A stretch of 64,000 nucleotides of DNA, taken from NCBI GenBank assembly GCA_037444485.1, contig JBBIMI010000001.1, positions 50,110 to 114,109 on the forward strand, read 5' to 3'. The stretch comes from Candidatus Micrarchaeota archaeon (lineage in GTDB: Archaea > Micrarchaeota > Micrarchaeia > Norongarragalinales > Norongarragalinaceae). Positions 1 through 64,000 of this stretch are shown piece after piece. The translations under genes were made by a program, and so were the position numbers. The number at the start of each line of letters is the position of its first letter. The stretch's first letter is position 1. The notes beneath the pieces were generated by a model. The model was not told the origin of the DNA. It searched no databases and saw only the letters and a list, made by a program, of their open reading frames with translations.

Positions 1-351
1 GCGCTTTTCAAGCAGTCTTACAGTCTTGAAACCGTCAGACTGACTTAATGCAGACAATCCGGTTTTTCCAGTTTCTCCCGCTCGCCTTATTAAATCGTGA
101 ACAATCGCGGCAATTCCAGCCAAGTTCGCTAAAGCCTTTACGGAATCAGAATTCAAGCGTTGCTTGCGCGCGTTTTCTTCAGCGACCCGCATTGCTTCTA
201 AAGCAGCTGGATAAACGTGGTCCCGCGCGTGAGCGGGCTCTCGCCCGCCGCTCTTTTCAAGAGTATCGTAGGCTTTGTTGAAGTACGAAAAAACTTTTTT
301 TAAAGCCTTGGTTGTCCGTTTTCTCGCTTCACTCGGGTTTTCAAACACCAT
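1..351 (-). CDS. HD-domain protein, 3' end runs off the window
   Basis: Manual translation from ATG 351, open to base 1: MVFENP...PAHARDHV...LAGIAAIVHDLIR. Has the H..H and AAxxHD pattern. Not in the ORF track. Confidence 0.7.
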   Translation of the reverse strand, partial: MVFENPSEARKRTTKALKKVFSYFNKAYDTLEKSGGREPAHARDHVYPAALEAMRVAEENARKQRLNSDSVKALANLAGIAAIVHDLIRRAGETGKTGLSALSQSDGFKTVRLLEKR

Positions 352-565
352 GAATTAAATTTGAGTAAACTGATTTTATAAACGTTTACGCAATAAACGT
401 TTGCGTATTGGCTCGCATACAGATTATTGTTTTAAACAATTTTTTCAAGAAACAGGAAACAATTTTTTTCAACAATTTTTTTTCAATAAATATTTTTTCA
501 ACAAACAAAGAACAATTATTTTTAAAACAAGAATAATTATTTTCAACAAGTAGTGGGAAAAACGA

Positions 566-1648
566 ATGGCGAACAATTTCGTAAAAATAATTGCGAGCGC
601 GCCGAACAAAATTCATGTTGCTGGCGAGCACAGCGTCGTTTACGGTGGAATAGCTTTAATCGCTCCAGTTGAAGTGGATGAAAAACGCAACGTTGTGGAA
701 TTAATCGCTGAACCCGGCCAGCCTCAGCTAGAGTTTATAGGAAAAGGTTACGGAAAAACCGGGAGGGCAGTACTGCATGCTGACGGGACGATGAACGGGG
801 ACAACGAATGGAAGCCGATGCTTGAAGTAGCGCAACACGTTTTAGAAGACTGCGAAAAAAACTTGAAAGACTTGAATACTAGTATAACCGCTGAACGGTT
901 TTTCAGTGGTGCGCCGAAAGGAACAGGCAATTCAGCTTCAATTCCAGCAGCATTCGCTTCCGCGTTATACGCGTTTTTGGGAAAAAAACCAAGCAAGCAA
1001 GAACTTTACGATGCGGCTTTCATTGCGGACAACGCGTGGCATGGCGGAAAGTCAAGCGGTGGAGACGTGCAAGCAGTAATTTCGAACCATCCACAAAAAT
1101 TCTGGAGAGAATTCACTCGAAAAGGCGTAAAACCACGTTACCAAGACTTTAGTGGAACGCTTCCGAAAAACACTGTTTTAGTGTTAATAGATTCTTTCAG
1201 GGGTGTTGGAGAGAAATCCACTACGGCGCTCCAAATCGAGAAATTCGCTGCAGCTAACGGAATAACTAGAAAACCTTTCGAATTAACTGAACAGGAAAGA
1301 AAAAAAATATGTAAGCCTTACGATGAAGTCATCGAAAAAATAGAAAGCGAAATGCGTTTTGACGGAAACCCTGAAAAACTCGGGGCATACTTCAACGAAA
1401 ACCACGAGTTACTGAAAAAATCAAATGTTTCAAGTCCAGACATTGAAGAAGCTATTTCAGTAAGCAAGCGAAACGGCGCTCTAGGAGCGAAACTAATCGG
1501 CGCCGGAGGCGTTGGGGGGGCAGTCATAGCCCTCTGCATGCGAGAAAAAACGCGTTTAATAACGAATGCGCTTGCGGAAAAAAAATTTAATAGTTGGACG
1601 GTCAAATTCGCTGAAAAAGGAGCTTGCGTGGATTCGATGCAAAAATGA
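566..1648 (+). CDS. mvk: Mevalonate kinase (GHMP kinase)
   Basis: Motifs APNKIHVAGEHSVVYG, PKGTGNSAS, SSGGD and GAKLIGAGGVGG. Confidence 0.8.
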   Translation: MANNFVKIIASAPNKIHVAGEHSVVYGGIALIAPVEVDEKRNVVELIAEPGQPQLEFIGKGYGKTGRAVLHADGTMNGDNEWKPMLEVAQHVLEDCEKNLKDLNTSITAERFFSGAPKGTGNSASIPAAFASALYAFLGKKPSKQELYDAAFIADNAWHGGKSSGGDVQAVISNHPQKFWREFTRKGVKPRYQDFSGTLPKNTVLVLIDSFRGVGEKSTTALQIEKFAAANGITRKPFELTEQERKKICKPYDEVIEKIESEMRFDGNPEKLGAYFNENHELLKKSNVSSPDIEEAISVSKRNGALGAKLIGAGGVGGAVIALCMREKTRLITNALAEKKFNSWTVKFAEKGACVDSMQK

Positions 1649-1696
1649 TATTTTGGATGGAGTCAAGTGATGGGCTCGTATTAAAATAATAGTAAT

Positions 1697-2405
1697 ATGA
1701 AAATGAAAACTTTTGTTATAGGCGTTGACGAAGCGGGCAGATTGCAATAACTCAAGTTATTGCAAGCCAAAAGGACCCGTCATCGGCCCACTAGTAGTCT
1801 GCGCTTTCGCCGCGCCAGAGTCTTCGCTTTCTTCACTCAAGAGCGCGGGTGTCAAGGATTCTAAGTTGCTGACGCCTGAAAAGCGCGAGGCGCTCGCGCG
1901 CGAGTTGCGCGCGTTTCCGCACGCCCTCGCCGTCGTCACCGCGCGGGAAATTACTGAGGAAATGGCGCGCAAGGTTTCATTGAATGAAGTGGAAGCGCGC
2001 TTCATGGCTAGCGTGATTCAAGCAGTCGTAGAGAAAGTTGGTTTCGAGAACGTGGCGCGAATCATGGTTGATTCTCCTGACCCGACTACAGTAAAGTTTA
2101 AAGCGCGGTTGCGCAAGTATTACGACGCTGATTCGAAAGTTCATTGCGAACACAAGGCGGACTTGCGTTATACTGAAGTAGGCGCTGCTTCAATTCTAGC
2201 GAAAGTCTTGCGCGACGCTGAAGTCGCTAAAATCAAGGAGTTGTTCGGTGAAGACTTTGGAACAGGGTATAGTCACGATGCGGCGACGATCGCATTCCTG
2301 AAAAAACACTTGCGTGACCCGCGGCTCACGGAATTCGTGCGGTGGAAGTGGAGCACCGCAAAAAAATTGAGGGTCACGCAGTTAGAGTTAAACAAATTCC
2401 TATAA
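1697..2405 (+). CDS. rnhB: Ribonuclease HII, spliced (exon 1 1697-1740, exon 2 1772-2405; 225 aa)
   Basis: Joined exons read MKMKTFVIGVDEAGR|GPVIGPLVV...KDSKLL...ASILAKVLRD...GTGY, ending in a PIP-like QLELNKFL. The ORF-track version (1725) lacks the catalytic DEAGR. Confidence 0.93.
1741..1771 (+). other. BHB-type intron in rnhB mRNA (31 nt)
   Basis: Perfect 10-bp hairpin TTGCAATAAC/GTTATTGCAA; central helix GGGC/GCCA (3 of 4 pairs); bulges AG|A and AA|A; in-frame TAA at 1748-1750; removal restores the frame. Confidence 0.85.
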
Positions 2406-2460
2406 ACTTTAGGATTCTGTAACTTTAGAATTAAGTGAGTATAAATTTAAGATTAAGCAG

Positions 2461-3177
2461 TTAAGCTGGAATGCTTTCAGCGCTTGCCGTGGTCTGCTCG
2501 CCAGTTGGTTCACCTTCTTCCGCGCCTTCCTTCACGCTGGCAGCAGCTTCCGCGTTCTCCACGCTTTCCGCACTTTCTAGCTGCTGGGCTTCTGTAATGT
2601 CGAATTCTTCGTACAACTCGCTCTTGTAAACCTCGACGCGGCGCAGCGGCATGAATTTCTTGAGCTTGCCGTAAAGCTCTGTTCCCGCCTTGCCCCAAAG
2701 CACTTCTTGAATGAATTTACCGAATTCCTGTCTCGCGGCTTTCTTCTTCAACTCGCTCGCCAACGCGTTGCGTAAAAGCCGTTTTTGCGTTTCGCTGCAA
2801 GGAACGTTCGTGACTATGAGGACTTTGACCGTAAAATCGATTCCGTCACTCGATTTTACTGGCAGGATTACGCGCAACGCTTCCCTGCGCCTGCGCACTA
2901 GAGTGCTCAAGTACTCGCGCGCGATCTCGTGGCCAATGAATTTCGTGAATGCGGTGCGTCCCTTGATTTCGCTGACGCGCAAGCGAATGTTTACGTAAAC
3001 GTGACTCAAGTCATGAGTCACTTCACGCAATGGAAGCGTGATTACGCGGTTCATTAAGTGTTGCTCGTCGCTGGCAGGCACTCGCGCGACTTCCACTTCA
3101 CCCAAGAATTTTGGTGCAATAATCGCGTACCAAGATTTGGTGCGCCAAGTGTCAACCGGTTTTTTGGTTACAACCAA
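2461..3177 (-). CDS. rps3ae: 30S ribosomal protein S3Ae (eS1), acidic C-terminal tail
   Basis: DTWRTKSWYAIIAP...PLRRVEVYK. Confidence 0.95.
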   Translation of the reverse strand: MVVTKKPVDTWRTKSWYAIIAPKFLGEVEVARVPASDEQHLMNRVITLPLREVTHDLSHVYVNIRLRVSEIKGRTAFTKFIGHEIAREYLSTLVRRRREALRVILPVKSSDGIDFTVKVLIVTNVPCSETQKRLLRNALASELKKKAARQEFGKFIQEVLWGKAGTELYGKLKKFMPLRRVEVYKSELYEEFDITEAQQLESAESVENAEAAASVKEGAEEGEPTGEQTTASAESIPA

Positions 3178-3196
3178 ATAAAAACACCTTCAACCT

Positions 3197-3649
3197 TCAC
3201 TTGACTAATAGAGCTGCTTCCTCTGGAACGTAACTCCAGTCAGCTGGAATCTTTTTGCCGCGGTAATAACGCACAAGCCGCCTGATTTTTGACTCGACGT
3301 GCGCGAGCTTCACCTTATTCTGCACGTCGCGCGGGTTTTGCTTCAAGTGCTTACGCAAGCCAACCGCGGCGCGAATCAAGTCCATCAAGTCGCTAGGGTA
3401 CTTCGGCCCAAGGTTTTTTTCCTTCAAAAAAGCGCTGATGCTTTGTCCTAAAACAAGCTTCGCGTTCGGCACACCGTACTGGTCGCGCAACACTACTCCA
3501 ATTCTCGCTTCAGTCTCGCCCTCGCGCGCAAGTTTTTCAATAACTGTTTCCACTTCTTTTTTTGAAGCCCGAATCCAGCCTACACTCCGCTTGCCGACTG
3601 GCTTGTGTGAGCTCGACTTTCCCTTCTTCCGCGTATGCAACCTAGCCAA
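3197..3649 (-). CDS. rps15: 30S ribosomal protein S15 (uS15)
   Basis: MARLHTRKKGKSSS...ESKIRRLVRYY. Confidence 0.97.
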   Translation of the reverse strand: MARLHTRKKGKSSSHKPVGKRSVGWIRASKKEVETVIEKLAREGETEARIGVVLRDQYGVPNAKLVLGQSISAFLKEKNLGPKYPSDLMDLIRAAVGLRKHLKQNPRDVQNKVKLAHVESKIRRLVRYYRGKKIPADWSYVPEEAALLVK

Positions 3650-3766
3650 ATAAACAACTCCTTAAACAAAGAATCGAATTTGTTTTCAAAAGAAAAGAAT
3701 TCGACGTTTTCCACTTCACTAAAAATTTTGCGGGAACGACTATAAAAACCTTTTATTCGAAACCTT

Positions 3767-6145
3767 TTATTCGAACACTTTCACAGAAAACTCTTTCTCG
3801 CTGCGCTTTACTTCGACAACCCTTGCCTTCGCAATAACCTTGATTTCGTCAACAACGTCAGCCAACAAACGCGCTTCCTCTATTCCGACGCCGACTTCAA
3901 CGCACTCTACAGGTGCATTCAACGCGAGTCCCTTCGCTGCCTTGAACTTGCGCGTTTCACTCAACACTAAATGCATCAAGTCCACTGTTTTTTTAACGCT
4001 CGCGTCGCAAACTCGTTTCGGTTCAGGCCACCCCTGTACATGCAGACTCTCGCCGCGCTTTGCGAACAACTGCGAATAAATTTCTTCAGTAGTGTAAGGT
4101 GCGAAAGGCGCGAGCAGCTTGAGAGTAGTTTCAAGAACTTCACGTAATGCGTGCTGTGCGCCGCGTTTTGACTCTGCGTCAGCGCCGTAAATCCTGTGCT
4201 TGACGTCTTCCAAGTAGTAATCGCAGAACGAGTGCCAAAAGAACGACTGCACTGCAGTAATCGCGGCATAGTAATCGAATTCCTCCATTGCTTTAGTCGC
4301 GATGCGAATAGTCTCGCTTAACTCGCCGAGAATCCACTTGTCAACGATGCTTTCTTTCGCTTTCGCACTCGCGTCAAAGCCTTCTAGAGCCTTTTCCACG
4401 AATTTGGAGGCGTTCCATAACTTCGTCAAAAAAGATTGCGCGAAATCAATGTCCTTCCAACTAAACACGACGTCTTTTCCAGTGCGTCCACTTAAGGCAG
4501 TCCACTGGCGTAACGCATCAACGCTAGCGCGTTTTATTACGTCCTTCGCTTCAACGTAATTGCCGAGCGACTTACTCATTTTCTTGCCGTCAACACCTAA
4601 AACCATTCCATTCACGAGCACTGTCCCGAAAGCAGGTTTGCCTGTAAGCGCCAAGCAACGGTAAATAGTGTAAAACGCCCAAGTGCGAATAATGTCGGTT
4701 CCCTGCGGCCGAAGCGAAACCGGAAAAAAACGCTTGAACTTCTCCTCGTCACGCGTCCAGCCTGAAATCACGAGCGGGGTGACGCTCGAGTCAACCCAAC
4801 CGTCGCAAACGCTTTCCTCGCCGGCAAGCGAACCGCCGCAAGAACACTTCGCGCGAGGCGGCGCGTCAACAGTCGGGTCTACCGGCAACGCGTTTTCTTT
4901 TTGCGCAAATACTTTGCCGCATTTTACGCAATACCAAAAAGGAATCGGAATGCCGAAAGCCCTCTGGCGCGAAATGCACCAATCCCATTCGAGTGCGTCA
5001 ACCCAATCCAGCAATAACTGCCGCGAGTGTTCGGGAATCCAACGCATTTCCCCGCTCGCTTTTTTTACTTCTTGTTTGAAGTTGGATAACTTGGCAAACC
5101 ACTGCGTGGACTCGATGAACTCGACTGCGTGCTTGCAGCGGTCGTGAATCTTTACAGTCTGCTTTAAAGCCTCTGTTTTTTTCAACAAACCTTTTTCTGC
5201 AAGCTTGCCAACGATTTTCTCGCGCGCTTGAACAACAGTCAATCCGTCTAGCTCGCCTGCGTTCGCGAGTTCACCCCGCTCGTTCATCGCCTTTATTATA
5301 GGCAGCTTGTGACGGTAAGCCCAGACAACGTCAGTCTTGTCTCCGAAAGTGCACACCATCACGGCGCCTGTTCCGAAATTCGGGTCCACGTCAGAATCCG
5401 CCAAGATTTTTACAGTTTTTCCAAACAAAGGCGTAGTCAACGTTTTTCCAACGAATTGCTTGAAACGCTCGTCGCCGGGGTTGACGAGAACCGCAACGCA
5501 AGCGTGCAGCAATTCTGGGCGCGTGGTCGCGATCTGGAACGCTTTTCCATCGACAGTCTTGAAGTCGATAAAGTAAAGCACTGAATCCCGCTCTATTTCC
5601 TCAGTCTCCGCCTTCGCAATCGCGCTTGCGCACTTCGTACACCACAAGACCGGGTGCCTAGCGCGGTAAACCAGTTTTTTTTCGAACATCTTTAATAAAG
5701 AGTATTGAACTAGTTTCTTGTACTCGGCGCTCGTCGTGAAGTACTCTGACCGCCAGTCGATGCTGAAACCCATCAACTTCATCTGCGGCCGAATTGAAGC
5801 GATGTTAGCGTTCGTCCACTCTAGACACTTTTCGCGAAACTCTTTCTTCGGCAAACGCCCGTACTTCGCTTCAACCTTCACTTCAGTAGGAAAACCGTGG
5901 CAATCCCAACCCTGCGGAAAGAAAACATTGAAGCCCCGCATGCGCTTGAAGCGCGCTGCGAAATCGATGTAACACCAGTTTAACACGCTGCCTGTATGGA
6001 ACTCGCCGGTTGGGAAAGGCGGGGGAGTGTCTATCACGAAAACAGGTTTTTTCGAATCAAAGTAATCGAACTCGTGAATCTTTTTTTCCTCCCAAACCTT
6101 CAACCATTTTTCTTGAATTTTTTCGTGAACGAGTTTATCAAGCAC
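3767..6145 (-). CDS. valS: Valine--tRNA ligase
   Basis: IDTPPP, HIGH variant HTGS, TTRPEL, DWCISRQ, KMSKS. Confidence 0.95.
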   Translation of the reverse strand: MLDKLVHEKIQEKWLKVWEEKKIHEFDYFDSKKPVFVIDTPPPFPTGEFHTGSVLNWCYIDFAARFKRMRGFNVFFPQGWDCHGFPTEVKVEAKYGRLPKKEFREKCLEWTNANIASIRPQMKLMGFSIDWRSEYFTTSAEYKKLVQYSLLKMFEKKLVYRARHPVLWCTKCASAIAKAETEEIERDSVLYFIDFKTVDGKAFQIATTRPELLHACVAVLVNPGDERFKQFVGKTLTTPLFGKTVKILADSDVDPNFGTGAVMVCTFGDKTDVVWAYRHKLPIIKAMNERGELANAGELDGLTVVQAREKIVGKLAEKGLLKKTEALKQTVKIHDRCKHAVEFIESTQWFAKLSNFKQEVKKASGEMRWIPEHSRQLLLDWVDALEWDWCISRQRAFGIPIPFWYCVKCGKVFAQKENALPVDPTVDAPPRAKCSCGGSLAGEESVCDGWVDSSVTPLVISGWTRDEEKFKRFFPVSLRPQGTDIIRTWAFYTIYRCLALTGKPAFGTVLVNGMVLGVDGKKMSKSLGNYVEAKDVIKRASVDALRQWTALSGRTGKDVVFSWKDIDFAQSFLTKLWNASKFVEKALEGFDASAKAKESIVDKWILGELSETIRIATKAMEEFDYYAAITAVQSFFWHSFCDYYLEDVKHRIYGADAESKRGAQHALREVLETTLKLLAPFAPYTTEEIYSQLFAKRGESLHVQGWPEPKRVCDASVKKTVDLMHLVLSETRKFKAAKGLALNAPVECVEVGVGIEEARLLADVVDEIKVIAKARVVEVKRSEKEFSVKVFE

Positions 6146-6236
6146 TTCAATCCACTCGAACGCTCCGAGAAAAAAACAAAAAACGGCGACTAGAAAACGC
6201 AGAAATGGGAGAACTGCTGCGTGGTTGACGTTTTTC

Positions 6237-6407
6237 CTACTTCTTTTTGAAGCGCGCGGTCCACTTCAAGCGCGACGGATTGCGTTTCAACGCCGCGTTC
6301 TTCTCGCACTTTCTTGAACAGTAACGCACTGCAGACCCGTCTTTCTTGAACAACGTGACTCCGAAACCTGCTTGAATCTCTTTCCCGCAAAAACTACATG
6401 ACGCCAT
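6237..6407 (-). CDS. rpl24e: 50S ribosomal protein L24e
   Basis: Manual translation MASCSFCGKEIQAGFGVTLFKKDGSAVRYCSRKCEKNAALKRNPSRLKWT; follows L7Ae and S28e as usual. Confidence 0.95.
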   Translation of the reverse strand: MASCSFCGKEIQAGFGVTLFKKDGSAVRYCSRKCEKNAALKRNPSRLKWTARFKKK

Positions 6408-6506
6408 TAACCTTTCAACCTTTTCCGTTCTTCAACCCTTTCCGCTCGCTAGCTCCAGCTTGCTAACTCTATTCGCTAGCGCTCACTAGCTCCAGTTTGC
6501 AGTCCT

Positions 6507-6866
6507 TCATTTTTTTTCTTGCTTTTTCTGCTTCAACGGACGCGCTTCCCGCTCCGTCTCTAACAACATCAACACGTCTCCCTTTTTTACAGGTCCTTTA
6601 AGGTTCCTGCGAATAACGCGGCCCTTGTCGCGGCCTTCAAGCACTTTAACCATCACTTGCTTGACTTCACCGAAAACGCCTGTCCTGCCAATGATTTCGA
6701 CGACTTGCGCCGGAAAACCTTCAAACGCGCCGGCTGCAGCCTGTTGCGCTTGACGTGGTTCGAATGTTTTCTTACCCTCGTTTTTCGAAGCACGCTCTAA
6801 AGCTTCCTTCTCCGCTTTTTTCTCGATGCTCTTTATTTTAGTCTTGCCGCCCAACTGCAAAACCAC
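6507..6866 (-). CDS. rps28e: 30S ribosomal protein S28e with N-terminal extension
   Basis: [12 protein letters not shown]...[27 protein letters not shown]; start uncertain. Confidence 0.92.
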
Positions 6867-6968
6867 CTAAATCCAAAAAATTTTCAAAAAGATTTTCAAA
6901 AAAAACGATAAAACGATAAAACGAACGATAAAAATTATTCCTAAAAAATTTTCCTAAAAAACAAAAAA

Positions 6969-7463
6969 TTAAGCTACTTCTTTTTCTTCAACTTTTTCTT
7001 CCTTAACTTTTTCTTCTTTCGCTTTCTTCGCTGCTGGCTTCACTGTTTTTTTCGCTTCCTTTTTTTCCGCGCCAGCAGCGCCTGCGCTTGCGCTTGCAGT
7101 AGCTTCTTTCGGTAGTTCTGAAATTATTTCCTTGACTAGCGCTTCAGCGTTGCCTAGCTTCGTGATAGCGATTGCAGCTGTTGGAACGCTTAAGCCAGCC
7201 GCCTTGCCGAGGCTCGCTTTCTCGGGAGTGAAAGCGTAAGGCACGCGTTTCTCGACGCAAAGCATCGGCAAGTGCATGACTATTTCCTCCGGGTCGACGT
7301 CTTCAGCGATTACGACGAACTTCGCGTCCCCGCGTTCTATTGCCTTCGTAGCTTCGTTAGTGCCTTTGCGCACTTTACCAGTGTTTCTCGCTTCCTCTAC
7401 AGCCTCGAGAATCTTGTTTTTCAAGCTCGCTGGAGTCTGAAAATTTACGTAAGACTTTGCCAT
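6969..7463 (-). CDS. rpl7ae: 50S ribosomal protein L7Ae with Ala/Lys/Glu tail
   Basis: [17 protein letters not shown]...[21 protein letters not shown] upstream of ATG 7463. Confidence 0.96.
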
Positions 7464-7667
7464 TCTCATCACCTCGACGCATTGAAAACGCGTTCACTGA
7501 TTCGAAGCAAAACCGAATACGAAAAAAAGTAGTTTTGCGACAAGATTTTTGTGTGAGAACCAATTTAAATACGTTTTGCATTAATAGAAAAAAAATAAGA
7601 TGAGAAAACGGAAAAGAAGATGAAAAAAAATAAAAAAAATTTTCTGTTCGGGGGGAGTGCATTTAAG

Positions 7668-8666
7668 TTGAAAAAAAAGTTTTCGGTTTTAATCGTTTTC
7701 TCGATTGCTGGAATAATCTTGTTTGGCTGCGTTTCGCAACCGCAAGCACCTGCTAGTGCTGGCGCTGCAAACGAACGACTAGAAGCAAGCGTTGCAAAAA
7801 TCGAGAATAGAATCAGTGCTTTAGAAAGCCGGTTGTCGATGCTCGAAAACGCTTTCGCTAAAAAATTGCTTGAACTCGGCGTTCCTCTGCGTTTTTACTA
7901 TGACTCGAGCTGCGCGTTCTGCGCGAATGCTGATTACGTTAGCATGGCTGCTGGCTTGATAGACAGGCTTAAAGACCAAGGAATCCAGCTTGAAATCATT
8001 GACGTGAAAGGAAACTTCACGCAGCCCAACGCCCTTGGACTCAAACGCTTGCCTGCGTTTTACGCACCTGCATTCGCGCTTGCGAAAAGCAAGGAGTTAA
8101 GCGAGTTTTTCAAGACTCTTGAAGAAAACCGTTTTACGATAATCAACGCGGTGAACGGCTTGGCTGCGTTGACTAACGACGCAAGCGAACTCGTTGGCGG
8201 CGATTGCAACCTCGGCGATGGAAAAGTGCGGTTACGCGAATTCTATTCAGAAACATGCGCGTTTTGCGTGCGCATGAACTACGCTAACGGCACAGAATAC
8301 AATCCGAAAAACAATCCGCGTTACGCTAGCGTTTCCAGCGAAGCGGTTGAAGAAGTCAACAAGGCGCTTGGAGATAAAATAATTTACGAAAAATTCTGTA
8401 TTCTACTGCATACCGCGCCGGACAACCTGCGACTCATCGGCGTAAACAAAAGCGATGACGAACTTTGCGCCGCGAAGTACTCGCGCGAGGAACTCGATAA
8501 AGCGAATTCGCTTGCAAGCGATTACGCAATTCAAAGCGCGCCGTTCTTCGTGGTAGACTGCAAGTACGTCTTCAACGCTGTGACTGCAGACAAACTCAAG
8601 AAAAACATTTGCGCGGTACGCCCCGACATCTGCAGCAGCGTCAACAACACGAATTCGAGTAGTTGA
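7668..8666 (+). CDS. Secreted lipoprotein with two thioredoxin-like CxxC domains
   Basis: Signal peptide with lipobox LFGC, short coiled coil, SSCAFC and ETCAFC, C-terminal SAPFFVVDC. Confidence 0.65.
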   Translation: MKKKFSVLIVFSIAGIILFGCVSQPQAPASAGAANERLEASVAKIENRISALESRLSMLENAFAKKLLELGVPLRFYYDSSCAFCANADYVSMAAGLIDRLKDQGIQLEIIDVKGNFTQPNALGLKRLPAFYAPAFALAKSKELSEFFKTLEENRFTIINAVNGLAALTNDASELVGGDCNLGDGKVRLREFYSETCAFCVRMNYANGTEYNPKNNPRYASVSSEAVEEVNKALGDKIIYEKFCILLHTAPDNLRLIGVNKSDDELCAAKYSREELDKANSLASDYAIQSAPFFVVDCKYVFNAVTADKLKKNICAVRPDICSSVNNTNSSS

Positions 8667-8677
8667 GAGTTAACCGC

Positions 8678-9979
8678 TTAAAAGTTAACCCTCAATTCGG
8701 CAAGCAATTCACGCGCTCGGTCCACGCTTATTTTTTTCTCTTCAACCATCTTCCGCGCTATAACGTCAATCAACTCGCCTTTAGCGCCCGCCAAAACCGC
8801 GATGTTCTTCGCGTGCAGTTTCATGTGCCCCGCTTGAATTCCTTCGGTAGCAAGCGCGCGAAGCGCAGCGAAATTTTGAGCCAAGCCCACCGCTGCCATA
8901 ACCTCGCCTAATTCGCGTGCAGTCTTCACGCCGAGAAGCTTTACGCAAACGCGCGCCACCGGATGCGTTTTCGTCGCGCCGCCGACTAAGCCGAGCGCGA
9001 CAGGCAGAGTTATTTCTCCGATTAAGTCCCCTTTCTCGTTCTTGTAGTACTTCGTCAAAGGCGAGTATTTGCCTGAAAGCGCTGCGAAAGCGTGCGCGCC
9101 TGCCTCGAGCGCGCGCCAATCGTTTCCAGTGGCAATCGCTACAGCGTCAACGCCATTCATTATTCCCTTGTTGTGCGTGCAAGCGCGGTATTCGTCGCTT
9201 GCCGCGAACGCGTAAGCGTCGAGAATGCGTTCGATTGTTTCCTCTCCGCCGCAAACTCCTTCGACAGCGAGCTCGCTTTTAGGAAAAACAGCTTTAGCGT
9301 GAGCAGTGCGGTTGACTGCGAGGTTTGAAATGATGCGCAAGCGCGCGCTCGCTCTAGTAAGCTCTTCCAATTTAGGGGCAAGCGCTTCACTCATCGTGTT
9401 CACCGTATTCGCGCCCATCGCGTCCCGCACGTCGACAAGCAAGTGCACTGCAAGCATTTTGCCGCGCGGCGAATCGACGACGCGCGATTCAATCCCTCGC
9501 GCGCCTCCACCGTGTTCTACAAGAGTTTTGTCTAGAGTGTTGACGAAAGCAATCAGTTTTTGTTCCTGTTCTTTAATAATCTTGATTGCGTTAGCCCAAT
9601 CGTTTTCATTAAAACGCGGATTAACGAGCTGAATCTGTCCAATCATCACGGGCTCAGTCGAAGTAGTAGTGAAACCGCTTGCAGCCCGCGCGATTTTCGC
9701 GGCTTTGCTTGCAGCAGCGACCACGCTTGGTTCTTCGATTGCGAAAGGAATAAAGTAATCTCGGCCGTTGATTTTAAAGTTTGTAGCGATTCCGATCGGC
9801 AGTTGCGTTGTTCCAACAACGTTTTCAATCATTCTATTCGCTGTTTCCGCGCCCAGCCCACCGTAATGGCTTAAAATCGTCGCTTCTTCTTGAGTTAACC
9901 CAGCAAAGTTTCGCACGAATTCGAGGCGTTCGGCAGCGGAAAGCTTGTAAAACTCTTTCACTTCAGAAGATTTTTCCAT
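8678..9979 (-). CDS. mvaA: HMG-CoA reductase, class II type
   Basis: MIENVVG, EEPSVVAA, DAMGAN, THNKGIMNG, GIQAGHMKLH. Confidence 0.93.
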   Translation of the reverse strand: MEKSSEVKEFYKLSAAERLEFVRNFAGLTQEEATILSHYGGLGAETANRMIENVVGTTQLPIGIATNFKINGRDYFIPFAIEEPSVVAAASKAAKIARAASGFTTTSTEPVMIGQIQLVNPRFNENDWANAIKIIKEQEQKLIAFVNTLDKTLVEHGGGARGIESRVVDSPRGKMLAVHLLVDVRDAMGANTVNTMSEALAPKLEELTRASARLRIISNLAVNRTAHAKAVFPKSELAVEGVCGGEETIERILDAYAFAASDEYRACTHNKGIMNGVDAVAIATGNDWRALEAGAHAFAALSGKYSPLTKYYKNEKGDLIGEITLPVALGLVGGATKTHPVARVCVKLLGVKTARELGEVMAAVGLAQNFAALRALATEGIQAGHMKLHAKNIAVLAGAKGELIDVIARKMVEEKKISVDRARELLAELRVNF

Positions 9980-10165
9980 GACCCCACCAAAAAAAATTAT
10001 TTCTCCAACGAATTAAAAACCCCTCTAAAACCCTTCTCTGCTTCGGCAATCAACGATTTTCCTAGAGTTTAGAACGATTTAAAAAAAACAACTCGCAATA
10101 AAAAACTGGTAAAAACTAGTTGACTGATTAACGAAACGCTTAACAATCGCTCGAGGTAGTCGCGA

Positions 10166-11212
10166 GTGACTGCTGGAATAATTGGTTACGGGACCGCAAT
10201 ACCGCGCTTGCGCATAAAGCCAAGCGAAATAGCGCGAGTGTGGGGTAAAGACGGCGAACGCGTAAGCGCGAGCTTGAACGTCAAAGAAAAAGCAGTCGCA
10301 GCCTTCGACGAAGATTCTTGCACTCTCGCTGTTGAAGCAGCGAGGGAAGCGCTTGAAACAGCGCGAATCAAGCCAACGCAAATTGGAGCCGTCTTCGTTG
10401 GAAGTGAAAGCAAACCGTACGCAGTCAAGCCAACTGCAACCATAGTCGCTGAAGCAATAGAAGCGACACCCAACCTCACTGCAGCCGACTTCGAATTCGC
10501 TTGCAAAGCAGGCACTACTGGAATTCAAGCACTCATGGGAATGACTGAAAGCGGAATCATTGATTACGGGATTGCAATAGGTTCAGACACTGCTCAAGGC
10601 AGGCCTGCAGACGCTCTCGAGTACACCGCAGGCAGCGGTGCAGGCGCTTTCATAATCGGAAAACAAGACCCTATTGCGACAATCGACGCTACCTTCTCGT
10701 TCACTACAGACACTCCGGATTTTTGGCGCAGGCAACACGCGGAATTCCCGCGCCACGCAGGCCGTTTTACTGGCAAGCCAGCCTTCTTCAAACACGTGGT
10801 AAGCGCGGCTCAAGGACTCATGAAAAAAACAGGTTTGACTGCAGAAGATTTCAATTACGTGGTCTTCCATCAGCCCAACGGCAAATTCCCGTTGGAAGCA
10901 GGCAAGATTCTCGGCTTCGAAAAACAAAAACTCGAACAAGGACTAATAACGCCTTACATTGGCAACACTTACAGCGGAGCTTCAATGATTGGGCTCGCAA
11001 GCGTCTTAGACGCCGCCAAGCCCGGCGACAAGATTCTAGTAGTCTCTTACGGCAGCGGCGCAGGCAGCGATGCGTTTGCTATCACCGTCACTGAAGCAAT
11101 AAAGCAATCCGGCCGCAGGCCGAAGAAAAGTGTTTTCGAAAAAATCCGCGACAAGGAATACGTTGACTACGCACTCTACGCAAAACACAGAAAGAAAATC
11201 AAGAGCTTGTGA
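10166..11212 (+). CDS. HMG-CoA synthase (archaeal type)
   Basis: VGSESKPYAVKP, EFACKAG, FHQPNGKFP, SYGSGAGSD. Confidence 0.95.
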   Translation: MTAGIIGYGTAIPRLRIKPSEIARVWGKDGERVSASLNVKEKAVAAFDEDSCTLAVEAAREALETARIKPTQIGAVFVGSESKPYAVKPTATIVAEAIEATPNLTAADFEFACKAGTTGIQALMGMTESGIIDYGIAIGSDTAQGRPADALEYTAGSGAGAFIIGKQDPIATIDATFSFTTDTPDFWRRQHAEFPRHAGRFTGKPAFFKHVVSAAQGLMKKTGLTAEDFNYVVFHQPNGKFPLEAGKILGFEKQKLEQGLITPYIGNTYSGASMIGLASVLDAAKPGDKILVVSYGSGAGSDAFAITVTEAIKQSGRRPKKSVFEKIRDKEYVDYALYAKHRKKIKSL

Positions 11213-11279
11213 GGAGATTAAATTGGGGTTGAGTGAAAGAAAAAAAATTTTCTTTATTTATTTAGGCTATTTACTGTTT

Positions 11280-11579
11280 ATGCTGAACTCCAGCGTGGCT
11301 GTAGCAAACCAGGAAAACCCGTTTAGAGAAATAACAATGATTTCAATGCTCGTTGCGCCGATTGCTTTCATAATCTGGTTGATTTACAAGATTGTGAATC
11401 CAGCTGACTCTCGAGCGCTTACAGTAATCAAAGGCAGCTTAATCTGGAGTTTAACAATCTTTTTAGGTTCCTCGCTTTACAACATTACTGTTTGGAAACC
11501 ACGATTCCCAATAACACCAGACTACGTTTACCGAGTTGATTCAATGGGCTTTAATCACATTTCCAGCAAGCGCTTTTAG
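11280..11579 (+). CDS. Small two-TM membrane protein, unknown
   Basis: Two hydrophobic segments; ATG at 11280; lies between HMGS and thiolase. Confidence 0.45.
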   Translation: MLNSSVAVANQENPFREITMISMLVAPIAFIIWLIYKIVNPADSRALTVIKGSLIWSLTIFLGSSLYNITVWKPRFPITPDYVYRVDSMGFNHISSKRF

Positions 11580-11638
11580 CCGCGCTTGAAATCAAAATAC
11601 TTAAAGCCAGTAAACAAGTTAAAAACAAAAAAAAGAAA

Positions 11639-12811
11639 GTGAAACTCATGCGCAAGGTTTCAGTAATAGGGGCTGCTTACACAAAGTTCGGCGAACACTG
11701 GGAAAAAAGCTTTAGAGAACTCGCCGTCGAGGCGGGCGTAAAAGCACTGCAAGACGCGCACATGGAAGGCAAAGACATTCAAGCGCTTTACGGCGCCAGC
11801 ATGGCCAGCGGCACGTTTATCGGACAAGAACACGTTGGCGCGCTCTTAGCAGACCAAATGGGTTTAAACCCGATTCCAGCAATACGTTGTGAAGCTGCCT
11901 GCGCCAGCGGCGGCGTTGCGTTCAGGCAAGCTTACCTCGCGGTTGCAAGCGGTGCTTACGACATCGTCGCAGTCGGAGGCGTCGAGAAAATGACTGACGT
12001 CAGCGTCGAAGAAGCCGCAACTGCGCTTGGAGGCGCGGGCGATCAAGAATGGGAATTGTTTTACGGCGCTACTTTTCCAGCGATTTACGCGTTAATGGCG
12101 CAAAAATACTTGCACGATTTTAATGCGAAAGAAGAAGAATTCGCTGCAGTAGCAGTCAAAAACCACTACAACGGCGCGAGAAACCCGCTAGCACAATACC
12201 AGAAAGAAATCACTATCGAAGACGTCATGAACTCGGGCTACATCGCCACACCACTCAAACTACTCGACTGTTCACCAATCACTGACGGCGCTGCCGCAGT
12301 CATCCTTTGCGCTTCAGAACACGCAAAGAAATACACCGACCAACCAATCGAAATAATCGCGAGCGCGCAAGCCAGCGACACGCTCGCGCTTGCAAGCAGG
12401 CACTGCCTCACAGAACTCCATGCTACTAAAGTAGCCGCGAGAGAAGCATTCAAGCAAGCCCGCCTCACGCCAAAAGACATTGACGCAGCCGAAGTACACG
12501 ATTGCTTCACGTCCGCGGAAGTGATGGCGATCGAAGACTTAGGATTCTTCGAGAAAGGCAAAGGCGCGAAAGCAACTAGCGACGGCGCGACTGCATTAAA
12601 CGCAGAAATCTCAGTCAACACCAGCGGCGGCTTGAAAAGCTGCGGCCACCCAGTTGCCGCAACCGGCATCAAGCAAGTATGCGAAATCGTGGAACAACTC
12701 CGCGGCGGCGCGAAAGAAAGACAAGTAAGCGGCGCGGAAATAGGCTTGACTCACAACGTTGGGGGCAGTGGCGCGACTGCGGTTGTCCACATATTCAAGA
12801 GAGGGGATTAA
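11639..12811 (+). CDS. Acetoacetyl-CoA thiolase (archaeal, SCP2-like)
   Basis: EAACASG, EVHDCF, GHPVAATG, HNVGGSG. Confidence 0.93.
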   Translation: MKLMRKVSVIGAAYTKFGEHWEKSFRELAVEAGVKALQDAHMEGKDIQALYGASMASGTFIGQEHVGALLADQMGLNPIPAIRCEAACASGGVAFRQAYLAVASGAYDIVAVGGVEKMTDVSVEEAATALGGAGDQEWELFYGATFPAIYALMAQKYLHDFNAKEEEFAAVAVKNHYNGARNPLAQYQKEITIEDVMNSGYIATPLKLLDCSPITDGAAAVILCASEHAKKYTDQPIEIIASAQASDTLALASRHCLTELHATKVAAREAFKQARLTPKDIDAAEVHDCFTSAEVMAIEDLGFFEKGKGAKATSDGATALNAEISVNTSGGLKSCGHPVAATGIKQVCEIVEQLRGGAKERQVSGAEIGLTHNVGGSGATAVVHIFKRGD

Positions 12812-13214
12812 AATTAGGCATGCTTTACCGTTGATTTGGCGCAGGATTCCAGAACGCTACAACCTACTCGGCTCAACATGCCAAAACTGCGGCGTTTCTT
12901 ACTATCCTGAACGCAAGATCTGTCCCAAATGCAGACGCCACGGAAAACTCGTTAAACAAAAAATGCCTCGTGAAGGCAAGATCGTCAGTTACACTCAAGT
13001 GCATGCTGCTCCAAAAGGCTTCGAGCACGAAACGCCTTACTGGCTGGCAATCGTAGAACTCGACAACGGCGCCAAACTAATGGCGCAAATCGTGGACTCG
13101 CCGAAAGAAAAAATCGTTGAAGGCGCGCGCGTGCAAGCCTGCTTCCGCAAAATATTTGAAGATAACGAAGAAGGCGCGATCGCTTACGGATACAAGTTTA
13201 AAGTCGTTTACTAA
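12759..13214 (+). CDS. DUF35 Zn-ribbon/OB-fold protein (thiolase-HMGS scaffold); true start probably near 12813-12831
   Basis: WRRIPERYNLLGSTCQNCG..CPKCR, C-terminal YGYKF; adjacent to thiolase. Confidence 0.9.
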   Translation: MGAVARLRLSTYSREGIKIRHALPLIWRRIPERYNLLGSTCQNCGVSYYPERKICPKCRRHGKLVKQKMPREGKIVSYTQVHAAPKGFEHETPYWLAIVELDNGAKLMAQIVDSPKEKIVEGARVQACFRKIFEDNEEGAIAYGYKFKVVY

Positions 13215-13248
13215 GCTTATTTTTAAATCCGTGGGAGAATAGAAAATT

Positions 13249-14022
13249 ATGAATGGCAAGGAAAAACGGCCAATCCTACTTGAGCTTGATGCGGTGCACC
13301 CTTGCTGGTGTATCGAGTCTATCAACAAGGTTGAAGGCGCGCAAATAAGCTTAGTCTCTCCTCTTGTTTCTGAAAAAGACGTTTCCTGCGGTTATTATGA
13401 ATTAAACGCGCCGAACGTCGACTTGTTTATTGACACGTTGAAAAAACATCCTTGGGTTAAAGAAATCCTTGTAATCGAGAAAACAAAAAACCATGCTTTC
13501 GCGCTGATAAGGTCGCAGCATGATAAGCTAATGATAGAAACAATGGTTAAAACCGGCGCTCTGCCGCTAGAGCCTACGCTCACGAAAAGCGGTTTCGACA
13601 CCGTAGCGTTAATCGTGCCAGACGACAAGACGCTTCGCGTGCTGGCCAGCGCATTGAAAGAGAATTTCGAGTACAAAATTCGGTTTAAAAAATATTTAGT
13701 GAAAGAAAAAAAAGTTGGTGGAGAAAGATTTGGCGGTACAGGATTGTTTTCGTCAACCGACTTCTTGAAATTGAAGCTTGCAACAGAAAGCCTCTCACCA
13801 AAACAACGCGAGGCTGTTATGCTGGCTTCAGAAAAAGGCTATTGGGCAACTCCAAAACGCGTTGATCTAGAAGAACTCGCACGCCTTGCTGGCATAAATA
13901 AAGCGACATTCAGCGAACACTTGCGTAAAGCTGAAATAAAACTACTTCCGATCATTGCAGACTTGCTGAAAAAACTCGTCTTTAAAAATCCACCAGCCAG
14001 CGCTGGCGCAAGACCAATATAG
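13249..14022 (+). CDS. Bacterio-opsin-activator-type HTH transcriptional regulator
   Basis: LSPKQREAVMLASEKGYWATPKRVDLEELARLAGINKATFSEHLRKAE; N-terminal HPCW. Confidence 0.85.
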   Translation: MNGKEKRPILLELDAVHPCWCIESINKVEGAQISLVSPLVSEKDVSCGYYELNAPNVDLFIDTLKKHPWVKEILVIEKTKNHAFALIRSQHDKLMIETMVKTGALPLEPTLTKSGFDTVALIVPDDKTLRVLASALKENFEYKIRFKKYLVKEKKVGGERFGGTGLFSSTDFLKLKLATESLSPKQREAVMLASEKGYWATPKRVDLEELARLAGINKATFSEHLRKAEIKLLPIIADLLKKLVFKNPPASAGARPI

Positions 14023-14044
14023 GGCCACACACACTAATTTAGTT

Positions 14045-15592
14045 ATGGAAGCAAGTCAACCAAAGCACTTCAGCGACGGCGACGAGTGGATGCTAGCTGA
14101 AGCCTTTCCAGGCATCGATTTTTTCTTTAGTCAAATTTTCTTGCATGCATTCGTCAACGACTTAGAAAACAGTGTTGGACGTAATTATTCGAAGGTTCTT
14201 GCAGTGTTCGATGGAAGCAAGGGATACCACATAGCTTTTTATTACGGCAAGCACGATTGTCTAGAGTTCACGCGGCACGTGCTCAACAAAATTGTTGCGG
14301 TCCCTTCATTCGGCGATGAAATAAACGCTAAAATCCGCCGCTACTCCGACGAGCTCGTGCAGCACGCTGCCAGCATCGCAAATCAAAACTTAGCATCTAA
14401 AACCAACGCTGAACTGTGGGAAATATTAAAAGAACACGTCGAACGGCACACGAAGCTCTACGAGTGGGGCTGGCTGTCAAACGCTACTGACATGTTCTAC
14501 CCCGAATACACGGATTACTTGAAGAATTACTTGCGCTCGAAAACAAACTCAGAAGAGCAAATTAACCAGTTGCTCGTGGCACTCACTGCACCTGAAGAAA
14601 AAAGCGAGGAAGCCAAACAACAAGAAGAATTCCTGCGCCTAGCCGCGCGGTTGTGGGAAGACAACTACCACCGCGAGCTGATAGCGAAAGCAAGCGAAAG
14701 CGAAATAATCGCTAGGTTAAAACCGTGGGCTAAGCAAGCGCTAGAGGAATTCCACGCGAAGTACGGCGTAATCGGCGCGCTCTACGTAGGCGAGCCTTTC
14801 ACGCTTGAACACTACGCATTAGAATTAAAACACTTATTTGCGAAAGGAGTCAGCCCACGCGAAGAGCTTGCCGCGCTCGATTCAGCGCTTGAAAAACGTG
14901 CGTTGGAAAAGCAAAGGCTATTGCACGAGCTTGAAGTGGATGAAAAGCACACGCGCTTGTTCGCAGTTTACGCTGGCTTCATGCTCACTAAATTTTACCG
15001 GCGCTACGCGCAAATCAGAGCGCTTTACGCGATGCGGAGTGTATTAAAGGAAATTGCCCGTCGTTTTGGAATCACGTTGAAACAAGCGCGTTTTATGTTA
15101 ACGCCAGAATACAAGCAACTACTCACGCAAGGTGGCTTTAACTTGATGCAATTGCGTGAGCGCGAGAAATTCTGCGTTCTTTACTCCGAGAAAGACTTCG
15201 ACAAAATCTTTGTAGGTAAAGAAGCGCGAAAGCTTGCCCCCAGCGCTGAGGAAAAACACGACGCCGAAGTGAAAGAACTGCGGGGGCAATGCGCTCGCGT
15301 AGGCAGCGCGCGGGGGCGCGTTAAAATAATTTTGAGTACAGCCGACTTGCCTAAAATGAGGCAAGGTGACGTGCTTGTTGCAATCGCAACGAATCCTGAT
15401 GTTGTGCCAGCAATGAAGAAAGCAAGCGCGATTGTAACTGAACAAGGTGGCGTGACTTGCCATGCGGCGATTGTTTCCCGCGAACTAGGAATTCCTTGTG
15501 TAATTGGAACGAAGGTTGCGACGAAAGTTTTAAAAGATGGTGATTTTGTGGAAGTAGACGCAACGAAGGGCATTGTAAGAAAAGTTGCTTAG
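14045..15592 (+). CDS. Protein with C-terminal PEP-utilizer phosphohistidine (swivel) domain
   Basis: GDVLVAIATNP...IVTEQGGVTCHAAIVSRELGIPCVIG; helical N-terminus with no recognisable ATP-grasp. Confidence 0.85.
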   Translation: MEASQPKHFSDGDEWMLAEAFPGIDFFFSQIFLHAFVNDLENSVGRNYSKVLAVFDGSKGYHIAFYYGKHDCLEFTRHVLNKIVAVPSFGDEINAKIRRYSDELVQHAASIANQNLASKTNAELWEILKEHVERHTKLYEWGWLSNATDMFYPEYTDYLKNYLRSKTNSEEQINQLLVALTAPEEKSEEAKQQEEFLRLAARLWEDNYHRELIAKASESEIIARLKPWAKQALEEFHAKYGVIGALYVGEPFTLEHYALELKHLFAKGVSPREELAALDSALEKRALEKQRLLHELEVDEKHTRLFAVYAGFMLTKFYRRYAQIRALYAMRSVLKEIARRFGITLKQARFMLTPEYKQLLTQGGFNLMQLREREKFCVLYSEKDFDKIFVGKEARKLAPSAEEKHDAEVKELRGQCARVGSARGRVKIILSTADLPKMRQGDVLVAIATNPDVVPAMKKASAIVTEQGGVTCHAAIVSRELGIPCVIGTKVATKVLKDGDFVEVDATKGIVRKVA

Positions 15593-15638
15593 AGCTTCTT
15601 TTCTTTTGATACATGGTAGAAGCAAATTGCAGTAAAGC

Positions 15639-16781
15639 CTATTTGAATTCAGTTAAGCGCTTTTGTCTTAAAATCCTGCTTTTGGCAAGATAGGCTTCAA
15701 GCGGATTCTTCAAACGCTTTTCTAATTCACTCAAAGCCTCTTTCAAAAAAGAAAACTTTAAGGATTTTCCTTTGAACGCGCGGCGAACGTTTTCCCTAAC
15801 CTGCCAAACCCCGAGAGGAATCGCGTAGCCTTCACCAATTTCTCGAAAAACAACGACTCGCGCCTGCAACCGCATTTTATGTAAAGCTTCAACAACTGCA
15901 AAGCGTCCAGCATAATAGCCGCCGCCTTCGCTTTCAGCATAATCGCTTCTTCCCTCGAAAGGCTCGTACTCGTGCGCGATTCCCAGCGCGCTCGCTGCTT
16001 CAGGCGAAAACCAAGCCTCGAATTGCTCGAACTCCCACTTGCCTGGCACTAACAAAATTTCGAAGTGATTGTAAAGAAACTCGCTCGAATAAATGCGGAC
16101 CTCACTCAATTCAGGAAAACCACGCACTTCACTCAAAAAAAAGTCTGCAAGCATCTTGTCGGTGGCAGTAATCCCCCACTTTGTTGGAACAAGTTTTTTC
16201 TCTCTCCCAAGAATCCCGGCTGAAAGCAACTTTTGTACGTAATAAAAATCGAGTCCAGCACTCACGAGTTCTGGAAGCGCCTCGCGAACCAACAACTGGT
16301 CTTCAACAATCGAATCAATTTTCTTTGGAATGCTTGGGTTTCCTGCAATCCGCAGCGACTCGACCTCACCAGCAGGCCCCATCGGCTGAACCCACTGCGA
16401 GAAAGTTACTTCTCCCCGCAGCGGCTTCTCGAATTCAACCTCCAAATCAACTGGTTTAGTCGAAAGCACTACATCCTGGATTTCGGTGAAAAAACGCTCA
16501 GGACGTTTAACGTTCTGCCTATTCGCTCCACGAGCCAACGAAGAACGAAACTCGACGAGTTCAGAATAAGGCCTGCCGAACCACTTGCCAGGCGAATCAC
16601 ATAATTCGGCGTCTACTTCGTCATCAAAACCCACTAACGGGCCTGCTGAGACATTGGGGTAATTGTTGTGACCAACAAAAACGTTCGGCGGGCTGGGCCC
16701 AAAAACGCTTTTCACGCTCTTAAAAGGCAACGGGTAAAGTAGCTTTAACTCTTCAACCCGCTCTCTAGAAGAAAAAACCAT
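15639..16781 (-). CDS. nreA: Nre-family DNA repair protein
   Basis: GPSPPNVFVG, LVPTKWGITATD, GGYYAGR, PLGVWQVRE; C-terminal PIP box QKRLTEF. Confidence 0.88.
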   Translation of the reverse strand: MVFSSRERVEELKLLYPLPFKSVKSVFGPSPPNVFVGHNNYPNVSAGPLVGFDDEVDAELCDSPGKWFGRPYSELVEFRSSLARGANRQNVKRPERFFTEIQDVVLSTKPVDLEVEFEKPLRGEVTFSQWVQPMGPAGEVESLRIAGNPSIPKKIDSIVEDQLLVREALPELVSAGLDFYYVQKLLSAGILGREKKLVPTKWGITATDKMLADFFLSEVRGFPELSEVRIYSSEFLYNHFEILLVPGKWEFEQFEAWFSPEAASALGIAHEYEPFEGRSDYAESEGGGYYAGRFAVVEALHKMRLQARVVVFREIGEGYAIPLGVWQVRENVRRAFKGKSLKFSFLKEALSELEKRLKNPLEAYLAKSRILRQKRLTEFK

Positions 16782-17099
16782 TTTTACCGCTAAAGTAGTG
16801 AGAAAACCTAGTTTAAAAAAGCATTCAAACCCTCCTGCCAGTGAAAACACCAGAATGCCCCTAATAGATATCACATAAATATCTTTCAAATACCTCTTAC
16901 AACTCATTAAAGAACTAGAATTGTATTATAAAAGGCTTTTAGGAGACTTTTAATCTACCTCTTTATGTAACTATTTGTTTTAACTATTTGTCACTTACAC
17001 CGCGTAAACGGCACCGAAAGGTTTAAATATGGCTTTTGCGTTGTTTGTAGACTGCTTTGAGGCAGACTGGCTTGAAAACAGGGTTTGTGGGGGTGTGAA

Positions 17100-18278
17100 G
17101 TGACTGAAGTTTTTGAAGCAAAAGAAAAGCTCTTGAAAGAATTAGGGTGGTCTGAAAACCCGTTCGTCAAAGACCTGCGTACGAGTGATAAGGAGAGCTT
17201 TCTCAAATATTACAGGCCATTCGAAGCCGCTACAATACTTCAAAAAATGGCTTTCGATTCTAAAGCCTGCCTATTGCTCGGGCCCAAGGGAGTTGGAAAA
17301 ACGTCTGCATTATACTATGTTTTATACTCCCTGCCTGTAGAAGAGTTCGACGTAGTTTTTTTGAAGGAACCGCCGCAGAATTTGATGGGATTAGCTGGCG
17401 AACTAGGATATCCAACAAGGGGTGGTTTCGTAGAATCTATTTTAAGTGTTTTCGGCCGAACGCGTGAAAAAACTGTTTCCCGCGCCGAGTTAATAGATTG
17501 GTTAAAAAAACGAGGCAAGAAACTGGCGCTTTTCGTTGACGAAGCGCATTTGGAAAAGAACCCGGAAATGTTCATGGAATTCAAGTACCTGCTCGACGAC
17601 GTGCCAAACCTGCGCATGATTATTTGCGCTCTAGGCAAGGAAGGATTTCCGGACTCGCTGATTCAACTTATAGGCGAGAATAACGTGTTCCAGCGAAAGG
17701 GATTCGATGAAAAGGAAATGATTGAAATCATTAGTCATCGCATTTCCGCAGTTGGGGGAACAGGCTTGAAGCCTTTTCCAGAAGCTTTTTTGAAGGAAGT
17801 CTTCAGCGACCGCAACCTTCTCTCACCACGCTACGTGTTCGACGAGCTTAACGCGTTTCTCGCGAGCCTCGCACTCGGTAAAAGCAAGTGGAAAGGCGCT
17901 GTAGAATACGCGAACGACCCAATCGTGCAAGCAGCCATCGCGCGTTCGCTGGAGGAAGAACGCGAAGCCAAAATAACTACTAGTCACGCTGATTGGTGGG
18001 TGCTCTTGACTCCGTCTCAGAAAACAGTGTTGGAAACGTTGTTGAAGGCTGGAGGTAAGGGCTTGACTCTAAGCGACATTCGTGCTCAGACTAAGCTCAG
18101 CGAGAATACTGCCTTCAATGCACTCTACCAACTCCGCGGTGACGATGAAGCTGAGAAGAAAAGAAAACCGGAAGTGCCGTTCCCGCTAGTACGGGTGCAA
18201 ACTCGCCTGGTGGGCGGCAAGAAAAAAAACGTTTACGCGGTCGACGAGAAAATTAAAAACTTGTTTACAATGAGTTGA
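17100..18278 (+). CDS. P-loop AAA-type ATPase with C-terminal winged HTH
   Basis: ENPF, Walker A GPKGVGKT, Walker B LFVDEAH, HTH-like LTLSDIRAQTKLSENTAFNALYQL. Confidence 0.75.
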   Translation: MTEVFEAKEKLLKELGWSENPFVKDLRTSDKESFLKYYRPFEAATILQKMAFDSKACLLLGPKGVGKTSALYYVLYSLPVEEFDVVFLKEPPQNLMGLAGELGYPTRGGFVESILSVFGRTREKTVSRAELIDWLKKRGKKLALFVDEAHLEKNPEMFMEFKYLLDDVPNLRMIICALGKEGFPDSLIQLIGENNVFQRKGFDEKEMIEIISHRISAVGGTGLKPFPEAFLKEVFSDRNLLSPRYVFDELNAFLASLALGKSKWKGAVEYANDPIVQAAIARSLEEEREAKITTSHADWWVLLTPSQKTVLETLLKAGGKGLTLSDIRAQTKLSENTAFNALYQLRGDDEAEKKRKPEVPFPLVRVQTRLVGGKKKNVYAVDEKIKNLFTMS

Positions 18279-18331
18279 CGTTTAAACATTCAAGCTTGCA
18301 TTCTTGGTTTTGGATTCTAGGAGGTGGAAAA

Positions 18332-18484
18332 ATGGATTACGGCGAAAAAACTATTGCTGAAGTCTTTAGAGAACTCGCTGCAAGCAACGCTGCCTTCAAA
18401 TTCGCTGCTCGAGGCGACAACGTTAAAGTAAGCGTGGACGGACTGCATTCCGCATTAGTTCGCCGCATTAGTGTCCGTTATTAG
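18332..18484 (+). CDS. Small hypothetical protein (50 aa)
   Basis: Strong GGAGGTGG SD before ATG 18332. Confidence 0.55.
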   Translation: MDYGEKTIAEVFRELAASNAAFKFAARGDNVKVSVDGLHSALVRRISVRY

Positions 18485-18529
18485 GCGTTTGTTATAGTTG
18501 TTTGTTATAGTTGGTGGGGGTGAAGTTGA

Positions 18530-18766
18530 TTGACTTCAAAAGTGTTTTCGTTGTACGACGCTGACAAACTCTTGCGTCAAGCAGGCGCGGAACGCGTGGA
18601 CGAGAAAGCGAGCAAGAAGCTTTGCGAGTTGCTTGAAGATTCTGGAAAAGAAATCATGCTTAAAGCGCGCGTGTACGCGCGGCACGCCGGTAGAAAAGAA
18701 ATCACTAAAAACGACGTTTTCCTTGCTGCTGGAATGCTGCAAGAAGTTTTAACAACGCGGGTTTGA
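18530..18766 (+). CDS. Archaeal histone
   Basis: KLLRQAGAERV...YARHAGRKEITKNDV histone-fold signature. Confidence 0.9.
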   Translation: MTSKVFSLYDADKLLRQAGAERVDEKASKKLCELLEDSGKEIMLKARVYARHAGRKEITKNDVFLAAGMLQEVLTTRV

Positions 18767-19022
18767 TGGCGCGAGTTTTTGTTGGTTTGTTTTTTGTTGG
18801 ACGTGATTTTGCTGGTTTAAGCGGTTCAGGGTGGGTTGAATCTAATTCTGTTGAACCGCTTGCTTTCAGGCAAAAAAAAGCCTTTTGAGCGGGCGTTTCT
18901 GTCCGCTCCTCATTCTTTTCACCTCTAAAAACTTGTTTACAAGCACAAACAAAAAGGTATAAATATAGTATTGCATAGTATTGACGTTTGTTGTGCTCTT
19001 GAATTGTTTTTGGGTGTTTTGA

Positions 19023-19178
19023 GTGGTTGAAGTGCTTATAGTTAAACTGCCTGATGGCACGAAGGCTGCGTTGAAGAAGGTGGCGCAGGACGGCGGGTAC
19101 ATGCACTTGAGTGATTTGGTGCGTGACTGGATTCGGCAGGGTTTGATGGCTGCAAAAAGTAAAGGATTAAACAGGTAA
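19023..19178 (+). CDS. Ribbon-helix-helix (CopG-like) protein
   Basis: Manual translation MVEVLIVKLPDGTKAALKKVAQDGGYMHLSDLVRDWIRQGL. Confidence 0.7.
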   Translation: MVEVLIVKLPDGTKAALKKVAQDGGYMHLSDLVRDWIRQGLMAAKSKGLNR

Positions 19179-19195
19179 AACAAACAAGACTGAAG

Positions 19196-19218
19196 GCGCG
19201 AGCGTTACGCGCTCGCGC
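19196..19218. terminator. GC hairpin between convergent genes
   Basis: GCGCGAGCG-TTACG-CGCTCGCGC. Confidence 0.35.
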
Positions 19219-19373
19219 AGTCTCTCGAGTATTTCGCCGACTTTTCTAGCGAGTATTAGAGCTTGTTTTTGCATGCGGTGATGCTGCAGAAAATAAAAAA
19301 ATTTTTTTTCGCTTATAGTTTTTTCGTTTTATTGTTTTAGTTCGTTTTATTGTTTTTTTAGTGAAAACTCGGC

Positions 19374-20777
19374 TTAAACGCGGTATTCTTTGCCGAGGCT
19401 CGGTACGAAGACTTCGATTTGCTTTTTTTGTGATGTAGCCCATTCTTCGATTGCTTCAGCGAGCTCGAAGGGTTTTGTTGCTTCGCCGTGTATGACGAAC
19501 ACTTTCTTCAAGCCTTGAGTGCTTTTAACGAAAGCCATTAATTCGTTGAAATCGCTGTGCGCGCTGATTGGCGCTTGAACGACTTCGAGATTCATCTGAA
19601 AAACCTCGTCGTCGAACTTTAATTCTTTCGCGCCGTCCAACAACTCGCGTCCGCGAGTGCCTTTTGCTTGGTAGCCGACGAAGATAATCTTGTTCTTCGG
19701 GTCTGCACCCAAGTGTTTTAAGTACGTGAGTACGGGTCCGCCGTTAAGCATCCCGCTTGTCGTGACTATGATGGCTTTGTCTTGCGCTAGCACGTCGCTG
19801 CGGTCTCTCGTTTCCGGATAGTAATAGAACTTGCTTTTGAACGGGTCATCTTCGCTTGTAAGGATTCGGTGTTGGACTTCGCGTTTTAAGTAAATCGCGT
19901 TATGCCTGTAAATGCGGAGGACTTTCTTGATCATGCCGTCTATGTAGATTGGTGCTTCTGGAATCGCGCCTGAACGCATGAAGTTTTCGAGCGCGAACAA
20001 GATTTCTTGTCCGCGTCCGATTCCGAATGTCGGTATTATTACTTTTCCGCCTTTCTTGAAGGTTTCCTTAATGCTTTCAGAGAGAATGCGGCCGGATTCC
20101 TTGAGTGAAGGGTGCTTGTCTGCTTTGCTGCCGTAAGTGCTTTCTATGATAAGCGCGTCGGCTGTCAGATTCGGTTTAGCGCCTTCAAGCAATCGGGTGG
20201 CGCGCAAGTTCAAGTCTCCAGTGTAAAGCAGTTTCTTGCCGTTCGCGCGGATTTCAATCATCGCGCTGCCTAGAATGTGGCCAGCGTCGTGAAACGCGAT
20301 TTCGTAACCTTTAGACAGTTGATGCTGGCGGCGGCGTTCGCGGCCGGCCTCGTTTTGCTGTTGTTGTGCTCGCGTTGAAGCAGGCCGTCCGTCGGCTTCA
20401 ACTATCTCTGTGTTCACCAAAAGCATTTTTACGTCCTCCTGCCTGTAAGGTGAAGCGTGTTGGTTGATGCGTAAGTAATCCGCTAGAAGAACTTGAATCA
20501 AATCCCGCGTTGGCTTCGTCAAAAACGTTTTGCCGCGAAAACCAGCTTCGTATAACGCGGGAAGAAAGCCACTGTGGTCTAAGTGCGCGTGCGTCAACGC
20601 GACTGCGTCAAGCGAACGCATTTGCTTTTCTTCGAGCAGCGGGTGTTCTTCTTCGTCTTCCTCGAGCTTAATGCCGCAGTCGAGCAGAACGCGTTTCGTT
20701 CTTGAACTGTTCTGGGTTTCGACTAGGATGCTGGAGCGTCCGATTTCTCGGGCTCCGCCTAAAAAGTATAATTTCAA
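19374..20777 (-). CDS. MBL/beta-CASP ribonuclease (aCPSF-like, no KH domains)
   Basis: GGAREIGRS, THAHLDHSG, AGHILGS, ESTYG, SAHSD, HGE. Confidence 0.92.
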   Translation of the reverse strand: MKLYFLGGAREIGRSSILVETQNSSRTKRVLLDCGIKLEEDEEEHPLLEEKQMRSLDAVALTHAHLDHSGFLPALYEAGFRGKTFLTKPTRDLIQVLLADYLRINQHASPYRQEDVKMLLVNTEIVEADGRPASTRAQQQQNEAGRERRRQHQLSKGYEIAFHDAGHILGSAMIEIRANGKKLLYTGDLNLRATRLLEGAKPNLTADALIIESTYGSKADKHPSLKESGRILSESIKETFKKGGKVIIPTFGIGRGQEILFALENFMRSGAIPEAPIYIDGMIKKVLRIYRHNAIYLKREVQHRILTSEDDPFKSKFYYYPETRDRSDVLAQDKAIIVTTSGMLNGGPVLTYLKHLGADPKNKIIFVGYQAKGTRGRELLDGAKELKFDDEVFQMNLEVVQAPISAHSDFNELMAFVKSTQGLKKVFVIHGEATKPFELAEAIEEWATSQKKQIEVFVPSLGKEYRV

Positions 20778-21099
20778 CTATTAAAACACTTTTTCAAATT
20801 TTAAACTCTTGAATTGCTTGCTCGGTTTTTCGCTTGCTCAGTTTTCGTCCGTCTCCGGCGGAAACAAGCTCTTTTCCGCAAAGAAGCTTGTTTTCGCAAC
20901 TAGGAGACTAATCGAAAAAAGAATTGCAAGTATTACGTGTCGATAGGAGTATATAAACCAACCCCAGTTCGCCGATTAACGGTGCAGTTCTTTTTTTCGC
21001 GTTTGACCGCGCGCGACGCGCGTTTAGCGTTCACCGAGTTTTTTATTCCAGCGTAGTCATAATACTAAGGGAGTTGTTGCATACTAACAGGGTTATTGC

Positions 21100-21852
21100 A
21101 TGATGGCGATGGGTTTAGACGACCTAAAGAATTTCTTGAAGTCTAAAAAAAGCGTGGGAAAGACTAAGCGGAAGCACGCTGCAGAGATGGGGGAGAGTAT
21201 CGGAGAAAAGCTTTCTTCGTTAGAGGAAGAGATTTCTGTTTGCAAGACGCGGGAACTGCTTTACAGAAAGATTCTAGAACGCTATTCTGAAATGATCGGG
21301 TTAAGCGAGGAAAAAACTATTCCTGAATTGAAGGCGCTTGTAAACGCGGGGGACGCGAACGTTTTAGAAGTGAAGCAAAAAATTTTAGGAGAATTGCAAA
21401 CGCTGCGGGGCCCAGAGTTTTCTTACGCGTTTGAAAAAGATTTTCTCGACTACGCGGGAAAGGCGTTCGAATTCGTTTCTTCGCTTCGCGAGGTTCACGC
21501 GAACTTGAGTTTTTCCTACTGGCTTTCACCGAAAGAAATTTTAGAGTTAGGGGCTGCCGACGCTTTCGACAAAGCGATTTTCTTGTGCTCGCTTCTCAAA
21601 GCCGGTGGTTGCGGCAACGCGCGCGTGCGAGTTTTCGAGCTCGAGGGGGGTTTGAAGCACGCAGTAGTCGTTTTCGAATTCGCTAACATGTTTTACGTTT
21701 TCGATTCTTCGCGGCGCGAGCCGAACGCGAGGCTTTCGGCGCCGACTGCGGACGAAGCGTTGAAAGAATTTTGCTGCGACGGAAAGAAAGTGACGCGCTC
21801 GCTTTACGAGTTCAACGACTCTGAATACAATGAGTTTGGTGAGGAAGAATAA
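21100..21852 (+). CDS. Hypothetical protein, degenerate transglutaminase-like C-terminus
   Basis: YWLSPKEILELGAADAFDKAIFLCSLL...HAVV...VFD; Ala at the usual catalytic Cys. Confidence 0.6.
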   Translation: MMAMGLDDLKNFLKSKKSVGKTKRKHAAEMGESIGEKLSSLEEEISVCKTRELLYRKILERYSEMIGLSEEKTIPELKALVNAGDANVLEVKQKILGELQTLRGPEFSYAFEKDFLDYAGKAFEFVSSLREVHANLSFSYWLSPKEILELGAADAFDKAIFLCSLLKAGGCGNARVRVFELEGGLKHAVVVFEFANMFYVFDSSRREPNARLSAPTADEALKEFCCDGKKVTRSLYEFNDSEYNEFGEEE

Positions 21853-21892
21853 GCGAACCACAGGCAGGAGGCGTCCAAAGTTTTCGGTGTTT

Positions 21893-22099
21893 TCAGAGTT
21901 TCTTGAGTTTAGCTAAAAACTTTTTGTGAATTCGCACAGTATCGCGCAAGTGCTGCGCGAACGAACGCTTTTTCGAAAGCAGTTGCTTGTGAATCTTCAA
22001 CTCGTCGCGCGCGTGCTCTCGCCAGGCGTCCGCAAAATTGTGGAGTTTCCTGGCTAGCGCGCGTTTTCGGTTTTCAGATTTCTTGCTTTTTCCAACCAT
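21893..22099 (-). CDS. Small basic hypothetical protein
   Basis: 68-aa ATG ORF with repeated LRDxxxIHK-like motif. Confidence 0.5.
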   Translation of the reverse strand: MVGKSKKSENRKRALARKLHNFADAWREHARDELKIHKQLLSKKRSFAQHLRDTVRIHKKFLAKLKKL

Positions 22100-22240
22100 T
22101 TTCGTACCACATTGCGAATGAATCCTGAGAGTATGAAGAAAGGCACGGGTTTAAATATTTCGTTTCGCAAAAAAAATTCCTTGAAGGTTTGAAGAAGCTA
22201 GTTTTCTGGAGAGTTGAATTTTTCTAGAGGGTTGAATTTT

Positions 22241-22432
22241 TTGGGCGTTGACATCAACAGCAAGTGTTTTTACTGTGCGGGCTGCGTTTCAGTCTGCCCC
22301 ACGCTCGCGTTGACGCTTGAAGAAAACAAGATTGTCTGCGATTTTTCGAAATGCACCGACTGCGGAATTTGCATTAAAGCGTGTCCGGTTAAAGCGATTT
22401 CCTTCCACTCAAGCAAAAAGAAACAAGGTTGA
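22241..22432 (+). CDS. 2[4Fe-4S] ferredoxin
   Basis: CFYCAGCVSVCP and CTDCGICIKACP. Confidence 0.92.
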   Translation: MGVDINSKCFYCAGCVSVCPTLALTLEENKIVCDFSKCTDCGICIKACPVKAISFHSSKKKQG

Positions 22433-22469
22433 ATAAGAACAAGTTGAATAAGAACAAGTTGAATAAGGA

Positions 22470-23648
22470 TTGAAAAAAGATTATGACGCGGTTGTAGTCG
22501 GGGCTGGACCTGCAGGCAGCGTATTCGCGCGCACAGCTGCGGCGAAAGGACTAGATGTCCTAGTCGTAGACAAGAAAAAAGACTTGGGGACTCCAGTGCG
22601 TTGCGGCGAGGGACTCGACGCTAAATACTTTCGCGAGTTCGACTTGCCGCTAGTTCCAGGCGCACAACCATTTGAAATAAACGGGGCTGCCTTGTACGGC
22701 CCAAAGCGGCAGAAAATCGTCTTACGCACCGCGATGACAAAGGGCTTCGTGCTCGAACGAAAGATTTTCGACAAGCACTTAGCGATTCAAGCGATTAGGA
22801 AAGGCGCGCACTTCCTACCGAAAACCCTTGCAACAGGACTAATCAAAGAAGAGGGAAAAATTGCGGGCGTTAAAGCCATTCATGACGGCGTCGAACTCGA
22901 ATTCCATGCATCCCTCATAGTCTCAGCAGAAGGCATGGAAGCGAAAATAGCGCGCGAAGCCGGCTTTCCCGCGCTTGCGACGCTTTACGATACTGACACT
23001 TGTTACGAATACGAAATGGCGAACGTCGAATGCGAAGACCTTATCGAAATTTATTTCGGCAACGAAATCGCGCCAAGAGGGTACGTATGGGTTTTTCCAA
23101 AGGGTAAAGACGTTGCGAACGTAGGCATCGGCGTGGGGGCGGCGACCGGCGCGAATCCGAAAGAACTTCTCGACCGTTTCATTGCAAGTGAAACGCGTTT
23201 CAAGTCAGCAGAGCCCATTGAAGTAAAGGGAGGCTTAATCAGCGTGGGCGCGCCGATTCGCGAGTTCGTGAAAGACAATTTTATGGTAATCGGCACTGCA
23301 GCACACCAAGTAGACCCTATTCACGGCGGCGGCATCGGCCTCGCGGTCGAAGCCGGGTTCATCGCCGGCAACGTCGCCGCGGAAGCGGTTGAACAAAAAA
23401 ATTTTTCGAAGAATTTTCTAGCGAAATACGAGCGCGAGTGGCGCGAGAGGGAAGGCGCGAAACTCGAAAAACGCTTGAAACTGCGTCACGTCATTGAAAA
23501 ACTGAACGACGATGACTTGAACCACATTTTTAATGAGGTGAATGAAGCTGATGTGGATGCGTTGCTGCGGGGCGAGTACAAGAGCGTAGTCGCAAAGGTT
23601 TTGTTGAAGCGCCCAAGCATGCTGAAAATTGTTTCCGCGCTCGCGTGA
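22470..23648 (+). CDS. Digeranylgeranylglycerophospholipid reductase (GGR family)
   Basis: GAGPAG, PVRCGEG, APRGYVWVFPKG, PIHGGGI; ferredoxin directly upstream. Confidence 0.9.
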   Translation: MKKDYDAVVVGAGPAGSVFARTAAAKGLDVLVVDKKKDLGTPVRCGEGLDAKYFREFDLPLVPGAQPFEINGAALYGPKRQKIVLRTAMTKGFVLERKIFDKHLAIQAIRKGAHFLPKTLATGLIKEEGKIAGVKAIHDGVELEFHASLIVSAEGMEAKIAREAGFPALATLYDTDTCYEYEMANVECEDLIEIYFGNEIAPRGYVWVFPKGKDVANVGIGVGAATGANPKELLDRFIASETRFKSAEPIEVKGGLISVGAPIREFVKDNFMVIGTAAHQVDPIHGGGIGLAVEAGFIAGNVAAEAVEQKNFSKNFLAKYEREWREREGAKLEKRLKLRHVIEKLNDDDLNHIFNEVNEADVDALLRGEYKSVVAKVLLKRPSMLKIVSALA

Positions 23649-23784
23649 AACGCGGGGGGAGGGGTACAAGTTTAAAAATTTTGTTTTCTTTAAACAATTG
23701 GTTTGTTTGCAGTCATTTGCTTTGATTCGCTTTGATTCCACGTTTGTTTTCGTGATTTTTGTTTTTGATGGAGGTAATAGTGTT

Positions 23785-23967
23785 TTGAAGTTGAAGTTAG
23801 ACCAGTTAACTAATTACGAGAAGGCGCGGCTTGTAGGCGCTAGGGCGTTGCAGCTTGCGATGGGCGCGCCGCCACTCGTGAAAGTGCCTGAAGGCGTCGT
23901 AGACGCGATCGTGGTAGCGCGCTTGGAATTCGAGAAAAACGTGATTCCGCTTCAAATAATTCGTTAA
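23785..23967 (+). CDS. rpoK: RNA polymerase subunit K (Rpo6)
   Basis: LTNYEKARLVGARALQLAMGAP; GGAGGT SD. Confidence 0.95.
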   Translation: MKLKLDQLTNYEKARLVGARALQLAMGAPPLVKVPEGVVDAIVVARLEFEKNVIPLQIIR

Positions 23968-24000
23968 CACGAGCGGAACGCTTGACGAACTTTAAAGAAA

Positions 24001-25224
24001 TTACTCGTAGCGGAGTGCATCCACGGGCTTTAGCGAAGCTGCTCGCCGCGCGGGTAAAACACCTGAAATCGCGCCTACCAAGAAAGAGAATGCAAGCGAG
24101 AAACCGATTAGTTCTGGCGTTATCGATGCTTTCAGGAACGATTCGCCTGCTTGCGCCGCGACTTCCTGCGCGCCTAAAGCCAAGACTAAGCCGAAGGAAA
24201 CGCCTAGAATGCCACCCAGCAAGCCAAGCATTCCGGACTCTGTTAAGAAAAGCAGTAAGACATGCGAGTTTCTGGCGCCTATCGCCTTCATTACACCTAT
24301 TTCCTTTGTTCTTTCGAGTACACCAGTGTACATCGTGTTCATTATTCCGATTCCGCCGACGAGCAGGGAAATTGCCGCAATGCCTATTACCGTCGCTTGG
24401 ACGGCGCCCAGAATCGCACTGAAGGAAGCTGCGAGTTGTTCAGGGGTTTGCACTGAAAAATCTTCTTCTCCTTCTTTTTGGTGTCTTGAAGCACGCAGTT
24501 TCTTAAATATTTTTTCGCCCACTTGTTCCGCTGAAACGCCGGCTTGCATTTGAACGATTATCATGGAAACTAGTTTTTGTTCGTTAAACATTTCTCGCGC
24601 GGTTTCTATTGGAATATAGATTTGACTATCGTCGTGCCTGCTGCCGACCGACTTCAATACGCCGACCACTCGAAAATCTTTGCCGTTCAACTTGATTTTG
24701 TCGCCGGGCCTAATTTTTTTCTTGAAAAACCCGTTTGCGAGGTAACTGCCGACTACCGCTGCGTACTTGTCACTGGTTTTAAAGTCCCTGCCTGCAGAGA
24801 GTTTGAAGCCCATCGCGTCTTTAAGCATGTCTTGCGTTTTGCCTAATGGAATGCTTACGAGGAACGTGTTTTTAGACTCGCCTGAAAATTCCATCGTAAC
24901 GCTTTTAACCAATACTTCGCCTGCAAGGCTTACTCCAGCAATTTTTTTGATGTCGTTCACGTCGTCTGTGGTGAGTGGATGCGCGGATAACTCACTTGCG
25001 AAAGGCGAGGAAAACATGCCGCCTGCAGAACCCATCACGATTATCTTGTCGGCACCCAGTTTTTGAAACTCTGCAGAAATCACGTTGTTCAAGCCGCTGC
25101 TTAACGATACGAGCGCCACTACGGCGGCGATGCCTATAAAGACGCCTATTACAGTAAGTAAGCTCCGCAATCGCCGGTGCGATAAGTTTCTTGAAGCGAG
25201 GTAAATATAGTTTACCAACCGCAA
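24001..25224 (-). CDS. ABC transporter permease, MacB/FtsX family
   Basis: RSLLTVIGVFIG, GGIGIMNTM, ERTKEIGVMKAIGA, PVDALRYE. Confidence 0.92.
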   Translation of the reverse strand: MRLVNYIYLASRNLSHRRLRSLLTVIGVFIGIAAVVALVSLSSGLNNVISAEFQKLGADKIIVMGSAGGMFSSPFASELSAHPLTTDDVNDIKKIAGVSLAGEVLVKSVTMEFSGESKNTFLVSIPLGKTQDMLKDAMGFKLSAGRDFKTSDKYAAVVGSYLANGFFKKKIRPGDKIKLNGKDFRVVGVLKSVGSRHDDSQIYIPIETAREMFNEQKLVSMIIVQMQAGVSAEQVGEKIFKKLRASRHQKEGEEDFSVQTPEQLAASFSAILGAVQATVIGIAAISLLVGGIGIMNTMYTGVLERTKEIGVMKAIGARNSHVLLLFLTESGMLGLLGGILGVSFGLVLALGAQEVAAQAGESFLKASITPELIGFSLAFSFLVGAISGVLPARRAASLKPVDALRYE

Positions 25225-25348
25225 TCGCCTCGAGTTTGCTTCACGAAGTATTGTTTTTACTAATTCCAGGTTTTCAGGTTTTGTGGTGTTTCGCTGTTAG
25301 TTTTGTTGTGTTTTGCGCCGCATTCTGAAATTTTTGTAAATGGGTGGT

Positions 25349-26599
25349 TCAAACGCGTTTTCTGTGTGAAAACCATTTGAACAAGCGCCAAAGCACGTAG
25401 AATGCTATCAACGCGATGACTGCGATTAGGACGGTATTTAAACCGCCTTTCTTTTCCAAATCCATTCGCGTTATTTCTTCTTCGGAATATAAGCGGAGGG
25501 AAACTTCCCGATATTCTTTATAGTTCTTGTTGTTCGCATCTTTGAAAGATATTTCCAGCGGAAGTTTGATTTGGCTTCCAGTGTTTGGCGAAACATAGAG
25601 AGAGTACTGTACTGTTTGATAATCACCGGAATCCAGTCCGCCGACGTAAACGTTTGCTGCTGAAAGCGTTTGAAACCCTGCGTTCGGTAGAAGGCGGACG
25701 GAGAGGAACTTCGCGTCAGAAAGGCCTTTATTCACTATTTTAATCACGATGTTTCCTGGTTGGCTTGTACGTAGGATTTCCGTAGATTCTAGTTCTATGA
25801 ATATTTCTGGTTTGGCGTTGACTAGGAAAGCGATTGAATCATCGCGAGAGTAATTGTTTCCAGCGTCATCTACATACGAGAGCGAGAGCGTGGTTTTATA
25901 GAGTTTTGCCGCAGCATCTGAAGCAGCCATCACGTTGAATTCAAGGGTTTTTTCTTCACCTGCATCCAAGTACTGTAGTCGTTGTTCGCTTCCGCTTTTT
26001 ATGAACGCTAACGGAATGGTTGGGGAGGATAAGTCTATTTTCAGCGCCACATCACGGACTGTCGAACTGGCTTGGTTTTTGATGTGCACTTTGACTATTG
26101 CTTCTTTACCAGGTTCTATTTCAAATGGTTCTGTTTCTATCTTCGTAACGCTTACGACTATGTCTTTCGGTTTCACTGTAATCGATAACTTGGTTGAAAG
26201 CCAGTCGCCTGGCTTTGAACGACATTTGAAGCTGATTTCATTGACGCCGAAAACCGCTTTTGAGTCAACGCGTAGTTTATACTTCAACACGACGCTTTGG
26301 CCTACTAACAACTGGCCCACGTAACGCGTCGCACTCTCGTTCGCGTCTAAAGAGAATGGAAAAACTGGTTCGAGCGCGCACTCCACGTTGTCGCTGGTTG
26401 CCGCGCTGTTCAAGACACTCACCCACAAGTCGATGTACTGCCCTGGTTCTGCTGGGTAAGGCTCGTATTTTAAAGCGGACAAGGAAAGCGTTCCACCAAG
26501 CAGCGGCGTTGCCGCTGCAGTAAAGCCAGCTAGAGCTAGAAAAGAGGCGAAAAACAAAACAATTATGCTTAATTTCGTTAATTCATTCATTTCAACCAA
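25349..26599 (-). CDS. COG1361-like (S-layer/Ig-domain) membrane-anchored protein
   Basis: Signal peptide, YEPYPAEPG, beta-rich repeats, C-terminal TM; inside ABC operon. Confidence 0.75.
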   Translation of the reverse strand: MVEMNELTKLSIIVLFFASFLALAGFTAAATPLLGGTLSLSALKYEPYPAEPGQYIDLWVSVLNSAATSDNVECALEPVFPFSLDANESATRYVGQLLVGQSVVLKYKLRVDSKAVFGVNEISFKCRSKPGDWLSTKLSITVKPKDIVVSVTKIETEPFEIEPGKEAIVKVHIKNQASSTVRDVALKIDLSSPTIPLAFIKSGSEQRLQYLDAGEEKTLEFNVMAASDAAAKLYKTTLSLSYVDDAGNNYSRDDSIAFLVNAKPEIFIELESTEILRTSQPGNIVIKIVNKGLSDAKFLSVRLLPNAGFQTLSAANVYVGGLDSGDYQTVQYSLYVSPNTGSQIKLPLEISFKDANNKNYKEYREVSLRLYSEEEITRMDLEKKGGLNTVLIAVIALIAFYVLWRLFKWFSHRKRV

Positions 26600-26651
26600 T
26601 TACCTGTTAGGTTTTTATTTTCTTGAGTTGTTTCATTGTTTCACGTTGTTT

Positions 26652-27332
26652 TCACGAATGCTGCAGCATGCCGTCTCTCAAGTGCAGCGTGCGGTGCGCG
26701 ATTTTCGCGTATTCAGTTTCGTGCGTCACCAATACTATTGTTTTATTTTCAGTTTCGTGGAGCTCCTCCAGTAAAGACATTATTTCCGCGCCCGCGCGCG
26801 AGTCTAAGTTTCCGGTTGGCTCATCCGCCAAGATCGTGTCTGGGTTTACTACGAGTGCGCGTGCTACTGCAACGCGTTGTTGTTCGCCTCCACTTAGTTC
26901 GTACGGCTTGTGATTCAGCCGCGCGCCTAAACCCATTTTTTCAAGCATTTTTCGCGCTCGAGTTTTCCGCTCTTTTTCTGGAACTTCTTGAAAAACGAGC
27001 GGCATTTCAACGTTTTCCTGCGCAGAAAGCGAGTGAATAAGGTTAAAGTTTTGGAAAACGAACCCGATTCTACGCCCCCTTATTTCAGCCAAATCGCTTT
27101 CGTTCAGTAAAGAAATGTCTTGGCCGTCCAACAATATTCTTCCATGCGTTGGCAAGTCCAGGCAACCGATCAAGTGCATTAAAGTCGATTTTCCGGAGCC
27201 GCTTGGACCGACTATCGAAACGAATTCGTTTTCCGCGATTTTCAGGCTGACTCCGCGCAATGCAGGCACTTCAATCGCGCCCATTCTATAAATTTTTTTG
27301 ACGTTTTGGAGTTCGATTACCGTTCGTTTCAA
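26652..27332 (-). CDS. ABC transporter ATP-binding protein (LolD/MacB-like)
   Basis: GPSGSGKST, LSGGEQQR, ADEPTGNLD, VTHE. Confidence 0.95.
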   Translation of the reverse strand: MKRTVIELQNVKKIYRMGAIEVPALRGVSLKIAENEFVSIVGPSGSGKSTLMHLIGCLDLPTHGRILLDGQDISLLNESDLAEIRGRRIGFVFQNFNLIHSLSAQENVEMPLVFQEVPEKERKTRARKMLEKMGLGARLNHKPYELSGGEQQRVAVARALVVNPDTILADEPTGNLDSRAGAEIMSLLEELHETENKTIVLVTHETEYAKIAHRTLHLRDGMLQHS

Positions 27333-27446
27333 AGCACACCAACTCGATAGCGGAGAGCTAAAGAGAAAGATAAAGAAAAAGAGTTCTGAAAACATTAATT
27401 ATTAATTGCAGATATATTTAAGTCTTGGTTTTGAAGTTGGTTTCGA

Positions 27447-28601
27447 ATGAGTAAAGCGTTTCAAGCAACGCAAACAATGAGTAATTTAGACTTGTTTTAC
27501 TTACTGCGGGAATTGAGGGTGTTGGAAGGCGCGCGGCTTTCGAAAGCGTACGGATTCGCGCCTAACGCGCCAAACGTTTTCCGCTTTAAGTTTAAGGCTT
27601 CTGGCGGCGAGTTAAACCTGCACGTCGACTTGAGTGTCGGGATGTGGTTGACGAAGTACTTGAGGGAACCGCCGAGACAGCCTGACGCTTTTGTAACGAA
27701 ATTGCGGAAGGATTTGGAGAACGCCCCGCTTTCTGAAGTAAAGCAATTAAATTTCGACCGAGTAGTTTCACTCGTTTTTTCTACTAAAGTTGGGGAACGC
27801 GTCTTGATTGTGGAATTCGTCGGCAACGGCAACCTCTTATTGCTCGATGAAAACAAAAAAATAATTCAAGCACGCGAAAACCGTAATTACGTTGTTCGGA
27901 AGCTGCGTGCGGGCGCAAGGTACGTGCTTCCCTCGTCGGAAAAGAAAAACCCGAGCGAGCTTAATGAAAGCGACCTGCGTGGATTGCGCGGGGGCGTGGT
28001 TTCCGCATTGTTCAAAAAAGTGAATTTGTCGCCTTTTTACTTGGAGGAAGCCTGCGCGCGGGCTGGAATCGAGTTCTGTGAGAAAATCGAGGAACTTGAA
28101 GCAGAGAAACGAAAGGCGCTTGCCGACGCGTGCAGGAAATTGCTTGCAGAGAATTCCACGCCAAGAGTTTACGTTGTTGGCGGTCGGGCAGCCGCATTCG
28201 CACCCTTCGAATTAAAGAAATTAAGAAACGCGGCGAATAAAGAATTCGAGAGTTTTTCTAGAGCGTTGGATGCTTATTATGCGGAACTCGTTGGAGAGAG
28301 AGGCTCGCGCGAGGAGAAGGCGGAAACGCGTTTCGAAAAAGAATTAAGCGAGTTGCGCGCATTGCTTTCAAGGCAGGAGCTGTCAGCAAGCGCGTTAGAC
28401 AATGAGGCTAGAGAAAAAAAGCTTTCTGGGGATTGGATTTGCGCCAATTCAGGTTTAGTCGAACGCGTTATCGAAGAAGCTCGCGCGCTTAAGAGCGGCG
28501 TCGATTCTAGGGAAGTTGAGCGCCGGATTGCGGCGTTGAGTGGAAAAATCAAAAAAACATCTATTGCTGGCGCTGAATTGATTATTGAAACTGGCGAGTA
28601 A
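27447..28601 (+). CDS. Rqc2/NEMF (NFACT) N-terminal part only
   Basis: MSNLDL, FVTKLRKDL, QLNFDRVV, EFVGNGNLLL, YLEEAC; stops before the NFACT-R domain. Confidence 0.8.
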   Translation: MSKAFQATQTMSNLDLFYLLRELRVLEGARLSKAYGFAPNAPNVFRFKFKASGGELNLHVDLSVGMWLTKYLREPPRQPDAFVTKLRKDLENAPLSEVKQLNFDRVVSLVFSTKVGERVLIVEFVGNGNLLLLDENKKIIQARENRNYVVRKLRAGARYVLPSSEKKNPSELNESDLRGLRGGVVSALFKKVNLSPFYLEEACARAGIEFCEKIEELEAEKRKALADACRKLLAENSTPRVYVVGGRAAAFAPFELKKLRNAANKEFESFSRALDAYYAELVGERGSREEKAETRFEKELSELRALLSRQELSASALDNEAREKKLSGDWICANSGLVERVIEEARALKSGVDSREVERRIAALSGKIKKTSIAGAELIIETGE

Positions 28602-28648
28602 GGACGCGCAACACGAAACAAGAGCGGTAAGAATAAGAGTAGTAAGTG

Positions 28649-28918
28649 TTACTGCGGCGGATTAGTGAGGCTGCGGCGGTCTACAACCATTACGTCTTTA
28701 ACGTCTAATACCGCGCTGTACGGAATCGTAACCAAATCAGTGCCTTCGTGTTTCGCGCGGGCGGCCAGGCTGGATTCCGGATTCGGTTCTAGCAAAACGC
28801 TTTCGAGTTTTCCAGTCAATTCATTCAAATACAAGTCTACGATGCGGCCTATTTCTTCCCCATCAGAAGTGATTATTCTTTTTCCAGCCAGTTGTTTGGC
28901 GATAGCGTACCTAACCAT
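28649..28918 (-). CDS. PRC-barrel protein
   Basis: LAGKRIITSDGEEIGRIVDL...IPYSAV. Confidence 0.85.
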   Translation of the reverse strand: MVRYAIAKQLAGKRIITSDGEEIGRIVDLYLNELTGKLESVLLEPNPESSLAARAKHEGTDLVTIPYSAVLDVKDVMVVDRRSLTNPPQ

Positions 28919-29126
28919 TTCTTGTTTTCACCTGCAATAGCGAAAAACAGTTTTTAAAAGTTATCGAATTTCGAGTTGAAGTTATTTGTTTCACGCTATT
29001 TAAATATTTTTGTTTAAGAGTGTTAAGCTTTAAGGGCTTTAAGGAGAGCGAAACGCAAGTATTAATAACACCGTGTTTTTATATTGTTGGTTTTTCATTT
29101 GAACCAGACGATGCTGGAAAAACAAG

Positions 29127-29393
29127 GTGGTTTTCTTGAAGATAAAGGAAGAAGTGCTTAAAGTCATTGATGCTTTGAAAAAACAAGGCTTCAACCCAGT
29201 AGATGCTGTTTTCGAGGGCGCGCTTGGTGTGAAGGAGGACACCACCCTCGCTTTCATGGACAAGCTTAACGACGCTCAAATGGTTTCCGGCGTTATTAGA
29301 GTAATTTACACTGTTGACGGGGAGAATGTTCGTTTCGTCGAGATTCCAGTCGGGCAAGGCGGCGGAGCCGAGGCTGCAAGCGCCGAAAAATAA
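29127..29393 (+). CDS. Hypothetical protein
   Basis: 88-aa ORF with normal composition. Confidence 0.55.
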   Translation: MVFLKIKEEVLKVIDALKKQGFNPVDAVFEGALGVKEDTTLAFMDKLNDAQMVSGVIRVIYTVDGENVRFVEIPVGQGGGAEAASAEK

Positions 29394-29497
29394 AATAATT
29401 AATGAATGAAAGCAAAACTAGAAAGACTGAAGAAAACCGCATTCAAGCAGCCACTAATTTTATTTTATTAATTTTTATTTATTTTATTATTCAAAAT

Positions 29498-29860
29498 TCA
29501 AGCGCGCTTGTACTTGTAAGAGTAAGGCAGTGGTTTTGCTGGCGCCGCTGGCTCCATTTCCTCTTCAAATGATTCTTGAATTGGGCTTGAAGACGTGAGG
29601 ATGATGCGGTCGACCGCCTTAATGCTTTTATACATTATTGTTTTCTCGTGAAAAACGCGTTTGGCTTCCTCTTTACTAGTTGCTTTTATTGGTTCGAGGG
29701 TAAGGCGTGCAACTTCACCTTTTTGTAAGTCGATTATTATATCGTACACTTTACCAAGATAACGCGCGTTATCCGAGTACACATCCATGCCTATTAACTG
29801 CGATATTTTTATAGTCACTAAATCACCTCGATTAATTGTTTTTCTTGAATTATTCTCCAA
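29498..29860 (-). CDS. PRC-barrel protein
   Basis: ISQLIGMDVYSDNARYLGKVYDIIID. Confidence 0.85.
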   Translation of the reverse strand: MENNSRKTINRGDLVTIKISQLIGMDVYSDNARYLGKVYDIIIDLQKGEVARLTLEPIKATSKEEAKRVFHEKTIMYKSIKAVDRIILTSSSPIQESFEEEMEPAAPAKPLPYSYKYKRA

Positions 29861-30014
29861 TTTTAGTTAAACTCTAATTAAACGCTTTGAGTCAAGTGAA
29901 ACTATTTCGCTTCATGTGAATTTAAATGCTTTGGTGAGTTCCCTTAATGCTTTAAAGGCACGGCTTTCTATTCCAACAACCCACTTAAAGCAGGTTCATC
30001 AACATCTAACTGAA

Positions 30015-30416
30015 TTAAACTACTCTTAAATCTATGGTTTTGCGGACCTCATTTAAAATGTGGCCGTAATCGCGGTAGTGTGATACTGCAAACACCTTGA
30101 TTTTGTAAGTGCCTGGTTCGGTGCGTTGCGTGGACCAAACAGGTATTGAAAGTGTTTTTGTTTCGTTTGGTTGTAAGAGGCCAACGCGCACTTCCCGTTG
30201 TTGAGTCAAACCAGTTTGGTCTGTAGCTAATGGTTTTTGAACCTCTACGACAACTGAAGTCAAGAGTTCTTTGTCGAGGTTGTTAGTCAAGTGAATGATT
30301 AAGTCGGCGCCGTCGTTCTTGTGCGCATTCAAACGAAATGGGTGTATTTCAGTCCGTAAGGAGTAAATAGTGTTTGTAATTATTGGTTTTTTTCCGAACA
30401 ACTCAAACAAACCCAT
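30015..30416 (-). CDS. Hypothetical Ig-like beta protein
   Basis: Beta-rich; LQPNETKTL and EPGTYKIKV. Confidence 0.6.
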   Translation of the reverse strand: MGLFELFGKKPIITNTIYSLRTEIHPFRLNAHKNDGADLIIHLTNNLDKELLTSVVVEVQKPLATDQTGLTQQREVRVGLLQPNETKTLSIPVWSTQRTEPGTYKIKVFAVSHYRDYGHILNEVRKTIDLRVV

Positions 30417-30637
30417 TTCAAATCAACCTTGTTACGCGGCTTTTAAAAACACTTAACGCCGCAAAAAACTGTTAAAACATTGAAACATTGTTGAATAAAA
30501 ATTTTGAATAAAAATTCAGTTATTATTTAATCATGATTTAAATTAAAAAACATTGTTTTTGATGGTTTTAAGTAATTTGTTGTTTTATGGTTTTGTTTGG
30601 GGTTGTATGGTTTAGTGTTTGGTCAGCGTTAAACACG

Positions 30638-31051
30638 TCAAACATTAGTTTCAACCCACGCGCGCCACCACTCCGCATTTTTTTCAAGGATTTGAGAAAA
30701 ACTAGTAGACAAGTAGATTAATTGGTTTCGCTTTCCTCGCGCGAAAACAATGAGCCCGGATTTGTTTAATGCGAATAAGAGTAAGTACAACGTGCTTTTC
30801 TTCAATTTCAAGTTAGTTTGGAGTTCGGTGAACGTTTGAGGTTTTTTCTTCAATTGTTCGAGCACGTTGATTGCGAGTTCTTTTCGCGTACTTGAAAAGA
30901 AAAAAGCGTTATTTATGAAGTCGTATAAAGTGTATTGTCTTGAAAGTATTTTTTGAACGTCTGTTGAATTTACTCTAAAATAAGTGGTGGTTTGTTGTTT
31001 TTGTTTTTGGTAATTAGATTTTGGTTTCAAGTTTTGTAGCTCGTTCAACAC
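30638..31051 (-). CDS. Winged-HTH protein
   Basis: PQTFTELQTNLKLKKSTLYLLLFALNKSGLI; GGAGGGTG SD. Confidence 0.7.
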   Translation of the reverse strand: MLNELQNLKPKSNYQKQKQQTTTYFRVNSTDVQKILSRQYTLYDFINNAFFFSSTRKELAINVLEQLKKKPQTFTELQTNLKLKKSTLYLLLFALNKSGLIVFARGKRNQLIYLSTSFSQILEKNAEWWRAWVETNV

Positions 31052-31260
31052 ACACCCTCCAATTCCACTATTTTCGGTTTTTTAATATATTGTGTTTCGA
31101 TAATATATTATTAGATAATAATAATGATAATAAAATAATAAATAATGCATTATTGTTTTGGTAATAATGTTGTGTTTCGGTAACACACTACACCTTAATA
31201 CTAACGAAAACTAATTAAAAACTAATCAAATAATATTTGATTAGTTGGTTGTTGGTTTAA

Positions 31261-31782
31261 ATGATTTTATCTAAGAAAGAGATTTTGAAGGCGATTAAAG
31301 CAGGCATAATAAAAATAACACCTTTTGATGAAAGTAGCGTCGGTGCGTGTTCTGTTGATTTGAAGCTTGGTTACGAATTCAAGAAATTTGTTGGTAAAAA
31401 ACAAAATATTGTAATTGATTCATCTTTTGTTCGATTAAGTGAAGATTATTGGAAGAGCTTGCGTTTACAAAAAAATAAACCAATAACAATAAACCCTAAA
31501 GAGTTAGTTTTGGGAACTACTTTAGAAAGAATTAAGTTAAGTAATTCTATTTGCGCTTTTATTGACGGTCGAAGTCGTTTTGCTAGAGCTGGCTTACTTG
31601 TTCACGTCAGCTCTAGTTTGATTCAACCAAGTGTTGATAACGTTCAAGTGCTTGAAATCATTAACATGTCTTCAACCCCAATGAAGTTATTTCCAGAAAC
31701 TAAGATTTGTCAAATTATTTTTCACGAGCTTAAGGGTACTGCTGAGTATTCAGGCATTTTCAAAAACCAAACAAAACCATAA
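31261..31782 (+). CDS. dcd: dCTP deaminase
   Basis: MILSKKEI, SVDLKLG, GRSRFARAGL, LEIIN, ICQIIF. Confidence 0.9.
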   Translation: MILSKKEILKAIKAGIIKITPFDESSVGACSVDLKLGYEFKKFVGKKQNIVIDSSFVRLSEDYWKSLRLQKNKPITINPKELVLGTTLERIKLSNSICAFIDGRSRFARAGLLVHVSSSLIQPSVDNVQVLEIINMSSTPMKLFPETKICQIIFHELKGTAEYSGIFKNQTKP

Positions 31783-31942
31783 AACAACAAATTACTTAAA
31801 ACATTTCATACAAATTACTTTTAAAATAGTTTTAATTGGAAGTTTATTTGGTGGAAAGTAGAAAGCCTTAATATTATTTTTAAAATTATTTTGTTTGGTT
31901 CATAAGTTTTAGTGAAAGTCCTAATAAAATTATAATTGATGT

Positions 31943-32010
31943 GGGTTGTGAGAATTATGAGTAGTGTGGGATTATAGGGTTGTGAGAATTATGAGTAGTA
32001 TAAGATTATA
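31943..32010. repeat. 34-nt direct repeat x2
   Basis: GGGTTGTGAGAATTATGAGTAGT...ATTATA starting at 31943 and 31977. Confidence 0.8.
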
Positions 32011-32022
32011 AATAGTGGAAGT

Positions 32023-33324
32023 GTGGGGGGTGTGTGGTTGAAAATAAAATCATTTACAGCACGTCAAATACTAGACTCGCGTGGGAAACCAACAGTAGAG
32101 GTTGAGTTGAATGGATTTAAGGCAAGCGTTGCTTCAGGTGCTTCAACAGGCTCTTTTGAAGCGTTTGAGTTGCGGGATGGCGCAAAAGCTTTTTTAGGTG
32201 ATGGGGTTCTGAAAGCAGTCGCAAATACGCTTTTTATTTCACGAAAACTCACCAACAAAAACTTTTCTTCGCAACAAGAGTTCGACGAGGCGTTGCTTTC
32301 CCTCGACGGCACGCCAAACAAAAACAAACTCGGCGCTAACGCCATCCTCCCAATTTCAATCGCTTTTTCTCGCGCTTTATCAGCCGCAGAAAAAAAACCA
32401 TTACGAGTTTTCCTACAAAAAGAACTTTCATGGAAAATGAAAAAAAGAGTGAAAAATACAGGGAGGGAAGCGCTTCCAATCCCTCAATTTAATCTTATCA
32501 ACGGCGGGCGGCATGCTGGAATCAAGAATGATGTTCAAGAACATTTATTGATTCCAGCCCGTGCAAAGACTTTTTCTCAAGCGCTTCAAGTAGGTGCTGA
32601 AGTTTACGGGGTTTTGAAAAAAATCTTGGTGAAAAAGTTTGGCGTTCGCGCGGCGCTTGTCGCCGACGAGGGTGGTTTCGCGCCTCCTGTTTCCAGCGTA
32701 AGTGAAAGGTTGGAATTGATTGACGCTGCAATTGAGGAAGCTGGTTGGGGTGGGGTGGCGTTTCTTGGATTGGATTGCGCCGCTTCAGAGTTTTACGAAC
32801 CTCGAACAAAGGTTTATTGTGTTGGTGGAAAAAAATTTTCAGTTGGAGAATTAATTGATTTTTACGAGTCTTTATTGAAGTCATTCAAGATAATCTCATT
32901 AGAAGATGGTTTAGCTGAAGATGATTGGAGTAGTTGGCGTGAATTGATGGCGCGTTTTGGTGGGCGGATTCAAATCGTTGGCGACGATTTGCTTGTGACG
33001 AACGTTTCAAGAATCAAGAAAGCAGTTGAATTACGCGCTGCTAATGCATTATTGTTGAAGCCTAATCAAATCGGAACTGTTTCTGAAACCCTCGCCGCTG
33101 CAGCGTTAGCTAAAGATAGTGGTTGGCAAGTGATTGTTTCGCATAGGTCTGGCGAGGTTGAAGATTGTTTTATAGCTGATCTCGCAGTAGGAATCGGCGC
33201 AAGTCAATGCAAGTTCGGCGCGCCGGCGCGAGGTGAGCGGGTGGCGAAGTACAATCAATTACTTAGGCTCGAAGAAGAAATAGGTTCGAAGAACTTCGCT
33301 CGTTTTCCCTTCAAGACACATTAA
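32023..33324 (+). CDS. eno: Enolase
   Basis: ILDSRGKPTVEV, SGASTG, DEGGFAP, VSHRSGE, RVAKYNQL. Confidence 0.96.
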   Translation: MGGVWLKIKSFTARQILDSRGKPTVEVELNGFKASVASGASTGSFEAFELRDGAKAFLGDGVLKAVANTLFISRKLTNKNFSSQQEFDEALLSLDGTPNKNKLGANAILPISIAFSRALSAAEKKPLRVFLQKELSWKMKKRVKNTGREALPIPQFNLINGGRHAGIKNDVQEHLLIPARAKTFSQALQVGAEVYGVLKKILVKKFGVRAALVADEGGFAPPVSSVSERLELIDAAIEEAGWGGVAFLGLDCAASEFYEPRTKVYCVGGKKFSVGELIDFYESLLKSFKIISLEDGLAEDDWSSWRELMARFGGRIQIVGDDLLVTNVSRIKKAVELRAANALLLKPNQIGTVSETLAAAALAKDSGWQVIVSHRSGEVEDCFIADLAVGIGASQCKFGAPARGERVAKYNQLLRLEEEIGSKNFARFPFKTH

Positions 33325-33375
33325 TATATTGCTCGCAACGATACATTACTTGCAATAATAATAGTTTAGTTATTG

Positions 33376-34665
33376 TTAAGTCCGCCGCACTTGAATCGAA
33401 TTCGCGTTTAAAAGCGTTATTAATTTAAAGCCAGGCATCTTCAAACCACTTTCAGCGCACGCCTTCTCGTTGAATTCGGAGCCGTTACCCGAAACGCCAA
33501 CCCCGGCTACTAGAAAAGGAACCGCATCGCCTGAATGCGCTTTCAACTCACAGGGAGTCGCATGGTCTGCGGTGACGGCAACGCGCACGGTGCGCAAATC
33601 AATTTTTTTTATGAGTGGTTCAAAAAACCGAGCGCCTAATTCTTTAATGTTGTTAGTTTTTCCAACAACATCTCCGTCATGCGCAAACAAATCTGGTCCT
33701 TTCAAGTGAACGTAAACACCTGCGTGATGCTTTAAAAGCTTCAACGTTTCTCTCACCCTACTTGCACTCGTTGCTTCCAATGCGATTTTCTTCACACGCA
33801 TTCCCAACAACCAACCTATCCCTGCCTCTACCGGCATGTCTGCAAGCAAGGCCCAACCGCGCAAGCGTGCAAGCGCTTCACGCGAGATTTTAGGCGCTCG
33901 CGTTTCAGCATCCCTCAAAAGAAGACAATTCGCTTGCAGCAATCCGCGCGCAACGCGTTTTTTATTCACGTGGCTTTCTTCAAGCACTCTTTTCGCTGCA
34001 GTGCTGAATTCGTTGACTAACTGCGCGGTTTTCGCAGCAGCAGCGCTCGAATCCAGTGGCTTGCAGGCGACGATTTTAGGCGAAAATTTTTTTAATGCAA
34101 CCGCTATCTTTCCACCAGCAGTACCAGCAGCGTAAGCCGGGTCGGTGTTGCTCACGTTTTTAGATAGGCCGCGCGCTTTGATTATCAACAGGCCGCGGTG
34201 TCCTACGGTCGCCTTAAATTCGAATTTCGCGTTTTTCAAACGTATTTTTCTATTTAACTCTTTTTCAAGCGCCCGTGATTCTTTTAGTGAAAGGCTTCGG
34301 CCAACGCGTCGGTCAATTATTTTATTTCCGCGGCACGTGGCAAAGTTCGCGCGTAAAGCAAGCCAGCCGTTCTTGAATTTTACGCCTGCGCCGAGCGCTT
34401 CTATAAGACCTCGTCCGACGTGAAACTTTTTCGGGTCGAATCCTAGGATAGAGAAAACGCCAGCGTCAGATTCGGGCGCGATTCCGCCGGCGATGTCAAG
34501 CAAACCAGTCACGCCGCCTCGCGCTAAAGTGTTTAAAGATGCTGGTGCAGCAGCTTCCAAAGGTGTTTTGCCGCCAAGGGCTTTGTTTGGCCGGTCTCCA
34601 AGGCCGTCCAACACTATTAACAAAATTTTTGGGTTCTTTAACTTTTTGTTTTTTAAATTTTTCAA
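33376..34665 (-). CDS. apgM: 2,3-BPG-independent phosphoglycerate mutase, archaeal type
   Basis: LDGLGD, TPLEAA, HLKGPDLFAHDG, TADHATP, HSGDAVP. Confidence 0.9.
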   Translation of the reverse strand: MKNLKNKKLKNPKILLIVLDGLGDRPNKALGGKTPLEAAAPASLNTLARGGVTGLLDIAGGIAPESDAGVFSILGFDPKKFHVGRGLIEALGAGVKFKNGWLALRANFATCRGNKIIDRRVGRSLSLKESRALEKELNRKIRLKNAKFEFKATVGHRGLLIIKARGLSKNVSNTDPAYAAGTAGGKIAVALKKFSPKIVACKPLDSSAAAAKTAQLVNEFSTAAKRVLEESHVNKKRVARGLLQANCLLLRDAETRAPKISREALARLRGWALLADMPVEAGIGWLLGMRVKKIALEATSASRVRETLKLLKHHAGVYVHLKGPDLFAHDGDVVGKTNNIKELGARFFEPLIKKIDLRTVRVAVTADHATPCELKAHSGDAVPFLVAGVGVSGNGSEFNEKACAESGLKMPGFKLITLLNANSIQVRRT

Positions 34666-34803
34666 TCAAATCAACCTTTCGCTTCGTTTGTTTCAATGCA
34701 TTGTTTTAAAACGAGATTATTTATATTTCGCTGTTGATAATGTTGATAAATAATTTCGTGTAATAATTCAGTGTTGTTCGTGCAACAATTGCAATAATTT
34801 GGT

Positions 34804-35214
34804 GTGGTTGCAAGTTTGAAAGAAGCAATATTGAAAGAAACAACGCAGGCTTTCTTATGCCAAAATTGTAGGTTTATTTTTTCTGAAACGGGCACCGCTG
34901 ACGCGTCGGTGCGCGTTTGCCCGCGGTGCAACAGCAAGAACACAGTAAAGCAAGCTAGGCAAGCGCCGGCAGCCGACACGCAAAGCGAAAGCGCTGATAA
35001 AAAAACAGTGAGGTTAGCAACGCAACACTATAAGATTGGTTCTACGCAGCGCGTATTCGGCGAAACCAAGGAAGCTTGGAAGAGTTTCCATTCGTCGGAA
35101 ATCGCGTCTTGCCCGCATTGTGGGGGAACGCGTTTTTCGCTTGACTTTAAACACAAGGAAAAAGTTTGTTTGAATTGCGGCACTGTTCTCTCGCTCCGCA
35201 GAAAACAAGTTTAA
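34804..35214 (+). CDS. Double Zn-ribbon protein
   Basis: CQNC, CPRC, CPHC, CLNC. Confidence 0.7.
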   Translation: MVASLKEAILKETTQAFLCQNCRFIFSETGTADASVRVCPRCNSKNTVKQARQAPAADTQSESADKKTVRLATQHYKIGSTQRVFGETKEAWKSFHSSEIASCPHCGGTRFSLDFKHKEKVCLNCGTVLSLRRKQV

Positions 35215-35278
35215 GGCCATCCAAAATTGTCATCTCAAAAAATTTTTGAATTTTTTTTAATTCTTTCTGGTGGCGCGC

Positions 35279-35443
35279 ATGAATTTGGCTGAAGAATTGA
35301 ATGCTTTTATGGCATTCGTACAAAACGCGGTGCTTTTAATCAGCGGCTTTCTTTTCGACTTGGTTTTTTCACCGCTTTCGTTAACAGTCCTTTTAGTTTG
35401 GCTCTTGCTGTTTTTCCTTTTTTCTCAAAGTTCTTTATTGTGA
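35279..35443 (+). CDS. Small hydrophobic protein (54 aa)
   Basis: GGTGG before ATG 35279; hydrophobic ORF; could be spurious in T-rich DNA. Confidence 0.35.
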   Translation: MNLAEELNAFMAFVQNAVLLISGFLFDLVFSPLSLTVLLVWLLLFFLFSQSSLL

Positions 35444-35509
35444 TTGTTCTCGATTGTTGTGATTGTCTTTTTCGGCTGCGCAACAACATGAAATTGTTTT
35501 AGTGGTTAT

Positions 35510-36070
35510 TTGAAAAAAATCCCTGCAGTTTACGCAACGGTTGCTTTTGCATTCTTTTTAGGCGTAGCCGCATTTGCAGCACTTTCTTTTTTTCAAGATT
35601 TTTTTCAGGAATCCAAGTGTTTTGCAGCAGAGAGCGTCGCGCCTGTTTTTTCTCCTGGTTCTGCCGCCGCGCTTATCGCGTTGATTGACAACAGCAAGAA
35701 CACGATAGACGTAATGGTTTACCAGTTTTCTTACGCGAAACTGCGCGACGCGTTAGTCAATGCGGCTGCGCGGGGCGTACGCGTGCGATTGATTCTCGAA
35801 CCGAAAGTCGATTCTAATCTTGACGCTGGTGCTTTTCTCGCGGCGCGCGGAGTGGTCGTGCGGTGGGCTTCGCAAAAGTATTACAATACGCACGCTAAAT
35901 TTGCGGTTTTCGATAACGAGTGTGTTTTCGTTGGGAGCACTAACTGGTCTCGCGCCGCGTTCGAGTCGAATCGCGAGGCCGCCGTGAATGTTTGCGGCGT
36001 GCGGATAGCGTCAGAGTTCGAAAAGGTTTTTGAGAGTGACTGGGCCGAAGCGGTTAGCATTACTCAATAA
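35510..36070 (+). CDS. Membrane-anchored phospholipase D/Nuc-like protein (single HKD)
   Basis: HAKFAVFD...GSTNWS...NRE; N-terminal TM. Confidence 0.85.
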   Translation: MKKIPAVYATVAFAFFLGVAAFAALSFFQDFFQESKCFAAESVAPVFSPGSAAALIALIDNSKNTIDVMVYQFSYAKLRDALVNAAARGVRVRLILEPKVDSNLDAGAFLAARGVVVRWASQKYYNTHAKFAVFDNECVFVGSTNWSRAAFESNREAAVNVCGVRIASEFEKVFESDWAEAVSITQ

Positions 36071-36419
36071 CTAGTATTAATAACTAGTTGCTGGCTTTTA
36101 GCCCGCTAAACTCAGGAATTCAAGAAAAGAAACTTCAAGAAAAGAAAAACAAAATAAAAAACAATGTAAAAAACAACAAAACCAAACTACAAAAACTAAA
36201 CAACAAAAACAAAAGGGGAGCGTAACAAGAGTGTTTTAGAAATTTTTTCTAAAACTTTTTTTGTTTGCCTCTCTTTTGCTTCTTTCTTTTTCCTTTTCTT
36301 TTTTTCTCTTTTTTTCATCGCGTTCGTTGCGCCGCGTCGTCTCACCCGCAGAATCAAGTGACGTGTTTTTACTTTTTTTCTTTTTAGAATAGCGGGGGGA
36401 GGATTTGAACCTCCGACCT

Positions 36420-36465
36420 TTACCCGGAAAAAAGTTTTTTTGACTTTTTTGAAAACTTTTTCCCT
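36420..36465 (-). other. tRNA-iMet intron at 43/44 (46 nt)
   Basis: Central helix ACCC/GGGT, bulges GG|A and AA|A, inner helix GGGAAAAAG/CTTTTTTCC. Confidence 0.87.
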
Positions 36466-36501
36466 CCGGGTTATGAGCCCAGCGGGCACTCCTGGCTACC
36501 C

Positions 36502-36534
36502 TTAGAGCACCACCAACCACAAAATCGATGTTGT
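36502..36534 (-). other. tRNA-iMet intron at 9/10 (33 nt)
   Basis: Central helix GGGG/CTCT, bulges TA|A and AA|G, inner imperfect hairpin. Confidence 0.8.
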
Positions 36535-36614
36535 TACCCCGCTGTAGTTTCGGAGTGCGTTTAAAGAATAAGTTGTGCGTGGTTATAATACTTTCTGGAA
36601 ATACGTTTAGACGT

Positions 36615-37193
36615 TTAATCAAACGGTCGAATTTTTGGTTGAACTTTCGAGAACGAATTTTGGGTGTTTTGCTGTGGGATTTTCTCCAAGATTTTTTTAA
36701 TAGTCTTAATGCGGGTTTCTATCTTTTTCAATTCTCGCTTGTTATCGTAAAAATTCATTTTCGACTCGCATTTCGGGCAACGGAATCGCTCTTCCATAGC
36801 GACATCGAACGGCAGCAGCGTGCAACCACGCCTGCACTTGTAAAACATCGTTTTCTCCGCTTCTAAAGTTTTTCGCGCGAGTTCCTCGTACTCCCTCTGC
36901 TTTACAGCAATAAAATTTTGAAACGCTCGTCCAGCATCGCAACGCCAAGTGTAAGTAAACCAGCCGCTGTTTAGGTTCTTTTCGCGGTGGTATTCGACAA
37001 GTCCGTATTTGTGCAACACGTTGAGAAGCGAGCGGATTTCAGCCATCTTGATTTTGGTTTCCCGCTCGATTTTCTCGTCGGTCGCGCCCTCCCCATTGTA
37101 AAGAGAGTTTATTATCTTCATGCCTTTGCGTCCGGAAATTTCTTGGACGTAATCGAAAAAGTGTTTCGTGAAGAAATCTAGTTTTTTCTTCAT
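36615..37193 (-). CDS. tfe: Transcription factor E alpha
   Basis: wHTH with TDEKI and SGWFTYTW; Zn ribbon CRRGC...FRCPKC. Confidence 0.92.
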   Translation of the reverse strand: MKKKLDFFTKHFFDYVQEISGRKGMKIINSLYNGEGATDEKIERETKIKMAEIRSLLNVLHKYGLVEYHREKNLNSGWFTYTWRCDAGRAFQNFIAVKQREYEELARKTLEAEKTMFYKCRRGCTLLPFDVAMEERFRCPKCESKMNFYDNKRELKKIETRIKTIKKILEKIPQQNTQNSFSKVQPKIRPFD

Positions 37194-37220
37194 GGAAATT
37201 CTTTTACAACCAACTTGTTT

Positions 37221-37778
37221 TTATATCTTGCCCTGTTTTCTCGCGCGCGGTGGTAGTTTAATAACTTTAATAACTTTTTCGCGCGGGGACGGAATTATTT
37301 TTATTCTAGCGCCGGAAAACTTTTTTCCCAATTCTCGGCCTTGAAAGAATTCGTGGAGAAAAACCGCGATTGCCGCAACTTCGGAGTGAGGTTGATTCGT
37401 GATCGAAACATTCCAATCCGCGAGCGAGTAAACTTCGCGGGGCACTTTCCCTGCACCAACAATCAACACGAGTTTTTTTTGTTTCCTTAATTCAGGCATT
37501 GCTTGGCGCAAGGGCAAGCCGTAGAACGTCAAATGCGCTTTCTTTCCGCCAACTTTCTTCAAAACGCGTTTCCAGTTTTTTTCGTAACGCGCCTTGAATC
37601 TGCCACCCCATTTCTTCACAATTTCGCGAACGGTTTCAAGTAATTTGTCGTCGCGTTCGCCAGAAAAAATTATTTCGTCGGCGCCGAATGCCCGTGCAGC
37701 TAGAGCGCAATGCGTCGTCACCCGCTTATCGCGGGACTTGCGGTGGCCTAGACGCAGCACCACGATTTTTGTAGTCAC
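37221..37778 (-). CDS. trm56: tRNA (cytidine56-2'-O)-methyltransferase
   Basis: LRLGHRKSRDKRVTTH, HLTFYG, NQPHSEVAA. Confidence 0.95.
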   Translation of the reverse strand: MTTKIVVLRLGHRKSRDKRVTTHCALAARAFGADEIIFSGERDDKLLETVREIVKKWGGRFKARYEKNWKRVLKKVGGKKAHLTFYGLPLRQAMPELRKQKKLVLIVGAGKVPREVYSLADWNVSITNQPHSEVAAIAVFLHEFFQGRELGKKFSGARIKIIPSPREKVIKVIKLPPRARKQGKI

Positions 37779-37951
37779 GGCGCTTACCTTTCACTCTTCT
37801 TTTTTTTCATTGGTTTCATTGTTTTGTTTCGGTTTAGTGAAACAGATTTATTTTTATTTGGCGGCATTCAAGTATTTTATTTCGTTGCATTGCATTGCCT
37901 TGCGTTGTTTTGCGCGTTGCTCGCGTTGTTTTGCGCCAGCCTTACTTTTGC

Positions 37952-38079
37952 GGGCTCGTAGCTCAGCTTGGCAGAGCGACCGGCTCTTAAGCGAAAAACT
38001 AAGCGAAAAACAGCAAGCGTTGTTTTTCTCGCGGTTTCGGGAAACCGGTAGGTCGAGGGTCCGAATCCCTCCGAGCCCG
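37952..38079 (+). tRNA. tRNA-Lys(CTT) with 54-nt anticodon-loop intron (about 37990-38043)
   Basis: GGGCTCG TA GCTC AGCTTGGCA GAGC G ACCGG CTCTTA[intron]A CCGGT AGGTC GAGGG TCCGAAT CCCTC CGAGCCC G. Confidence 0.9.
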
Positions 38080-38150
38080 CTCTTTAACGCCTTCCTTGAA
38101 CCCTTTAAAAAGAATGGTAAGGTTTTTATTTCACTTTAACGTAAGTTTCT

Positions 38151-38284
38151 CTTGCGGATTCTGTGAAGGTGGGTTGAACTGGTCGCCCTGCCGGCTTCAG
38201 GATGCCGCTTCAGGCAGACTGGGTTGGCCTAATTCTTTTTAAGGCGACCAATTCTCTTTTTCATCTTTGTTTTTTCACCGCAAG
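38151..38284 (+). ncRNA. Candidate structured ncRNA, unassigned
   Basis: Nested stems CTTGCG/CGCAAG, GTGAAG/TTTCAC, TGGTCGCC/GGCGACCA, CTGCC/GGCAG; TATA-like TTTTTATT about 25 nt upstream. Confidence 0.4.
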
Positions 38285-38344
38285 GTTTTATTTACTTCTC
38301 GCGTTTTCTTACTCAACGATTTCTTCCAGAAAGTGGTTTTTTAA

Positions 38345-39130
38345 ATGCGTTTTCCTTACGCCTCGATTATTTTGTTTTCGCTTCTTGTCGCGCCCTACTT
38401 TCTTTTTTCTGGAGGAACGCTTTACTTGCCTTCAGAGTTCTTGAACTCGCTCGCGTTGGGCGCTGGAATGTATGCGGGTTTAGTAACGCACTTGTTCTTG
38501 CATGTGGGAATACTTCACTTGTCTGGAAATTTGGTTCCCCTAATCTTGTTTTCGCTGTTGCTGGAATCGACGCTTGCTTCGATTGACGTGCTCGCCATTT
38601 TCTTTGCGTCCGGCGTTCTCGGCGGCGCATTGTTTTCTTTCCTCAACCCATCAGCGTATTTAATTGGTGCTAGCGCTGCGGTTTCGGGTTTGATGAGTGC
38701 GGCGACGGCATTGCGGCCGCGTCAAGCGCTTGCGTTTCTCGTAGCAACTCCCTTACTCGTTTCATTCATTGTTTTTCCAATCGTTTCCTCGTTTGAACGC
38801 GCTCAAGAACGCTCGCTCGAGCAAAAGCAAGCGGCGCTTCAAGCCAACTTGAATAAGTTGATTGAAGAAAACAAGACTGCCGAGGCCGCGCGAGTGAACG
38901 CTTCGCTTCAAATAGTTGAAAAGCAAGCGATGCAGACGCAGGAGGGCCGCTTGCGCGAGGAAACAACGCCAACCGATTTTCTAGTGCATGCTTTCGGCGC
39001 GTTCGTCGGCGTGGCCTTCTTGTTTTTCTTTAGAAAGAAAAAACTAGTGGAAGGCGCGAAAGAGTTTGAAGTGTTGGGCGCTTTGCTTTTCGCTTTCTTT
39101 GAGTGGTTTAAGCGCCGCGTGCGAGTATAG
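38345..39130 (+). CDS. Rhomboid intramembrane serine protease
   Basis: HLFLH...HLSGN, GASAA, VHAFGA. Confidence 0.88.
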   Translation: MRFPYASIILFSLLVAPYFLFSGGTLYLPSEFLNSLALGAGMYAGLVTHLFLHVGILHLSGNLVPLILFSLLLESTLASIDVLAIFFASGVLGGALFSFLNPSAYLIGASAAVSGLMSAATALRPRQALAFLVATPLLVSFIVFPIVSSFERAQERSLEQKQAALQANLNKLIEENKTAEAARVNASLQIVEKQAMQTQEGRLREETTPTDFLVHAFGAFVGVAFLFFFRKKKLVEGAKEFEVLGALLFAFFEWFKRRVRV

Positions 39131-39239
39131 CGAGTTATATGCGGCAAGCACATGCAGCGAGTATAAATACTTTTTTCGTTAAATTATTTTTGTTGATTTG
39201 TGTTGTTTCGTAGTCGCGGCCAAGCCGCCTTGCAGGGAT

Positions 39240-39278
39240 TGCGTTTGCATGAGTTGAGTTTTTGCGTGACGCACTTAA
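39240..39278 (+). other. tRNA-Cys intron at 8/9 (39 nt)
   Basis: Central helix AGGG/ACTT (3 of 4 pairs), bulges AT|T and AA|G, inner GCGT/ACGC, outer TTGC/GCAG. Confidence 0.8.
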
Positions 39279-39306
39279 GGCAGAGCGGCCATGCGCCCGC
39301 CTGCAG

Positions 39307-39346
39307 GTGTTGTTCCTGCACTGTTGCGTGGGTGCTGGATGCAGTA
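39307..39346 (+). other. tRNA-Cys intron at 37/38 (40 nt)
   Basis: Central helix CTGC/GCAG perfect; 3' bulge TA|A. Confidence 0.88.
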
Positions 39347-39352
39347 AGCGGG

Positions 39353-40300
39353 TTAGGCGAGTTCGACTCTCGCTCCCTGCTTTATCGCGCTGATAACGCG
39401 CGCGTTAGCGCGCTTGGCTTGCTCTTCGTTTAAGCCTTTCGTAATCACGTTGCCGTTAGGCAGCAAAACTATCTTGCCTGGACGCGTTTTTAATTCGATG
39501 ATGCGTTTTGTTTTTAAGCCGCGCACGTTGTTTTGGAAAAAGTATTCTTTGTTACCGCATAACGCGAATGCTGGCGTGGAAGCGTCGTCAGCCTCAACGA
39601 TTTCCTGGTTTTTTTCGGCAATGTTTTTTTTTGTTTTTGGGCTGCGTGCACACGCGACGCACGCCAAGTTTTTTTGTAGGTTTATGGTTGTTGAAGCGCC
39701 AGTTTTCTTGTCAGCGTAAAAAAGAATTCCGGCGTAACGCGGCTTGCCTTCAAGCAAACTAATCAATTCTTCAACTTGTTTTTTCGCGGCTAAAGCGGTT
39801 GCAGTTGGAGAAATTCCTTCCACGCTGCAGCTTCGCGGCAGCGTTTGTTTTGGATTCCAGCAAGCAAAGCAAGGCGTTTTTTCTGGAATTATTGTTGAAA
39901 TCATGACTTCGCTGCGTATTGCGGCAGAGAAAATCCATGGCTTGCGCGCGCGCAAGCAGTACTCGTTCAAGACGAAGCGCGTTTGAACGTTGTCTGTGCA
40001 GTCTAGCACGATATCCGTTTTTTCAAGCAATCGCGTAACGTTCCATTGGTTTAAGTGTTCGGTGGAGGCAATCACGTTCGCGCCAGACTTCTCTAATTTT
40101 TTTTTGGCTGCTGCGGCTTTGAGAAAGCCGACGTCGCCAGCATCGAATAGTTTCTGCCTCGGCAAGTTGTTTTGTTCGATAAAGTCTCTATCGATTAAAA
40201 CAAGTTTTTGGAAGCCTGTTCTCGCTAGTTGTAATGCGGTGTTCGCGCCTATCCCGCCGACTCCGACTACTGCAACTACTGTATCCAGTGTTTTTCGCAT
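39353..40300 (-). CDS. ThiF/MoeB (E1-like, UbaA family) adenylyltransferase
   Basis: VVGVGGIG, IDRDFIEQNNLPRQ, LDCTDN, TPCFAC, CVAC. Confidence 0.88.
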   Translation of the reverse strand: MRKTLDTVVAVVGVGGIGANTALQLARTGFQKLVLIDRDFIEQNNLPRQKLFDAGDVGFLKAAAAKKKLEKSGANVIASTEHLNQWNVTRLLEKTDIVLDCTDNVQTRFVLNEYCLRARKPWIFSAAIRSEVMISTIIPEKTPCFACWNPKQTLPRSCSVEGISPTATALAAKKQVEELISLLEGKPRYAGILFYADKKTGASTTINLQKNLACVACARSPKTKKNIAEKNQEIVEADDASTPAFALCGNKEYFFQNNVRGLKTKRIIELKTRPGKIVLLPNGNVITKGLNEEQAKRANARVISAIKQGARVELA

Positions 40301-40380
40301 GCCTGCACTGCTCTACGAAAGCTTTTATTAAAGAGTTTGAAAAATAATTTTTTAGTAATTTTTAGGGGCTGACACTTTAA

Positions 40381-42567
<2,187 letters not shown>

Positions 42568-42630
42568 AAAACTGGAAAACAAAACAATGAAAGCGAAACG
42601 AAGTAGTCGAAGCGGCGAAGTGAATCTGAA

Positions 42631-43062
42631 ATGAATTTAAGGATTGCTTGGAACGCGTTCATGCTTTACGTTGCAGCTGCGCTTGTGGCGTTTGGTTTAA
42701 GTGGCTTCGTGAATCAAGCGTTTGGCTGGCGCGAGTCGCTTTTGAGTGACGCGTGGAAACTCGTCGCAATCGCGGTTGGCGGAGCAATAGTCACAGGCTT
42801 TGTTTACCCGCTTCTCCGCGGCGTTAAGAAGGGCGACGTGTTAATCACTCTAACAAAACGAGTTGTCGCAGGACAAGAATTCGTTGATTACGTTGCAGTA
42901 ACTGCTTTGGAAGACGGCAGGGTCGGAAAAACAATCCGCGTCCAACTTTCAAACGGGGCGATTGCTGAAGGCGTAATCACTGCTTACGCGAGCACGTTGT
43001 CGCCTCCAACAATTAATTTGGCTTGGGTGCAACAGAACGAGTCAGCAATCTCGTTCAAGTAA
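42631..43062 (+). CDS. Membrane protein with small C-terminal beta domain
   Basis: Two TMs, then VTALEDGRVGKTIRV. Confidence 0.65.
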   Translation: MNLRIAWNAFMLYVAAALVAFGLSGFVNQAFGWRESLLSDAWKLVAIAVGGAIVTGFVYPLLRGVKKGDVLITLTKRVVAGQEFVDYVAVTALEDGRVGKTIRVQLSNGAIAEGVITAYASTLSPPTINLAWVQQNESAISFK

Positions 43063-43107
43063 CGCGGGCGAGGTACGCAGCTGGTACGTGGGCGAGGTAC
43101 GCGGGAA

Positions 43108-43695
43108 ATGCGTTTGATTGAAGCGATGCACATCACGATTTCTGTTCTCACGATTACGCTCGCTTTTTGGTTCTTGTGGTCTGACGTGCGGCTGGGCTCT
43201 ACGCCGAACGCGCTTGACCCTGCCCTCTTTGCAGTAGTTTTTTTGACGATAGGGCTCGGCTTTATTTTGCATGAACTCGCGCACAAGTACGTTTCCTTGC
43301 ATTACGGAGTGCACGCGGAGTACCGCGCTTGGACTCTCGGCTTGTTTCTCGCAATAGTTCTCGCTGTCACAGTCGGCTTTATTTTCGCCGCGCCTGGCGC
43401 GGTTTACATTCTCGGGCGAGTGAATAGAAAGCAGAATGCGATGATTTCGCTTGCGGGCCCAACCATGAACTTGGTTCTCGCAGTTGTTTTCGTCGCGTTG
43501 CTGCCTTTCTTAGGTTGGGTTTCCGTGATTGGCGCGCAAGTAAACTTGTGGCTCGGCTTGTTTAACATGATTCCGTTTTTTCCTTTCGACGGGCAGAAGG
43601 TTGCTTCTTGGGACTGGCGGGTTTGGTTGAGTGTATTCGTGGTTTTCATCTTGTTTTTCTTTAGTCTCGTGTTTACGCCTACACCGAGTTTCTAG
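43108..43695 (+). CDS. Site-2 protease (M50 family)
   Basis: HELAH, AGP, NMIPFFPFDG. Confidence 0.92.
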   Translation: MRLIEAMHITISVLTITLAFWFLWSDVRLGSTPNALDPALFAVVFLTIGLGFILHELAHKYVSLHYGVHAEYRAWTLGLFLAIVLAVTVGFIFAAPGAVYILGRVNRKQNAMISLAGPTMNLVLAVVFVALLPFLGWVSVIGAQVNLWLGLFNMIPFFPFDGQKVASWDWRVWLSVFVVFILFFFSLVFTPTPSF

Positions 43696-43765
43696 TTTCT
43701 CTATTTTTTTAGAGTTTTTCAGGGTTTCTCGCAGGTTTTAAAAGCGTTCGCAACGTAACAAATTC

Positions 43766-43975
43766 ATGAAACTGTTGGACGACGTGAAGGCTTTCCTGCG
43801 TGAAGACCGCGCGCAAGTGAGCGCTGAACTGATTATTGTGATTGCGGCTTTGATCGCCGTCGCGATAGTCTTGATTACGCAGTTACAGAACACCGCTAAG
43901 AAGGGCAGCAAGGTTCTTGCGCAGGAAACAGACAAGGCATTCAAGGAAATAAGTCAAACCGTGAATTCGTCTTAA
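43766..43975 (+). CDS. Class III signal peptide pilin
   Basis: RA|QVSAELIIVIAALIAVAIV. Confidence 0.8.
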   Translation: MKLLDDVKAFLREDRAQVSAELIIVIAALIAVAIVLITQLQNTAKKGSKVLAQETDKAFKEISQTVNSS

Positions 43976-44002
43976 TTGCTTTAAGCTGCGCTGGTAAGAA
44001 CC

Positions 44003-44443
44003 TTGTTTGCATTGCGCGGGCAAGCTAGTTTGGAAACCTTGATTGTTTTAAGCGCGTTGTTCGCTTTCCTACTCGCCTTCATTCCAGTAGTAATTCAAGC
44101 TCGCGAGTTGATCGAATTCGCGAAGACCGCTGGCCAAGCACAGGTTTTCGCGGAAAGGCTTTCGTCGGACTTGAAGCAAGCGCAGTTGCTAGGCGGCGGG
44201 AACGCGCGCGAATGGGTTTTTTCCCTAACCGGCGGCGAGATGGCCGTCTCCCTCGTTTCTTCCGCCTCGGACGCGAGCATTCTAGTAGTAACTTCTTCTT
44301 ACGCTGGCCATTCAAAAAAAATCGAGAGGACGCTGGGTTTTCCGGCTTCAGTCGCCGGCGAAACGCGGTTGACTGCCGGGAGTTTTATTGTTCGCGTAAA
44401 AAATGATGCGGGACGCGTTGAAGCAGAAATCTTAAAGCGTTAA
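44003..44443 (+). CDS. Pilin-like protein
   Basis: RG|QASLETLIVLSALFAF. Confidence 0.75.
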   Translation: MFALRGQASLETLIVLSALFAFLLAFIPVVIQARELIEFAKTAGQAQVFAERLSSDLKQAQLLGGGNAREWVFSLTGGEMAVSLVSSASDASILVVTSSYAGHSKKIERTLGFPASVAGETRLTAGSFIVRVKNDAGRVEAEILKR

Positions 44444-44462
44444 CAAGCGTTAACGCCGCCGC

Positions 44463-44490
44463 GCCTGCAAGCGCGGGCGCGCTTGCAGGC
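44463..44490. terminator. GC hairpin between convergent operons
   Basis: GCCTGCAAGCGCG-GG-CGCGCTTGCAGGC. Confidence 0.45.
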
Positions 44491-44578
44491 AAGTAGGTTG
44501 CTGTGGGATGGTCGTTGGTAGGTGAGTTGTTGGAAGCAGGTTGTTGTGTTGGAAGCGTATTTTCTAGATTTCTAGAAA

Positions 44579-45004
44579 TTACTTGAAGTAAGTAGTGCCT
44601 TTTAGTTTCACGAACTCGTTTTTGTGGTAGTCGAACGCGATTGCTTGCGCGCTCACGTAATTCTTTGTCTTGAGGCAGTTGTTTGACTCGAGCTTCTCGC
44701 CTTCAGCTTCTAAAACAAAGCAAGCTGCGCCAGTTTGTTTTAGTAACGCGTCGAATAAGGTTTGCAGTCTTTCTTTCGCTTGCAGGTTTCCATTCATGAA
44801 CTCTACGAGCAGTTCGTTGGTCGCCGAGTTTTTCGTCGTTGTTTCAAGAAAATCTTGTGTTAACTGCAGTTGGTAAACGCGTGCGTAAGAAAACTCTTCT
44901 TGGACTGGAGCGCGGAAGAACGTAATCAACGCAACTGCTGTCAACAACGTTAATAATGCTTCAAGAGAAAAAACAATGCCGCGCAGTTTTCTTTCCTTAA
45001 TCAT
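44579..45004 (-). CDS. Pilin-like protein
   Basis: RG|IVFSLEALLTLL. Confidence 0.7.
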   Translation of the reverse strand: MIKERKLRGIVFSLEALLTLLTAVALITFFRAPVQEEFSYARVYQLQLTQDFLETTTKNSATNELLVEFMNGNLQAKERLQTLFDALLKQTGAACFVLEAEGEKLESNNCLKTKNYVSAQAIAFDYHKNEFVKLKGTTYFK

Positions 45005-45488
45005 TCACACCGCCTTCCACAAACACGCAAGCCCGCAGCACTACGACTTCGTCTTCGAAAAAAGCAGGCCTCGAAACGCAGAATGCGTTTGCGCTCGCGC
45101 TCGCATTCGCGCTTGAATTCGCGCTTGCATCAGCGCTTGCTGCCGGCATTCCGCGCGTTTGCAGCACTCGCCCGTCAAGGCTGCGGAGTTCAAAACCAAA
45201 CCCGTTTCTCAAAACGATTTCTTGGACCGCGCGCGAGTCTATTTCCTTGACGCGGACGAGGGTTTTCTCGCATTCGGCTATCCCGTCAGGCAAACAGTTT
45301 TTCAAGAGCAAGTCCGCAAAGTAAACCGCTTTTTTTTCGAAAAAAGTGTTTTGGGAAACGCTGGCGAACGCAGCCGCGTTCATTTGAAAGGAAAACACTA
45401 TCGCAGTCAACGTGATTACTGTCAGTAAAGCTGCTATCAACACGTCGAGGAAAAAGCTTGCTTTCCTGCGTTTTGGGTTTGCCTTCAT
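44997..45488 (-). CDS. Pilin-like protein
   Basis: KA|SFFLDVLIAALL; ASA-repeat insert. Confidence 0.65.
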   Translation of the reverse strand: MKANPKRRKASFFLDVLIAALLTVITLTAIVFSFQMNAAAFASVSQNTFFEKKAVYFADLLLKNCLPDGIAECEKTLVRVKEIDSRAVQEIVLRNGFGFELRSLDGRVLQTRGMPAASADASANSSANASASANAFCVSRPAFFEDEVVVLRACVFVEGGVND

Positions 45489-45520
45489 GTAGGATTCCTT
45501 GTCGTGTAGGATTCCTTGTT

Positions 45521-45934
45521 TTATGTTGGTTCGAACTCGTTTTGTTCGACTTCAAGGTTTTCGAGCGAGCGGATGCTCGCGTGACACGTCGCGCTTGCTG
45601 AAACACTGTTTTTACTAAGCACTAGTTCGCGTCCGCCGCCGCTTAACGAGAGGTTTTCCGCGCCAGCTTGCGTGAAGTCAAGCGGAAACGCGGTGTTGCG
45701 CCCATCTAACGCGAAGTAATCGATTAGAAAACAAAGCGCTTCAGCGCTTTGCTTCAGCGACTGCGTCGAGAAAACGTTTTCCGCGTTTTTTCTCGCTTGT
45801 GCGGCGAATGAAGTGAATGCTATTACTAACGCGAGGAAGGCTGCGAGCAAAGTGATGAATTCTAACAGCGTTTGCGCCCTGCGTTTTTCTCTGTTTTCTC
45901 TTCGGTTCATTGCTTCACCGCGTGTTTGCTTCAC
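45521..45934 (-). CDS. Pilin-like protein
   Basis: RA|QTLLEFITLLAAFL; start may be the internal ATG. Confidence 0.7.
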   Translation of the reverse strand: MKQTRGEAMNRRENREKRRAQTLLEFITLLAAFLALVIAFTSFAAQARKNAENVFSTQSLKQSAEALCFLIDYFALDGRNTAFPLDFTQAGAENLSLSGGGRELVLSKNSVSASATCHASIRSLENLEVEQNEFEPT

Positions 45935-45955
45935 TGCTTCGCCGCTTCACCGGCG

Positions 45956-46591
45956 TTAAACAAGTTTTCTTTTTTCTCTTAATCCTTCCGGCAGCAATAT
46001 TATTGTTGAAGTGTTTTGGTCGGGATAGTAAGTGCTTGCCCCAAAGCCAAAAGTTCCTGGAAGTAGTTGTAGGTAAGCGAGTTGCGGAACTCGCACCAAA
46101 CCGTTTTTTGAAACGCTTAACTCGTTTTTCTCTGGAGAGAATTCAATGAAGGCAGTTGAAGCATAGATTGGTTTTTCGTCTTTGTCTAAAGCAATCGCGT
46201 TCAAGTCAAAGCAATTCATGCACTTTAAGGCTTTTTTTTCAGAAAGCATTCTTTTTTTCAATAAAGAGATTTCTTGCTGCGTGACGACGCCGAACCAAAC
46301 GTCTACTGAAGCGTTTTCTTTAAAAAAGTTTTTTTCCGTAAAGCTTTCCAACGCAGCTAGTTTTTCGGCAGCGTTTTTCACGACTTCATCCCTCTCGCTT
46401 CCGCCCGCGTTCCAGAAAACTTGTTTGAACGCGTTTTTGAAAGCGCGTTCTTCGAATTGTTTTTTCTCGATGAAGAGCGTTTTTTCTTTTGTAAAGGAAA
46501 CGGTTTTCGCCGCGTTGGATTGAAAGGCGTTGAATGACAGTATTGCAGCGAAGAGCAGCACTGCGAGAAGGAATGTTATCAAGCCACGCAT
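45956..46591 (-). CDS. Pilin-like or membrane-anchored protein
   Basis: MRG|LITFLLAVLLF. Confidence 0.6.
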   Translation of the reverse strand: MRGLITFLLAVLLFAAILSFNAFQSNAAKTVSFTKEKTLFIEKKQFEERAFKNAFKQVFWNAGGSERDEVVKNAAEKLAALESFTEKNFFKENASVDVWFGVVTQQEISLLKKRMLSEKKALKCMNCFDLNAIALDKDEKPIYASTAFIEFSPEKNELSVSKNGLVRVPQLAYLQLLPGTFGFGASTYYPDQNTSTIILLPEGLREKRKLV

Positions 46592-46642
46592 TTTTGAATC
46601 ACCGCGTTCAACCGCATTCAATCAACAAGCACTCTTTTAATA

Positions 46643-47419
46643 ATGTTTGTTCAAAAAAAAATTATGGTTGCCAGCCCAGCGGCGAAGCCGCTTAAACTGT
46701 TTTTTTCCTTAGCCGCGGCGCTGGTTTTATTGGTTTTAACGCGGCTTGCAGGAGCTTACACTGATTATTCATTCACTACCACCGCGCAGGTTGACGTTGA
46801 CGGAAACGCGCACATAATCGAGAAAACTGTTTTCACGCTTGACACGAATGATGAGCGAAGCGAGTTCGACTACTACCTCGGCTTGAGTAAGACGACGCTT
46901 GCTGATTGGCAGAAGTTCAGTAAGAAAATCAAGTACCACTTTACTGGCTCTATCACGAACTTGAAGATTATCGCAACGCGAGAGTTTTCAATCAGTTATT
47001 CTGCGGCTTCTGTCACTATAGAGTATGACGTAAGCAAATTGTTTTTGGGAAACCAGACTACTAGCCGCATCACGGAATACTCGCTCAACCACAATGCTTT
47101 AGCGTTCAGTTCGACGCGGAGTGACGAGATTTCGCTTGGCACTGGGATGCAGTTGACAATAATCTTGCCTGATGACGCGTTGAACATTCGAGTGATTCCG
47201 AGCCCCGGCTTGCAAAAGGAAAACAAGACATTAATTTGGTTTGGGCCAGTCAACGGAAAGTGGGACGTCGTTTACGCTCGTGAAAAACCGTTGAGCGCCG
47301 AAGTGAACGAATTTTTCCTTCAGCTTTACGAACAGTTGAGTACTTCTAGAGTATTGTTGATAATGCTCGTGGCTTTACTCGCACTCGTTTTGTTCAAGAT
47401 AATTAAAACCCGTCATTAA
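46643..47419 (+). CDS. Secreted beta-rich protein with C-terminal TM anchor
   Basis: Signal peptide, VDVDGNAHI, C-terminal TM. Confidence 0.65.
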   Translation: MFVQKKIMVASPAAKPLKLFFSLAAALVLLVLTRLAGAYTDYSFTTTAQVDVDGNAHIIEKTVFTLDTNDERSEFDYYLGLSKTTLADWQKFSKKIKYHFTGSITNLKIIATREFSISYSAASVTIEYDVSKLFLGNQTTSRITEYSLNHNALAFSSTRSDEISLGTGMQLTIILPDDALNIRVIPSPGLQKENKTLIWFGPVNGKWDVVYAREKPLSAEVNEFFLQLYEQLSTSRVLLIMLVALLALVLFKIIKTRH

Positions 47420-47431
47420 CGCGTTAAACGC

Positions 47432-48661
47432 TCAGGCTTTGAATGCCGCTAGAAATTTTCTTTCAGGCTCGCTTAATTCCAGGAATTCCGCTAGTTCACG
47501 CAAGTTTTTCGAGTCTGACAACAACATTGTTTCAAGCGCTTGTTTCTTCGAGCAATGCATTCGCGTAACTATCTTCTTGAGAATGTTTGCCAGAGTCGCG
47601 CGAGCATTTTTTGAGTCGCTGAGTTTCTTGATCGCGGTCGGGAACTTGTATTTCGCGAACTCGACTTGCGCGGGCGCGGAACCGCTTTTCGCGAGCACTG
47701 CAGTGCCGCCGCACGCGAGGGCGCGCGCGTACTTTGAGAGCGAGTAATCTTGTTTTTTTGTGGTTCGCCCTTCGAAAACGTCTGCTTTCGATAACGCGTC
47801 AAAGCTCTGCGCGAGTGAGCGTGAATCACTGGCTTCAAGCGGCAGGTTTTCCTCAATCCACTTGACGAACATTTTCAGTTCAACGTCAACAGAATCGCTT
47901 TCAGAGATCGCTAGAGCGAACGAGCGCGCGGCAAACATTTTTCGCAACGCGTCGAAAACGTTTTGTTTTCTCTCGCGCTCGCTATAGAAAAACTCGCCGC
48001 CGGAGACAGTTGTTTGCAAGTCAATCAATGCGCTGCGGATGTCGCCCCCGCTTGCGCGCACGATTTTCTCGATGCTTTGCGCGAGCGCGCTGCCAGCGTC
48101 CACGCGCACGCCTTCCCGCTCGAGTATTTTCGACATGATTTTCTTGATTTCAAGCCAATTTATTTTCTTGAACTGCACTAGCGTGCATAAGGCGCGAATG
48201 GGCGCGAGTTTCTGGTTCCAAGCGTCTTCAGCAATCAACACGGTCGGCTGGTTGGTTTCTTGAAGCAGTTGGCTTAAAGCCGGGATTTCGCCTCTATCAA
48301 AAACAGCGTCGACTTCTTCTACGACGAGAATCTTGCGGGTACCGTACAAGTCGAGTCCGCTTGCGTGTGGAGCGAAAAAACGATTCAAGTTTTTTTCTCC
48401 GCGTTCTACGTTCGCGCTGAACGAGACGAGCGTCCAACCAAACTCGCGCGCCAACGCGTTTGCGAGCGCGGTTTTACCAACCCCGGCAGGCCCCCAGAAG
48501 AGTAAGGGCTTGCCGCGCTTGCCGCGCTTCCAATCAAGAGCCCATTTTTTGGTTAGTTCTCTGGCTTCGCTGTTGCCGGCCACTTCATCAATCGTCTGCG
48601 GCGAGTGTTTCAAGTACCACAAATCATTGTTTTCATCGTTTTTTTTAATCAAAAAAATCAA
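47432..48661 (-). CDS. rfcL: Replication factor C large subunit
   Basis: LWYLKHSP, GPAGVGKT, GDIRSALIDL, WIEEN. Confidence 0.9.
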   Translation of the reverse strand: MIFLIKKNDENNDLWYLKHSPQTIDEVAGNSEARELTKKWALDWKRGKRGKPLLFWGPAGVGKTALANALAREFGWTLVSFSANVERGEKNLNRFFAPHASGLDLYGTRKILVVEEVDAVFDRGEIPALSQLLQETNQPTVLIAEDAWNQKLAPIRALCTLVQFKKINWLEIKKIMSKILEREGVRVDAGSALAQSIEKIVRASGGDIRSALIDLQTTVSGGEFFYSERERKQNVFDALRKMFAARSFALAISESDSVDVELKMFVKWIEENLPLEASDSRSLAQSFDALSKADVFEGRTTKKQDYSLSKYARALACGGTAVLAKSGSAPAQVEFAKYKFPTAIKKLSDSKNARATLANILKKIVTRMHCSKKQALETMLLSDSKNLRELAEFLELSEPERKFLAAFKA

Positions 48662-48730
48662 GCACCTCCACTACGCAATAAACCTCACTAAACCCACAAT
48701 ATAATAAAAGCATTCGCGTAATTAATATTC

Positions 48731-49900
48731 GTGTTGGTTGGAATAGTTGGTAAGCCGTCGACTGGAAAAACGAGTTTGTGGAACGCGTTGACGCACGGGC
48801 ACGCTGCAGTGGCTTCCTACCCATTTACTACAATCGACCCAAACAAGGGCGTTGCTTTCGCGCGCGTCAAATGCGCTTGCGTTGAACTCGGAGTAAAGTG
48901 TGCTCCAAGAGTTGGAAAATGCGAGAATGGCGAGCGGGAAGTACCGGTCAACGTAATTGACGTTGCCGGCTTAGTTGAAGGCGCTCACGAAGGCAAGGGA
49001 CGCGGCAACCAGTTTCTAAACGATTTGAATCAAGCTGACGCGTTGGTGTGTGTTGCGGACGCTGCAGGCGCTACTGACGACGGCGGCAACCTTACAGCGC
49101 TCGGCTCGCACGACTCAACGCGGGACGTGGCAATAATTGAAAGCGAGTTGGACCACTGGATTCTTGGCGTGCTCAAGCGTAATGCAGCGAAAGCGAAAGG
49201 CAGGAAGTTAAGTGACTTCGCGCAGTTGTTGAATGGTATCCGCGTTAACGAGGAAATTCTCAAGCAAGCAATAATTGATTCAGGCGCTAGCGAGGATTTC
49301 TCGCGTTGGAGTGATGAGCAAGCGTTAAGCGTGGCGAGAATGCTGAGGGCGAAAACCAAGCCCATCGTTATCGCCGCGAACAAGATTGATTTGCCTACAG
49401 CGCGCGAAGGCGTGAAAAAACTGCGGGGCGCTTTTCCGCAGTATACTGTAGTGCCTACAGCTGCAGACTCGGAGCTCGCTTTACAGCGCGCGAAAGAAAA
49501 AAAGTGGATTGAGTACGACGGCAAGAAATTCAAGATTGTAGCTGAAGGTTTAGACGAGAAAGTGTTGCGCGCGCTTGAAACGATTGAGAAAAACGTTTTA
49601 CGCGAGTACGGCTCGACTGGAGTTCAAGAATTGTTGAACGTCACGGTTTCCAACGTACTGAATTTGATTGTCGTTTTCCCGGTGGAAGACGAAAAACATT
49701 TTTCAGACCACTTCGGGAGAGTGTTGCCGGACGCAGTCTTGTTGAAGAAAGGCAGCACTCCAATGCAGCTCGCTGAAGCGATTCACACTGACCTCGCGAA
49801 GCACTTCCTGCACGCTGTTGACGCGCGTTCTGGAATGCGCATTGGCCGCGAGCACGAGTTAAAAAACGGTGACGTGATTAAGATAGTTTCAACCAAGTAA
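48731..49900 (+). CDS. ychF: YchF/Obg-family translation-associated GTPase with TGS domain
   Basis: GKPSTGKT, YPFTT, DVAGL, NKID, IHTDL. Confidence 0.9.
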   Translation: MLVGIVGKPSTGKTSLWNALTHGHAAVASYPFTTIDPNKGVAFARVKCACVELGVKCAPRVGKCENGEREVPVNVIDVAGLVEGAHEGKGRGNQFLNDLNQADALVCVADAAGATDDGGNLTALGSHDSTRDVAIIESELDHWILGVLKRNAAKAKGRKLSDFAQLLNGIRVNEEILKQAIIDSGASEDFSRWSDEQALSVARMLRAKTKPIVIAANKIDLPTAREGVKKLRGAFPQYTVVPTAADSELALQRAKEKKWIEYDGKKFKIVAEGLDEKVLRALETIEKNVLREYGSTGVQELLNVTVSNVLNLIVVFPVEDEKHFSDHFGRVLPDAVLLKKGSTPMQLAEAIHTDLAKHFLHAVDARSGMRIGREHELKNGDVIKIVSTK

Positions 49901-49953
49901 TCCTCGATTGATTCCCGGTTTCGGTTTAAGCTTGTTTTAATCAGGCGAGTAAA

Positions 49954-50805
49954 ATGCGTTTCGGGCCTGGCGGAGTCCCGTTGGGGAGTAAAAAGAGAGA
50001 TAGTCTAGCCGGAATTCAATACTGTCACGACGTAGGGCTTAAGGCTGAAGAGTTGGAATTCGTGCAAGGCGTGCGCATGAACGCCGAACTAGCGCGAAAA
50101 TGCGGCGCGCTTTCAAAAAAGCTTGGCGTGCGTTTGAGTGCGCACGCGCCTTACTTCATCAATTTTCTTTCGGAAAAGCCTTCCACGCGTGGTTTAAGTA
50201 AACGCAACGTTTTGGAAACAGCGAGAGTGTTGAGTGCTGCAGGCGGCGGACGCGTTGTTTTCCACCCTGCTTATTACGGAAAACTCTCGAGGGAGGAAGC
50301 CTTCAAGCAAATGGTTACAGAATTAAGGAGTGTGTTGAATGAAGTAAAGAAAAACGGTTTTAGTAACGTCGTAATCGCACCCGAGTTGACGGGCAAGCGA
50401 AGCCAGTGGGGTTCGCTCGAGGAACTGCTGAAAGCAACAAAAGAAATCGATTCCTCGCTGAAGACGCTGAATCCGTGTTACGATGTTTCACACATTCAAG
50501 CGCGGGGCGAGAATGCGATGCGTTCACGCGAAGACGTGGAAAAGTTTTTCGAGCAAATCCGAAAGAGCTTGGGTGGAAAAGCGTTGAAGCAAATGCATTT
50601 CCACGCTCAAGACGTAGAATTCACCGAATCAGGCGAGCGTTTTCACAAGGTAGTGGGTCAAGGCACTATCAATTGGAAGGAATTCGTTCGCGCGCTCGTC
50701 GAATTCGAGTGCGACGGCACAGTAATCTGCGAGTCTCCAATTCTCGAGAAGGACGCGTTAAAGCTGCAGGAAATGTTTGTGAAAGCAGGCGGCAAGCTTT
50801 CTTGA
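49954..50805 (+). CDS. Endonuclease IV-like TIM barrel
   Basis: SAHAPYFIN, VFHPAYY, PELTGK, DVSH, ICESP. Confidence 0.88.
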   Translation: MRFGPGGVPLGSKKRDSLAGIQYCHDVGLKAEELEFVQGVRMNAELARKCGALSKKLGVRLSAHAPYFINFLSEKPSTRGLSKRNVLETARVLSAAGGGRVVFHPAYYGKLSREEAFKQMVTELRSVLNEVKKNGFSNVVIAPELTGKRSQWGSLEELLKATKEIDSSLKTLNPCYDVSHIQARGENAMRSREDVEKFFEQIRKSLGGKALKQMHFHAQDVEFTESGERFHKVVGQGTINWKEFVRALVEFECDGTVICESPILEKDALKLQEMFVKAGGKLS

Positions 50806-50915
50806 ATCAATTTCACCGGCAGGCCGGCTTGCGCAAGTTTAAAACGCTTAAACCCAACAAATTATTCGAGTGCTAAATTATTTGAGTGCTTTGAGTTAAC
50901 GACGGAGGGCTGGTT

Positions 50916-52166
50916 TTGGTTAGATTCGCTCACCTCGCTGACGTGCACTTAGGTGCTTTCCGCGAGCCGTTGTTACGCGAACTCAACTTGAAGGCTTTCG
51001 AAAACGCTTTAGCAGCGTGCGAACGCGAGAAACTAGACTTCGTAATCATCGCAGGCGACTTGTTCGACATTGCTCTACCAGACTTGCGCGTGGCGGACGC
51101 GGCAGTAAAAGCGTTAAAGCGCTTGCGTGATTCCGGCGCGCGAGTTTACGTGGTTTACGGCTCCCACGATTACTCGCCTACTGAAACAAGCGTCATAGAA
51201 GTAATCGCGAGCGCGGGCGTGCTCACGAAAATCCCATGCGAGTTTGAAGGCGAACAAGCGCGGTTAGACTTCGTTACTGACAAGCCAACTGGCGTAAAGC
51301 TGGCGGGAATGCATGCGCGCAAGCGCGGACTCGAAAAAACGTTTTTCGAGCACTTGAATAAAAGCGTTTTAGAACGCGAAGACGGCGTGAAAATATTTGT
51401 TTTTCACAGCGCGCTTGAAGAATGGCGGCCCCAATTTTTGAAGGAAGGCGAGTGTATTTCAACAGAATTACTGCCGAAAGGGTTTGCCTACTACGCTGCC
51501 GGACACGTGCATGAACGCCGCGAAGGCGCCGTCAACGGGAAGGAAATTGTTTTTCCCGGTCCCTTGAGTGCGAGCGACTACCGCGACCTAGAGCAAATCG
51601 CTTTAAGCAAGCACAGCCACGGGTTTTACTTGGTTGAACTCGATGCTTCACGCAACAAAATCGTTTCAAAAAAATTTCAACCAACAGAATTCCCGCAAGT
51701 CGAGCTTGTCGAACTCGACGCGGACGAAAAAACCGCGTTGCAGGCCAGCGAAGCGCTCTTGCACGCGTGCTCGCGCGTTGAAGCACGAAACAAAATAGTT
51801 TTGCTTAAAGCGCGGGGCGAGCTTTCATCTGGCAGGACGAGCGACGTCGACTTCAAGAGCGCGCGAGAAGTTCTCGAAAAAGCAGGCGCTGTCGACGTCG
51901 TAATCAACCGCAATGCGTTGTCCGCCCGCGAGACACTCCAATTTTCAACAGTTACAGCTTCAAAACAAGAACTAGAGGAAAAATTGTTTGCAGAAGCACA
52001 CTCGAAATTCAAGTCTCCGAACGCTTTCCTACGCGAGAAAGGCATTGAAACAGCGCGGGATTTGTTGAAAGCGATTTCACGCGAGCGCGGAGAAGGCGAG
52101 TCGAAAAGCGATTACGAGGCGCGCGTTACGCGCGAAGGCTTGAAAACTCTGCGAGTCGAAGGTTAA
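50916..52166 (+). CDS. mre11: Mre11 nuclease
   Basis: HLADVHLG, AGDLFD, GSHD, AGHVH. Confidence 0.92.
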   Translation: MVRFAHLADVHLGAFREPLLRELNLKAFENALAACEREKLDFVIIAGDLFDIALPDLRVADAAVKALKRLRDSGARVYVVYGSHDYSPTETSVIEVIASAGVLTKIPCEFEGEQARLDFVTDKPTGVKLAGMHARKRGLEKTFFEHLNKSVLEREDGVKIFVFHSALEEWRPQFLKEGECISTELLPKGFAYYAAGHVHERREGAVNGKEIVFPGPLSASDYRDLEQIALSKHSHGFYLVELDASRNKIVSKKFQPTEFPQVELVELDADEKTALQASEALLHACSRVEARNKIVLLKARGELSSGRTSDVDFKSAREVLEKAGAVDVVINRNALSARETLQFSTVTASKQELEEKLFAEAHSKFKSPNAFLREKGIETARDLLKAISRERGEGESKSDYEARVTREGLKTLRVEG

Positions 52167-52186
52167 CTTCAAAGTTGTGAAAGAAA

Positions 52187-52756
52187 ATGGTTGAGAAAGA
52201 GTTTTTGGATGTTGTTGACGAGAACGATAACGTAATCGGGAAAGCCAGCAGGATAGCTTGCCACGTAAACAATTCATTGATTCACCGAAGCGTAGTCGTC
52301 TTGCTGTACGACTCCAACAATCAAGTGTTTTTAGTGAAGCGCAAGGAAAACAAAACCGAGTATCCTGGGGCTTTGGATTCAAGCGTGGCAGGCCACGTGC
52401 ATTCAAGCGAATCTTACGAGCAAAGCGCTGAACGCGAGTTGCAGGAAGAATTAGGCGTCACTCAAGTCGAAATAAAGAAAATCGGCAAGTTTGACTGCTT
52501 TACTGCTTCAGAGCGCGAGATTGTATGCGTTTTCGCTTGCAAGTTCGACGGCGAACCGCACTCAAAGGAAGCTGTTTCAGGAAGGTTTTACACGCTGAAA
52601 GAAGCAGGAGACGCAATCGCTTTCGGCAACGTCACGCCTTGGCTTGAAGGCGGCTGGAAGTTGTTCAAACAATTCTTGTCGGAAAAGCAAGAGTGCGAAG
52701 CGCGCGAGCGCGAAAAGCAACGCGCGCAAAAAGGTAAGCAAAATGTTGTTGCGTGA
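52187..52756 (+). CDS. Nudix hydrolase (IDI-1/YfcD-like)
   Basis: LDVVDEND, IHRSV, Nudix box GHVHSSESYEQSAERELQEELG. Confidence 0.85.
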   Translation: MVEKEFLDVVDENDNVIGKASRIACHVNNSLIHRSVVVLLYDSNNQVFLVKRKENKTEYPGALDSSVAGHVHSSESYEQSAERELQEELGVTQVEIKKIGKFDCFTASEREIVCVFACKFDGEPHSKEAVSGRFYTLKEAGDAIAFGNVTPWLEGGWKLFKQFLSEKQECEAREREKQRAQKGKQNVVA

Positions 52757-54761
52757 ATTAGAACTCGAGAACATGCGGAGTTACAAGCATGCAAGCGTGC
52801 GTTTCGAAGACGGCGTCACGCTCTTCGAAGGCGACATAGGCGGCGGCAAAAGCACGCTTCTCTACGCAATCGAATTCGCTTTGTTCGGGCTCGGTGACTT
52901 GAAAGCCGGTTTCTTGCTGCGGAACGACGCGGAAAACGGTTTCGTGAAACTAAAGTTTGATTCCAACGGCAAAAGTTACACTATAAAGCGTTCACTCACG
53001 CGCAAGCGCGGCAGCGTGCAGCAGGGAAGCGCCTTCGTTGAAGAAGGCGGGAAGCGCAGCGAGTACTCGCCCGAAGAAGTGAAAGCACGCGTATTACAGA
53101 TTCTCGAGTTTAACGAAAATCCTTCACCGAAAGCAACCTCATGGATTTACCGTTACGCTATTTTCACGCCGCAAGAAGAAATGAAGCGAGTACTCGAACT
53201 CGACGATGAAGAGCGAATGCAGACGATACGTAAAGCGCTGGGAGTAGAAGAGTACAAGACAGCGCGCGAGAACGCAGGCGCGATAACGCGCGAGTTGCTC
53301 GCCCGCGAACGCGTACTCGAAGAAGCAACACGCGACTTGACGGAACTAGAAGACAAACTCACCGCCCTTTCAAAAGAAAAAAACAAGGCGCTCGAACAAG
53401 CGCGTTCAGCTCAAGAAAAAGCGAGAGAGTTGGAGGAAAGAGTTGAAAACGCGAAGAAGGAACGCGAGGCACTGCGCGCGCAGTTGCTGGAGTTCGAAGC
53501 ATTGACGCGTGAAATCCCGTTACTCGAAAAACAAGCGAGCGAGAAAAAGCGTTTACTGCAGCAAACGCGAGTAGAGGCGCAGAATACGCGGTCGGAAGCG
53601 GTTCCTTACGATACTGAACTGCAGGAAAGGCTGGCCGTAAAACCGCCGTTACTAAGCGAAGAGCAAGCTCGCGCCGCGCTCTCGCAGGCGCGCGAAGCAT
53701 CGCTGAAAGCGAATTCGGAAGCGAGTGCTTTGAGTGCGGAAGCACTGCACGTCGAAGAATTAATTAAGCAAGGCAAGTGCCCGAATTGCGGCCAAAACAT
53801 TCCCGGACGCGAGTTTTTACGCAAAGTCGAAGACTTGAAGAAAACCATTCTCGAAAAACAACGCATTGCAGGTGAAGCAGCAGCGCTCGAGAAAAAAGCG
53901 GAAGCGCAATTAGAGGAAGCAAGGAATTTCACTCTCACGCAAAACCGCATCAAAGAATTAATGGCGTGGCTCGAGAAAAACAGGGAACGCGAAAAACAAG
54001 CGCGCGAGCGTGAAGCCCGCTTAACGTCAGAAATAAGTGTTTTAGAAAACGAGTTGCTTGAAAAACGAGTTAAAGCAAAAAAATTCGAGTCTTCAAAACA
54101 ACAACTCAACGAGAAGGAAGCCGAAGCCAAGCGTTTAGAATTCGAACTCCGTGCAGCCCTGCAAGCGAAAACAATGGCGGAAACGCAAGCTCGCGCGCTT
54201 GAAGTTCAAGACACAGAAGCAACACGCAAAATCAATGAAAAGAAAGCCAAACGCGAGGCATTACAAGACTTGCGTGAAAAACGCGAATGGCTTTCAAACT
54301 GCTTCGCGCCCGCACTCGAGAAAATCGAGCAAAGCGTTCTCGCCAAGACGCACGCGGAATTCAACGCCTTGTTTCAAAAACACTTTCAAACGCTCGTCGA
54401 ATACGGTGATTTGAGCGTGCAAGCAAGCGAAGCCTTCGCGCCCATCGTAACGCAAAACGGTTACGAACAAGATTTCAAGGCGTTAAGCGGAGGCGAAAAG
54501 AACGCGCTTGCGCTCGCGTACAGGCTCGCGTTGAATGCGGTGGTGCGTGAGAACACGCCGAGCCTAAAAGACAATTTATTGATTCTTGACGAGCCTACTG
54601 ACGGCTTCAGCAAGGAACAACTCGCGCGCGTTAGGGACGTGATTGATGCGGTTGGCGCGAGGCAAGTGTTGTTGGTTAGTCACGAGCGGGAGCTTGAAGC
54701 ATTCGCAGACCGCGTTTACAGAATAGAGAAAAAAGCAGGCGAATCACGCATAAACGCTTGA
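52743..54761 (+). CDS. rad50: Rad50 ATPase (672 aa)
   Basis: GDIGGGKST, Zn hook CPNCG, LSGGE, LDEPT, VSHE. Confidence 0.93.
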   Translation: MLLRELELENMRSYKHASVRFEDGVTLFEGDIGGGKSTLLYAIEFALFGLGDLKAGFLLRNDAENGFVKLKFDSNGKSYTIKRSLTRKRGSVQQGSAFVEEGGKRSEYSPEEVKARVLQILEFNENPSPKATSWIYRYAIFTPQEEMKRVLELDDEERMQTIRKALGVEEYKTARENAGAITRELLARERVLEEATRDLTELEDKLTALSKEKNKALEQARSAQEKARELEERVENAKKEREALRAQLLEFEALTREIPLLEKQASEKKRLLQQTRVEAQNTRSEAVPYDTELQERLAVKPPLLSEEQARAALSQAREASLKANSEASALSAEALHVEELIKQGKCPNCGQNIPGREFLRKVEDLKKTILEKQRIAGEAAALEKKAEAQLEEARNFTLTQNRIKELMAWLEKNREREKQAREREARLTSEISVLENELLEKRVKAKKFESSKQQLNEKEAEAKRLEFELRAALQAKTMAETQARALEVQDTEATRKINEKKAKREALQDLREKREWLSNCFAPALEKIEQSVLAKTHAEFNALFQKHFQTLVEYGDLSVQASEAFAPIVTQNGYEQDFKALSGGEKNALALAYRLALNAVVRENTPSLKDNLLILDEPTDGFSKEQLARVRDVIDAVGARQVLLVSHERELEAFADRVYRIEKKAGESRINA

Positions 54762-54824
54762 CGTGCGACGCTTGACTTGCGCAGGCGAAAACGGTTTAAA
54801 CCACGCTGCGCTTTCTCTTTTTTC

Positions 54825-55631
54825 ATGAAAACTAGAATTACTAAAACCGTTTCGAAAAGCGTTTTAAGGAAGCTTTACTCGCCGCCGAAGTCGTCGCATA
54901 AAGGCGAAAACGGGGTTGTAACGATAGTCGGCGGTTCGCGTCAGTATCACGGTGCGCCGATTCTAGCAGTGCGCGCTGCAAGTCGCTTCTGTGACTTGGT
55001 TTACTTTCACTCGCCTTTCGGTTTAAACAACTCGCTCGTAAAGAAAATGAGGTTCGAGGTTGCGGAAGTAATAGTCGTTGAAGCGGGAAAACTCGGATGG
55101 GCAGTAAAACGAAGCGATTGCGTGTTAATCGGTAATGGGATGGACGTCAACGCGAAGACGAAGAGACTCGTGAACGGATTGCTTGAAAAATTTTCGTTAA
55201 AAAAATTCGTGTTGGACGCGGCTGCACTGCGAGTCGTCGACAAAAAACTGTTGTCGCCGCGCGTGGTAGTAACGCCGCACGCCGGCGAGTTTAAAGCGTT
55301 GTTCGGCGTAGAGGCGAGCAGAGAACAAGTTTTCAAGCAAGCGAAGAAATTCGATTGCATCGTGCTGCTGAAGGGCCCGGCGGATTTCATTTCGGACGGC
55401 AAGCACCTCTTCGAGAACGAGACTGGAAACGCTGGAATGACGAAGGGTGGGACCGGCGATTGTCTCGCGGGTTTGCTGGCGGCGCTCGCATGCAAAAACG
55501 ATTTGTTGACTGCAGCGTGCGCGGCTGCGTTTGCGAACGGCGCCGCAGGCGATTTGTTGTTTAAAGAAAAAGGTTTTAATTATAATGCGAGTGATTTGGT
55601 TGAAGCGCTCCCACGCGTTTTTAAAAGGTGA
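54825..55631 (+). CDS. nnrD: ADP-dependent NAD(P)H-hydrate dehydratase
   Basis: SHKGENG, TPHAGEF, GGTGD. Confidence 0.9.
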   Translation: MKTRITKTVSKSVLRKLYSPPKSSHKGENGVVTIVGGSRQYHGAPILAVRAASRFCDLVYFHSPFGLNNSLVKKMRFEVAEVIVVEAGKLGWAVKRSDCVLIGNGMDVNAKTKRLVNGLLEKFSLKKFVLDAAALRVVDKKLLSPRVVVTPHAGEFKALFGVEASREQVFKQAKKFDCIVLLKGPADFISDGKHLFENETGNAGMTKGGTGDCLAGLLAALACKNDLLTAACAAAFANGAAGDLLFKEKGFNYNASDLVEALPRVFKR

Positions 55632-55637
55632 GAAAAA

Positions 55638-55964
55638 ATGGCTAGTGGTTTAAGTGGGTTGCTTGCGGTTGCCGAGGCGACTGCAACTGCGACTGCAGCG
55701 CAGCCGAGCGGTTTTGGAATAGTTGGCTGGGTTATTGCTGCTATAGTATTCTTCGCCTTAGCGTTTCTAGTAATAAGGTTTTTAAAGAAAATCTTGGTTA
55801 ATACCGTCCTCGGAGTCCTTGCGTTGATTGTAATAGATTACTTTGGCGCGTCGTTAGGCTTGAAGATAGGCGTCAACATCGTGACCGTAATCGTAAGTGC
55901 GGTGTTCGGCTTGGCGGGCGTCGGGCTACTGATTTTATTAGCTCTCTTCGGAATACGTTTTTAA
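55638..55964 (+). CDS. BofA-like small membrane protein
   Basis: KILVNTVLG...IGVNIVTVIVSAVFGLAG. Confidence 0.7.
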   Translation: MASGLSGLLAVAEATATATAAQPSGFGIVGWVIAAIVFFALAFLVIRFLKKILVNTVLGVLALIVIDYFGASLGLKIGVNIVTVIVSAVFGLAGVGLLILLALFGIRF

Positions 55965-56538
55965 TTTATTTCTCGAGCTGAAATTTTATTCTCCCATTCA
56001 CCCGCTTGCCTATCTTCATCTAGTCGTTTTTCCAAGTACTTGCGGAAAGAAGTTTGAAAGAAATTGTTTTGTAATGCGTTTGAAGACCACAAATTGCTTC
56101 TAGTTTTAGAATTTTCAACATCGAGAGAACCCCAATCGAATTCGCTTGGCTTTTGTAAGTAATAAAGCAATAATTTTGTCGCTTCTTCGTTTAGTGCATT
56201 ATTGCGGTTAATGCCTATTTTTGAGAGAAATTTTTTTGCGCCTTTAACGGTTTTTAGTTTGCCGTCTAGTTTCACTTCAACTTGATATGGATATTTGCCA
56301 TCCCAAGCTTCAGGCACTATATCTTTCTTGCCGTCTGTTTTTGCTTTAAAAATTCCATGCAATGAATCTGAATCTAGATTAAGCAAGAATAAGAAATCGT
56401 TTTTTTGACCGCTAAAGCTTTTTCAGCATACGATTTGCTCGTTGAAAAAAGCATTCTATCAAAACATTCTTTTTCAGTCTTATCCGTGCATACAAAAATA
56501 TGTCCTCTTACCACAGAAACTTCTTGTATTTGTTCCAC
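55961..56538 (-). pseudogene. DCD-domain protein split by a frameshift at an A7 run (56400-56406)
   Basis: Frame A (GTG 56538): GHIFVCTDKTEKECFDRMLF...AVKK; frame B: NDFLFLLNLDSDSLHGIFKA...PEAW..YPYQV; one extra A joins them. Confidence 0.75.
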
Positions 56539-56632
56539 CCGCTGTTATCCCTCGCGATATTAATGTAAACTCTAATTTTAATACTTTCAAACAAATAAAA
56601 AGGGGAGAAAGGCGCAAAGCGCCTTTAGAGGT

Positions 56633-57670
56633 TTAGTCTTCTACGTCCGCGATTCCTTCTGGCGTCACGCGGAACACGCATTCGGAATCCGGCAAGTCCG
56701 GCGCATCAACGAGTTTCGCGATTCTGCGGTCTTCCTTGCTTCTGCGTAAATAAAGCCTGTAGCCGCTGATGTGCGCGAGTATGTTTCCACCTACTGGCGC
56801 GGTCGGGTCACCGAAGAGAATGTCTGGTCGTTCCATTACTTGGTTCGTGATGTAAACCGCGATGTTGTGCAAGTCCGCCAGGCGTTGCAGCGTGTGCAAG
56901 TGCTTGTTGAGTTTTTGTTGGCGTTCTGCGAGAGTGCCGCGTCCAACGTAATCGTTGCGGAATGCGGACGTTAATGAGTCGACGATGATTAGCTTGATGT
57001 TGTGTTGTTTGATTAGTTCTTCAGCCTTGTCTATCAAAAGCATTTGGTGGTCTGAATTCCAAGCGCGGGCGACGAAAATGTTTTTGAGGACTCTCTCCGG
57101 GTCGAGTCCCTTAGCGCGAGCCATTTGCGCAACGCGTTCAGGCCGGAAAGTATTTTCAGTATCGACGTAGAGGACTCCGCCTTCAAGCCCTCCAGCAGCG
57201 CGGGGAAGCTGGACGTTTACGCACAATTGGAACGCGAGTTGCGTTTTTCCGCTCGAGAATTTGGCGTAAGCTTCGGTAATCGTTTGCGTTTGAATTCCTT
57301 TTCCGCCGAGGAGGTTGTCGAGTTCCTTCGACCCCGTGGTAATCGTGTCGATGAGCAGCCTGCGTTCGAGGACTTTGTCGCCGGTTTCGTAACCCATTTC
57401 AAGCGCTTGACGCGCTGAATTGATTACCTTGATTGCAGTGCCTTCGCCGATGCCAGCAACTTCAGCGAGTTCAGCGGGCATGCTGACCGCAATCATTTCC
57501 AGCGTGTTGTAGCCAGCGTCTTCGAGCTTGCGTGCGGTGGCTTCGCCGACTCCAGGCAGTTCAGCGATTGTCTGGATTCGCTTTTTGCTTTGCTTTTCGT
57601 TCTTTTCGCTTTTCTCTATTTCGACGGCAAGAGCCTCGAGAGAGGCATTTTCGCCTTCTTTCTTCGCCAT
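56633..57670 (-). CDS. radA: RadA recombinase, no intein
   Basis: N-terminal Hh[25 protein letters not shown]. Confidence 0.97.
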
Positions 57671-57805
57671 TTTTCTTCTCCTCCGGCAGTAAGCCTGCTT
57701 TTGCAGGCATTTTCGCCCAACTAGTTGAAAAACATTAGAAAAAAAGGGTTTTTAAACTTGAGTCAACCTCGCTGCCAGTGAATTAAATAAGCGGGCCCGC
57801 CGGGA

Positions 57806-58033
57806 TTCTCGTGCACTTTTTTCTTAAATTTTTTTCTTTTCCTAACAGTTTTTTTTTAAGTCTCTCCAATTCTTTCTTTTCCAAGGTTTTTTCTTTTCTT
57901 TAAAGAAAAAAGCTTTTTTCCAAGGTTTTTTCTTTTCTTTAAAGAAAAAAGCTTTTTTCCAAGGTTTTTTCTTTTCTTTAAAGAAAAAAGCTTTTTTCCA
58001 AGGTTTTCTTTCTTTCCAAGAAAGAAAAGCTTT
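57806..58033 (-). other. tRNA-Arg T-loop intron at 59/60 (228 nt)
   Basis: Central helix TTCG/CGAG, bulges AA|A and AA|T, T-stem as outer helix. Confidence 0.82.
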
Positions 58034-58035
58034 TT
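57881..58035. repeat. 39-nt tandem repeat, three exact copies plus one variant
   Basis: CCAAGG starts at 57881, 57920, 57959 and 57998; no spacers. Confidence 0.9.
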
Positions 58036-58054
58036 CGAACCCGGGACCACGGCT

Positions 58055-58103
58055 GTCCGCAAACACGCCTGCTTTTTCAGCGGTTTTCTTGCGTCCGCGT
58101 TTT
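58055..58103 (-). other. tRNA-Arg intron at 37/38 (49 nt)
   Basis: Full BHB: helix TTGC/GCGG, bulges GG|A and AC|A, inner AAACGCG/CGTGTTT. Confidence 0.9.
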
Positions 58104-58302
58104 CCGCAAGCCGTTAGTTTATCCAGGCTAGCCTACGGGCCCGTTTTGCAAACAATTTTTGGCGTTTCTTGATTAAATAATGTTGTTGTAGGCGAGTGGG
58201 AGTGGCTTATAAAAACTAGTGAGTGCAAAACTTTTTGTTTATTTTCGTTTTTTAGTAAAGGTTTAATTCCGGGTTTTTTGTTTTTTCGGTGGGTGGTTTA
58301 TA

Positions 58303-58458
58303 GTGAAGGTTTGCAGTAGTTGTGGTAGGCAGTCGAGCGAGTTCGTTGAATTCTTTTGTCCTGGCGAAAGTTGTAGTGGAAAAATAGTTCGCTGCAAGGC
58401 GTGCCGTGAGAACAGCATCAAGTGGAAGTGTGGAAAGTGCGGGGCGAGCGGGCCGTAA
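58303..58458 (+). CDS. DUF1610 (HVO_2753-like) zinc-finger protein
   Basis: Manual translation MKVCSSCG...FFCPGESC...IVRCKACR...KCGKCGASGP. Confidence 0.88.
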   Translation: MKVCSSCGRQSSEFVEFFCPGESCSGKIVRCKACRENSIKWKCGKCGASGP

Positions 58459-58895
58459 AACTGGTTATGGCGTCCGGCGTTTTCGACGTTCTTCACCCCG
58501 GGCACGTGGATTTTCTCTCGAAAGCGCGGGCTTTAGGCGACGAGCTTTTAGTGGTCGTTGCACGCGATTCAACTGTGCGGCGAGCGAAGAAAAGCGAGCC
58601 TTTGTTTGACGAGGACGCGCGGCTGGCGCTAGTGCAGGCTTTAAAACCGGTTTCGCTTGCTGTGCTCGGTAACGAAATAAAAAAGAAAAACGATTTTTTT
58701 GAAGTCGTACGGCGATTCAAGCCAGCAGTAATTGCGTTAGGCTACGACCAGAAAATCAACGAGAAAGAATTAAAGAAAAAACTCGAAGAACTTGCCTTGA
58801 AAGTTAAGGTCGTGCGGCTCCCTGCATTTGAGCCGAAGCGCTTCAAGAGTTCGTTAATCAAGAAACGCGTTCGTGAAACGGTGCGGTTGGCGTGA
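58422..58895 (+). CDS. ribL: FAD synthase (archaeal); start uncertain
   Basis: MASGVFDVLHPGH, VVVARD, LGYDQ. Confidence 0.85.
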   Translation: MEVWKVRGERAVKLVMASGVFDVLHPGHVDFLSKARALGDELLVVVARDSTVRRAKKSEPLFDEDARLALVQALKPVSLAVLGNEIKKKNDFFEVVRRFKPAVIALGYDQKINEKELKKKLEELALKVKVVRLPAFEPKRFKSSLIKKRVRETVRLA

Positions 58896-58928
58896 GGGGC
58901 GGTGCGTTAGAGGAGGTGAATTGGTTTT

Positions 58929-59177
58929 TTGGGTAAAGTGCTTACGCGGCTAAAAATTTTTCCTAAAGAAGACGTGGATTTGAATGAGTTGCTTGAGCGC
59001 GTGAAACGCATTCCTGGAAACAATTCCGCGAAAATCGTGGACTACGTTTTCGGAGTAAAGATTATTGTCGCGAGCTTCGTGTGTGAGGATTCGGAAGCAC
59101 ACGATTTTGAAGATGAAACACGCAAACTAGAGGGCGTAAGCGAAGTGCAAGTCGAGGAAGTCGGTTTGATAACTTAA
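58929..59177 (+). CDS. ef1b: Elongation factor 1-beta
   Basis: MGKVLTRLKIFP...VFGVK...EGVSEVQV; GAGGAGGTGA SD. Confidence 0.9.
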   Translation: MGKVLTRLKIFPKEDVDLNELLERVKRIPGNNSAKIVDYVFGVKIIVASFVCEDSEAHDFEDETRKLEGVSEVQVEEVGLIT

Positions 59178-59198
59178 GATAAACTTAAGGTTCAAGAA

Positions 59199-60506
59199 AT
59201 GTTTCAAAAATTGTTTAACCCCTCGTTCCCGCATTTTTGGAGGAAACTAGTCGGCGCTGAAGCGAAGCAACGCGAAACCGCGATTCGACGCGAAACCGTT
59301 AAATGCGAAGCCACGATCCAGCAATTAAAAACGAGGGTTCAAGAACTGAAGAAACGCGTTGAAAAAGAAACCGCCGCGCGCTTGTTTCAACAAATTCCTT
59401 TAATTGAAAAACAGTTTCGAACACTGTTCGAAACAGTGAAAGCGCTTGAAAACGCGCAGGTAAGCGAACAAACTGCTGGCTTCAAGATTGCTGTGCAAGA
59501 GAAAAAAAATTTTCTTGAGAGGTTCAACTCGTTAACCAACAACTTCACGTTCCCTGAAAGCGAGGAAAACGCGTCCAAATTCGTTCACTCACTAAACCAA
59601 TTCGTGAAGGCGACAGCAAAAAACTTTTCAGACAACAAGTACTTGTACGCTTTTTACAGGAACGAAGCGCGCGCAGTCGGCGAAGCAATAAACGCGTTGA
59701 ATGCAGCGCGCGAAGAGCTCGAGCAAATTGAAAAGCAAGGCGAAAAACAGGCGGGCGAGTGTGCTGCACTGCTCCAGAAAATCTCGTTTTTAGAACAAAC
59801 GCGTGCCTCCGCAGCCAAAGTAGAACGCGAAAAAAACGAACTCGAACACGAAATAGGGAGACTGCGCGCTGAAGCAACTGAAGCTGGAAAGCAAGCCGAA
59901 CAAGCGGAGAAAAACGTTCAACGCTTGCGGGAGGAACTCGCTGCAACAGAGAAAACAGTTAACGCCTTAAAGCAAGAGGCTTACAGCGCGTTCGCGCCAC
60001 TCGAACGACCGCTACGCAAAATACGGAAAAACGTTTTAGTCAAGCGCCTCGCGCGCGTAACAGACGCTTGCCTGACAAGCTTTTTAAAGGAAGCTGAACG
60101 CGAGTTACGCGAAGAAGGTTCATTGAACGACTTAGTTGAACTCGCCGCGTTGCTGGAAAACAAGTTAAACGAAGTAAACAGACTCGCCCGCGACGCGAAA
60201 GACGAAACGAAACTACGCGAGTCAATAAACGCTTTGCGCGGCGGCAGCGTAGAGAAAGCGTTGAGGAAAGCGCTTGATTTTGAAGCGCGTGCGAAACTCG
60301 TTTTGAAGGAAATGCATTTGTTTGAGGAAACCGTGGCGCGCGCCGCAAGCGTGAAAGAGAAGATTGCTGCGCTTGAAAAACGCGTTAGCGATGCGGGCGA
60401 GCTTTCAACTCGGTTAAAGAAAGATTTTCAGGCTTTGAAGGCTGAAGTCGGCGAAAAAGCAAGCGCGTTGTTCGGCGAGGGAATAGTGTTGACTGACGTG
60501 TTTTAA
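59199..60506 (+). CDS. Coiled-coil hypothetical protein
   Basis: 435 aa, E/K/A/R-rich heptads, no motifs recognised. Confidence 0.7.
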   Translation: MFQKLFNPSFPHFWRKLVGAEAKQRETAIRRETVKCEATIQQLKTRVQELKKRVEKETAARLFQQIPLIEKQFRTLFETVKALENAQVSEQTAGFKIAVQEKKNFLERFNSLTNNFTFPESEENASKFVHSLNQFVKATAKNFSDNKYLYAFYRNEARAVGEAINALNAAREELEQIEKQGEKQAGECAALLQKISFLEQTRASAAKVEREKNELEHEIGRLRAEATEAGKQAEQAEKNVQRLREELAATEKTVNALKQEAYSAFAPLERPLRKIRKNVLVKRLARVTDACLTSFLKEAERELREEGSLNDLVELAALLENKLNEVNRLARDAKDETKLRESINALRGGSVEKALRKALDFEARAKLVLKEMHLFEETVARAASVKEKIAALEKRVSDAGELSTRLKKDFQALKAEVGEKASALFGEGIVLTDVF

Positions 60507-60517
60507 CGCGTTCGGTG

Positions 60518-61006
60518 TTAACGCGTCACGCTGATTGTTTTCAAAACGCGTTGTATTTCAGTAACGTGCGTGCCCTTCCAATAAAGTTGCCTGCATTTCT
60601 TGTTGTTGCACCGCCAGAACGCGCGTGCGCGCGCGTAAACGCGGGGGAAAACTTCGCCGCGCACGCTCGCTTTTTTTACGCGCTTCAGTTTTCCTCCACA
60701 TAACGGGCATATGGCTAAGGAAACGTTTTTAGGCAAACGCATTTTGAAGGCTTTAAAGAATTCTTTGAGTTGTTCGCGCAAGTAATTTGATTTGATTAAG
60801 AGCGTTGGCGCGTAGCCGCCTGCCTTTTTCGCGAGTTTTTCGTCGCGAGTCAGGAACACTGACTTCGTTTGCAGGATTTTCTTAATGATTTCGTCGTCTT
60901 CAACGATGCCTAATTCTTTCACGTAAAAAACTTTGATTCCGAGGAGGCGTAGCCAGCGAACGAGTTTTCCTAACATCGCGTCAGCAAGGAATAGTTTTTG
61001 TTTCAT
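60518..61006 (-). CDS. Mut7-C RNase (PIN-like) protein
   Basis: FLADAMLGKLVRWLRLLG, LTRD, CPLC, YWKGTH. Confidence 0.9.
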   Translation of the reverse strand: MKQKLFLADAMLGKLVRWLRLLGIKVFYVKELGIVEDDEIIKKILQTKSVFLTRDEKLAKKAGGYAPTLLIKSNYLREQLKEFFKAFKMRLPKNVSLAICPLCGGKLKRVKKASVRGEVFPRVYARARAFWRCNNKKCRQLYWKGTHVTEIQRVLKTISVTR

Positions 61007-61076
61007 TCTTGGTTTCATTCCGCGCGCTTGGTTCCAATGCACTTCGTTCACCGTGATTCCGCGTCAACGCAGTTCT

Positions 61077-62528
61077 TTAACGCAGTTCTTTTTTGAAGAA
61101 GAAAGAGTGTAGTTCTCGTGCAGCTTGGTCGCTTAAGTTAATCAAATTGAAAATCTCGTCGTCTTTAAGTAAAACCGTTTTTTTAATCGGGTTTTTGAAG
61201 TATGACGCTATTCCGAGGGTTTCCGGGTTTTTGAACCCGCGTTTGAGGAACTCTTCAGCGTTGTTGTTTTCGCGGAGTTCTTCAACGAAAACCTTGCCGC
61301 CTTCAATGAATGGACCTCTCACCGCTTCAGCGTGTTTTGCAAGAAATTTTTTGACTGCCGCCGCGTCGTTGGCAGGCGGGCCGCTTACGCGCACCAGCGC
61401 GCTTCTCTCAAGCGTTGGAAGCGTGAGGAGGATGTAGGCGCTGGACTCGTCGGTGAAACTAGTTGCGGCGAGGACTTTAAAGTCGTTTAACTCTAAGTGT
61501 TTGCGTATTGCGGCAGTCGTTTTTTCTAGTTGAGGGTAAAGAACGTCTTCAACTAAATCTGGTTTAGGGAACTTGAGCAATATTATTTTTGTGGCGCGCC
61601 AGGCTGCAGAGCGTGCCCGGCTTTCCTTGCGTAAGCGCGCTAAGTCAACGCGAATTCGCTTGATTTCAAGGGGTTTTGTTAGGAAAAATCGTTTCTCGCC
61701 TGGATTCGCGTAAAGTGTTTGGCTTAAGGCAATGAACTTGTAAACATTGGTTTCGCTTACTGCAGCGGCGACATTGCGGTTGCGGTCTATCGCGTCTACG
61801 AAAATGAGGGGTTGGTTCGGGAATTTCTTGAGTGCTTCTTCCCTAGAATAATAACCCTCCAAGTCTATAACTACTGGCGGACGCCACTTGCTTGCATTCG
61901 CAATCAAGTTCCAAAAGCTTCTATAGTTTAGAGTAAGGTACTCGCACAACAAGCCTGAAAAGCCTTTAATGCGGAGTTCAGCGCCGTAGATTCCAGCGTT
62001 TTTAAGGAATTGTTTTAGTAAGCGGACGTCTTTCTTTTGCTCGCTGTTCAAGCGTTTTTGCAAGTATTCCATGTGTAGGGGCGAGCGGTCTACAGCGCTC
62101 TTGAGGGGCTCGTGCGGGTTTGCTTGAAAGCAGGGAATAACTTCAACTCGAAAGCCGCGCACTAACGCTTGAAGGTAAGGGTGTTCAGCGTAGTGCATCA
62201 CCCACTTTGCTTTAATCGTTTTTTTCGTTGCTGTAATCGTTTTCTTGATGATGTAATCGCGTGTCTTGTCGCGCGGGAACGAAACGAACAAATCAATGTC
62301 TTTGTCGCCGGCCAACCCTGTGTCGCGCGCGGCGCTGCCAACAAAGTGCACCTTCGCCTCCCTGCCGACCGCTTTCTCGAGCTTGGCGCTTAACTCGCGC
62401 GCCAACGCTTTTTCTAGAACCGCGTCGCGCGGCGAGGGACTAATTTTTTTTAAAACCCAAGCGCGCAGGCGCTTGAACGCCATCGGTTCTCCAGCTTTTT
62501 CGCTTGAAATAGTTTGTTCGAGTTTCAT
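61077..62528 (-). CDS. cca: CCA-adding enzyme (class I)
   Basis: GSAARDT...DIDLF, YAEHPY, AVDRSPLH, GFSG. Confidence 0.95.
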   Translation of the reverse strand: MKLEQTISSEKAGEPMAFKRLRAWVLKKISPSPRDAVLEKALARELSAKLEKAVGREAKVHFVGSAARDTGLAGDKDIDLFVSFPRDKTRDYIIKKTITATKKTIKAKWVMHYAEHPYLQALVRGFRVEVIPCFQANPHEPLKSAVDRSPLHMEYLQKRLNSEQKKDVRLLKQFLKNAGIYGAELRIKGFSGLLCEYLTLNYRSFWNLIANASKWRPPVVIDLEGYYSREEALKKFPNQPLIFVDAIDRNRNVAAAVSETNVYKFIALSQTLYANPGEKRFFLTKPLEIKRIRVDLARLRKESRARSAAWRATKIILLKFPKPDLVEDVLYPQLEKTTAAIRKHLELNDFKVLAATSFTDESSAYILLTLPTLERSALVRVSGPPANDAAAVKKFLAKHAEAVRGPFIEGGKVFVEELRENNNAEEFLKRGFKNPETLGIASYFKNPIKKTVLLKDDEIFNLINLSDQAARELHSFFFKKELR

Positions 62529-62607
62529 GAAAACCGTTTAGTAAAGCGACGGTTTAAATCTTTCGATAACCAAAAATATTGTTTCAAGCATTTCAAAGGT
62601 TTCTGGA

Positions 62608-63924
62608 ATGGATTTAGGTCAAGGCATTCGCAAGGCGCTGGCGAAAATCACTGGCGCGGCGCTCGTCGACGAAAACGCTGTTCGCGAGCTCGTGAAGGAA
62701 CTGCAACGCGTTTTGATTACGAACGACGTTAACGTGCGCCTGGTTTTTGAATTAACCAAGAAAATCGAGGAACGCGCGCTCAAAGAGAAGCCAGTCCCAG
62801 GCTTGACTACGCGCGAGCACGTGGTTAAAGTCGTCTACGAAGAACTGCAAAAAATTCTAGGCGGAAAGTACGAACCTAAACTCGAAAAAAACAGAATCTT
62901 GTTGTGCGGGCTCTTTGGGAGCGGAAAAACAACTACTGTTTCGAAGCTCGCGAAATTCTATCAAGACCGTGGCTTGAAGACTGCCGTCATCGCCGCAGAC
63001 GTGCACAGGCCCGCTGCTTTCGAGCAACTCAAGCAGTTGAGCGAGCAAGCCAAATGTGGTTTTTACGGAATCAAGGGCGAGAACGACGCAGTTAAAATCG
63101 TGGAAGGCGCGTTGAAGGAACTCGCGAAGTACGACGTCCTCATTCTAGACAGCGCTGGACGCAGTGCTTTCGATGAAGAACTCGTTGACGAGTTAAAACG
63201 CGTTACCCGAGTTTTCGCGCCGGACGAGAAACTGCTCGTAGTCAGCGCTGACTTGGGGCAAGTGGCTGGCAAGCAAGCTCAAGAATTCAATAACGCAATC
63301 AGCTTAACCGGCGTTATAATAACGAAGATGGACGGCAGCGGCAAAGGCGGGGGCGCGTTGTCAAGCGTGGCGGTAAGCGGCGGAAAGATAGCGTTCATCG
63401 GAACCGGCGAAAAGCTTGGCGACTTCCAGCTTTTCGACTCGACCAAGTTCGTGGCCGAACTCGTGGGCTTTCCAGACCTCGCCACGCTTTTGGAAAAACT
63501 CAAGGAAGTCAGCGACGCTGAAATCGCGGAGAAAGCCCTCGAAGAAGGAAAACTAGATTACGAGAGTTTTCTCGCTCAAATGCGGGCAATGCGTAGAATG
63601 GGTCCATTAAAGCAAATCATGCAAATGCTTGGAGTCTACGACTTGCCTGAAGAACTCGTGGGCAAGAGTGAAGCGAAAATGAAGCAATTCGAAGCAGCCG
63701 TGTTGAGCATGACTCCACGCGAGCGCGCGAACCCTGAGTTAATGAAGCACCGCGACAGGCAGGAACGCGTCGCGCGTGGCGCGGGGTTGAAGGTGGATGA
63801 AGTACGCGAGCTCGTCAATAACTTCGAGAAAGTCAACAAGATGATGAAGGACTTGCGTAAGAATAGGGGGTTGCTTAAACAATTGGGGAAACTCGCGCCT
63901 GGATTCATGAAAATCGGGAAGTAA
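62608..63924 (+). CDS. srp54: Signal recognition particle protein SRP54
   Basis: GLFGSGKTT, DSAGR, TKMDG, Met-rich M domain. Confidence 0.96.
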   Translation: MDLGQGIRKALAKITGAALVDENAVRELVKELQRVLITNDVNVRLVFELTKKIEERALKEKPVPGLTTREHVVKVVYEELQKILGGKYEPKLEKNRILLCGLFGSGKTTTVSKLAKFYQDRGLKTAVIAADVHRPAAFEQLKQLSEQAKCGFYGIKGENDAVKIVEGALKELAKYDVLILDSAGRSAFDEELVDELKRVTRVFAPDEKLLVVSADLGQVAGKQAQEFNNAISLTGVIITKMDGSGKGGGALSSVAVSGGKIAFIGTGEKLGDFQLFDSTKFVAELVGFPDLATLLEKLKEVSDAEIAEKALEEGKLDYESFLAQMRAMRRMGPLKQIMQMLGVYDLPEELVGKSEAKMKQFEAAVLSMTPRERANPELMKHRDRQERVARGAGLKVDEVRELVNNFEKVNKMMKDLRKNRGLLKQLGKLAPGFMKIGK

Positions 63925-64000
63925 AGTGGTCACCAAATGGGTTTGCAAGCGTTTTTCGCTGATAGAAAAAAAATTGGTTTACTGCTCTTGTTCTTCGTTA

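Follow-up and report, generated by a model that had tools for sequence, protein, structure and literature searches.

Eight inserts in a 64,000-nt stretch of the genome of a Micrarchaeota (DPANN) archaeon, hereafter called the window, are very probably archaeal BHB introns spliced by an EndA of the epsilon-2 type together with the ligase RtcB. The host genome is a 95%-complete metagenome bin of ~0.96 Mb in 58 contigs. Seven of the inserts interrupt tRNA genes, and the eighth lies in rnhB, which encodes RNase HII. From the DNA alone we infer that the cutting and joining would take place at the RNA level in the cell. An earlier interpretation, made only from the letters of the window (the sequence-only reading), had proposed an intron system tolerated by a permissive endonuclease, and this reading is supported by the present analysis.

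Interrupted tRNA genes in the window

The window contains four tRNA genes (initiator-like Met, Lys-CUU, Cys-GCA and Arg-GCG) and, as the sequence-only reading had claimed, all four are interrupted. Their seven inserts are located at positions 9/10, 43/44, 37/38 (three times), 8/9 and 59/60, and the cloverleaves are restored by their removal. The genes and their introns are the following:

36390..36543, minus strand, tRNA-Met (CAU), initiator-like, two introns; canonical 75-nt cloverleaf after excision
36502..36534, minus strand, tRNA-Met intron at 9/10, 33 nt, relaxed; central helix 4/4 (two G-U), h 1, h' 2, bulges TAA and AAG
36420..36465, minus strand, tRNA-Met intron at 43/44, 46 nt, HBh'; central helix 4/4, h 0, h' 13
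37952..38079, plus strand, tRNA-Lys (CUU); Rfam 51.9 bits, found in ARAGORN intron mode, cloverleaf after excision
37990..38043, plus strand, tRNA-Lys intron at 37/38 (the canonical position), 54 nt, relaxed hBH; central helix 3/4, h 5, h' 1
39232..39381, plus strand, tRNA-Cys (GCA), two introns, discriminator U; cloverleaf after excision, found by T-arm screens
39240..39278, plus strand, tRNA-Cys intron at 8/9, 39 nt, near-strict hBHBh'; central helix 3/4, h 4, h' 5
39307..39346, plus strand, tRNA-Cys intron at 37/38, 40 nt; central helix 4/4, h 6, h' 0
57792..58142, minus strand, tRNA-Arg (GCG), two introns; cloverleaf with one D-stem mismatch
58055..58103, minus strand, tRNA-Arg intron at 37/38, 49 nt, strict hBHBh'; central helix 4/4, h 5, h' 7
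57806..58033, minus strand, tRNA-Arg intron at 59/60 (T-loop), 228 nt, hBH; central helix 4/4 (TTCG/CGAG), h 5 (which is the T-stem), h' 0

Without its intron mode, ARAGORN found zero tRNAs in the window and thus missed all four, and its lax intron mode gave 168 matches that are essentially noise, tRNA-Lys being among them. Rfam recovered only tRNA-Lys in the window (37952-38079, with a 56-nt gap inside the anticodon loop), and relaxing the search to E up to 10 added zero tRNAs there. tRNA-Met corresponds to a weak partial Rfam match (positions 86507-86611 of contig C1), no match was obtained for tRNA-Cys even at E up to 10, and two of the four tRNAs were entirely missed by Rfam. A screen for the T-arm plus the acceptor stem missed tRNA-Lys and gave two chance matches with the stricter loop pattern, and with a revised pattern it recovered Lys, Cys (39232) and Met (36543, minus strand) with zero false matches. 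The T-loop of tRNA-Arg, the fourth gene, is split by the insert, and ARAGORN found the gene again after the T-loop insert was removed. When ARAGORN was run on the script-excised products, from which the seven inserts had been taken out, canonical cloverleaves of 71-75 nt were obtained for all four. A length of 32 nt was tried for the 9/10 insert of tRNA-Met and rejected because it gave a wrong cloverleaf, whereas 33 nt gave the right one. Interrupted tRNAs are usual for this lineage, and the tRNA part of these results is already published for ARMAN.

BHB geometry and the eighth insert

That an eighth insert is found in an mRNA, as had been proposed from the sequence, was borne out by a 31-nt insert in rnhB whose removal restores the frame:

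1697..1740, plus strand, rnhB exon 1; ATG at 1697, MKMKTFVIGVDEAG plus AG of an Arg codon
1741..1771, plus strand, rnhB intron, 31 nt, relaxed HBh' BHB-type; central helix 3/4, h 1, h' 10
1772..2405, plus strand, rnhB exon 2; Arg codon completed by its third base, followed by GPVIGPLVV... to the stop codon

The rnhB intron consists of a 10-bp hairpin, followed by GCCA, which pairs with GGGC in the exon, and by AA. Its weak points are a central helix with a G-A mismatch and the near absence of the outer exon helix (h = 1).

BHB geometry was present in all eight inserts in the register that the product requires, that is, two 3-nt bulges on opposite strands with a 4-bp helix between them. The central helix has 4/4 pairs in five of the eight introns and 3/4 in the remaining three. 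Both outer helices (strict hBHBh') are found only in Arg 37/38 and Cys 8/9, which makes two introns near-strict, and the other six present the relaxed HBh' or hBH forms, in agreement with the relaxed helices described previously. Such relaxed motifs count as BHB introns where the host has a broad-specificity EndA (PMC3239211). Excision in this register restores the product in every gene concerned, the cloverleaf in the four tRNAs and the frame across DEAGRG in rnhB. EndA cuts two bases into each bulge, and this rule is consistent across all the cases described here.

The splice registers claimed in the sequence-only reading turned out to be those with the best BHB geometry in each case, and its counts of intron ends were reproduced (6/8 start with A and 6/8 finish with AA). 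At several introns, repeated A's along the borders leave the register ambiguous. Under a lenient criterion (a 4/4 central helix flanked by a helix of 4 bp or more, or a 3/4 central helix with longer flanks), six of the eight introns pass, compared with ~0.25% of position pairs genome-wide (1,184,288 of ~4.7e8). The introns that fail it are Met 9/10 and Lys 37/38, whose weak motifs could not be told from chance by geometry, so for these two it is the restored cloverleaf that argues for an intron.

Splicing endonuclease and ligase

The genes for EndA and RtcB are both present in the genome. No EndA gene lies in the window, as had been noted, and the only one in the genome is located on contig C2 and encodes 388 aa, a single chain whose Pfam domains are arranged N, N, C, C (tRNA_int_endo_N twice, then tRNA_int_endo twice). 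The epsilon-2 EndA of ARMAN-2 was reportedly the subject of work by Hirata et al. in 2012. A broad-specificity EndA was expected in the sequence-only reading, and the classification of the enzyme had been set beforehand as a refuting test. The enzyme was found to be of the epsilon-2 type, with three units in one polypeptide, namely an N domain, a full catalytic unit and a structural C domain, and full-length similarity to the ARMAN-2 enzyme (PDB 4fz2_A, E 6.8e-128, residues 13-388 against 13-387, ~60% identity). In the available portion of the ARMAN-2 report, the epsilon-2 EndA is a homodimer and cuts strict and relaxed motifs in vitro, including a 59/60 hBH intron (PMC3239211). By analogy, the EndA described here would probably have the same broad cutting specificity.

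The rtcB gene, on contig C30, is itself split by an insert of 51 nt at 2998-3048 and one of 35 nt at 3126-3160. Both excisions are needed to obtain an open frame, of 483 aa and with contiguous RtcB motifs, and hence the splicing ligase would itself have to be produced by way of splicing. This result agrees with the suggestion that other 'frameshifted' genes of the genome may be spliced. The further introns that were anticipated genome-wide were also found, since besides the two in rtcB, inserts of the BHB-intron kind are present in the SSU rRNA of this genome and in ten or more further tRNA genes.

Taking these data together, the genes would be transcribed with the inserts still inside, and the exon-intron borders would then pair into a 4-bp central helix with two 3-nt bulges and one or both outer helices. 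The single epsilon-2-type EndA would cut two bases into each bulge, and the RtcB ligase would join the exons and probably circularise the intron. In the tRNAs the expected outcome would be a restored cloverleaf in all four, and in rnhB a restored reading frame, with the Arg codon of the DEAGRG catalytic motif assembled from the two exons as AG|A.

A palindromic repeat family among the introns

A ~39-nt palindromic repeat, which opens with AAGCTTTTC, is present in about four tandem copies in the Arg 59/60 intron and begins right at the 5' splice site. It recurs in 11 further tRNA introns, in rRNA inserts and at intergenic sites, and matches of 84-98% identity to it were found in the introns of 10 other tRNA genes, the SSU rRNA insert and rtcB intron 1. 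The repeat family also occurs among the introns of relatives' tRNAs. A total of 33 letters of the Met 43/44 intron show 94% identity with a portion of the SSU rRNA insert (contig C12). Such sharing of intron sequence was not found for the rnhB intron, nor for five of the seven tRNA introns of the window.

The position of the repeat within the introns is regular. In the 14 repeat-bearing introns examined (12 in tRNAs, one in the SSU rRNA and rtcB intron 1), the repeat starts between -1 and +4 nt from the 5' splice site in all cases, and the same anchoring was observed in the five loci of relatives that were examined (5/5). The 59/60 site is occupied by the repeat in five different tRNAs, where the 3' ends are similar.

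Tentatively, these features could point to a mobile family of BHB introns built on the ~39-nt repeat, with the repeat placed at the 5' splice site in tRNAs, in 16S and 23S rRNA and in the rtcB mRNA; this family would have spread at the DNA level, would have been born of a transposable repeat and would be crossing into mRNA. If so, the repeat could persist within essential genes by bringing or creating the structure that the permissive epsilon-2 EndA cuts. In the T-loop, an imperfectly duplicated palindromic target, TTCGAA, could itself become the central helix, and this would explain why five tRNAs were hit at 59/60.

It could also be that the introns are real but form no system and have not spread, having independent origins, with the A and AA ends reflecting an A-rich composition and the repeat being a common intergenic element. 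This is consistent with an rnhB intron that has no match elsewhere in the genome, with the intergenic location of about 10 of the 26 repeat loci, several of them just past stop codons or between convergent genes, and with the ambiguity of those splice registers in which A's are repeated at the borders. However, a random landing of the repeat in old introns does not fit with the start of 14/14 repeats at the 5' splice site, nor with the identical anchoring in relatives or the 59/60 site shared by five tRNAs, and we consider this explanation rather unlikely.

The spread of introns through a permissive EndA, as the sequence-only reading put it, therefore holds as regards the enzyme, which is of the epsilon-2 type, and the existence of further introns in the genome. 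The direction from tRNAs to mRNAs is an inference of the sequence-only reading. No other intron of the genome resembles the one in rnhB, and of the mRNA introns rtcB intron 1 alone has sequence in common with those of tRNAs. The introns are most aptly described as tolerated passengers that are in part mobile.

The probable rnhB intron in related genomes

The rnhB insert splits the catalytic DEAGR|G motif, and excising the 31 nt restores the frame. Exon 2 matches the Pfam RNase_HII profile with an E value of 2.6e-38 (profile positions 8-198 of 199), and relatives that lack the insert have ...GVDEAGR|GPVIGP as a single frame. Among 56 informative related genomes, 46 are uninterrupted at DEAGR|G and 10 carry an insert at exactly that junction. 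These inserts are 29-43 nt long, each of them shifts the frame or carries a stop codon, and both exons are intact. The ten inserts differ in sequence, and three of them are in frame. The carriers belong to 5 of 11 families, and in one genus (g10) the insert is present in three genomes and absent from two. A contig of a relative (DNA run X2) can be aligned up to position 1648 and resumes exactly at 1773, with 74 other letters between; position 1773 lies one base past the 3' splice site, where the first full codon of exon 2 begins.

The pairing is conserved as well. The central helix co-varies with synonymous bases of the exon (CGGC/GCCG, TGGC/GCCA, GGGA/TCCC, TGGT/GCCA) and has 4/4 pairs in eight of the ten inserts. 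A central helix of at least 3 pairs together with h' of at least 4 was found in 8/10, compared with 77 of 20,000 shuffled introns. The rnhB insert presents the features of a cbf5-type pre-mRNA intron: a conserved coding site, a patchy presence, and a frame that is broken unless the insert is removed.

A different way of dealing with the rnhB and rtcB inserts would be to skip them in translation, by ribosomal bypassing or programmed frameshifting. The insert does contain a hairpin, and a stop codon is met shortly past the take-off point, two traits that resemble those of known bypass elements. Nevertheless, there are no matching take-off and landing codons in the register that gives GPVIG, the insert lengths vary between 29 and 43 nt with three in frame, and the conserved part is the pairing of the exon with the 3' end of the insert plus the abutting hairpin, which is a BHB signature common to the untranslatable tRNA introns, so that bypassing is very unlikely. 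That the rnhB insert stays unspliced, the gene being a pseudogene or an artefact of sequencing or assembly and the tRNA 'introns' being decayed genes, would suit a source that is a 58-contig metagenome bin whose only strong DNA-run match may be the assembly's own source sample and so gives no independent check, but it is extremely unlikely. The insert occupies an identical junction in ten genomes of 5/11 families with differing lengths and sequences, intact exons and compensatory pairing, which disfavours decay; the initiator-like Met, Lys-CUU, Cys and Arg-GCG tRNAs fold perfectly after excision, and no second cloverleaf with these anticodons appears among the genome's Rfam hits, whose anticodons were read in part.

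With splicing as the preferred reading for rnhB and rtcB, further mRNA introns may be present in the genome. A genome-wide scan for BHB geometry with frame joining gave no discrimination: 1,184,288 motif matches were reduced to 145,246 frame-joining, 2,279 'strong' short and 495 compact-hairpin candidates, and rnhB was included but unremarkable. A truncated-looking NFACT gene (27447-28601) was considered and rejected, as separate small genes lie downstream and a second exon is absent. The archaeal metK (PF01941) was not found in the 95%-complete genome, and the cbf5 gene of the host genome is uninterrupted.

Comparison with known systems

The BHB intron in the cbf5 pre-mRNA of Crenarchaeota was reportedly described by Watanabe in 2002 and Yoshinari in 2006. 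As far as the available portion of Yokobori 2009 (PMC2738675) goes, cbf5 is the only archaeal protein gene with a confirmed splicing-type intron, and a relaxed splicing endonuclease is proposed to have led to the birth of pre-mRNA introns in Crenarchaeota. The general idea of a permissive endonuclease generating mRNA introns is thus not new. According to the same portion (PMC2738675), the cbf5 intron is, like the one in rnhB, a short BHB intron in a coding sequence with a relaxed motif; it shows patchy gain and loss at one site, tied to a broad-specificity splicing endonuclease, and is overlooked by annotation pipelines or read as a frameshift. In contrast, the genes involved here are rnhB and rtcB, the phylum belongs to DPANN and the EndA is of the epsilon-2 type instead of a heterotetramer. 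Since the host gene is rnhB and the enzyme an epsilon-2 EndA, the rnhB intron is a functional counterpart of the cbf5 intron and distinct from it. A literature search, with most subscription journals outside its coverage, found no report of an rnhB intron or of mRNA introns in Micrarchaeota or DPANN, and the rnhB intron is apparently a rare, undescribed example within the cbf5-type class.

Transposition of tRNA introns in Thermoproteales is said to have been described by Fujishima et al. in 2010 (Mol Biol Evol). As reportedly there, a sequence common to introns of different tRNAs and positions suggests copying between sites. In the present genome the ~39-nt palindromic module is also found in rRNA inserts, an mRNA intron and intergenic sites, and the lineage and the enzyme differ.

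Concerning ARMAN-2 (Ca. Micrarchaeum acidiphilum; Fujishima et al. 2011, PMC3239211), the parts of the report at hand describe another member of Micrarchaeota with a three-unit EndA, to which the present enzyme matches over its full length. Non-canonical tRNA introns including 59/60, relaxed hBH motifs and several introns per tRNA are common to both. The differences, again with respect to those parts, are that 4/4 tRNAs of the window are interrupted here, at positions that include 8/9, 9/10 and 43/44, and that the introns reach 228 nt, compared with 13 and 25 nt in the two tested ARMAN-2 substrates (PMC3239211). Moreover, the terms 'mRNA' and 'protein-coding' have zero occurrences in that paper.

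With a second and a third gene, in another phylum and with another type of endonuclease, mRNA splicing would be a recurrent outcome of a permissive EndA, beyond Crenarchaeota. There is also a practical side, as gene callers flag genes of this sort as truncated or frameshifted, and most tRNAs of these genomes escape the tRNA finders. The repeat common to tRNA, rRNA and mRNA introns offers a handle on the origin and movement of introns. If the tentative mobile family exists, archaeal splicing-type introns would have been born from a transposable repeat, and the element would have been caught passing from stable RNA to mRNA.

tRNA introns and BHB geometry

The eight inserts of the window, seven in four tRNA genes and one in the RNase HII gene rnhB, are, judged from sequence, very probably bulge-helix-bulge (BHB) introns that would be removed by an epsilon-2 tRNA-splicing endonuclease (EndA) together with the RNA ligase RtcB. 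The genome comprises 961,727 bases in 58 contigs (95% complete), and the window (C1:50110-114109) carries an archaeal gene set (S3Ae, S28e, L7Ae, CCA-adding enzyme, RadA, aTrm56 and TFIIE-alpha). ARAGORN without intron mode found no tRNAs in the window, and Rfam found a single one, Lys(CUU) at 37952-38079, whose match has a long gap at the anticodon loop. Searching for intact T-arms that precede an acceptor strand, with the complement of that strand required upstream, recovered three genes without false hits: Met on the minus strand (36543), Lys and Cys (39232). The fourth gene, Arg(GCG), runs from 58142 to 57792 on the minus strand and has a split T-loop.

The motif used has a central helix (H) of 4 bp between two 3-nt bulges, an outer exon-exon helix (h) and an inner intron-intron helix (h'), and the cut lies two bases into each bulge. 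The tRNA intron borders were set first by the deletions that give a cloverleaf and next by BHB geometry.

Introns of the window and their BHB geometry
tRNA-Met, 36534..36502, minus strand: 33 nt, position 9/10; H 4/4 (two G-U pairs), h 1, h' 2
tRNA-Met, 36465..36420, minus strand: 46 nt, position 43/44; H 4/4, h 0, h' 13
tRNA-Lys, 37990..38043, plus strand: 54 nt, position 37/38; H 3/4, h 5, h' 1
tRNA-Cys, 39240..39278, plus strand: 39 nt, position 8/9; H 3/4, h 4, h' 5
tRNA-Cys, 39307..39346, plus strand: 40 nt, position 37/38; H 4/4, h 6, h' 0
tRNA-Arg, 58103..58055, minus strand: 49 nt, position 37/38; H 4/4, h 5, h' 7 (strict)
tRNA-Arg, 58033..57806, minus strand: 228 nt, position 59/60; H 4/4, h 5, h' 0
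rnhB, 1741-1771: H 3/4, h 1, h' 10

All four spliced products were canonical tRNAs by ARAGORN, in agreement with the sequence-only reading that every tRNA of the window is interrupted. The intron positions proposed there were reproduced by deletion and geometry, as were the intron ends it counted (six of eight starting with A and six of eight ending in AA). A 32-nt insert at Met 9/10 gave a wrong ARAGORN fold, and 33 nt the correct one. In every case where the product left the register ambiguous, the optimum geometry was that of the register adopted. A lenient BHB motif (H 4/4 with a flanking helix of at least 4 bp, or H 3/4 with longer flanks) is present in six of the eight introns, all except Met 9/10 and Lys 37/38, versus about 0.25% of all position pairs genome-wide.

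Several weak, sub-threshold Rfam matches to miRNA and sRNA models in an A/T-rich hairpin region adjoining tRNA-Met (36202-36290) are most likely due to chance.

Splicing endonuclease

EndA is absent from the window, as had been noted, and is encoded on contig C2 by one gene of 388 aa whose EndA domains, two of the N-terminal and two of the C-terminal kind, follow one another as N, N, C, C. The full-length alignment of this protein with PDB 4fz2, the enzyme of ARMAN-2 (Candidatus Micrarchaeum acidiphilum), has E 6.8e-128, and for the remaining solved EndAs the match is confined to the central catalytic unit (E 6e-20 or weaker). This agrees with a placement of the genome in Micrarchaeota (DPANN). 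The enzyme is therefore epsilon-2-like, one of the broad-specificity types anticipated from the relaxed motifs and the type with relaxed cutting in ARMAN-2. According to the relevant passages of Fujishima et al. 2011 (PMC3239211), the ARMAN-2 EndA is a three-unit epsilon-2 homodimer that cleaves both a strict intron at 37/38 and a 59/60 intron of the relaxed hBH type, and T-loop introns occur in ARMAN-2 tRNAs. From this homologue we infer that the C2 enzyme would have broad specificity. Since the ARMAN-2 enzyme and T-loop introns are published, the tRNA part represents a known state of the lineage, with a higher density here.

Probable introns in protein-coding genes

From its start at ATG 1697, RNase HII reads MKMKTFVIGVDEAGR before a stop is met in that frame; the remainder (GPVIGPLVV... 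to 2405; Pfam RNase_HII 2.6e-38) lies in a different frame. Deletion of 1741-1771 joins AG|A as an Arg codon and restores the frame. Sixty relatives were searched with rnhB exon 2, and the junction was read wherever the DNA permitted; 56 genomes including this one were informative, two (G058 and G019) being excluded because contig ends cut them and three giving no match. The junction ...DEAGR|G... is uninterrupted in 46 of the 56, and the other 10, from five of 11 families, carry an insert of 29-43 nt exactly there (G000, the genome studied here, and G025, G016, G021, G004, G014, G048, G035, G054 and G049). Seven of the inserts shift the frame and three are in frame with a stop. Genus g10 is split, with the insert present in three genomes and absent from two, and in genus g6 it was found in one of the four genomes read.

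The four exon bases 5' of AG (or CG) form pairs with four bases of the insert, those just 5' of its last two, and both sides co-vary: CGGC/GCCG (two genomes), TGGC/GCCA (three), GGGA/TCCC (two) and TGGT/GCCA (one), with a single mismatch in two genomes, including this one. On the exon side the changes fall at third positions of Ala and Gly codons. A hairpin, different in sequence, adjoins the central helix in nine of the 10 inserts, and H of at least 3 with h' of at least 4 occurs in 8/10 versus 77 of 20,000 shuffled inserts. Gene decay or assembly error is excluded by this pattern, which fits a relaxed HBh' intron.

A relative is represented in DNA sequencing run X2 by a low-depth contig whose alignment breaks off after 1648. 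It picks up again precisely at 1773, which lies one base past the 3' splice site and begins the first complete codon of exon 2; in between, the contig has 74 different letters in place of the 124 (1649-1772) of the genome itself. This contig fits a putative variant without the rnhB intron or with another one.

Further split genes had been suggested as possible elsewhere in the genome, and rtcB on contig C30, whose Pfam match falls into three pieces, appears to be one, with two BHB-type inserts:

C30:2998-3048: 51 nt, in frame with a stop inside, after ...VMPDGHEG; H 4/4, h 2, h' 13
C30:3126-3160: 35 nt, between GFPIGGV...GGVGY and DINCGVR...; H 4/4, h 1, h' 2

Removal of both gives an open frame of 483 aa, so production of the ligase would itself need splicing. 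The cbf5 gene shows no interruption, and an archaeal metK was not found in the 95%-complete genome. The output of a brute-force genome search for further mRNA introns was dominated by noise.

A repeat shared by introns

Most of the 228-nt Arg intron is made up of tandem palindromic units of about 39 nt beginning AAGCTTTTC. BLAST of ten introns against the genome revealed this unit as a genome-wide family with 26 loci (of at least 30 nt), located in the window and on contigs C4, C5, C6, C12, C13, C14, C16, C19, C21, C28, C29, C30 and C34. Eleven tRNA genes hold 12 repeat introns: Arg-GCG, Val-CAC, Arg-UCU, Trp, Thr-CGU, Val-UAC, Glu-UUC, Pro-CGG, Glu-CUC (with two) and one C14 gene, all confirmed by ARAGORN across the junction, and a candidate class-II tRNA on C21 outside that set. 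The repeat is also found in one 97-nt SSU rRNA insert, which shares 33 letters with the Met 43/44 intron, at four loci of the LSU rRNA within stretches of 450-1100 nt beyond the Rfam model, and in rtcB intron 1. The other five tRNA introns of the window and the rnhB intron have no BLAST match elsewhere in the genome. Among the 60 relatives, 24 have a match to the unit, and all five loci examined are tRNA introns starting with it.

About ten loci are intergenic, several directly behind a stop codon or where convergent genes meet. One possibility is that the repeat, as a common intergenic element, invades introns secondarily. Against this, it is anchored at the 5' splice site, starting -1 to +4 nt from it in 14/14 introns read: 12 of tRNAs, the SSU rRNA insert and rtcB intron 1. 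Sequence-related tRNA introns of Thermoproteales have reportedly been proposed to transpose.

Five tRNAs carry the repeat at 59/60; besides Arg-GCG, the introns are:

C4:21391-21468
C5:4220-4359
C14:2133-2225
C19:6910-7103

The T-loop target TTCGAA/TTCGAT is a palindrome, and the five introns end in CGAGAA, CGGGAT, CGAAAA, CGAAAA and CGGAAT. In these ends the target seems to be copied directly but imperfectly, and this copy would also form the central helix.

Three tRNA introns, of 228 nt (57806-58033), 218 nt (C34:1395-1612) and 194 nt (C19:6910-7103), exceed the archaeal range of 11-175 nt stated in a passage of PMC2738675. They contain sense-strand runs of six T, a possible obstacle to archaeal transcription.

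The rRNA operon (5789-14222, minus strand, within C12:10500-27353) contains extensive interruptions. For the SSU the match extends over 2959 nt versus a 1478-position model, and the LSU match is in three pieces with an excess of 450-1100 nt, its 3' end (model positions >2533) being without a match. Insert mapping covered the single 97-nt SSU insert; the large rRNA inserts might be other intron types.

Significance

These results show a lineage whose stable-RNA genes are mostly interrupted, together with at least two of its protein genes. A permissive endonuclease that lets introns settle in mRNAs has already been proposed for Crenarchaeota, as a passage of PMC2738675 describes. Compared with the crenarchaeal case, the gene, the phylum and the enzyme type are new, and possibly so is an intron family built on a repeat and shared across RNA classes.

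Follow-up and report, generated by a model that had tools for sequence, protein, structure and literature searches.

An initiator tRNA gene with two introns, at 9/10 and 43/44, in a Micrarchaeota genome

Does a stretch of archaeal DNA in which ARAGORN reports no tRNA gene anywhere hold the gene for the initiator tRNA? The stretch, hereafter the window, is the whole 64,000-nucleotide segment analysed here, from the genome of a Candidatus Micrarchaeota archaeon (GenBank assembly GCA_037444485.1). A sequence-only reading of it had proposed that positions 36390–36543 encode an initiator tRNA whose gene is interrupted by one intron after tRNA position 9 and another after position 43, each folding for excision with bases borrowed from a stem of the mature tRNA. 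We assessed this proposal computationally, through the product of splicing, the motifs at the exon–intron junctions, related genomes, the splicing enzymes and the predicted folding of the precursor.

The three exons were joined by script from their coordinates (Table 1), and the spliced product was run through ARAGORN, which identified it as a 75-nt tRNA-Met(cat) spanning positions 1–75. The reported cloverleaf contains an A1:U72 pair, a 7-bp acceptor stem, stems that are all paired, the anticodon CAU inside a 7-nt loop and the G-C pairs 29:41, 30:40 and 31:39 at the base of the anticodon stem. The hallmarks of archaeal initiator tRNAs are A1:U72 and this uninterrupted triplet of G-C pairs. 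Thus, excision of the two proposed introns does yield a tRNA of the archaeal initiator type.

Table 1 Features of the initiator tRNA locus, other interrupted tRNA genes and the dispersed repeat. Plain coordinates refer to the window; G000 denotes this genome and C numbers its contigs. Census, splice-and-scan census (see text).
Feature	Location	Strand	Details
Initiator tRNA-Met(CAU) gene, whole	36390..36543	minus	pre-tRNA body 154 nt; CCA not encoded
Exon 1	36535..36543	minus	9 nt; tRNA positions 1-9
Intron 1	36502..36534	minus	33 nt at 9/10; relaxed HBh′; site shared with 23 other genomes
Exon 2	36466..36501	minus	36 nt; positions 10-43; D arm and anticodon arm, anticodon CAU
Intron 2	36420..36465	minus	46 nt at 43/44; HBh′, 13-bp inner helix
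Exon 3	36390..36419	minus	30 nt; positions 44-73; variable loop, T arm, 3′ acceptor strand, discriminator A
G4-G7, exon strand of intron 1 central helix	36537..36540	minus	in mature acceptor stem, same bases pair C66-C69
CUCU, intron strand of intron 1 central helix	36504..36507	minus	
A38-C41, exon strand of intron 2 central helix	36468..36471	minus	
GGGU, intron strand of intron 2 central helix	36422..36425	minus	
Candidate archaeal TATA box TATTATAA	36583..36590	minus	inferred; 40-47 nt 5′ of the first tRNA base
tRNA-Leu(GAG)	G000 C8:5133-5361	minus	introns 8/9 (45 nt) and 22/23 (99 nt)
tRNA-Cys(GCA)	39232-39381	plus	introns of 35 nt in D loop and 40 nt at 37/38 (census)
tRNA-Gln(CUG)			intron 21/22 (census)
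tRNA-Gln(UUG)			introns 21/22 and T loop (census: 58/59; helix and bulges match 59/60 introns)
tRNA-Val(CAC), tRNA-Val(UAC)			intron 59/60 (census)
tRNA-Ala(UGC)			introns 37/38 and 59/60 (census)
tRNA-Pro(GGG), tRNA-Glu(CUC), tRNA-Arg(CCU)			D-loop intron (census)
tRNA-Arg(GCG)	57792-58142	minus	49-nt intron near anticodon and 228-nt T-loop intron
~39-nt repeat, example sites	G000 C16:9118-9282, C5:4240-4360, C5:27460-27595, C12:15344-15437, C29:6716-6848		

The candidate TATA box upstream of the gene is consistent with its relatives, because most of 16 orthologues whose upstream sequences were compared by eye carry an A/T-rich box roughly 33–48 nt upstream. Inspection of the 3′ flanking sequence found no clear run of T nucleotides, and no C/D-box guide RNA was seen by eye in either intron.

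A slide of either intron by one base leaves the spliced product unchanged (8/9 or 9/10 for the first intron, 43/44 or 44/45 for the second). Cleavage of a bulge–helix–bulge motif falls after the second base of the bulge. We applied this register, with a 4-bp central helix and two 3-nt bulges on opposite strands, to each junction. For intron 1, all four central pairs form only at 9/10, between G4–G7 of the acceptor stem and CUCU of the intron, whereas the slid 8/9 register retains two of four. For intron 2, all four pairs form at 43/44, between A38–C41 and GGGU, and the sole other register listed that gives the same product (after linear position 48) has one of four. Both the sites and exact boundaries of the sequence-only reading and its placement of the helices on G4–G7 and on bases 38–41 therefore agree with the bulge–helix–bulge register.

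The two motifs are nonetheless not of the strict hBHBh′ form with both flanking helices h and h′. In intron 1, the central helix includes two G-U pairs, the inner helix is interrupted by a mismatch after 2 bp and the outer helix is a single pair, whereas intron 2 has no outer helix and an inner helix of 13 bp. Because the outer helices comprise only 1 and 0 bp, both motifs are classed as relaxed HBh′. With the register assumed from the bulge–helix–bulge rule, the bulges would be UA/A and AA/G for intron 1 and GG/A and AA/A for intron 2, the slash marking the cut. Relaxed HBh′ motifs are described as substrates of broad-specificity endonucleases in the consulted parts of Fujishima 2011 (PMC3239211) and Yoshihisa 2014 (PMC4090602).

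Orthologous genes were compared across the phylum. In the same family and order, 56 of 61 genomes matched the locus, and the mature sequence was aligned with long gaps allowed to 55 of these, G052 being left out as it had matched only intron-like sequence; the five genomes that gave no match are 69–89% complete. A phylum-wide sample of 151 genomes gave 130 matches, 112 of them outside the order, and of these we examined 55 (15 best matches, 20 partial matches and 20 drawn from the full matches), a selection that is biased towards interrupted genes because 20 were chosen for a partial match. The exons are conserved across all 110 genomes, and 55 of the genes are free of introns. The remainder carry one (38 genes), two (9) or three (8) introns, three being the maximum per tRNA gene stated in those parts of the literature that we consulted.

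These introns occupy eight sites. The 9/10 intron occurs in 24 of the 110 genomes, 20 inside the order and four outside it (families f17 and f19), and the 43/44 intron in 12. Others lie at 59/60 (15 genomes), 37/38 (13), 30/31 (10), 38/39 (3), 20a/21 (2) and 44/45 (1). Five genomes combine 9/10 with 43/44, namely the one studied here, G019, G022, G036 and G163. Within a single genus (g2), G010 has the 9/10 intron whereas G001 and G017 lack it, so that turnover is recent. A single orthologous gene with eight intron sites and zero to three introns in 110 genomes thus constitutes a compact data set on the gain and loss of protein-spliced introns. Long introns occur as well: two Micrarchaeota initiator genes (L091 in G140 and L093 in G101) have 37/38 introns of 281 and 302 nt, the latter with an internal direct repeat.

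Pairing in the central helix exceeds chance across orthologues. All four pairs form in 22 of the 24 introns at 9/10, where shuffling of the introns predicts 1.9, in 7 of the 12 at 43/44 (0.09 expected) and in all 10 at 30/31 (0.18 expected). The identity of base 5 and its intron partner, read by eye, follows a pattern that is weakly suggestive of pairing, given that the genomes are related and hence not independent: all five genes with A at base 5 have T as the partner, and the 19 genes with G at base 5 divide between C (10) and T (9).

That the endonuclease cuts one base away from the assigned bonds, at 8/9 or 44/45, in the same gene and with the same mature tRNA as outcome, is improbable. 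The identical products of the slid registers allow it, one orthologue (L003) fits 44/45 best with all four pairs, and the tRNA-Leu(GAG) gene of this genome has an intron whose motif fits 8/9. These points are outweighed by the loss of central pairs here, at 8/9 for intron 1 and in the sole alternative register listed for intron 2, and by the near-uniform fit of the orthologous introns to 9/10. We infer that cleavage would occur at 9/10 and 43/44.

The same comparison bears on the idea that the inserts are not spliced by an endonuclease at all and represent either assembly chimeras or mobile elements that have inactivated the gene. Such an origin might be suspected from a 33-nt core that intron 2 shares with an insertion of the 16S rRNA gene that also contains a repeat, and from other introns of the genome that consist of a dispersed repeat family (both described below). 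However, genomes from several families, assembled independently of one another, have insertions at exactly these two bonds, and every such insertion has a bulge–helix–bulge register of its own; the shuffle control indicates that random insertion would not preserve 4-bp helices with the flanking exon. In addition, a contig from sequencing run X1 covers positions 36391–36750 with zero differences and both introns present, although it is not independent support because X1 is probably the source sample. We regard this idea as having only the slightest likelihood.

Contigs of four DNA runs were compared in all. Two of the others, X16 and X2, show 47–48-nt ‘skips’ that we rejected as evidence on the locus, the matching sides being shorter than 30 nt and 85% alike; intron-free initiator genes of other organisms are their most likely source.

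We also scanned one genome for each of 185,579 species for an initiator gene with a 12–42-nt insert at 9/10. This yielded 35 stretches, and the records with an insert at the same place in the initiator gene are nearly all from Candidatus Micrarchaeota. The scan pattern was tailored to the exon sequence of that phylum, and its silence elsewhere is only weakly informative about other archaea.

Is the locus the only initiator gene of this organism? The assembly, which is 95% complete, totals 961,727 bases over 58 contigs. The sequences GCTCATAACCC and GGGTAGCCAGGAG each occur once in it, and the sole other occurrence of CTCATAACCC, on contig C33, has an alignment score of 35 against the mature sequence, compared with 132 for the initiator locus. 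A BLAST search of the locus against its own genome returned nothing besides the locus itself and a 33-nt match to intron 2.

Other CAU anticodons were sought in a splice-and-scan census of the genome, in which candidate motifs were removed by rule and the products were tested with ARAGORN; only high-scoring rows are used here. The census finds one other tRNA with a CAU anticodon, at C28:9498-9703, which has a 131-nt intron at 37/38, a G1:C72 pair and no G-C triplet, and is of the elongator type on the basis of the last two features. The tRNA-Ile found by the census uses UAU, in agreement with what the consulted part of Fujishima 2011 (PMC3239211) reports. A check for a second initiator gene, which the sequence-only reading had called for, thus finds 36390–36543 to be the sole initiator-type gene within the assembled 95%.

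The unassembled 5% leaves room, in an assembly of 58 contigs, for a working initiator gene of which the locus described here would be a decaying or silent copy. The first intron motif is weaker here than in relatives, and among the RNA runs searched for the locus none was found to contain it, as might be expected of such a copy. Yet the exons are free of defects, every stem pairs, exon 2 is 100% identical over query positions 52–90 to many relatives by BLAST, and both intron motifs retain their four central pairs. Furthermore, the nearest relatives, G019 and G022, carry the same two introns in the only match to the gene listed for each genome. A silent copy is therefore very unlikely.

The sequence-only reading had also warned that standard scans may miss this gene, which holds for both ARAGORN and the Rfam tRNA model. 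ARAGORN overlooks the unspliced locus with its intron option on or off, and there is no tRNA-Met among its 32 calls genome-wide with that option. An Rfam scan of the window reports a single tRNA, at 37952-38079, and the initiator locus is absent among the 24 matches of the genome to RF00005 at E ≤ 0.001. When the threshold is relaxed to E ≤ 10, the locus (genome C1:86507-86611) appears with 20.7 bits and an E value of 0.04 over model positions 9–63, where the cut-off is 29 bits. The tRNA-Cys(GCA) gene of the window is likewise missed by ARAGORN and by the Rfam scan of the window. A search routine for non-canonical introns is described for tRNAscan-SE 2.0 in the part of its documentation consulted. 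The only initiator tRNA gene found in the genome, together with many of its other tRNA genes, is therefore invisible to ARAGORN and the Rfam model, and automated annotation of DPANN genomes of this kind will list essential tRNAs as missing though they are present.

The genome encodes the enzymes that such introns would require. A single 388-residue protein contains the Pfam N- and C-terminal endonuclease domains, and its residues 13–388 align to residues 13–387 of PDB 4FZ2 (E value 6.8e-128). That structure shows the epsilon2 (three-unit) endonuclease from Candidatus Micrarchaeum acidiphilum ARMAN-2, which, according to the sections of PMC3239211 and PMC3488258 that we drew on, cleaves both strict and relaxed motifs and requires K161 to do so. 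Opposite the catalytic residues Y236, H251 and K282 and the loop lysine K161 of 4FZ2 the protein has Y, H, K and K in an alignment read by eye. The protein is a full-length homologue of the ARMAN-2 epsilon2 splicing endonuclease. Full-length homologues occur in 149 of the 151 sampled genomes of the phylum, a tally that includes the unpublished genome G087.

A match to the RtcB ligase is also present (E value 1.7e-149). At G000 C30:2925-4321, on the plus strand, profile positions 43–426 lie in a single 394-residue open frame, and profile positions 1–90 match upstream in a frame with stop codons. This split could be due to a frameshift, an assembly error or an insertion.

We consider it very likely that this locus, the sole initiator gene found in this DPANN (Micrarchaeota) genome of about 1 Mb, carries two protein-spliced introns that are processed by an epsilon2 endonuclease and RtcB. 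In the mechanism that we propose, the gene would be transcribed as a single precursor, probably from the TATA-like box about 40–47 nt upstream. Each intron, together with neighbouring exon bases, would then fold into a relaxed HBh′ bulge–helix–bulge, with CUCU of intron 1 pairing with acceptor-stem bases G4–G7 and GGGU of intron 2 pairing with A38–C41. The epsilon2 endonuclease, whose ARMAN-2 counterpart is known to process relaxed motifs in non-canonical positions, would cut within the 3-nt bulges and RtcB would join the exons, after which end processing and CCA addition would complete the tRNA.

When in the life of the transcript could these motifs form? We addressed this by energy calculations at 37 °C on protein-free RNA. 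The minimum for the full 154-nt precursor is −59.5 kcal/mol, in a fold with a complete acceptor stem (pair probabilities 0.89–1.0) and a probability of 0.0 for the central helix of intron 1. Forcing the intron 1 motif gives −47.1 kcal/mol, a cost of roughly 12 kcal/mol. The competition between this helix and the acceptor stem that the sequence-only reading foresaw is thus reproduced by the energy model, in which the acceptor stem wins in the full transcript.

For intron 2, the full precursor forms the central helix with probabilities of 0.89–0.99 and the anticodon stem with a probability of 0.007, and a fold constrained to the intron 2 motif lies 1 kcal/mol above the minimum. This helix, at probabilities of roughly 0.9–1.0, dominates the anticodon stem in every context tested. 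Because the central helices borrow bases of mature tRNA stems, the splice-competent fold and the cloverleaf are mutually exclusive, and the calculations predict that the anticodon arm cannot form until intron 2 has been removed.

Calculations on growing transcripts predict a short window of opportunity for intron 1. Its central helix has a probability of 0.88–0.97 when the transcript is 46 nt long, about 0.4 at 60 nt and 0.02 or less from 70 nt on. Beyond that length the G-rich 5′ end is predicted to pair with other C-rich partners and at last with the 3′ acceptor strand. Since the splice fold of intron 1 is predicted only before the 3′ acceptor strand is made, removal of this intron is probably early, during transcription, or aided by the enzyme.

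Splicing that is early and ahead of cloverleaf folding is therefore plausible under the energy model. The calculations back the sequence-only reading on this order of events, although its claim that splicing must precede cloverleaf folding is too strong, as the model ignores protein binding. The contest between the 9/10 motif and the acceptor stem provides a concrete case for asking if co-transcriptional splicing of archaeal tRNAs is possible, or even obligatory.

The closest known system is that of ARMAN-2, which is of the same phylum, has the three-unit endonuclease and carries non-canonical introns in many tRNA genes, as far as PMC3239211 and PMC3488258 were consulted. Fujishima 2011 (PMC3239211) describes, in the part used here, ARMAN-2 tRNA genes of which some have two introns and relaxed motifs and which are cut by the same type of enzyme. 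The ARMAN-2 sites named in the consulted parts of the two accounts are 53/54 and 59/60 (Pro and Cys) and 37/38 (Ile); the initiator, 9/10 and 43/44 are not named in those parts, and the full position tables (Table S2 and Figure S4) may list them.

More broadly, the portion of the review by Yoshihisa 2014 (PMC4090602) that we consulted gives archaeal sites as 3/4, 20/21, 22/23, 25/26, 29/30, 30/31, 45/46, 53/54, 56/57, 59/60 ‘etc.’. Neither 9/10 nor 43/44 is among the sites named in the review literature as far as it was consulted, a comparison confined to reviews as distinct from primary catalogues, and both are possibly absent from earlier lists. The suggestion that 9/10 is an unusual site accordingly fits the review list; within the phylum the site is common, and its occurrence in 24 of 110 genomes makes the finding less surprising. 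Disrupted tRNA genes are already known in Micrarchaeota, and the known picture of splicing is unchanged by our results and is extended to new sites.

Several features have counterparts in the Thermoproteales, for which up to three introns per gene, non-canonical sites and HBh′ or hBH motifs are described (Sugahara 2008, as cited in the consulted part of PMC4090602). An intron at 3/4 there (same source) resembles the 9/10 intron in that its motif must borrow acceptor-stem bases. Differences are that the Thermoproteales belong to another phylum, use an (alpha-beta)2 enzyme in place of the epsilon2 type found here, and have named sites, in that same partial account, without 9/10 or 43/44. In Thermofilum pendens (Chan 2011, again through PMC4090602 in part), the essential initiator likewise depends on the splicing endonuclease; that gene is circularly permuted, whereas the gene here is collinear with two introns.

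Non-canonical and double tRNA introns are common in this genome (Table 1). The census from which many of them come is incomplete, since only products whose T arm and acceptor stem are perfect pass, and it thereby misses, for example, Ala(GGC) and Lys(CUU), both of which ARAGORN finds. It also yields many low-scoring false solutions with ‘introns’ of 200–300 nt. Among its rows, one labelled ‘Pro agg’ and three labelled ‘Lys ttt’ (87–91 nt) are probably wrong splice solutions.

A repeat of approximately 39 nt is dispersed through many of these introns (Val 59/60, Gln 59/60, Thr 37/38, Glu 37/38 and others), with 91–98% identity over 45–68 nt. For instance, the 59/60 intron of Val(CAC) and the anticodon-loop intron of Thr(CGT), at 37/38 or 38/39, are 98% identical over 45 nt. 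In Arg(GCG), the T-loop intron contains a 39-nt palindromic unit in 4.1 copies at 94% identity, the array covering 57877-58035. The repeat also builds tandem arrays between genes.

The 16S rRNA gene (G000 C12; L123:1253-2422, minus strand; RF01959, 700 bits) contains insertions of 97 and 45 nt. The first has bulge–helix–bulge-like ends that delimit 95 nt, with a central helix of four out of four pairs and an inner helix of 12 bp, and it begins with the dispersed repeat. The 33-nt core of intron 2 of the initiator gene is identical at 31 of 33 positions, in inverted orientation, to a stretch inside this insertion. That core is all that intron 2 shares, and intron 1 shares nothing with the repeat.

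These introns resemble, by analogy, the intron transposition described for the Thermoproteales (Fujishima 2010, as represented in papers that cite it), in which near-identical introns occur across tRNA genes and positions. The module here differs in being a 39-nt palindromic repeat that is also present in intergenic arrays and in a 16S rRNA insertion. A speculative and rather doubtful extension is that Micrarchaeota are a live system of intron gain and loss, in which the dispersed 39-nt palindromic repeat seeds or expands bulge–helix–bulge introns in the 16S rRNA gene and, at several positions, in tRNA genes. If this were true, the initiator gene would be a mosaic record of the process over the phylum, with eight sites and presence that varies within one genus. 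The 9/10 intron would have been retained despite a kinetic race between its splice motif and the acceptor stem, and the supply of initiator tRNA would hinge on splicing during transcription, a step that could act as a point of control.

The initiator gene is not alone in this genome in having an acceptor-adjacent intron, because the 8/9 intron of tRNA-Leu(GAG) also places its motif on the acceptor stem, using bases 3–6 and the leader, in this case in the strict form. The 5′ leader of that gene duplicates the first seven bases of the tRNA.

Follow-up and report, generated by a model that had tools for sequence, protein, structure and literature searches.

A two-intron tRNA-Cys gene in a micrarchaeal genome and the possible part of its 5' leader in splicing an intron at position 8/9

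Archaeal interrupted tRNA genes and the tRNA-Cys locus

Non-canonical and multiple BHB introns have been described in the tRNAs of Candidatus Micrarchaeum acidiphilum ARMAN-2, where a three-unit epsilon2 endonuclease cuts them (Fujishima et al. 2011, PMC3239211, in excerpt). The locus studied here resembles that system in its enzyme type, its small genome, the many disrupted tRNA genes, the presence of both strict and relaxed motifs, and even in having an interrupted tRNA-Cys. The excerpts of the ARMAN-2 account (PMC3239211), however, place an intron of its tRNA-Cys at 59/60 and not at 8/9, and they hold no involvement of the leader, for which we propose a role. An extreme case of an intron close to the 5' end is the one at 3/4 in Thermoproteales (Yoshihisa 2014, PMC4090602, in excerpt), which is like ours in being so near the end that its motif must draw on upstream sequence, even though the position, the lineage and the enzyme, (alpha-beta)2 there and epsilon2 here, are all different. 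That flanking sequence may be needed is indeed implicit in the field, as tRNAscan-SE 2.0 includes 60 flanking nucleotides when it searches for motifs close to the ends (PMC8450103, in excerpt). In split and permuted tRNAs, moreover, leader and trailer build the BHB (Nanoarchaeum equitans, Thermofilum pendens and Cyanidioschyzon merolae; PMC4090602 and PMC3218864, in excerpt); a flanking strand that is not part of the tRNA is integral to the motif, as we propose for tRNA-Cys, and the endonuclease must therefore act before the ends are finished. Unlike those genes, the one described here is contiguous and colinear, and its leader would give only the far outer helix and presumably be removed by RNase P, not by the endonuclease. 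A search of literature text for a tRNA intron between positions or nucleotides 8 and 9 found none among the papers listed, the slash form "8/9" being beyond the reach of that search. Judged from its sequence, this gene appears to be of a known kind, one with BHB introns, and what seems uncommon is the position at the junction of acceptor and D-arm, together with a leader that takes part in a predicted splicing-competent fold.

The host is a Candidatus Micrarchaeota archaeon of the DPANN type, with a 0.96-Mb genome assembled in 58 contigs and 95% complete. Within the 64,000-nt stretch that was analysed, called the window here and used for all positions unless another contig is named, the interval 39232-39381 of the forward strand very probably holds a real and functional tRNA-Cys(GCA) gene, which two predicted protein-spliced archaeal introns interrupt (Table 1). 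An earlier note on this DNA had already placed a tRNA-Cys here with introns at 8/9 and 37/38, and our results bear out both of them; of the span that it gave, 39232..39346, the start was correct, while the end is that of intron 2 and the gene continues to 39381. None of the usual tools finds the gene as it stands in the genome. ARAGORN detects no tRNA anywhere in the unspliced window; an Rfam search of the window with E up to 10 matched solely an intron-containing tRNA at 37952-38079 and not tRNA-Cys; and the locus is absent from the whole-genome Infernal listing. When intron 1 alone was removed in silico, ARAGORN called tRNA-Cys(gca), and with both introns removed it returned the same tRNA as a 71-nt standard cloverleaf, the GCA anticodon sitting in a 7-nt loop. 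We also built our own SPLITSX-like pipeline, which starts from T-arm and acceptor seeds, enumerates BHB-like pairs of cut sites, applies a cloverleaf filter and finally runs ARAGORN, and its best solution consisted of exactly the same two introns, recovered independently. The acceptor strand of exon 1 is the same or nearly the same in the tRNA-Cys of relatives. The encoded 3' end lacks CCA and stops at the discriminator base, U73, which has an identity role in tRNA-Cys.

Table 1. Coordinates of the predicted tRNA-Cys features and of the other features discussed
Feature	Position	Strand	Description
Leader and first six gene bases	39216-39237	+	Diverged direct repeat of 39285-39308, the D-loop-to-anticodon-loop segment of the same gene
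Leader -8 to -1	39224-39231	+	Would form the distal part of the 8/9 outer helix; -1 and -2 with A12 and G13; C39229 (-3) mismatched
tRNA-Cys exon 1	39232-39239	+	G1-U8: acceptor 5' strand G1-A7 plus U8; pairs 7/7 with 39374-39380
tRNA-Cys intron 1	39240-39278	+	39 nt, position 8/9, hBHBh'-type motif
tRNA-Cys exon 2	39279-39306	+	G9, D-arm, G26, anticodon stem 5' strand, loop to G37; anticodon GCA at 39303-39305
tRNA-Cys intron 2	39307-39346	+	40 nt, canonical position 37/38, relaxed hBH type
tRNA-Cys exon 3	39347-39381	+	A38, anticodon stem 3' strand, 4-nt variable region, T-arm, acceptor 3' strand, U73 (U39381)
Initiator tRNA-Met gene	36390-36543	-	Exon 1, 36543-36535; exon 2, 36501-36466; exon 3, 36419-36390
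iMet intron 1	36534-36502	-	33 nt, position 9/10, motif 4,1,2
iMet intron 2	36465-36420	-	46 nt, position 43/44, motif 4,0,12
iMet genes of relatives with the 9/10 intron	loci L017, L019, L021, L022, L030, L042		
tRNA-Leu(GAG)	contig C8, 5133-5371 (locus L015, 234-472)	-	Gene at 5133-5361; 8/9 intron and D-loop intron
Intron-containing tRNA	37952-38079	+	56-nt intron in the anticodon loop
aTrm56 tRNA methyltransferase gene	37221-37778	-	Adjoins the intron-containing tRNA at 37952-38079
ThiF-family ORF	39353-40300	-	315 aa; domain at residues 3-212

This is the only tRNA-Cys gene that we found in the genome, and because standard finders miss it, the organism would otherwise seem unable to decode cysteine. 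The earlier note had named another intact tRNA-Cys gene as something that would speak against its reading; we looked for one in the 95%-complete assembly and found none, with searches that would not catch a divergent gene or one located in the 5% that the assembly lacks, and a loose anticodon-loop regular expression used in that search gave far too many matches to be informative. The rest of the machinery is encoded as well: an EndA of 388 aa that aligns in full length with the ARMAN-2 epsilon2 enzyme (PDB 4fz2; E value 6.8e-128), RtcB (496.6 bits), RNase P RNA (112 bits against a cut-off of 84) and CysRS. Epsilon2 endonuclease cuts both strict and relaxed motifs according to excerpts of PMC3239211 and PMC12397907.

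Intron boundaries and splicing motifs

The placement of intron 1 can be fixed without any appeal to a splicing motif. With a pattern covering the segment from D-arm to anticodon we found tRNA-Cys in 17 of the 25 other genomes of the same family, representing 9 genera (no match was obtained in the remaining 8 genomes), and in all 17 the acceptor strand, U8, G9 and the D-arm are contiguous, with no intron at 8/9; these relatives are kin, and comparisons among them overstate independence. The spliced 71-nt product aligns to the tRNA-Cys of 10 intron-less relatives with no gap and with 72-86% identity, and a shift of the intron by one base in either direction alters the product. Taken together, these observations settle the 8/9 placement and agree with the claim of the earlier note that only removal of 39240-39278 restores U8-G9-G10. 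Since the relatives are devoid of it, the 8/9 intron is a recent gain on the lineage of this genus. At 37/38, the tRNA-Cys genes of relatives carry introns of different lengths, or none.

Weak but independent support comes from a 445-nt contig obtained in another study, which is 95% identical to our sequence, spans 38905-39350 and retains the 8/9 intron, suggesting that the arrangement is maintained and does not derive from an assembly error. The four substitutions that this contig shows in the gene (39249, 39263, 39308 and 39316) all fall within the two introns; both of those in intron 1 are in its loop, and none affects the exons or the helices and bulges of intron 1.

The BHB is reportedly, after Marck and Grosjean in 2003, made of two 3-nt bulges on opposite strands with a 4-bp helix between them. 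The rule that we used spaces the two 3-nt bulges by 4 bp and sets each cut between the second and the third bulge base, and it also fits the canonical 37/38 introns of tRNA-His, tRNA-Glu and tRNA-Thr(UGU) in this genome. Applied to intron 1, it yields a 5' bulge made of A7, U8 and U39240 (cut after U8) and a 3' bulge made of A39277, A39278 and G9 (cut before G9), matching the boundaries defined by homology. The central helix has three of four pairs, A3-U39276, G4-U39275 and G5-C39274, with a G6xA39273 mismatch; the inner helix has 5 bp, 39241-39245 with 39268-39272; and the proximal outer helix has four consecutive pairs, C2-G10, G1-C11, U-1:A12 and U-2:G13. Measured against the strict hBHBh' rule, which calls for four standard central pairs and flanks of at least 2 bp, intron 1 has flanks of 4 and 5 bp and three central pairs plus G6xA, which would make its motif near-canonical. 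A motif with at least three of four central pairs, at least four outer and at least five inner pairs at a fixed pair of sites occurs at only 157 of 3,831,596 genome positions (4.1e-5). The pairing of leader TT and G1-C2 with G10-G13, as the earlier note had it, is exact, and the helix turned out to be longer than described there: past a C-3xA14 mismatch it extends in register, leader -4 to -8 pairing with G15-C20, so that 9 of 10 positions are paired, an extent with a null frequency of 0.0015. Intron 2 has the motif (4,5,0), in which all four positions of the central helix pair (C32-C35 with 39341-39344), the anticodon stem serves as the outer helix and an adjacent inner helix is absent.

Folding predictions bear on when such a motif could exist. 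The local minimum free energy (MFE) fold of 39212-39300 holds both the extended outer helix and the inner helix, with pair probabilities of 0.77-0.999 for the four proximal pairs of the outer helix; to hold the central helix in its canonical register costs 5.2 kcal/mol relative to this local MFE. In the full precursor, the fold in which the motif is enforced is 13 kcal/mol above the MFE, which forms an ordinary acceptor stem. If the cell does use the motif, it follows that the motif has to arise while the 3' strand is still to be transcribed, or else that the enzyme captures it. A competing hairpin, 39216-39220 with 39224-39228, rivals the extended outer helix and appears in the full-length fold.

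The 5' leader and introns at the acceptor/D-arm junction

To compare leaders, the 30 nt upstream of 18 Cys genes were set against tRNA positions 9-26 and the duplex energy was calculated. The gene in the window reached -15.6 kcal/mol, whereas the relatives averaged -7.1 and came no lower than -13.5 kcal/mol, and none of the 17 intron-less orthologs was as strong. The earlier note had proposed that the BHB uses the 5' leader, and the exact geometry, the 9/10 pairing and a leader that is the most complementary among the 18 Cys genes all argue for it. The two proximal leader pairs alone would prove little, because UU at -2/-1 is common in intron-less relatives and both positions are pairable in 6 of their 17 Cys genes.

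The origin of this leader can be guessed at, since together with the first six bases of the gene it aligns to the gene's own D-loop-to-anticodon-loop segment with a local score of 26 (shuffled sequences, 13.9 +/- 2.7; 1 of 1000 as good). Copy and source are joined at a shared UGCAGG, and the 3' half of the copy is the part that pairs with the D-loop. Unequal recombination or an att duplication by a mobile element, as modelled for Caldiarchaeum (PMC3293823), may have left this copy behind, and the complementarity of leader and D-arm could in part be a by-product of copying, in the same sense, a D-loop segment that is GC-rich and partly palindromic. TATA-like motifs lie at -53 and -70 of the gene; the use of promoter spacing as a clue to leader length was rejected, as this spacing varies widely among the tRNA genes of the genome.

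Two further genes have introns at or next to the same bond. The initiator tRNA-Met gene gives a 75-nt tRNA-Met(cat) when spliced in silico, and for its first intron the 9/10 register outscores 8/9, both in keeping with the 9/10 position that the earlier note had assigned. Among the matches listed, 6 of 27 genes of relatives, belonging to four genera and two families, have the same 9/10 intron. In all 7 genes with this intron the duplex of leader and D-arm is -13.1 kcal/mol or stronger (mean -16.8), compared with 2 of the 20 genes that are devoid of it (mean -8.9; Mann-Whitney p 1.2e-4, a value overstated by kinship); three loci were dropped from the comparison, one because its leader was shorter than 30 nt and two because they had no regular-expression match. 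The same contrast is seen within one genus, where the genome with the intron (G010) has -17.3 kcal/mol and the two genomes with none (G001 and G017) have -6.5 and -3.1 kcal/mol, and the leader segments complementary to the D-arm differ in sequence between genera.

In the tRNA-Leu(GAG) gene, position 8/9 holds an intron of 45 nt whose exon context is the same as in tRNA-Cys and whose motif is strict (4,4,7); a second intron, of 99 nt, lies in the D-loop. The 8/9 intron of this gene is missing in all 24 relatives with the contiguous pattern, its outer helix also uses leader -1 and -2, and these two leader positions are both pairable in only 2 of the 24. What distinguishes this leader is that bases -11 to -4 repeat the acceptor 5' strand, with 3 nt between this extra strand and the real one downstream, a feature found in none of the relatives listed and absent from the tRNA-Cys leader. 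In the unconstrained MFE fold of the Leu precursor the spare strand pairs with the 3' acceptor strand, which leaves the real strand to the outer helix and the intron to the inner helix, and the canonical motif can be enforced at a cost of only 2.4 kcal/mol. A T-rich core of the Leu intron that matches a few other places in the genome was judged to be low-complexity sequence.

The earlier note had also considered the acceptor/D-arm junction to be an insertion hotspot. As a recurrent site the junction holds up, with introns at 8/9 in Cys and Leu(GAG) and at 9/10 in iMet; as the sole hotspot it does not, for D-arm sites hold at least as many introns. There is no evidence that introns transposed between these sites, as 134 of 1000 shuffles were as similar to Cys intron 1 as Leu intron 1 is, 869 of 1000 as iMet intron 1, and 523 of 1000 as Cys intron 2. 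Narrow patterns for an 8/9 intron, which miss introns in other exon contexts, gave no other convincing case in 400 other genomes of the phylum, in species-representative genomes or in metagenome contigs. Matches were present in 30 of the 400 phylum genomes (2 genomes in the reversed control), where they proved to be conserved coding sequence, one ordinary tRNA-Leu and chance matches; the 10 matches in contigs of species-representative genomes were bacterial and due to chance, and the metagenome contigs gave 0 matches. In evolutionary terms, one genus has seen two tRNAs that share their local exon sequence acquire an intron at the same bond, with partial tRNA duplications in both leaders, and together with the iMet intron one base away, whose leader co-varies across genera, they make a small natural series for the study of intron gain and retention.

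Proposed processing and competing explanations

We propose that pairing with the 3' end is not the first step for the future acceptor 5' strand in the primary transcript. G1 and C2, joined by leader bases -1, -2 and -4 to -8, would rather pair with G10-C20 as the outer helix, A3-G5 would pair with the last intron bases ahead of the 3' bulge as the central helix, and intron 1 would fold on itself as the inner helix, so that the epsilon2-type endonuclease would meet two 3-nt bulges separated by four base pairs and cut after U8 and before G9. RtcB would then ligate the exons, and only after their joining would the acceptor and D stems form and RNase P trim the leader. The 37/38 intron would be taken out by the same enzymes through its relaxed hBH motif. 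The competing 3' acceptor strand lies about 100 nt further along the transcript than the 8/9 motif, so that folding of this motif is probably co-transcriptional, and its cleavage may be too. We give this overall explanation, a two-intron tRNA-Cys whose leader-assisted 8/9 motif is cut by an epsilon2 endonuclease, a probability of about 75%. Its parts are not equally secure. A contribution of leader pairing to splicing is, on balance, what the sequence favors, while a strict requirement that splicing precede RNase P cleavage, suggested by the leader complementarity and by the spare acceptor strand of the Leu gene, is somewhat less likely than not, and is weakened by the other introns in this genome that are devoid of any outer helix. 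If the mechanism holds, sequence outside the mature tRNA would be part of a splicing signal, and the order of two universal maturation steps could be read from DNA.

A broader reading, which we regard as possible and somewhat short of probable, is that introns at the acceptor/D-arm junction (7/8 to 9/10) form a distinct architectural class, with a splicing signal that the 5' leader co-encodes, either as a strand that pairs with the D-arm (Cys, and iMet in at least 5 genera) or as a spare acceptor strand that holds the 3' end (Leu(GAG)). Were this true, the order of processing would be fixed, with the endonuclease acting before RNase P, and a gene could gain such an intron only along with a corresponding change in its leader, for which the local duplication of a tRNA segment might provide a single step; the partial tRNA copies in the Cys and Leu leaders are a hint that such one-step duplication might occur.

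The alternative that deserves most attention accepts the same gene and the same introns and holds that the leader pairing is incidental, the epsilon2 endonuclease requiring only the central helix, one or two bulges and the inner helix, and the order of RNase P and endonuclease being free. This we consider unlikely, even though several observations point its way. The seven other non-canonical introns called in the genome (of which only the iMet introns and Leu intron 2 were checked against relatives) have 0-1 outer-helix pairs each, so that the enzyme evidently needs no outer helix, and the outer helix, hence the leader, may be dispensable; excerpts of PMC3239211 and PMC12397907 report cleavage of a relaxed hBH substrate by ARMAN-2 EndA in vitro. 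G1-C11 and C2-G10, moreover, are supplied by the tRNA sequence itself, the UU of the leader pre-exists in relatives, the duplex of the Leu(GAG) leader is no outlier (7 of 24 relatives are as strong), and tRNA processing steps are described as differing in order from one organism to another (PMC7714728, in excerpt). An incidental leader would, on the other hand, have to account for an outer helix that continues in exact register over nine of ten positions, for a Cys leader that exceeds every ortholog in complementarity, for the association of intron and complementarity in iMet that recurs even within a genus, and for a spare acceptor strand that the listed relatives of the Leu gene do not have. 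We therefore continue to prefer a leader that assists splicing.

Much less probable are two explanations that question the gene itself. The tRNA-Cys could be a decaying, non-functional copy disrupted by an insertion, with decoding left to a gene in the unassembled 5% or to an unrecognised copy, as an assembly in 58 contigs would permit, and about half of the tRNA-like matches fall below the Rfam threshold, so that other genes may be hidden. We consider this very improbable: the exons are intact and collinear with those of relatives, the stems are compensated, the insert sits in a splicing motif that would arise by chance at about 4e-5, the 95%-identical population keeps the structure with changes confined to the introns and outside the intron 1 helices, CysRS is present, and no other tRNA-Cys copy was found in the assembled genome. 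More improbable still is a different partition of the same sequence, either into three introns (small ones after pre-tRNA positions 22 and 42, plus the one at 37/38), a scheme that our pipeline also returned and that passes ARAGORN and a loose motif filter, or with the 39 nt kept as an extra arm. The former would build its D-arm from sequence absent in 17/17 relatives, discard 39279-39295, which is collinear with their D-arms, and call for three events instead of two; the latter would put U8 39 nt away from the D-arm, an arrangement seen in no relative. The two-intron gene with a leader-assisted 8/9 motif is thus the reading that we retain.

Several minor observations concern other tRNA genes and the neighborhood of the locus. 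Only 23 of the 41 Infernal tRNA matches genome-wide are above the Rfam threshold. Further putative non-canonical introns were called by our pipeline in Val(GAC), Gln(CUG), Lys(UUU) and Arg(CCU); they follow pre-tRNA positions 17-22, and none has an outer helix. In a relative of the same order (locus L005, region G033:C50:13934-13979), the 3' part of tRNA-Cys is duplicated about 1 kb away; the second copy comprises the anticodon loop, an intron, the T-arm and a different acceptor 3' strand, has no recognisable 5' part, and could represent a pseudogene or a gene that is split or disrupted in some other way. Three interrupted tRNA genes of the window share a stretch of 3 kb (36390-39381 region), and the aTrm56 gene adjoins one of them, the intron-containing tRNA. 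The last 29 nt of the ThiF-family ORF overlap the 3' end of tRNA-Cys on the opposite strand. Finally, the start of intron 2 nearly repeats the exon/intron junction (39300-39328), where CCTGCAGGTGTTGTT is followed by CCTGCAC-TGTTGCG with a period of about 15, as judged by eye.

Follow-up and report, generated by a model that had tools for sequence, protein, structure and literature searches.

The 64,000-nt stretch of DNA that we analysed (the window) carries, on its minus strand at 57792..58142, a tRNA-Arg(GCG) gene of 351 nt in total that is interrupted by two introns and encodes a 74-nt tRNA body with no encoded CCA. Exon 1 (58104..58142, minus strand, as are all features of this gene; tRNA positions 1-37) ends with the anticodon GCG and G37, and is followed by a canonical 37/38 intron of 49 nt (58055..58103) with strict hBHBh' architecture, in which H is TTGC/GCGG, h has 5 bp and h' has 7 bp. 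The first 9 bases of this intron are the same as those of a 41-nt canonical intron in a relative (G019). Exon 2 (58034..58054, positions 38-59) ends in TTCGAA, and exon 3 (57792..57805) supplies positions 60-73. Between these two lies the second intron, which splits the T-loop at 59/60 and occupies 228 nt (57806..58033). The initial annotation of this DNA had described a 228-nt T-loop insert at 59/60 of tRNA-Arg(GCG), and both ARAGORN, run after deletion of the insert, and a geometric BHB scan bear this out. Its range of 57806..58035 placed the intron correctly but was 2 nt too long, taking in the exon bases A58 and A59; the intron truly runs from 58033 to 57806.

Default ARAGORN reports zero tRNA across the whole window and misses the split tRNA-Arg(GCG). 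Rfam at its gathering score misses the gene as well, the sole tRNA that it finds in the window lying at 37952-38079, and T-loop-split tRNAs gave no Rfam match even at E<=0.01. The insert was deleted by script, all nearby boundaries were tried, and ARAGORN was rerun on each. Only when the cut falls between A59 and U60 is a normal 7-nt T-loop restored; ARAGORN then reports tRNA-Arg(gcg) together with the 49-nt anticodon-adjacent canonical intron, and the joined exons form a standard tRNA-Arg(gcg) cloverleaf with the T-loop TTCGAAT. The spliced product aligns over its full length with orthologues that have no T-loop intron in three relatives (G012, G006, and G019, the last of which keeps the canonical intron). 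As a practical warning, T-loop-split tRNA genes are entirely invisible to standard tRNA finders, and because such genes are missed, the tRNA complements of DPANN archaea drawn from MAGs are underestimated.

The geometric scan yields a single BHB solution, which encloses all of the repeat units in the T-loop intron and gives a length of exactly 228 nt. Its central helix is TTCG/CGAG, with 4/4 pairs including one G-U, and its bulges are AAA and AAT, each cut after the second A, in agreement with the helix and bulges first proposed for the ends of the insert; the outer helix h is the 5-bp T-stem. The inner helix h' is imperfect, with 4/8 pairs in register, and a longer h' forms only if an asymmetric start is permitted (judged by eye). 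This imperfection fits the relaxed motif type tolerated by epsilon2 EndA (PMC3239211). Both introns of the gene thus satisfy BHB geometry, with two 3-nt bulges, a 4-bp helix and cuts after the second bulge base. When the whole precursor is folded, its free-energy minimum of -99.1 kcal/mol is a structure without the T-arm BHB, and a fold constrained to contain this BHB reaches -97.7 kcal/mol, a gap of 1.4.

A motif search of the 228-nt intron found no C box, D box (RUGAUGA / CUGA) or ACA motif, as the initial annotation had also noted for the C/D boxes. The T-loop locus matches no Rfam family at E<=0.01, snoRNA and sRNA families included, and the group I and group II ribozyme covariance models of Rfam have no match in the window, the T-loop locus or the rRNA locus. 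The insert is a genuine archaeal BHB intron at 59/60 in the genome's only detectable tRNA-Arg(GCG) gene. A query with exon 1 returned no second Arg(GCG) gene from the 95%-complete, 58-contig assembly, and CGC is the top arginine codon, at 25.5 per 1000 with CGT at 6.8 (open frames of >=300 codons). One could argue that the insertion killed this gene and that an undetected one supplies tRNA-Arg(GCG), since an assembly of this completeness and fragmentation could miss a second copy. We consider this extremely improbable, given that the exons are intact and yield a normal cloverleaf with an exact BHB, that CGC and CGT are both heavily used, and that introns of this kind are present in ten further tRNA genes.

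Runs of T6 and T4 lie immediately 3' of the 5' splice site of the T-loop intron. Oligo-T terminates archaeal RNA polymerase, and T-run tracts within essential tRNA genes, which the polymerase would have to transcribe through, are at odds with such termination, a puzzle under the selfish and the signal views of this sequence, both taken up below, alike. The same runs, together with an A/T-rich TTTAAG about 17 nt before the 3' splice site, are what speaks for a split gene, in which transcription would halt within the first unit and the 14-nt 3' exon would be made separately and joined in trans, as in the split tRNAs of Nanoarchaeum. Such an arrangement is very improbable here: a transcript begun past the TTTAAG box would miss the CGAG strand needed for the BHB, the two halves lie 228 nt apart on one strand and share a closing helix typical of cis introns, and the one-unit versions in relatives, at about 60 nt, are too short to accommodate a promoter.

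The repeats within the intron also hold 34 further BHB-like combinations of strict geometry, compared with 2.7 +/- 0.9 in 200 shuffles. These reflect low-complexity complementarity, and 0 of them reach an exon. Stepwise trimming of the 228-nt intron is possible in principle as far as the sequence goes, and the tRNA would be unaffected by it. Excision unit by unit, in steps of 39 nt, was considered and rejected because the unit junctions pair as a perfect palindrome in which bulges are absent (judged by eye).

Tandem Repeats Finder reports the array at 57877-58035, with a period of 39, 4.1 copies and 94% matches. Read in the direction of transcription, the intron opens with an A-type hairpin unit (57994..58033, minus strand), the first bases of which serve as the 5' splice junction and also as the 5' strand of h'; our covariance model of the unit (R1) matches it at 66.7 bits (G000:C1:108103-108142). 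Three identical B-type hairpin units with a 39-nt period follow (57877..57994, minus strand; found by Tandem Repeats Finder, regular expression and R1), and then a purine-rich tail with a degenerate 17-nt periodicity (57806..57876, minus strand), the final bases of which (..AAAAAAGTGCA CGAG AA) supply the 3' strand of h', the H' strand and the 3' bulge. The three exact units and one variant reported initially correspond to this set of three B-type units and one A-type unit, and the strings quoted at the time, namely a unit junction resembling the real junction and the stretches GAAAAAAGCTTTTTTC and CTTTAAAG, are indeed present in the sequence. As a side observation, the A-rich arm of the unit, the CCTTGG and the repeated A-rich tail may point to a purine mirror repeat or triplex.

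The last B unit and the start of the tail share 48 identical nt with a 23S rRNA intron, which holds the unit once and likewise opens with an A unit; other B units elsewhere in the genome differ in the loop. To judge from these comparisons, the array most likely arose by local tandem duplication of the B unit within a one- or two-unit intron, of which the 23S intron is the closest copy, because the three B units are identical and the unit is single in this closest relative. The initial annotation had pictured an expanding intron produced by serial re-insertion or slippage. Growth by duplication is the part of this picture that stands, and serial re-insertion is the part for which no evidence was found.

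The figure of three B units comes from one short-read assembly, and the intron could be real while the count is wrong, if short reads failed to resolve a dispersed 39-nt repeat. In the probable source run (X1), Logan contigs break off at 57898 and resume at 58006, with none bridging the array, and word depth in these contigs is 130-620 within the array against 28 in the flanks. Two of the four listed sequencing runs hold part of the stretch, all as Logan contigs. In run X2, a contig from a related organism (radA about 93% identical) agrees with the final 15 nt of the intron and differs beyond them, which weakly supports a real intron with a labile interior. A wrong count is in our estimation unlikely, as unique flanks lie within about 140 nt and could be spanned by 150-nt reads or pairs, and as arrays of 3-4 units are present at four other loci (four units on C16 and three each at C5:4242, C5:27479 and on C19).

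The unit is widely dispersed in the genome of this organism (G000; 961,727 bp in 58 contigs), where BLAST finds it on eleven contigs. The number of copies varies with the method: a loose regular expression gives 38 units at 22 loci, an nhmmer HMM 51 matches and R1, at a cut-off of E<=0.001, 45 matches, and reading the flanks by hand places the module at about 28 sites. A search for the unit elsewhere in the genome had been suggested by the initial annotation, and its outcome is that the repeats are not private to the intron and that slippage is kept as a growth step. Slippage alone, with the repeats born in the intron from its own junction and having no relatives elsewhere, would account for three exact tandem copies. 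As a full account, it is nonetheless refuted by these sequence comparisons and retains almost no probability, since the unit recurs at these sites and in 34 other genomes of the order, and since 48 nt are identical in the 23S intron. The genome-wide dispersal of the unit and the canonical second intron of the gene had both been overlooked initially.

Eleven tRNA genes of this genome host the module, at no fewer than four tRNA positions (T-loop, anticodon loop, near 28/29 and D-loop). Module introns in the T-loop occur in genes labelled by ARAGORN as Arg-GCG, Trp-CCA, Val-CAC and Val-TAC and in one more; those in the anticodon loop are in Thr-CGT, Glu-TTC and Pro-CGG; two near-identical module introns lie near positions 28/29; and a Glu-CTC gene has two module introns. 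The genes at C4:28786, C14:2157 and C21:8329 are referred to only as tRNA genes, their ARAGORN labels being unstable. The rRNA operon contains five module sites inside the 16S and 23S genes and one in the spacer, with the 16S gene spanning 2,959 nt against a 1,478-position model and the 23S gene in many pieces. The coding sequence of rtcB has one intron, and its interior consists of the hairpin module found in the tRNA introns. At nine distinct sites, the AAGC of the module begins 0-10 nt past the stop codon of a frame of 57-604 codons, and at 4/9 of these a TAA stop shares its AA with the module. Every copy is sense to its host gene, with no antisense copies seen in this genome. The possibility that the post-stop copies are themselves introns was rejected after a scan of all 9, in which the enclosing BHB candidates were weak and chance-like (h of 3-5 bp).

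The module, about 39 nt long, consists of AAGC, a T-rich arm, a loop of 3-6 nt, an A-rich arm and then CCUUGGAAAA; it forms a polypyrimidine/polypurine hairpin with the 5' end AAGCUUUU. In all intron copies examined, from this genome and from relatives, the 5' splice junction and the inner helix are built from AAGCUUUU, with AAGC lying at, or one base past, the 5' splice site. Towards the 3' end of the intron, an AAAAGC-like stretch is able to pair with the 5' end of the module and thereby give the inner helix. The final ~6 nt of each module intron, which comprise the H' strand and the bulge, differ from locus to locus and are complementary to the four exon bases that precede the 5' bulge. In four T-loop introns, these ends are CGAG, CGAA, CGGA and CGGG against TTCG in the exon, in rtcB the end is CCTT against AAGG, and in 23S it is GTTA against TAAC. 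Every unit looks like a junction because the 5' end of the module is the junction; the array opens with the unit that forms it, and the remaining units are copies of the same type of element. The likeness between unit and junction, which the initial annotation had read as self-mimicry through re-insertion at the locus, is therefore a property of the dispersed module, as AAGCUUUU serves as the 5' junction throughout the examined intron copies. Among 22 distinct copies, 97.2% of the cells of the 10-bp hairpin are paired. Between the A and B subtypes, three hairpin pairs differ in both partners (22 cells, a value as high in 0/500 shuffles, with 0-1 in slid controls), a covariation that rests on essentially two subfamilies and thus represents few independent events.

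Among 68 genomes of the order, R1 has matches in 35, covering 17 of 35 genera, and counts range from 0 to 45 with this genome the highest; it has zero matches in the other 33, several of which are 90-97% complete. The exact A-unit pattern occurs at seven loci in five named Micrarchaeota MAGs, in every case in a tRNA gene with AAGC at the 5' junction, and at 17 metagenome loci, which include orthologues of two of the post-stop copies described above. It occurs at 0 loci in viral contigs, and the exact 29-nt 5' junction of the T-loop intron at 0 loci in metagenome contigs. Relatives and metagenomes also contain module copies immediately after the 3' ends of tRNA or ncRNA (L083, L141 and L109/L114/L116/L117). 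The commonest form in relatives is a one-unit intron of about 55-60 nt. In one genome from another family (G060), for which 14 loci were fetched of 25 matches, tRNA genes account for 13 of these, with the T-arm as the main location, and one is post-stop.

In this same genome of another family, the tRNA-Arg(GCG) gene is interrupted in the T-loop by a one-unit intron of about 60 nt. The T-loop intron is missing from the orthologous tRNA-Arg(GCG) at the radA loci of G012, G019 and G006, which belong to G000's own family, an absence count that is biased because ARAGORN sees uninterrupted T-loops only and the other 26 radA loci yielded no Arg(GCG). On these sequences, the patchy occurrence of the T-loop intron in Arg(GCG) would mean either repeated gain or repeated loss and, given the intron in the other family, old presence followed by repeated loss is as possible as recent gain. 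The module itself is exactly conserved between genera whose RadA proteins are only ~65% identical, and such exact conservation across genera could signal a function instead.

A functional role is the substance of the strongest rival explanation, in which selection maintains the module as an RNA or DNA signal (an element for 3' ends, termination or stability, or a folding aid by which the BHB is offered to the endonuclease) that was captured by introns or has to be produced from them. The strict post-stop placement of all nine non-intron copies, in the sense orientation and with four sharing the TAA, is what one would expect of such a signal, and the same placement recurs in relatives and metagenomes, including directly behind tRNA and ncRNA 3' ends. 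The exact conservation across genera and the compensatory changes that keep the hairpin point the same way. Archaeal terminators use T-rich tracts, and the T-rich tract arm of the module is akin to them. In this genome, T-runs of five or more number 2.06 per kb in the sense direction vs 4.60 in antisense, and 214 of 640 crude genes have such a run <=60 nt past the stop. A selected signal should not, however, be as dispensable as the 33 order genomes with no match indicate, some of them 90-97% complete; a terminator within 11 tRNA genes and the rRNA operon would do harm, and the module matches no Rfam family. We therefore regard the signal explanation as rather doubtful, for all that it is the best of the alternatives.

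The splicing machinery expected for such introns is encoded in the genome. There is one EndA of 388 aa, which matches PDB 4fz2, presumably the epsilon2 EndA of ARMAN-2, over residues 13-388 with E 6.8e-128, and there is a single rtcB. The title of the PDB 4fz2 entry is 'tRNA intron endonuclease'. On this sequence match the EndA of G000 would be of the epsilon2 type. As to mobility, the 95%-complete assembly gave no match to a reverse transcriptase (RVT_1) that would mark the family as retro-mobile. Fragments of Y1 transposase (Y1_Tnp) are present on contigs C17, C19, C26 and C27. A link between these and the module was looked for without success: the segments that recur around C19:8530-8706 belong to a different repeat, and the search found no unit joining module and transposase. 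No shared target or target duplication was found upstream of AAGC at the left junctions examined.

The reading that we favour, with a probability of roughly 0.65, is that of a BHB intron excised once by epsilon2 EndA, the interior of which is a tolerated, amplifying member of a dispensable and spreading hairpin family. The epsilon2-type EndA would cut the T-loop intron at the two 3-nt bulges and RtcB would join the exons, while the 228-nt excised piece would leave, probably as a circle, as known archaeal biology leads one to expect. An intron of this family with one or two units would have been enlarged in this lineage by local tandem duplication of the B unit, and the enlargement could be tolerated because a BHB intron can vary freely in its interior. 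The family as a whole appears to behave as a dispensable, spreading (selfish) element, and would persist because its copies sit in places that are spliced out (tRNA, rRNA and the rtcB mRNA) or just past the ends of genes. The strict sense-only placement behind stop codons is not explained by this selfish model.

A more far-reaching proposal, which we put forward only tentatively and hold to be possible though well short of probable, makes the module a sense-only mobile intron cassette. Such a cassette would carry its own 5' junction and inner helix, and about six locus-matched 3' bases would suffice to make new BHB introns in tRNA, rRNA and mRNA, with 3' untranslated tails used as sites where no splicing is needed. 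Tandem growth would come second, and Y1 single-strand transposases acting on the non-template strand are possible mobilisers. If this were true, an archaeal element would have been caught for the first time in the act of creating introns of the protein-spliced kind.

The route by which protein-spliced introns reach new sites in archaea is a standing question, and a 2026 census of Asgard tRNA introns, in the portion of the preprint available to us, found no general arrival route (10.64898/2026.10.13.758758). The T-loop locus offers a tractable case of this question. Its family has a recognisable conserved core and one architecture across tRNA, rRNA and mRNA introns and behind genes, its presence and absence differ between related genomes, and its tandem growth is visible. 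The repeat-built Arg(GCG) intron may thereby show how such introns spread and grow.

Several known systems share individual features with this family. The archaeal tRNA-Trp intron is long and carries a box C/D guide RNA; the Arg(GCG) intron shares its unusual length but has no C/D box or Rfam match. The REP/BIME/REPIN hairpin repeats of bacteria, which are mobilised by RAYT (Y1) transposases, resemble the module in being short, multi-copy palindromes, often in tandem, situated just past the ends of genes, and G000 has Y1 fragments. The module differs from them in that no Y1 gene link, target duplication or fixed target was found at its left junctions, and REPs are not, to our knowledge, known as intron cores.

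A BHB intron in the cbf5 pre-mRNA has been described from Crenarchaeota in the part of the report available (Yokobori et al. 2009, PMC2738675). It is similar to the rtcB intron of G000 as a case of a protein-coding gene with a BHB intron, and differs from it in gene and lineage, the rtcB intron having the hairpin module of the tRNA introns as its interior. The closest precedent for position and enzyme comes from ARMAN-2 (Ca. Micrarchaeum acidiphilum), where 59/60 BHB introns were reported in pre-tRNA-Cys(GCA), with a length of 13 nt, and in pre-tRNA-Pro(GGG), at 53/54 and 59/60, and where epsilon2 EndA cleaves the 13-nt 59/60 intron in vitro (Fujishima et al. 2011, PMC3239211, in the portion accessible). 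The two cases have in common the phylum, the tRNA position, the type of enzyme (the EndA of G000 matching 4fz2 over its full length) and a BHB or relaxed BHB motif. They differ in length, 13 nt in ARMAN-2 vs 228 nt here, and in the body of the intron, which here is made of tandem copies of a dispersed module; the accessible portion of PMC3239211 does not describe a shared sequence among the ARMAN-2 introns.

Introns at 59/60 with an epsilon2 EndA (ARMAN-2) and tRNA introns of shared sequence (Thermoproteales) are thus already published. A full-text literature search turned up no paper on hairpin introns shared as a family among Micrarchaeota or on an intron in the rtcB mRNA, nor any that describes a hairpin module growing in tandem within introns or occurring behind genes and in the introns of rRNA and mRNA. 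For the Thermoproteales, the parts of the reports available describe intron sequences shared across tRNAs as families of transposed tRNA introns (Fujishima et al. 2010, Mol Biol Evol 27:2233, via PMC3239211 and PMC4090602) and leave the mechanism of transposition, thought to act at the DNA level, without explanation (PMC4090602). Similar introns are found across different tRNA species and positions of G000, which is how a shared family of the Thermoproteales type is recognised, and in both cases related intron sequence occurs in different tRNA genes of one genome. The Thermoproteales differ in phylum and in endonuclease type, and in the present family the introns also extend to rRNA and mRNA, copies stand behind genes, the sequence is conserved across genera and it is amplified in tandem inside the introns themselves.

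The hairpin module, a dispersed element of about 39 nt made up of AAGC, a T-rich arm, a short loop and an A-rich arm, also occurs in a protein-coding gene of the same genome. Outside the window, rtcB is a single gene in three pieces on contig C30 (2925-4321; loci L044 and L054-L056). Its first insert is 51 nt long, in frame and stop-containing, lies within ..MPDGHEG(Y)|GFPIGG.., and has the geometry of a strict bulge-helix-bulge (BHB) motif with the central helix AAGG/CCTT and a long inner helix; its interior is the same hairpin module. The second insert, of about 35 nt at GGVGY|DINCG, likewise starts AGCTTTTT. The first insertion site is shared by the relatives G015, G020, G011, G031 and G009, where the interiors are GC-rich and unrelated, and the second by G014 and G022. 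Other relatives carry an intein close to this second site.

The rRNA operon on the minus strand of contig C12 (L043:1660-12722) is heavily interrupted, with the 16S stretched over 2,959 nt against a model of 1,478 positions and the 23S matches split into at least six pieces across about 6.7 kb. The module is present in at least five of the operon's inserts, one of which, within LSU positions 2352-2519, is a BHB intron of 141 nt whose outer helix measures 9 bp.

Among tRNA genes, the one labelled Trp(CCA) by ARAGORN (contig C5, 4020-4580; L045) is identical to tRNA-Arg(GCG) in its T-arm and 3' acceptor sequence. It too is split at the T-loop position 59/60, by a 140-nt intron that contains three B-type units. 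These identical flanks might conceivably allow exchange between the two genes. The window holds a second intron-bearing tRNA on the plus strand (37952-38079; Rfam tRNA, 51.9 bits), labelled Lys(CTT) by ARAGORN, with an intron of 54 nt. In relatives (L040, L041), tRNA-Arg(GCG) faces small zinc-ribbon and cytidylyltransferase-like genes, but here it faces the opposite way, toward radA (compared over window 57792-58900), which points to the tRNA gene having been inverted locally. On two metagenome contigs (L112, L115), the module lies behind the intact 3' end of a tRNA, and about 190 nt later there is a second copy of the T-arm/acceptor 3' half of the same tRNA, as if the tRNA end had been duplicated on either side of an insertion.

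Module copies were also found behind stop codons at nine sites in the genome (C5:27479, C6:2328, C6:11675, C13:10144, C16:9120, C29:6768, C29:7611, C29:8104 and C2:104, the last equivalent to C5:209). All nine are in sense orientation and start 0-10 nt after the upstream stop codon, and in four the TAA stop is composed of a T and the module's own AA. The remaining spacer up to the next gene consists of purine-rich repeats. The same placement is seen at orthologous genes on metagenome contigs (L109, L114).

The A-rich arm of the module, CCTTGG and the following GAAAAGAAAGAA together form a purine direct repeat and mirror repeat adjoining an inverted repeat, for example at window 57994-58033 and in the tails in L059-L065. 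As an idea only, module DNA might fold into a hairpin or a triplex and thereby promote slippage during replication.

Fragments of a Y1 (IS200/IS605-type) transposase lie at C17:3-206, C26:95-199, C27:81-185 and C19:8530-8706; three of the four are at contig starts, suggesting an IS present in several copies, at which the assembly breaks. A different repeat, of about 100-350 nt, is common to C19, C3, C12, C51 and C23.

In the radA genes of relatives, a lone in-frame TAG, TGA or TAA interrupts an otherwise full-length RadA match in G004, G010, G013, G014, G017, G019 and G015, and such isolated stops may represent additional mini-introns in the mRNA. Other relatives have RadA open frames of 750-1,088 aa, a length that suggests inteins.
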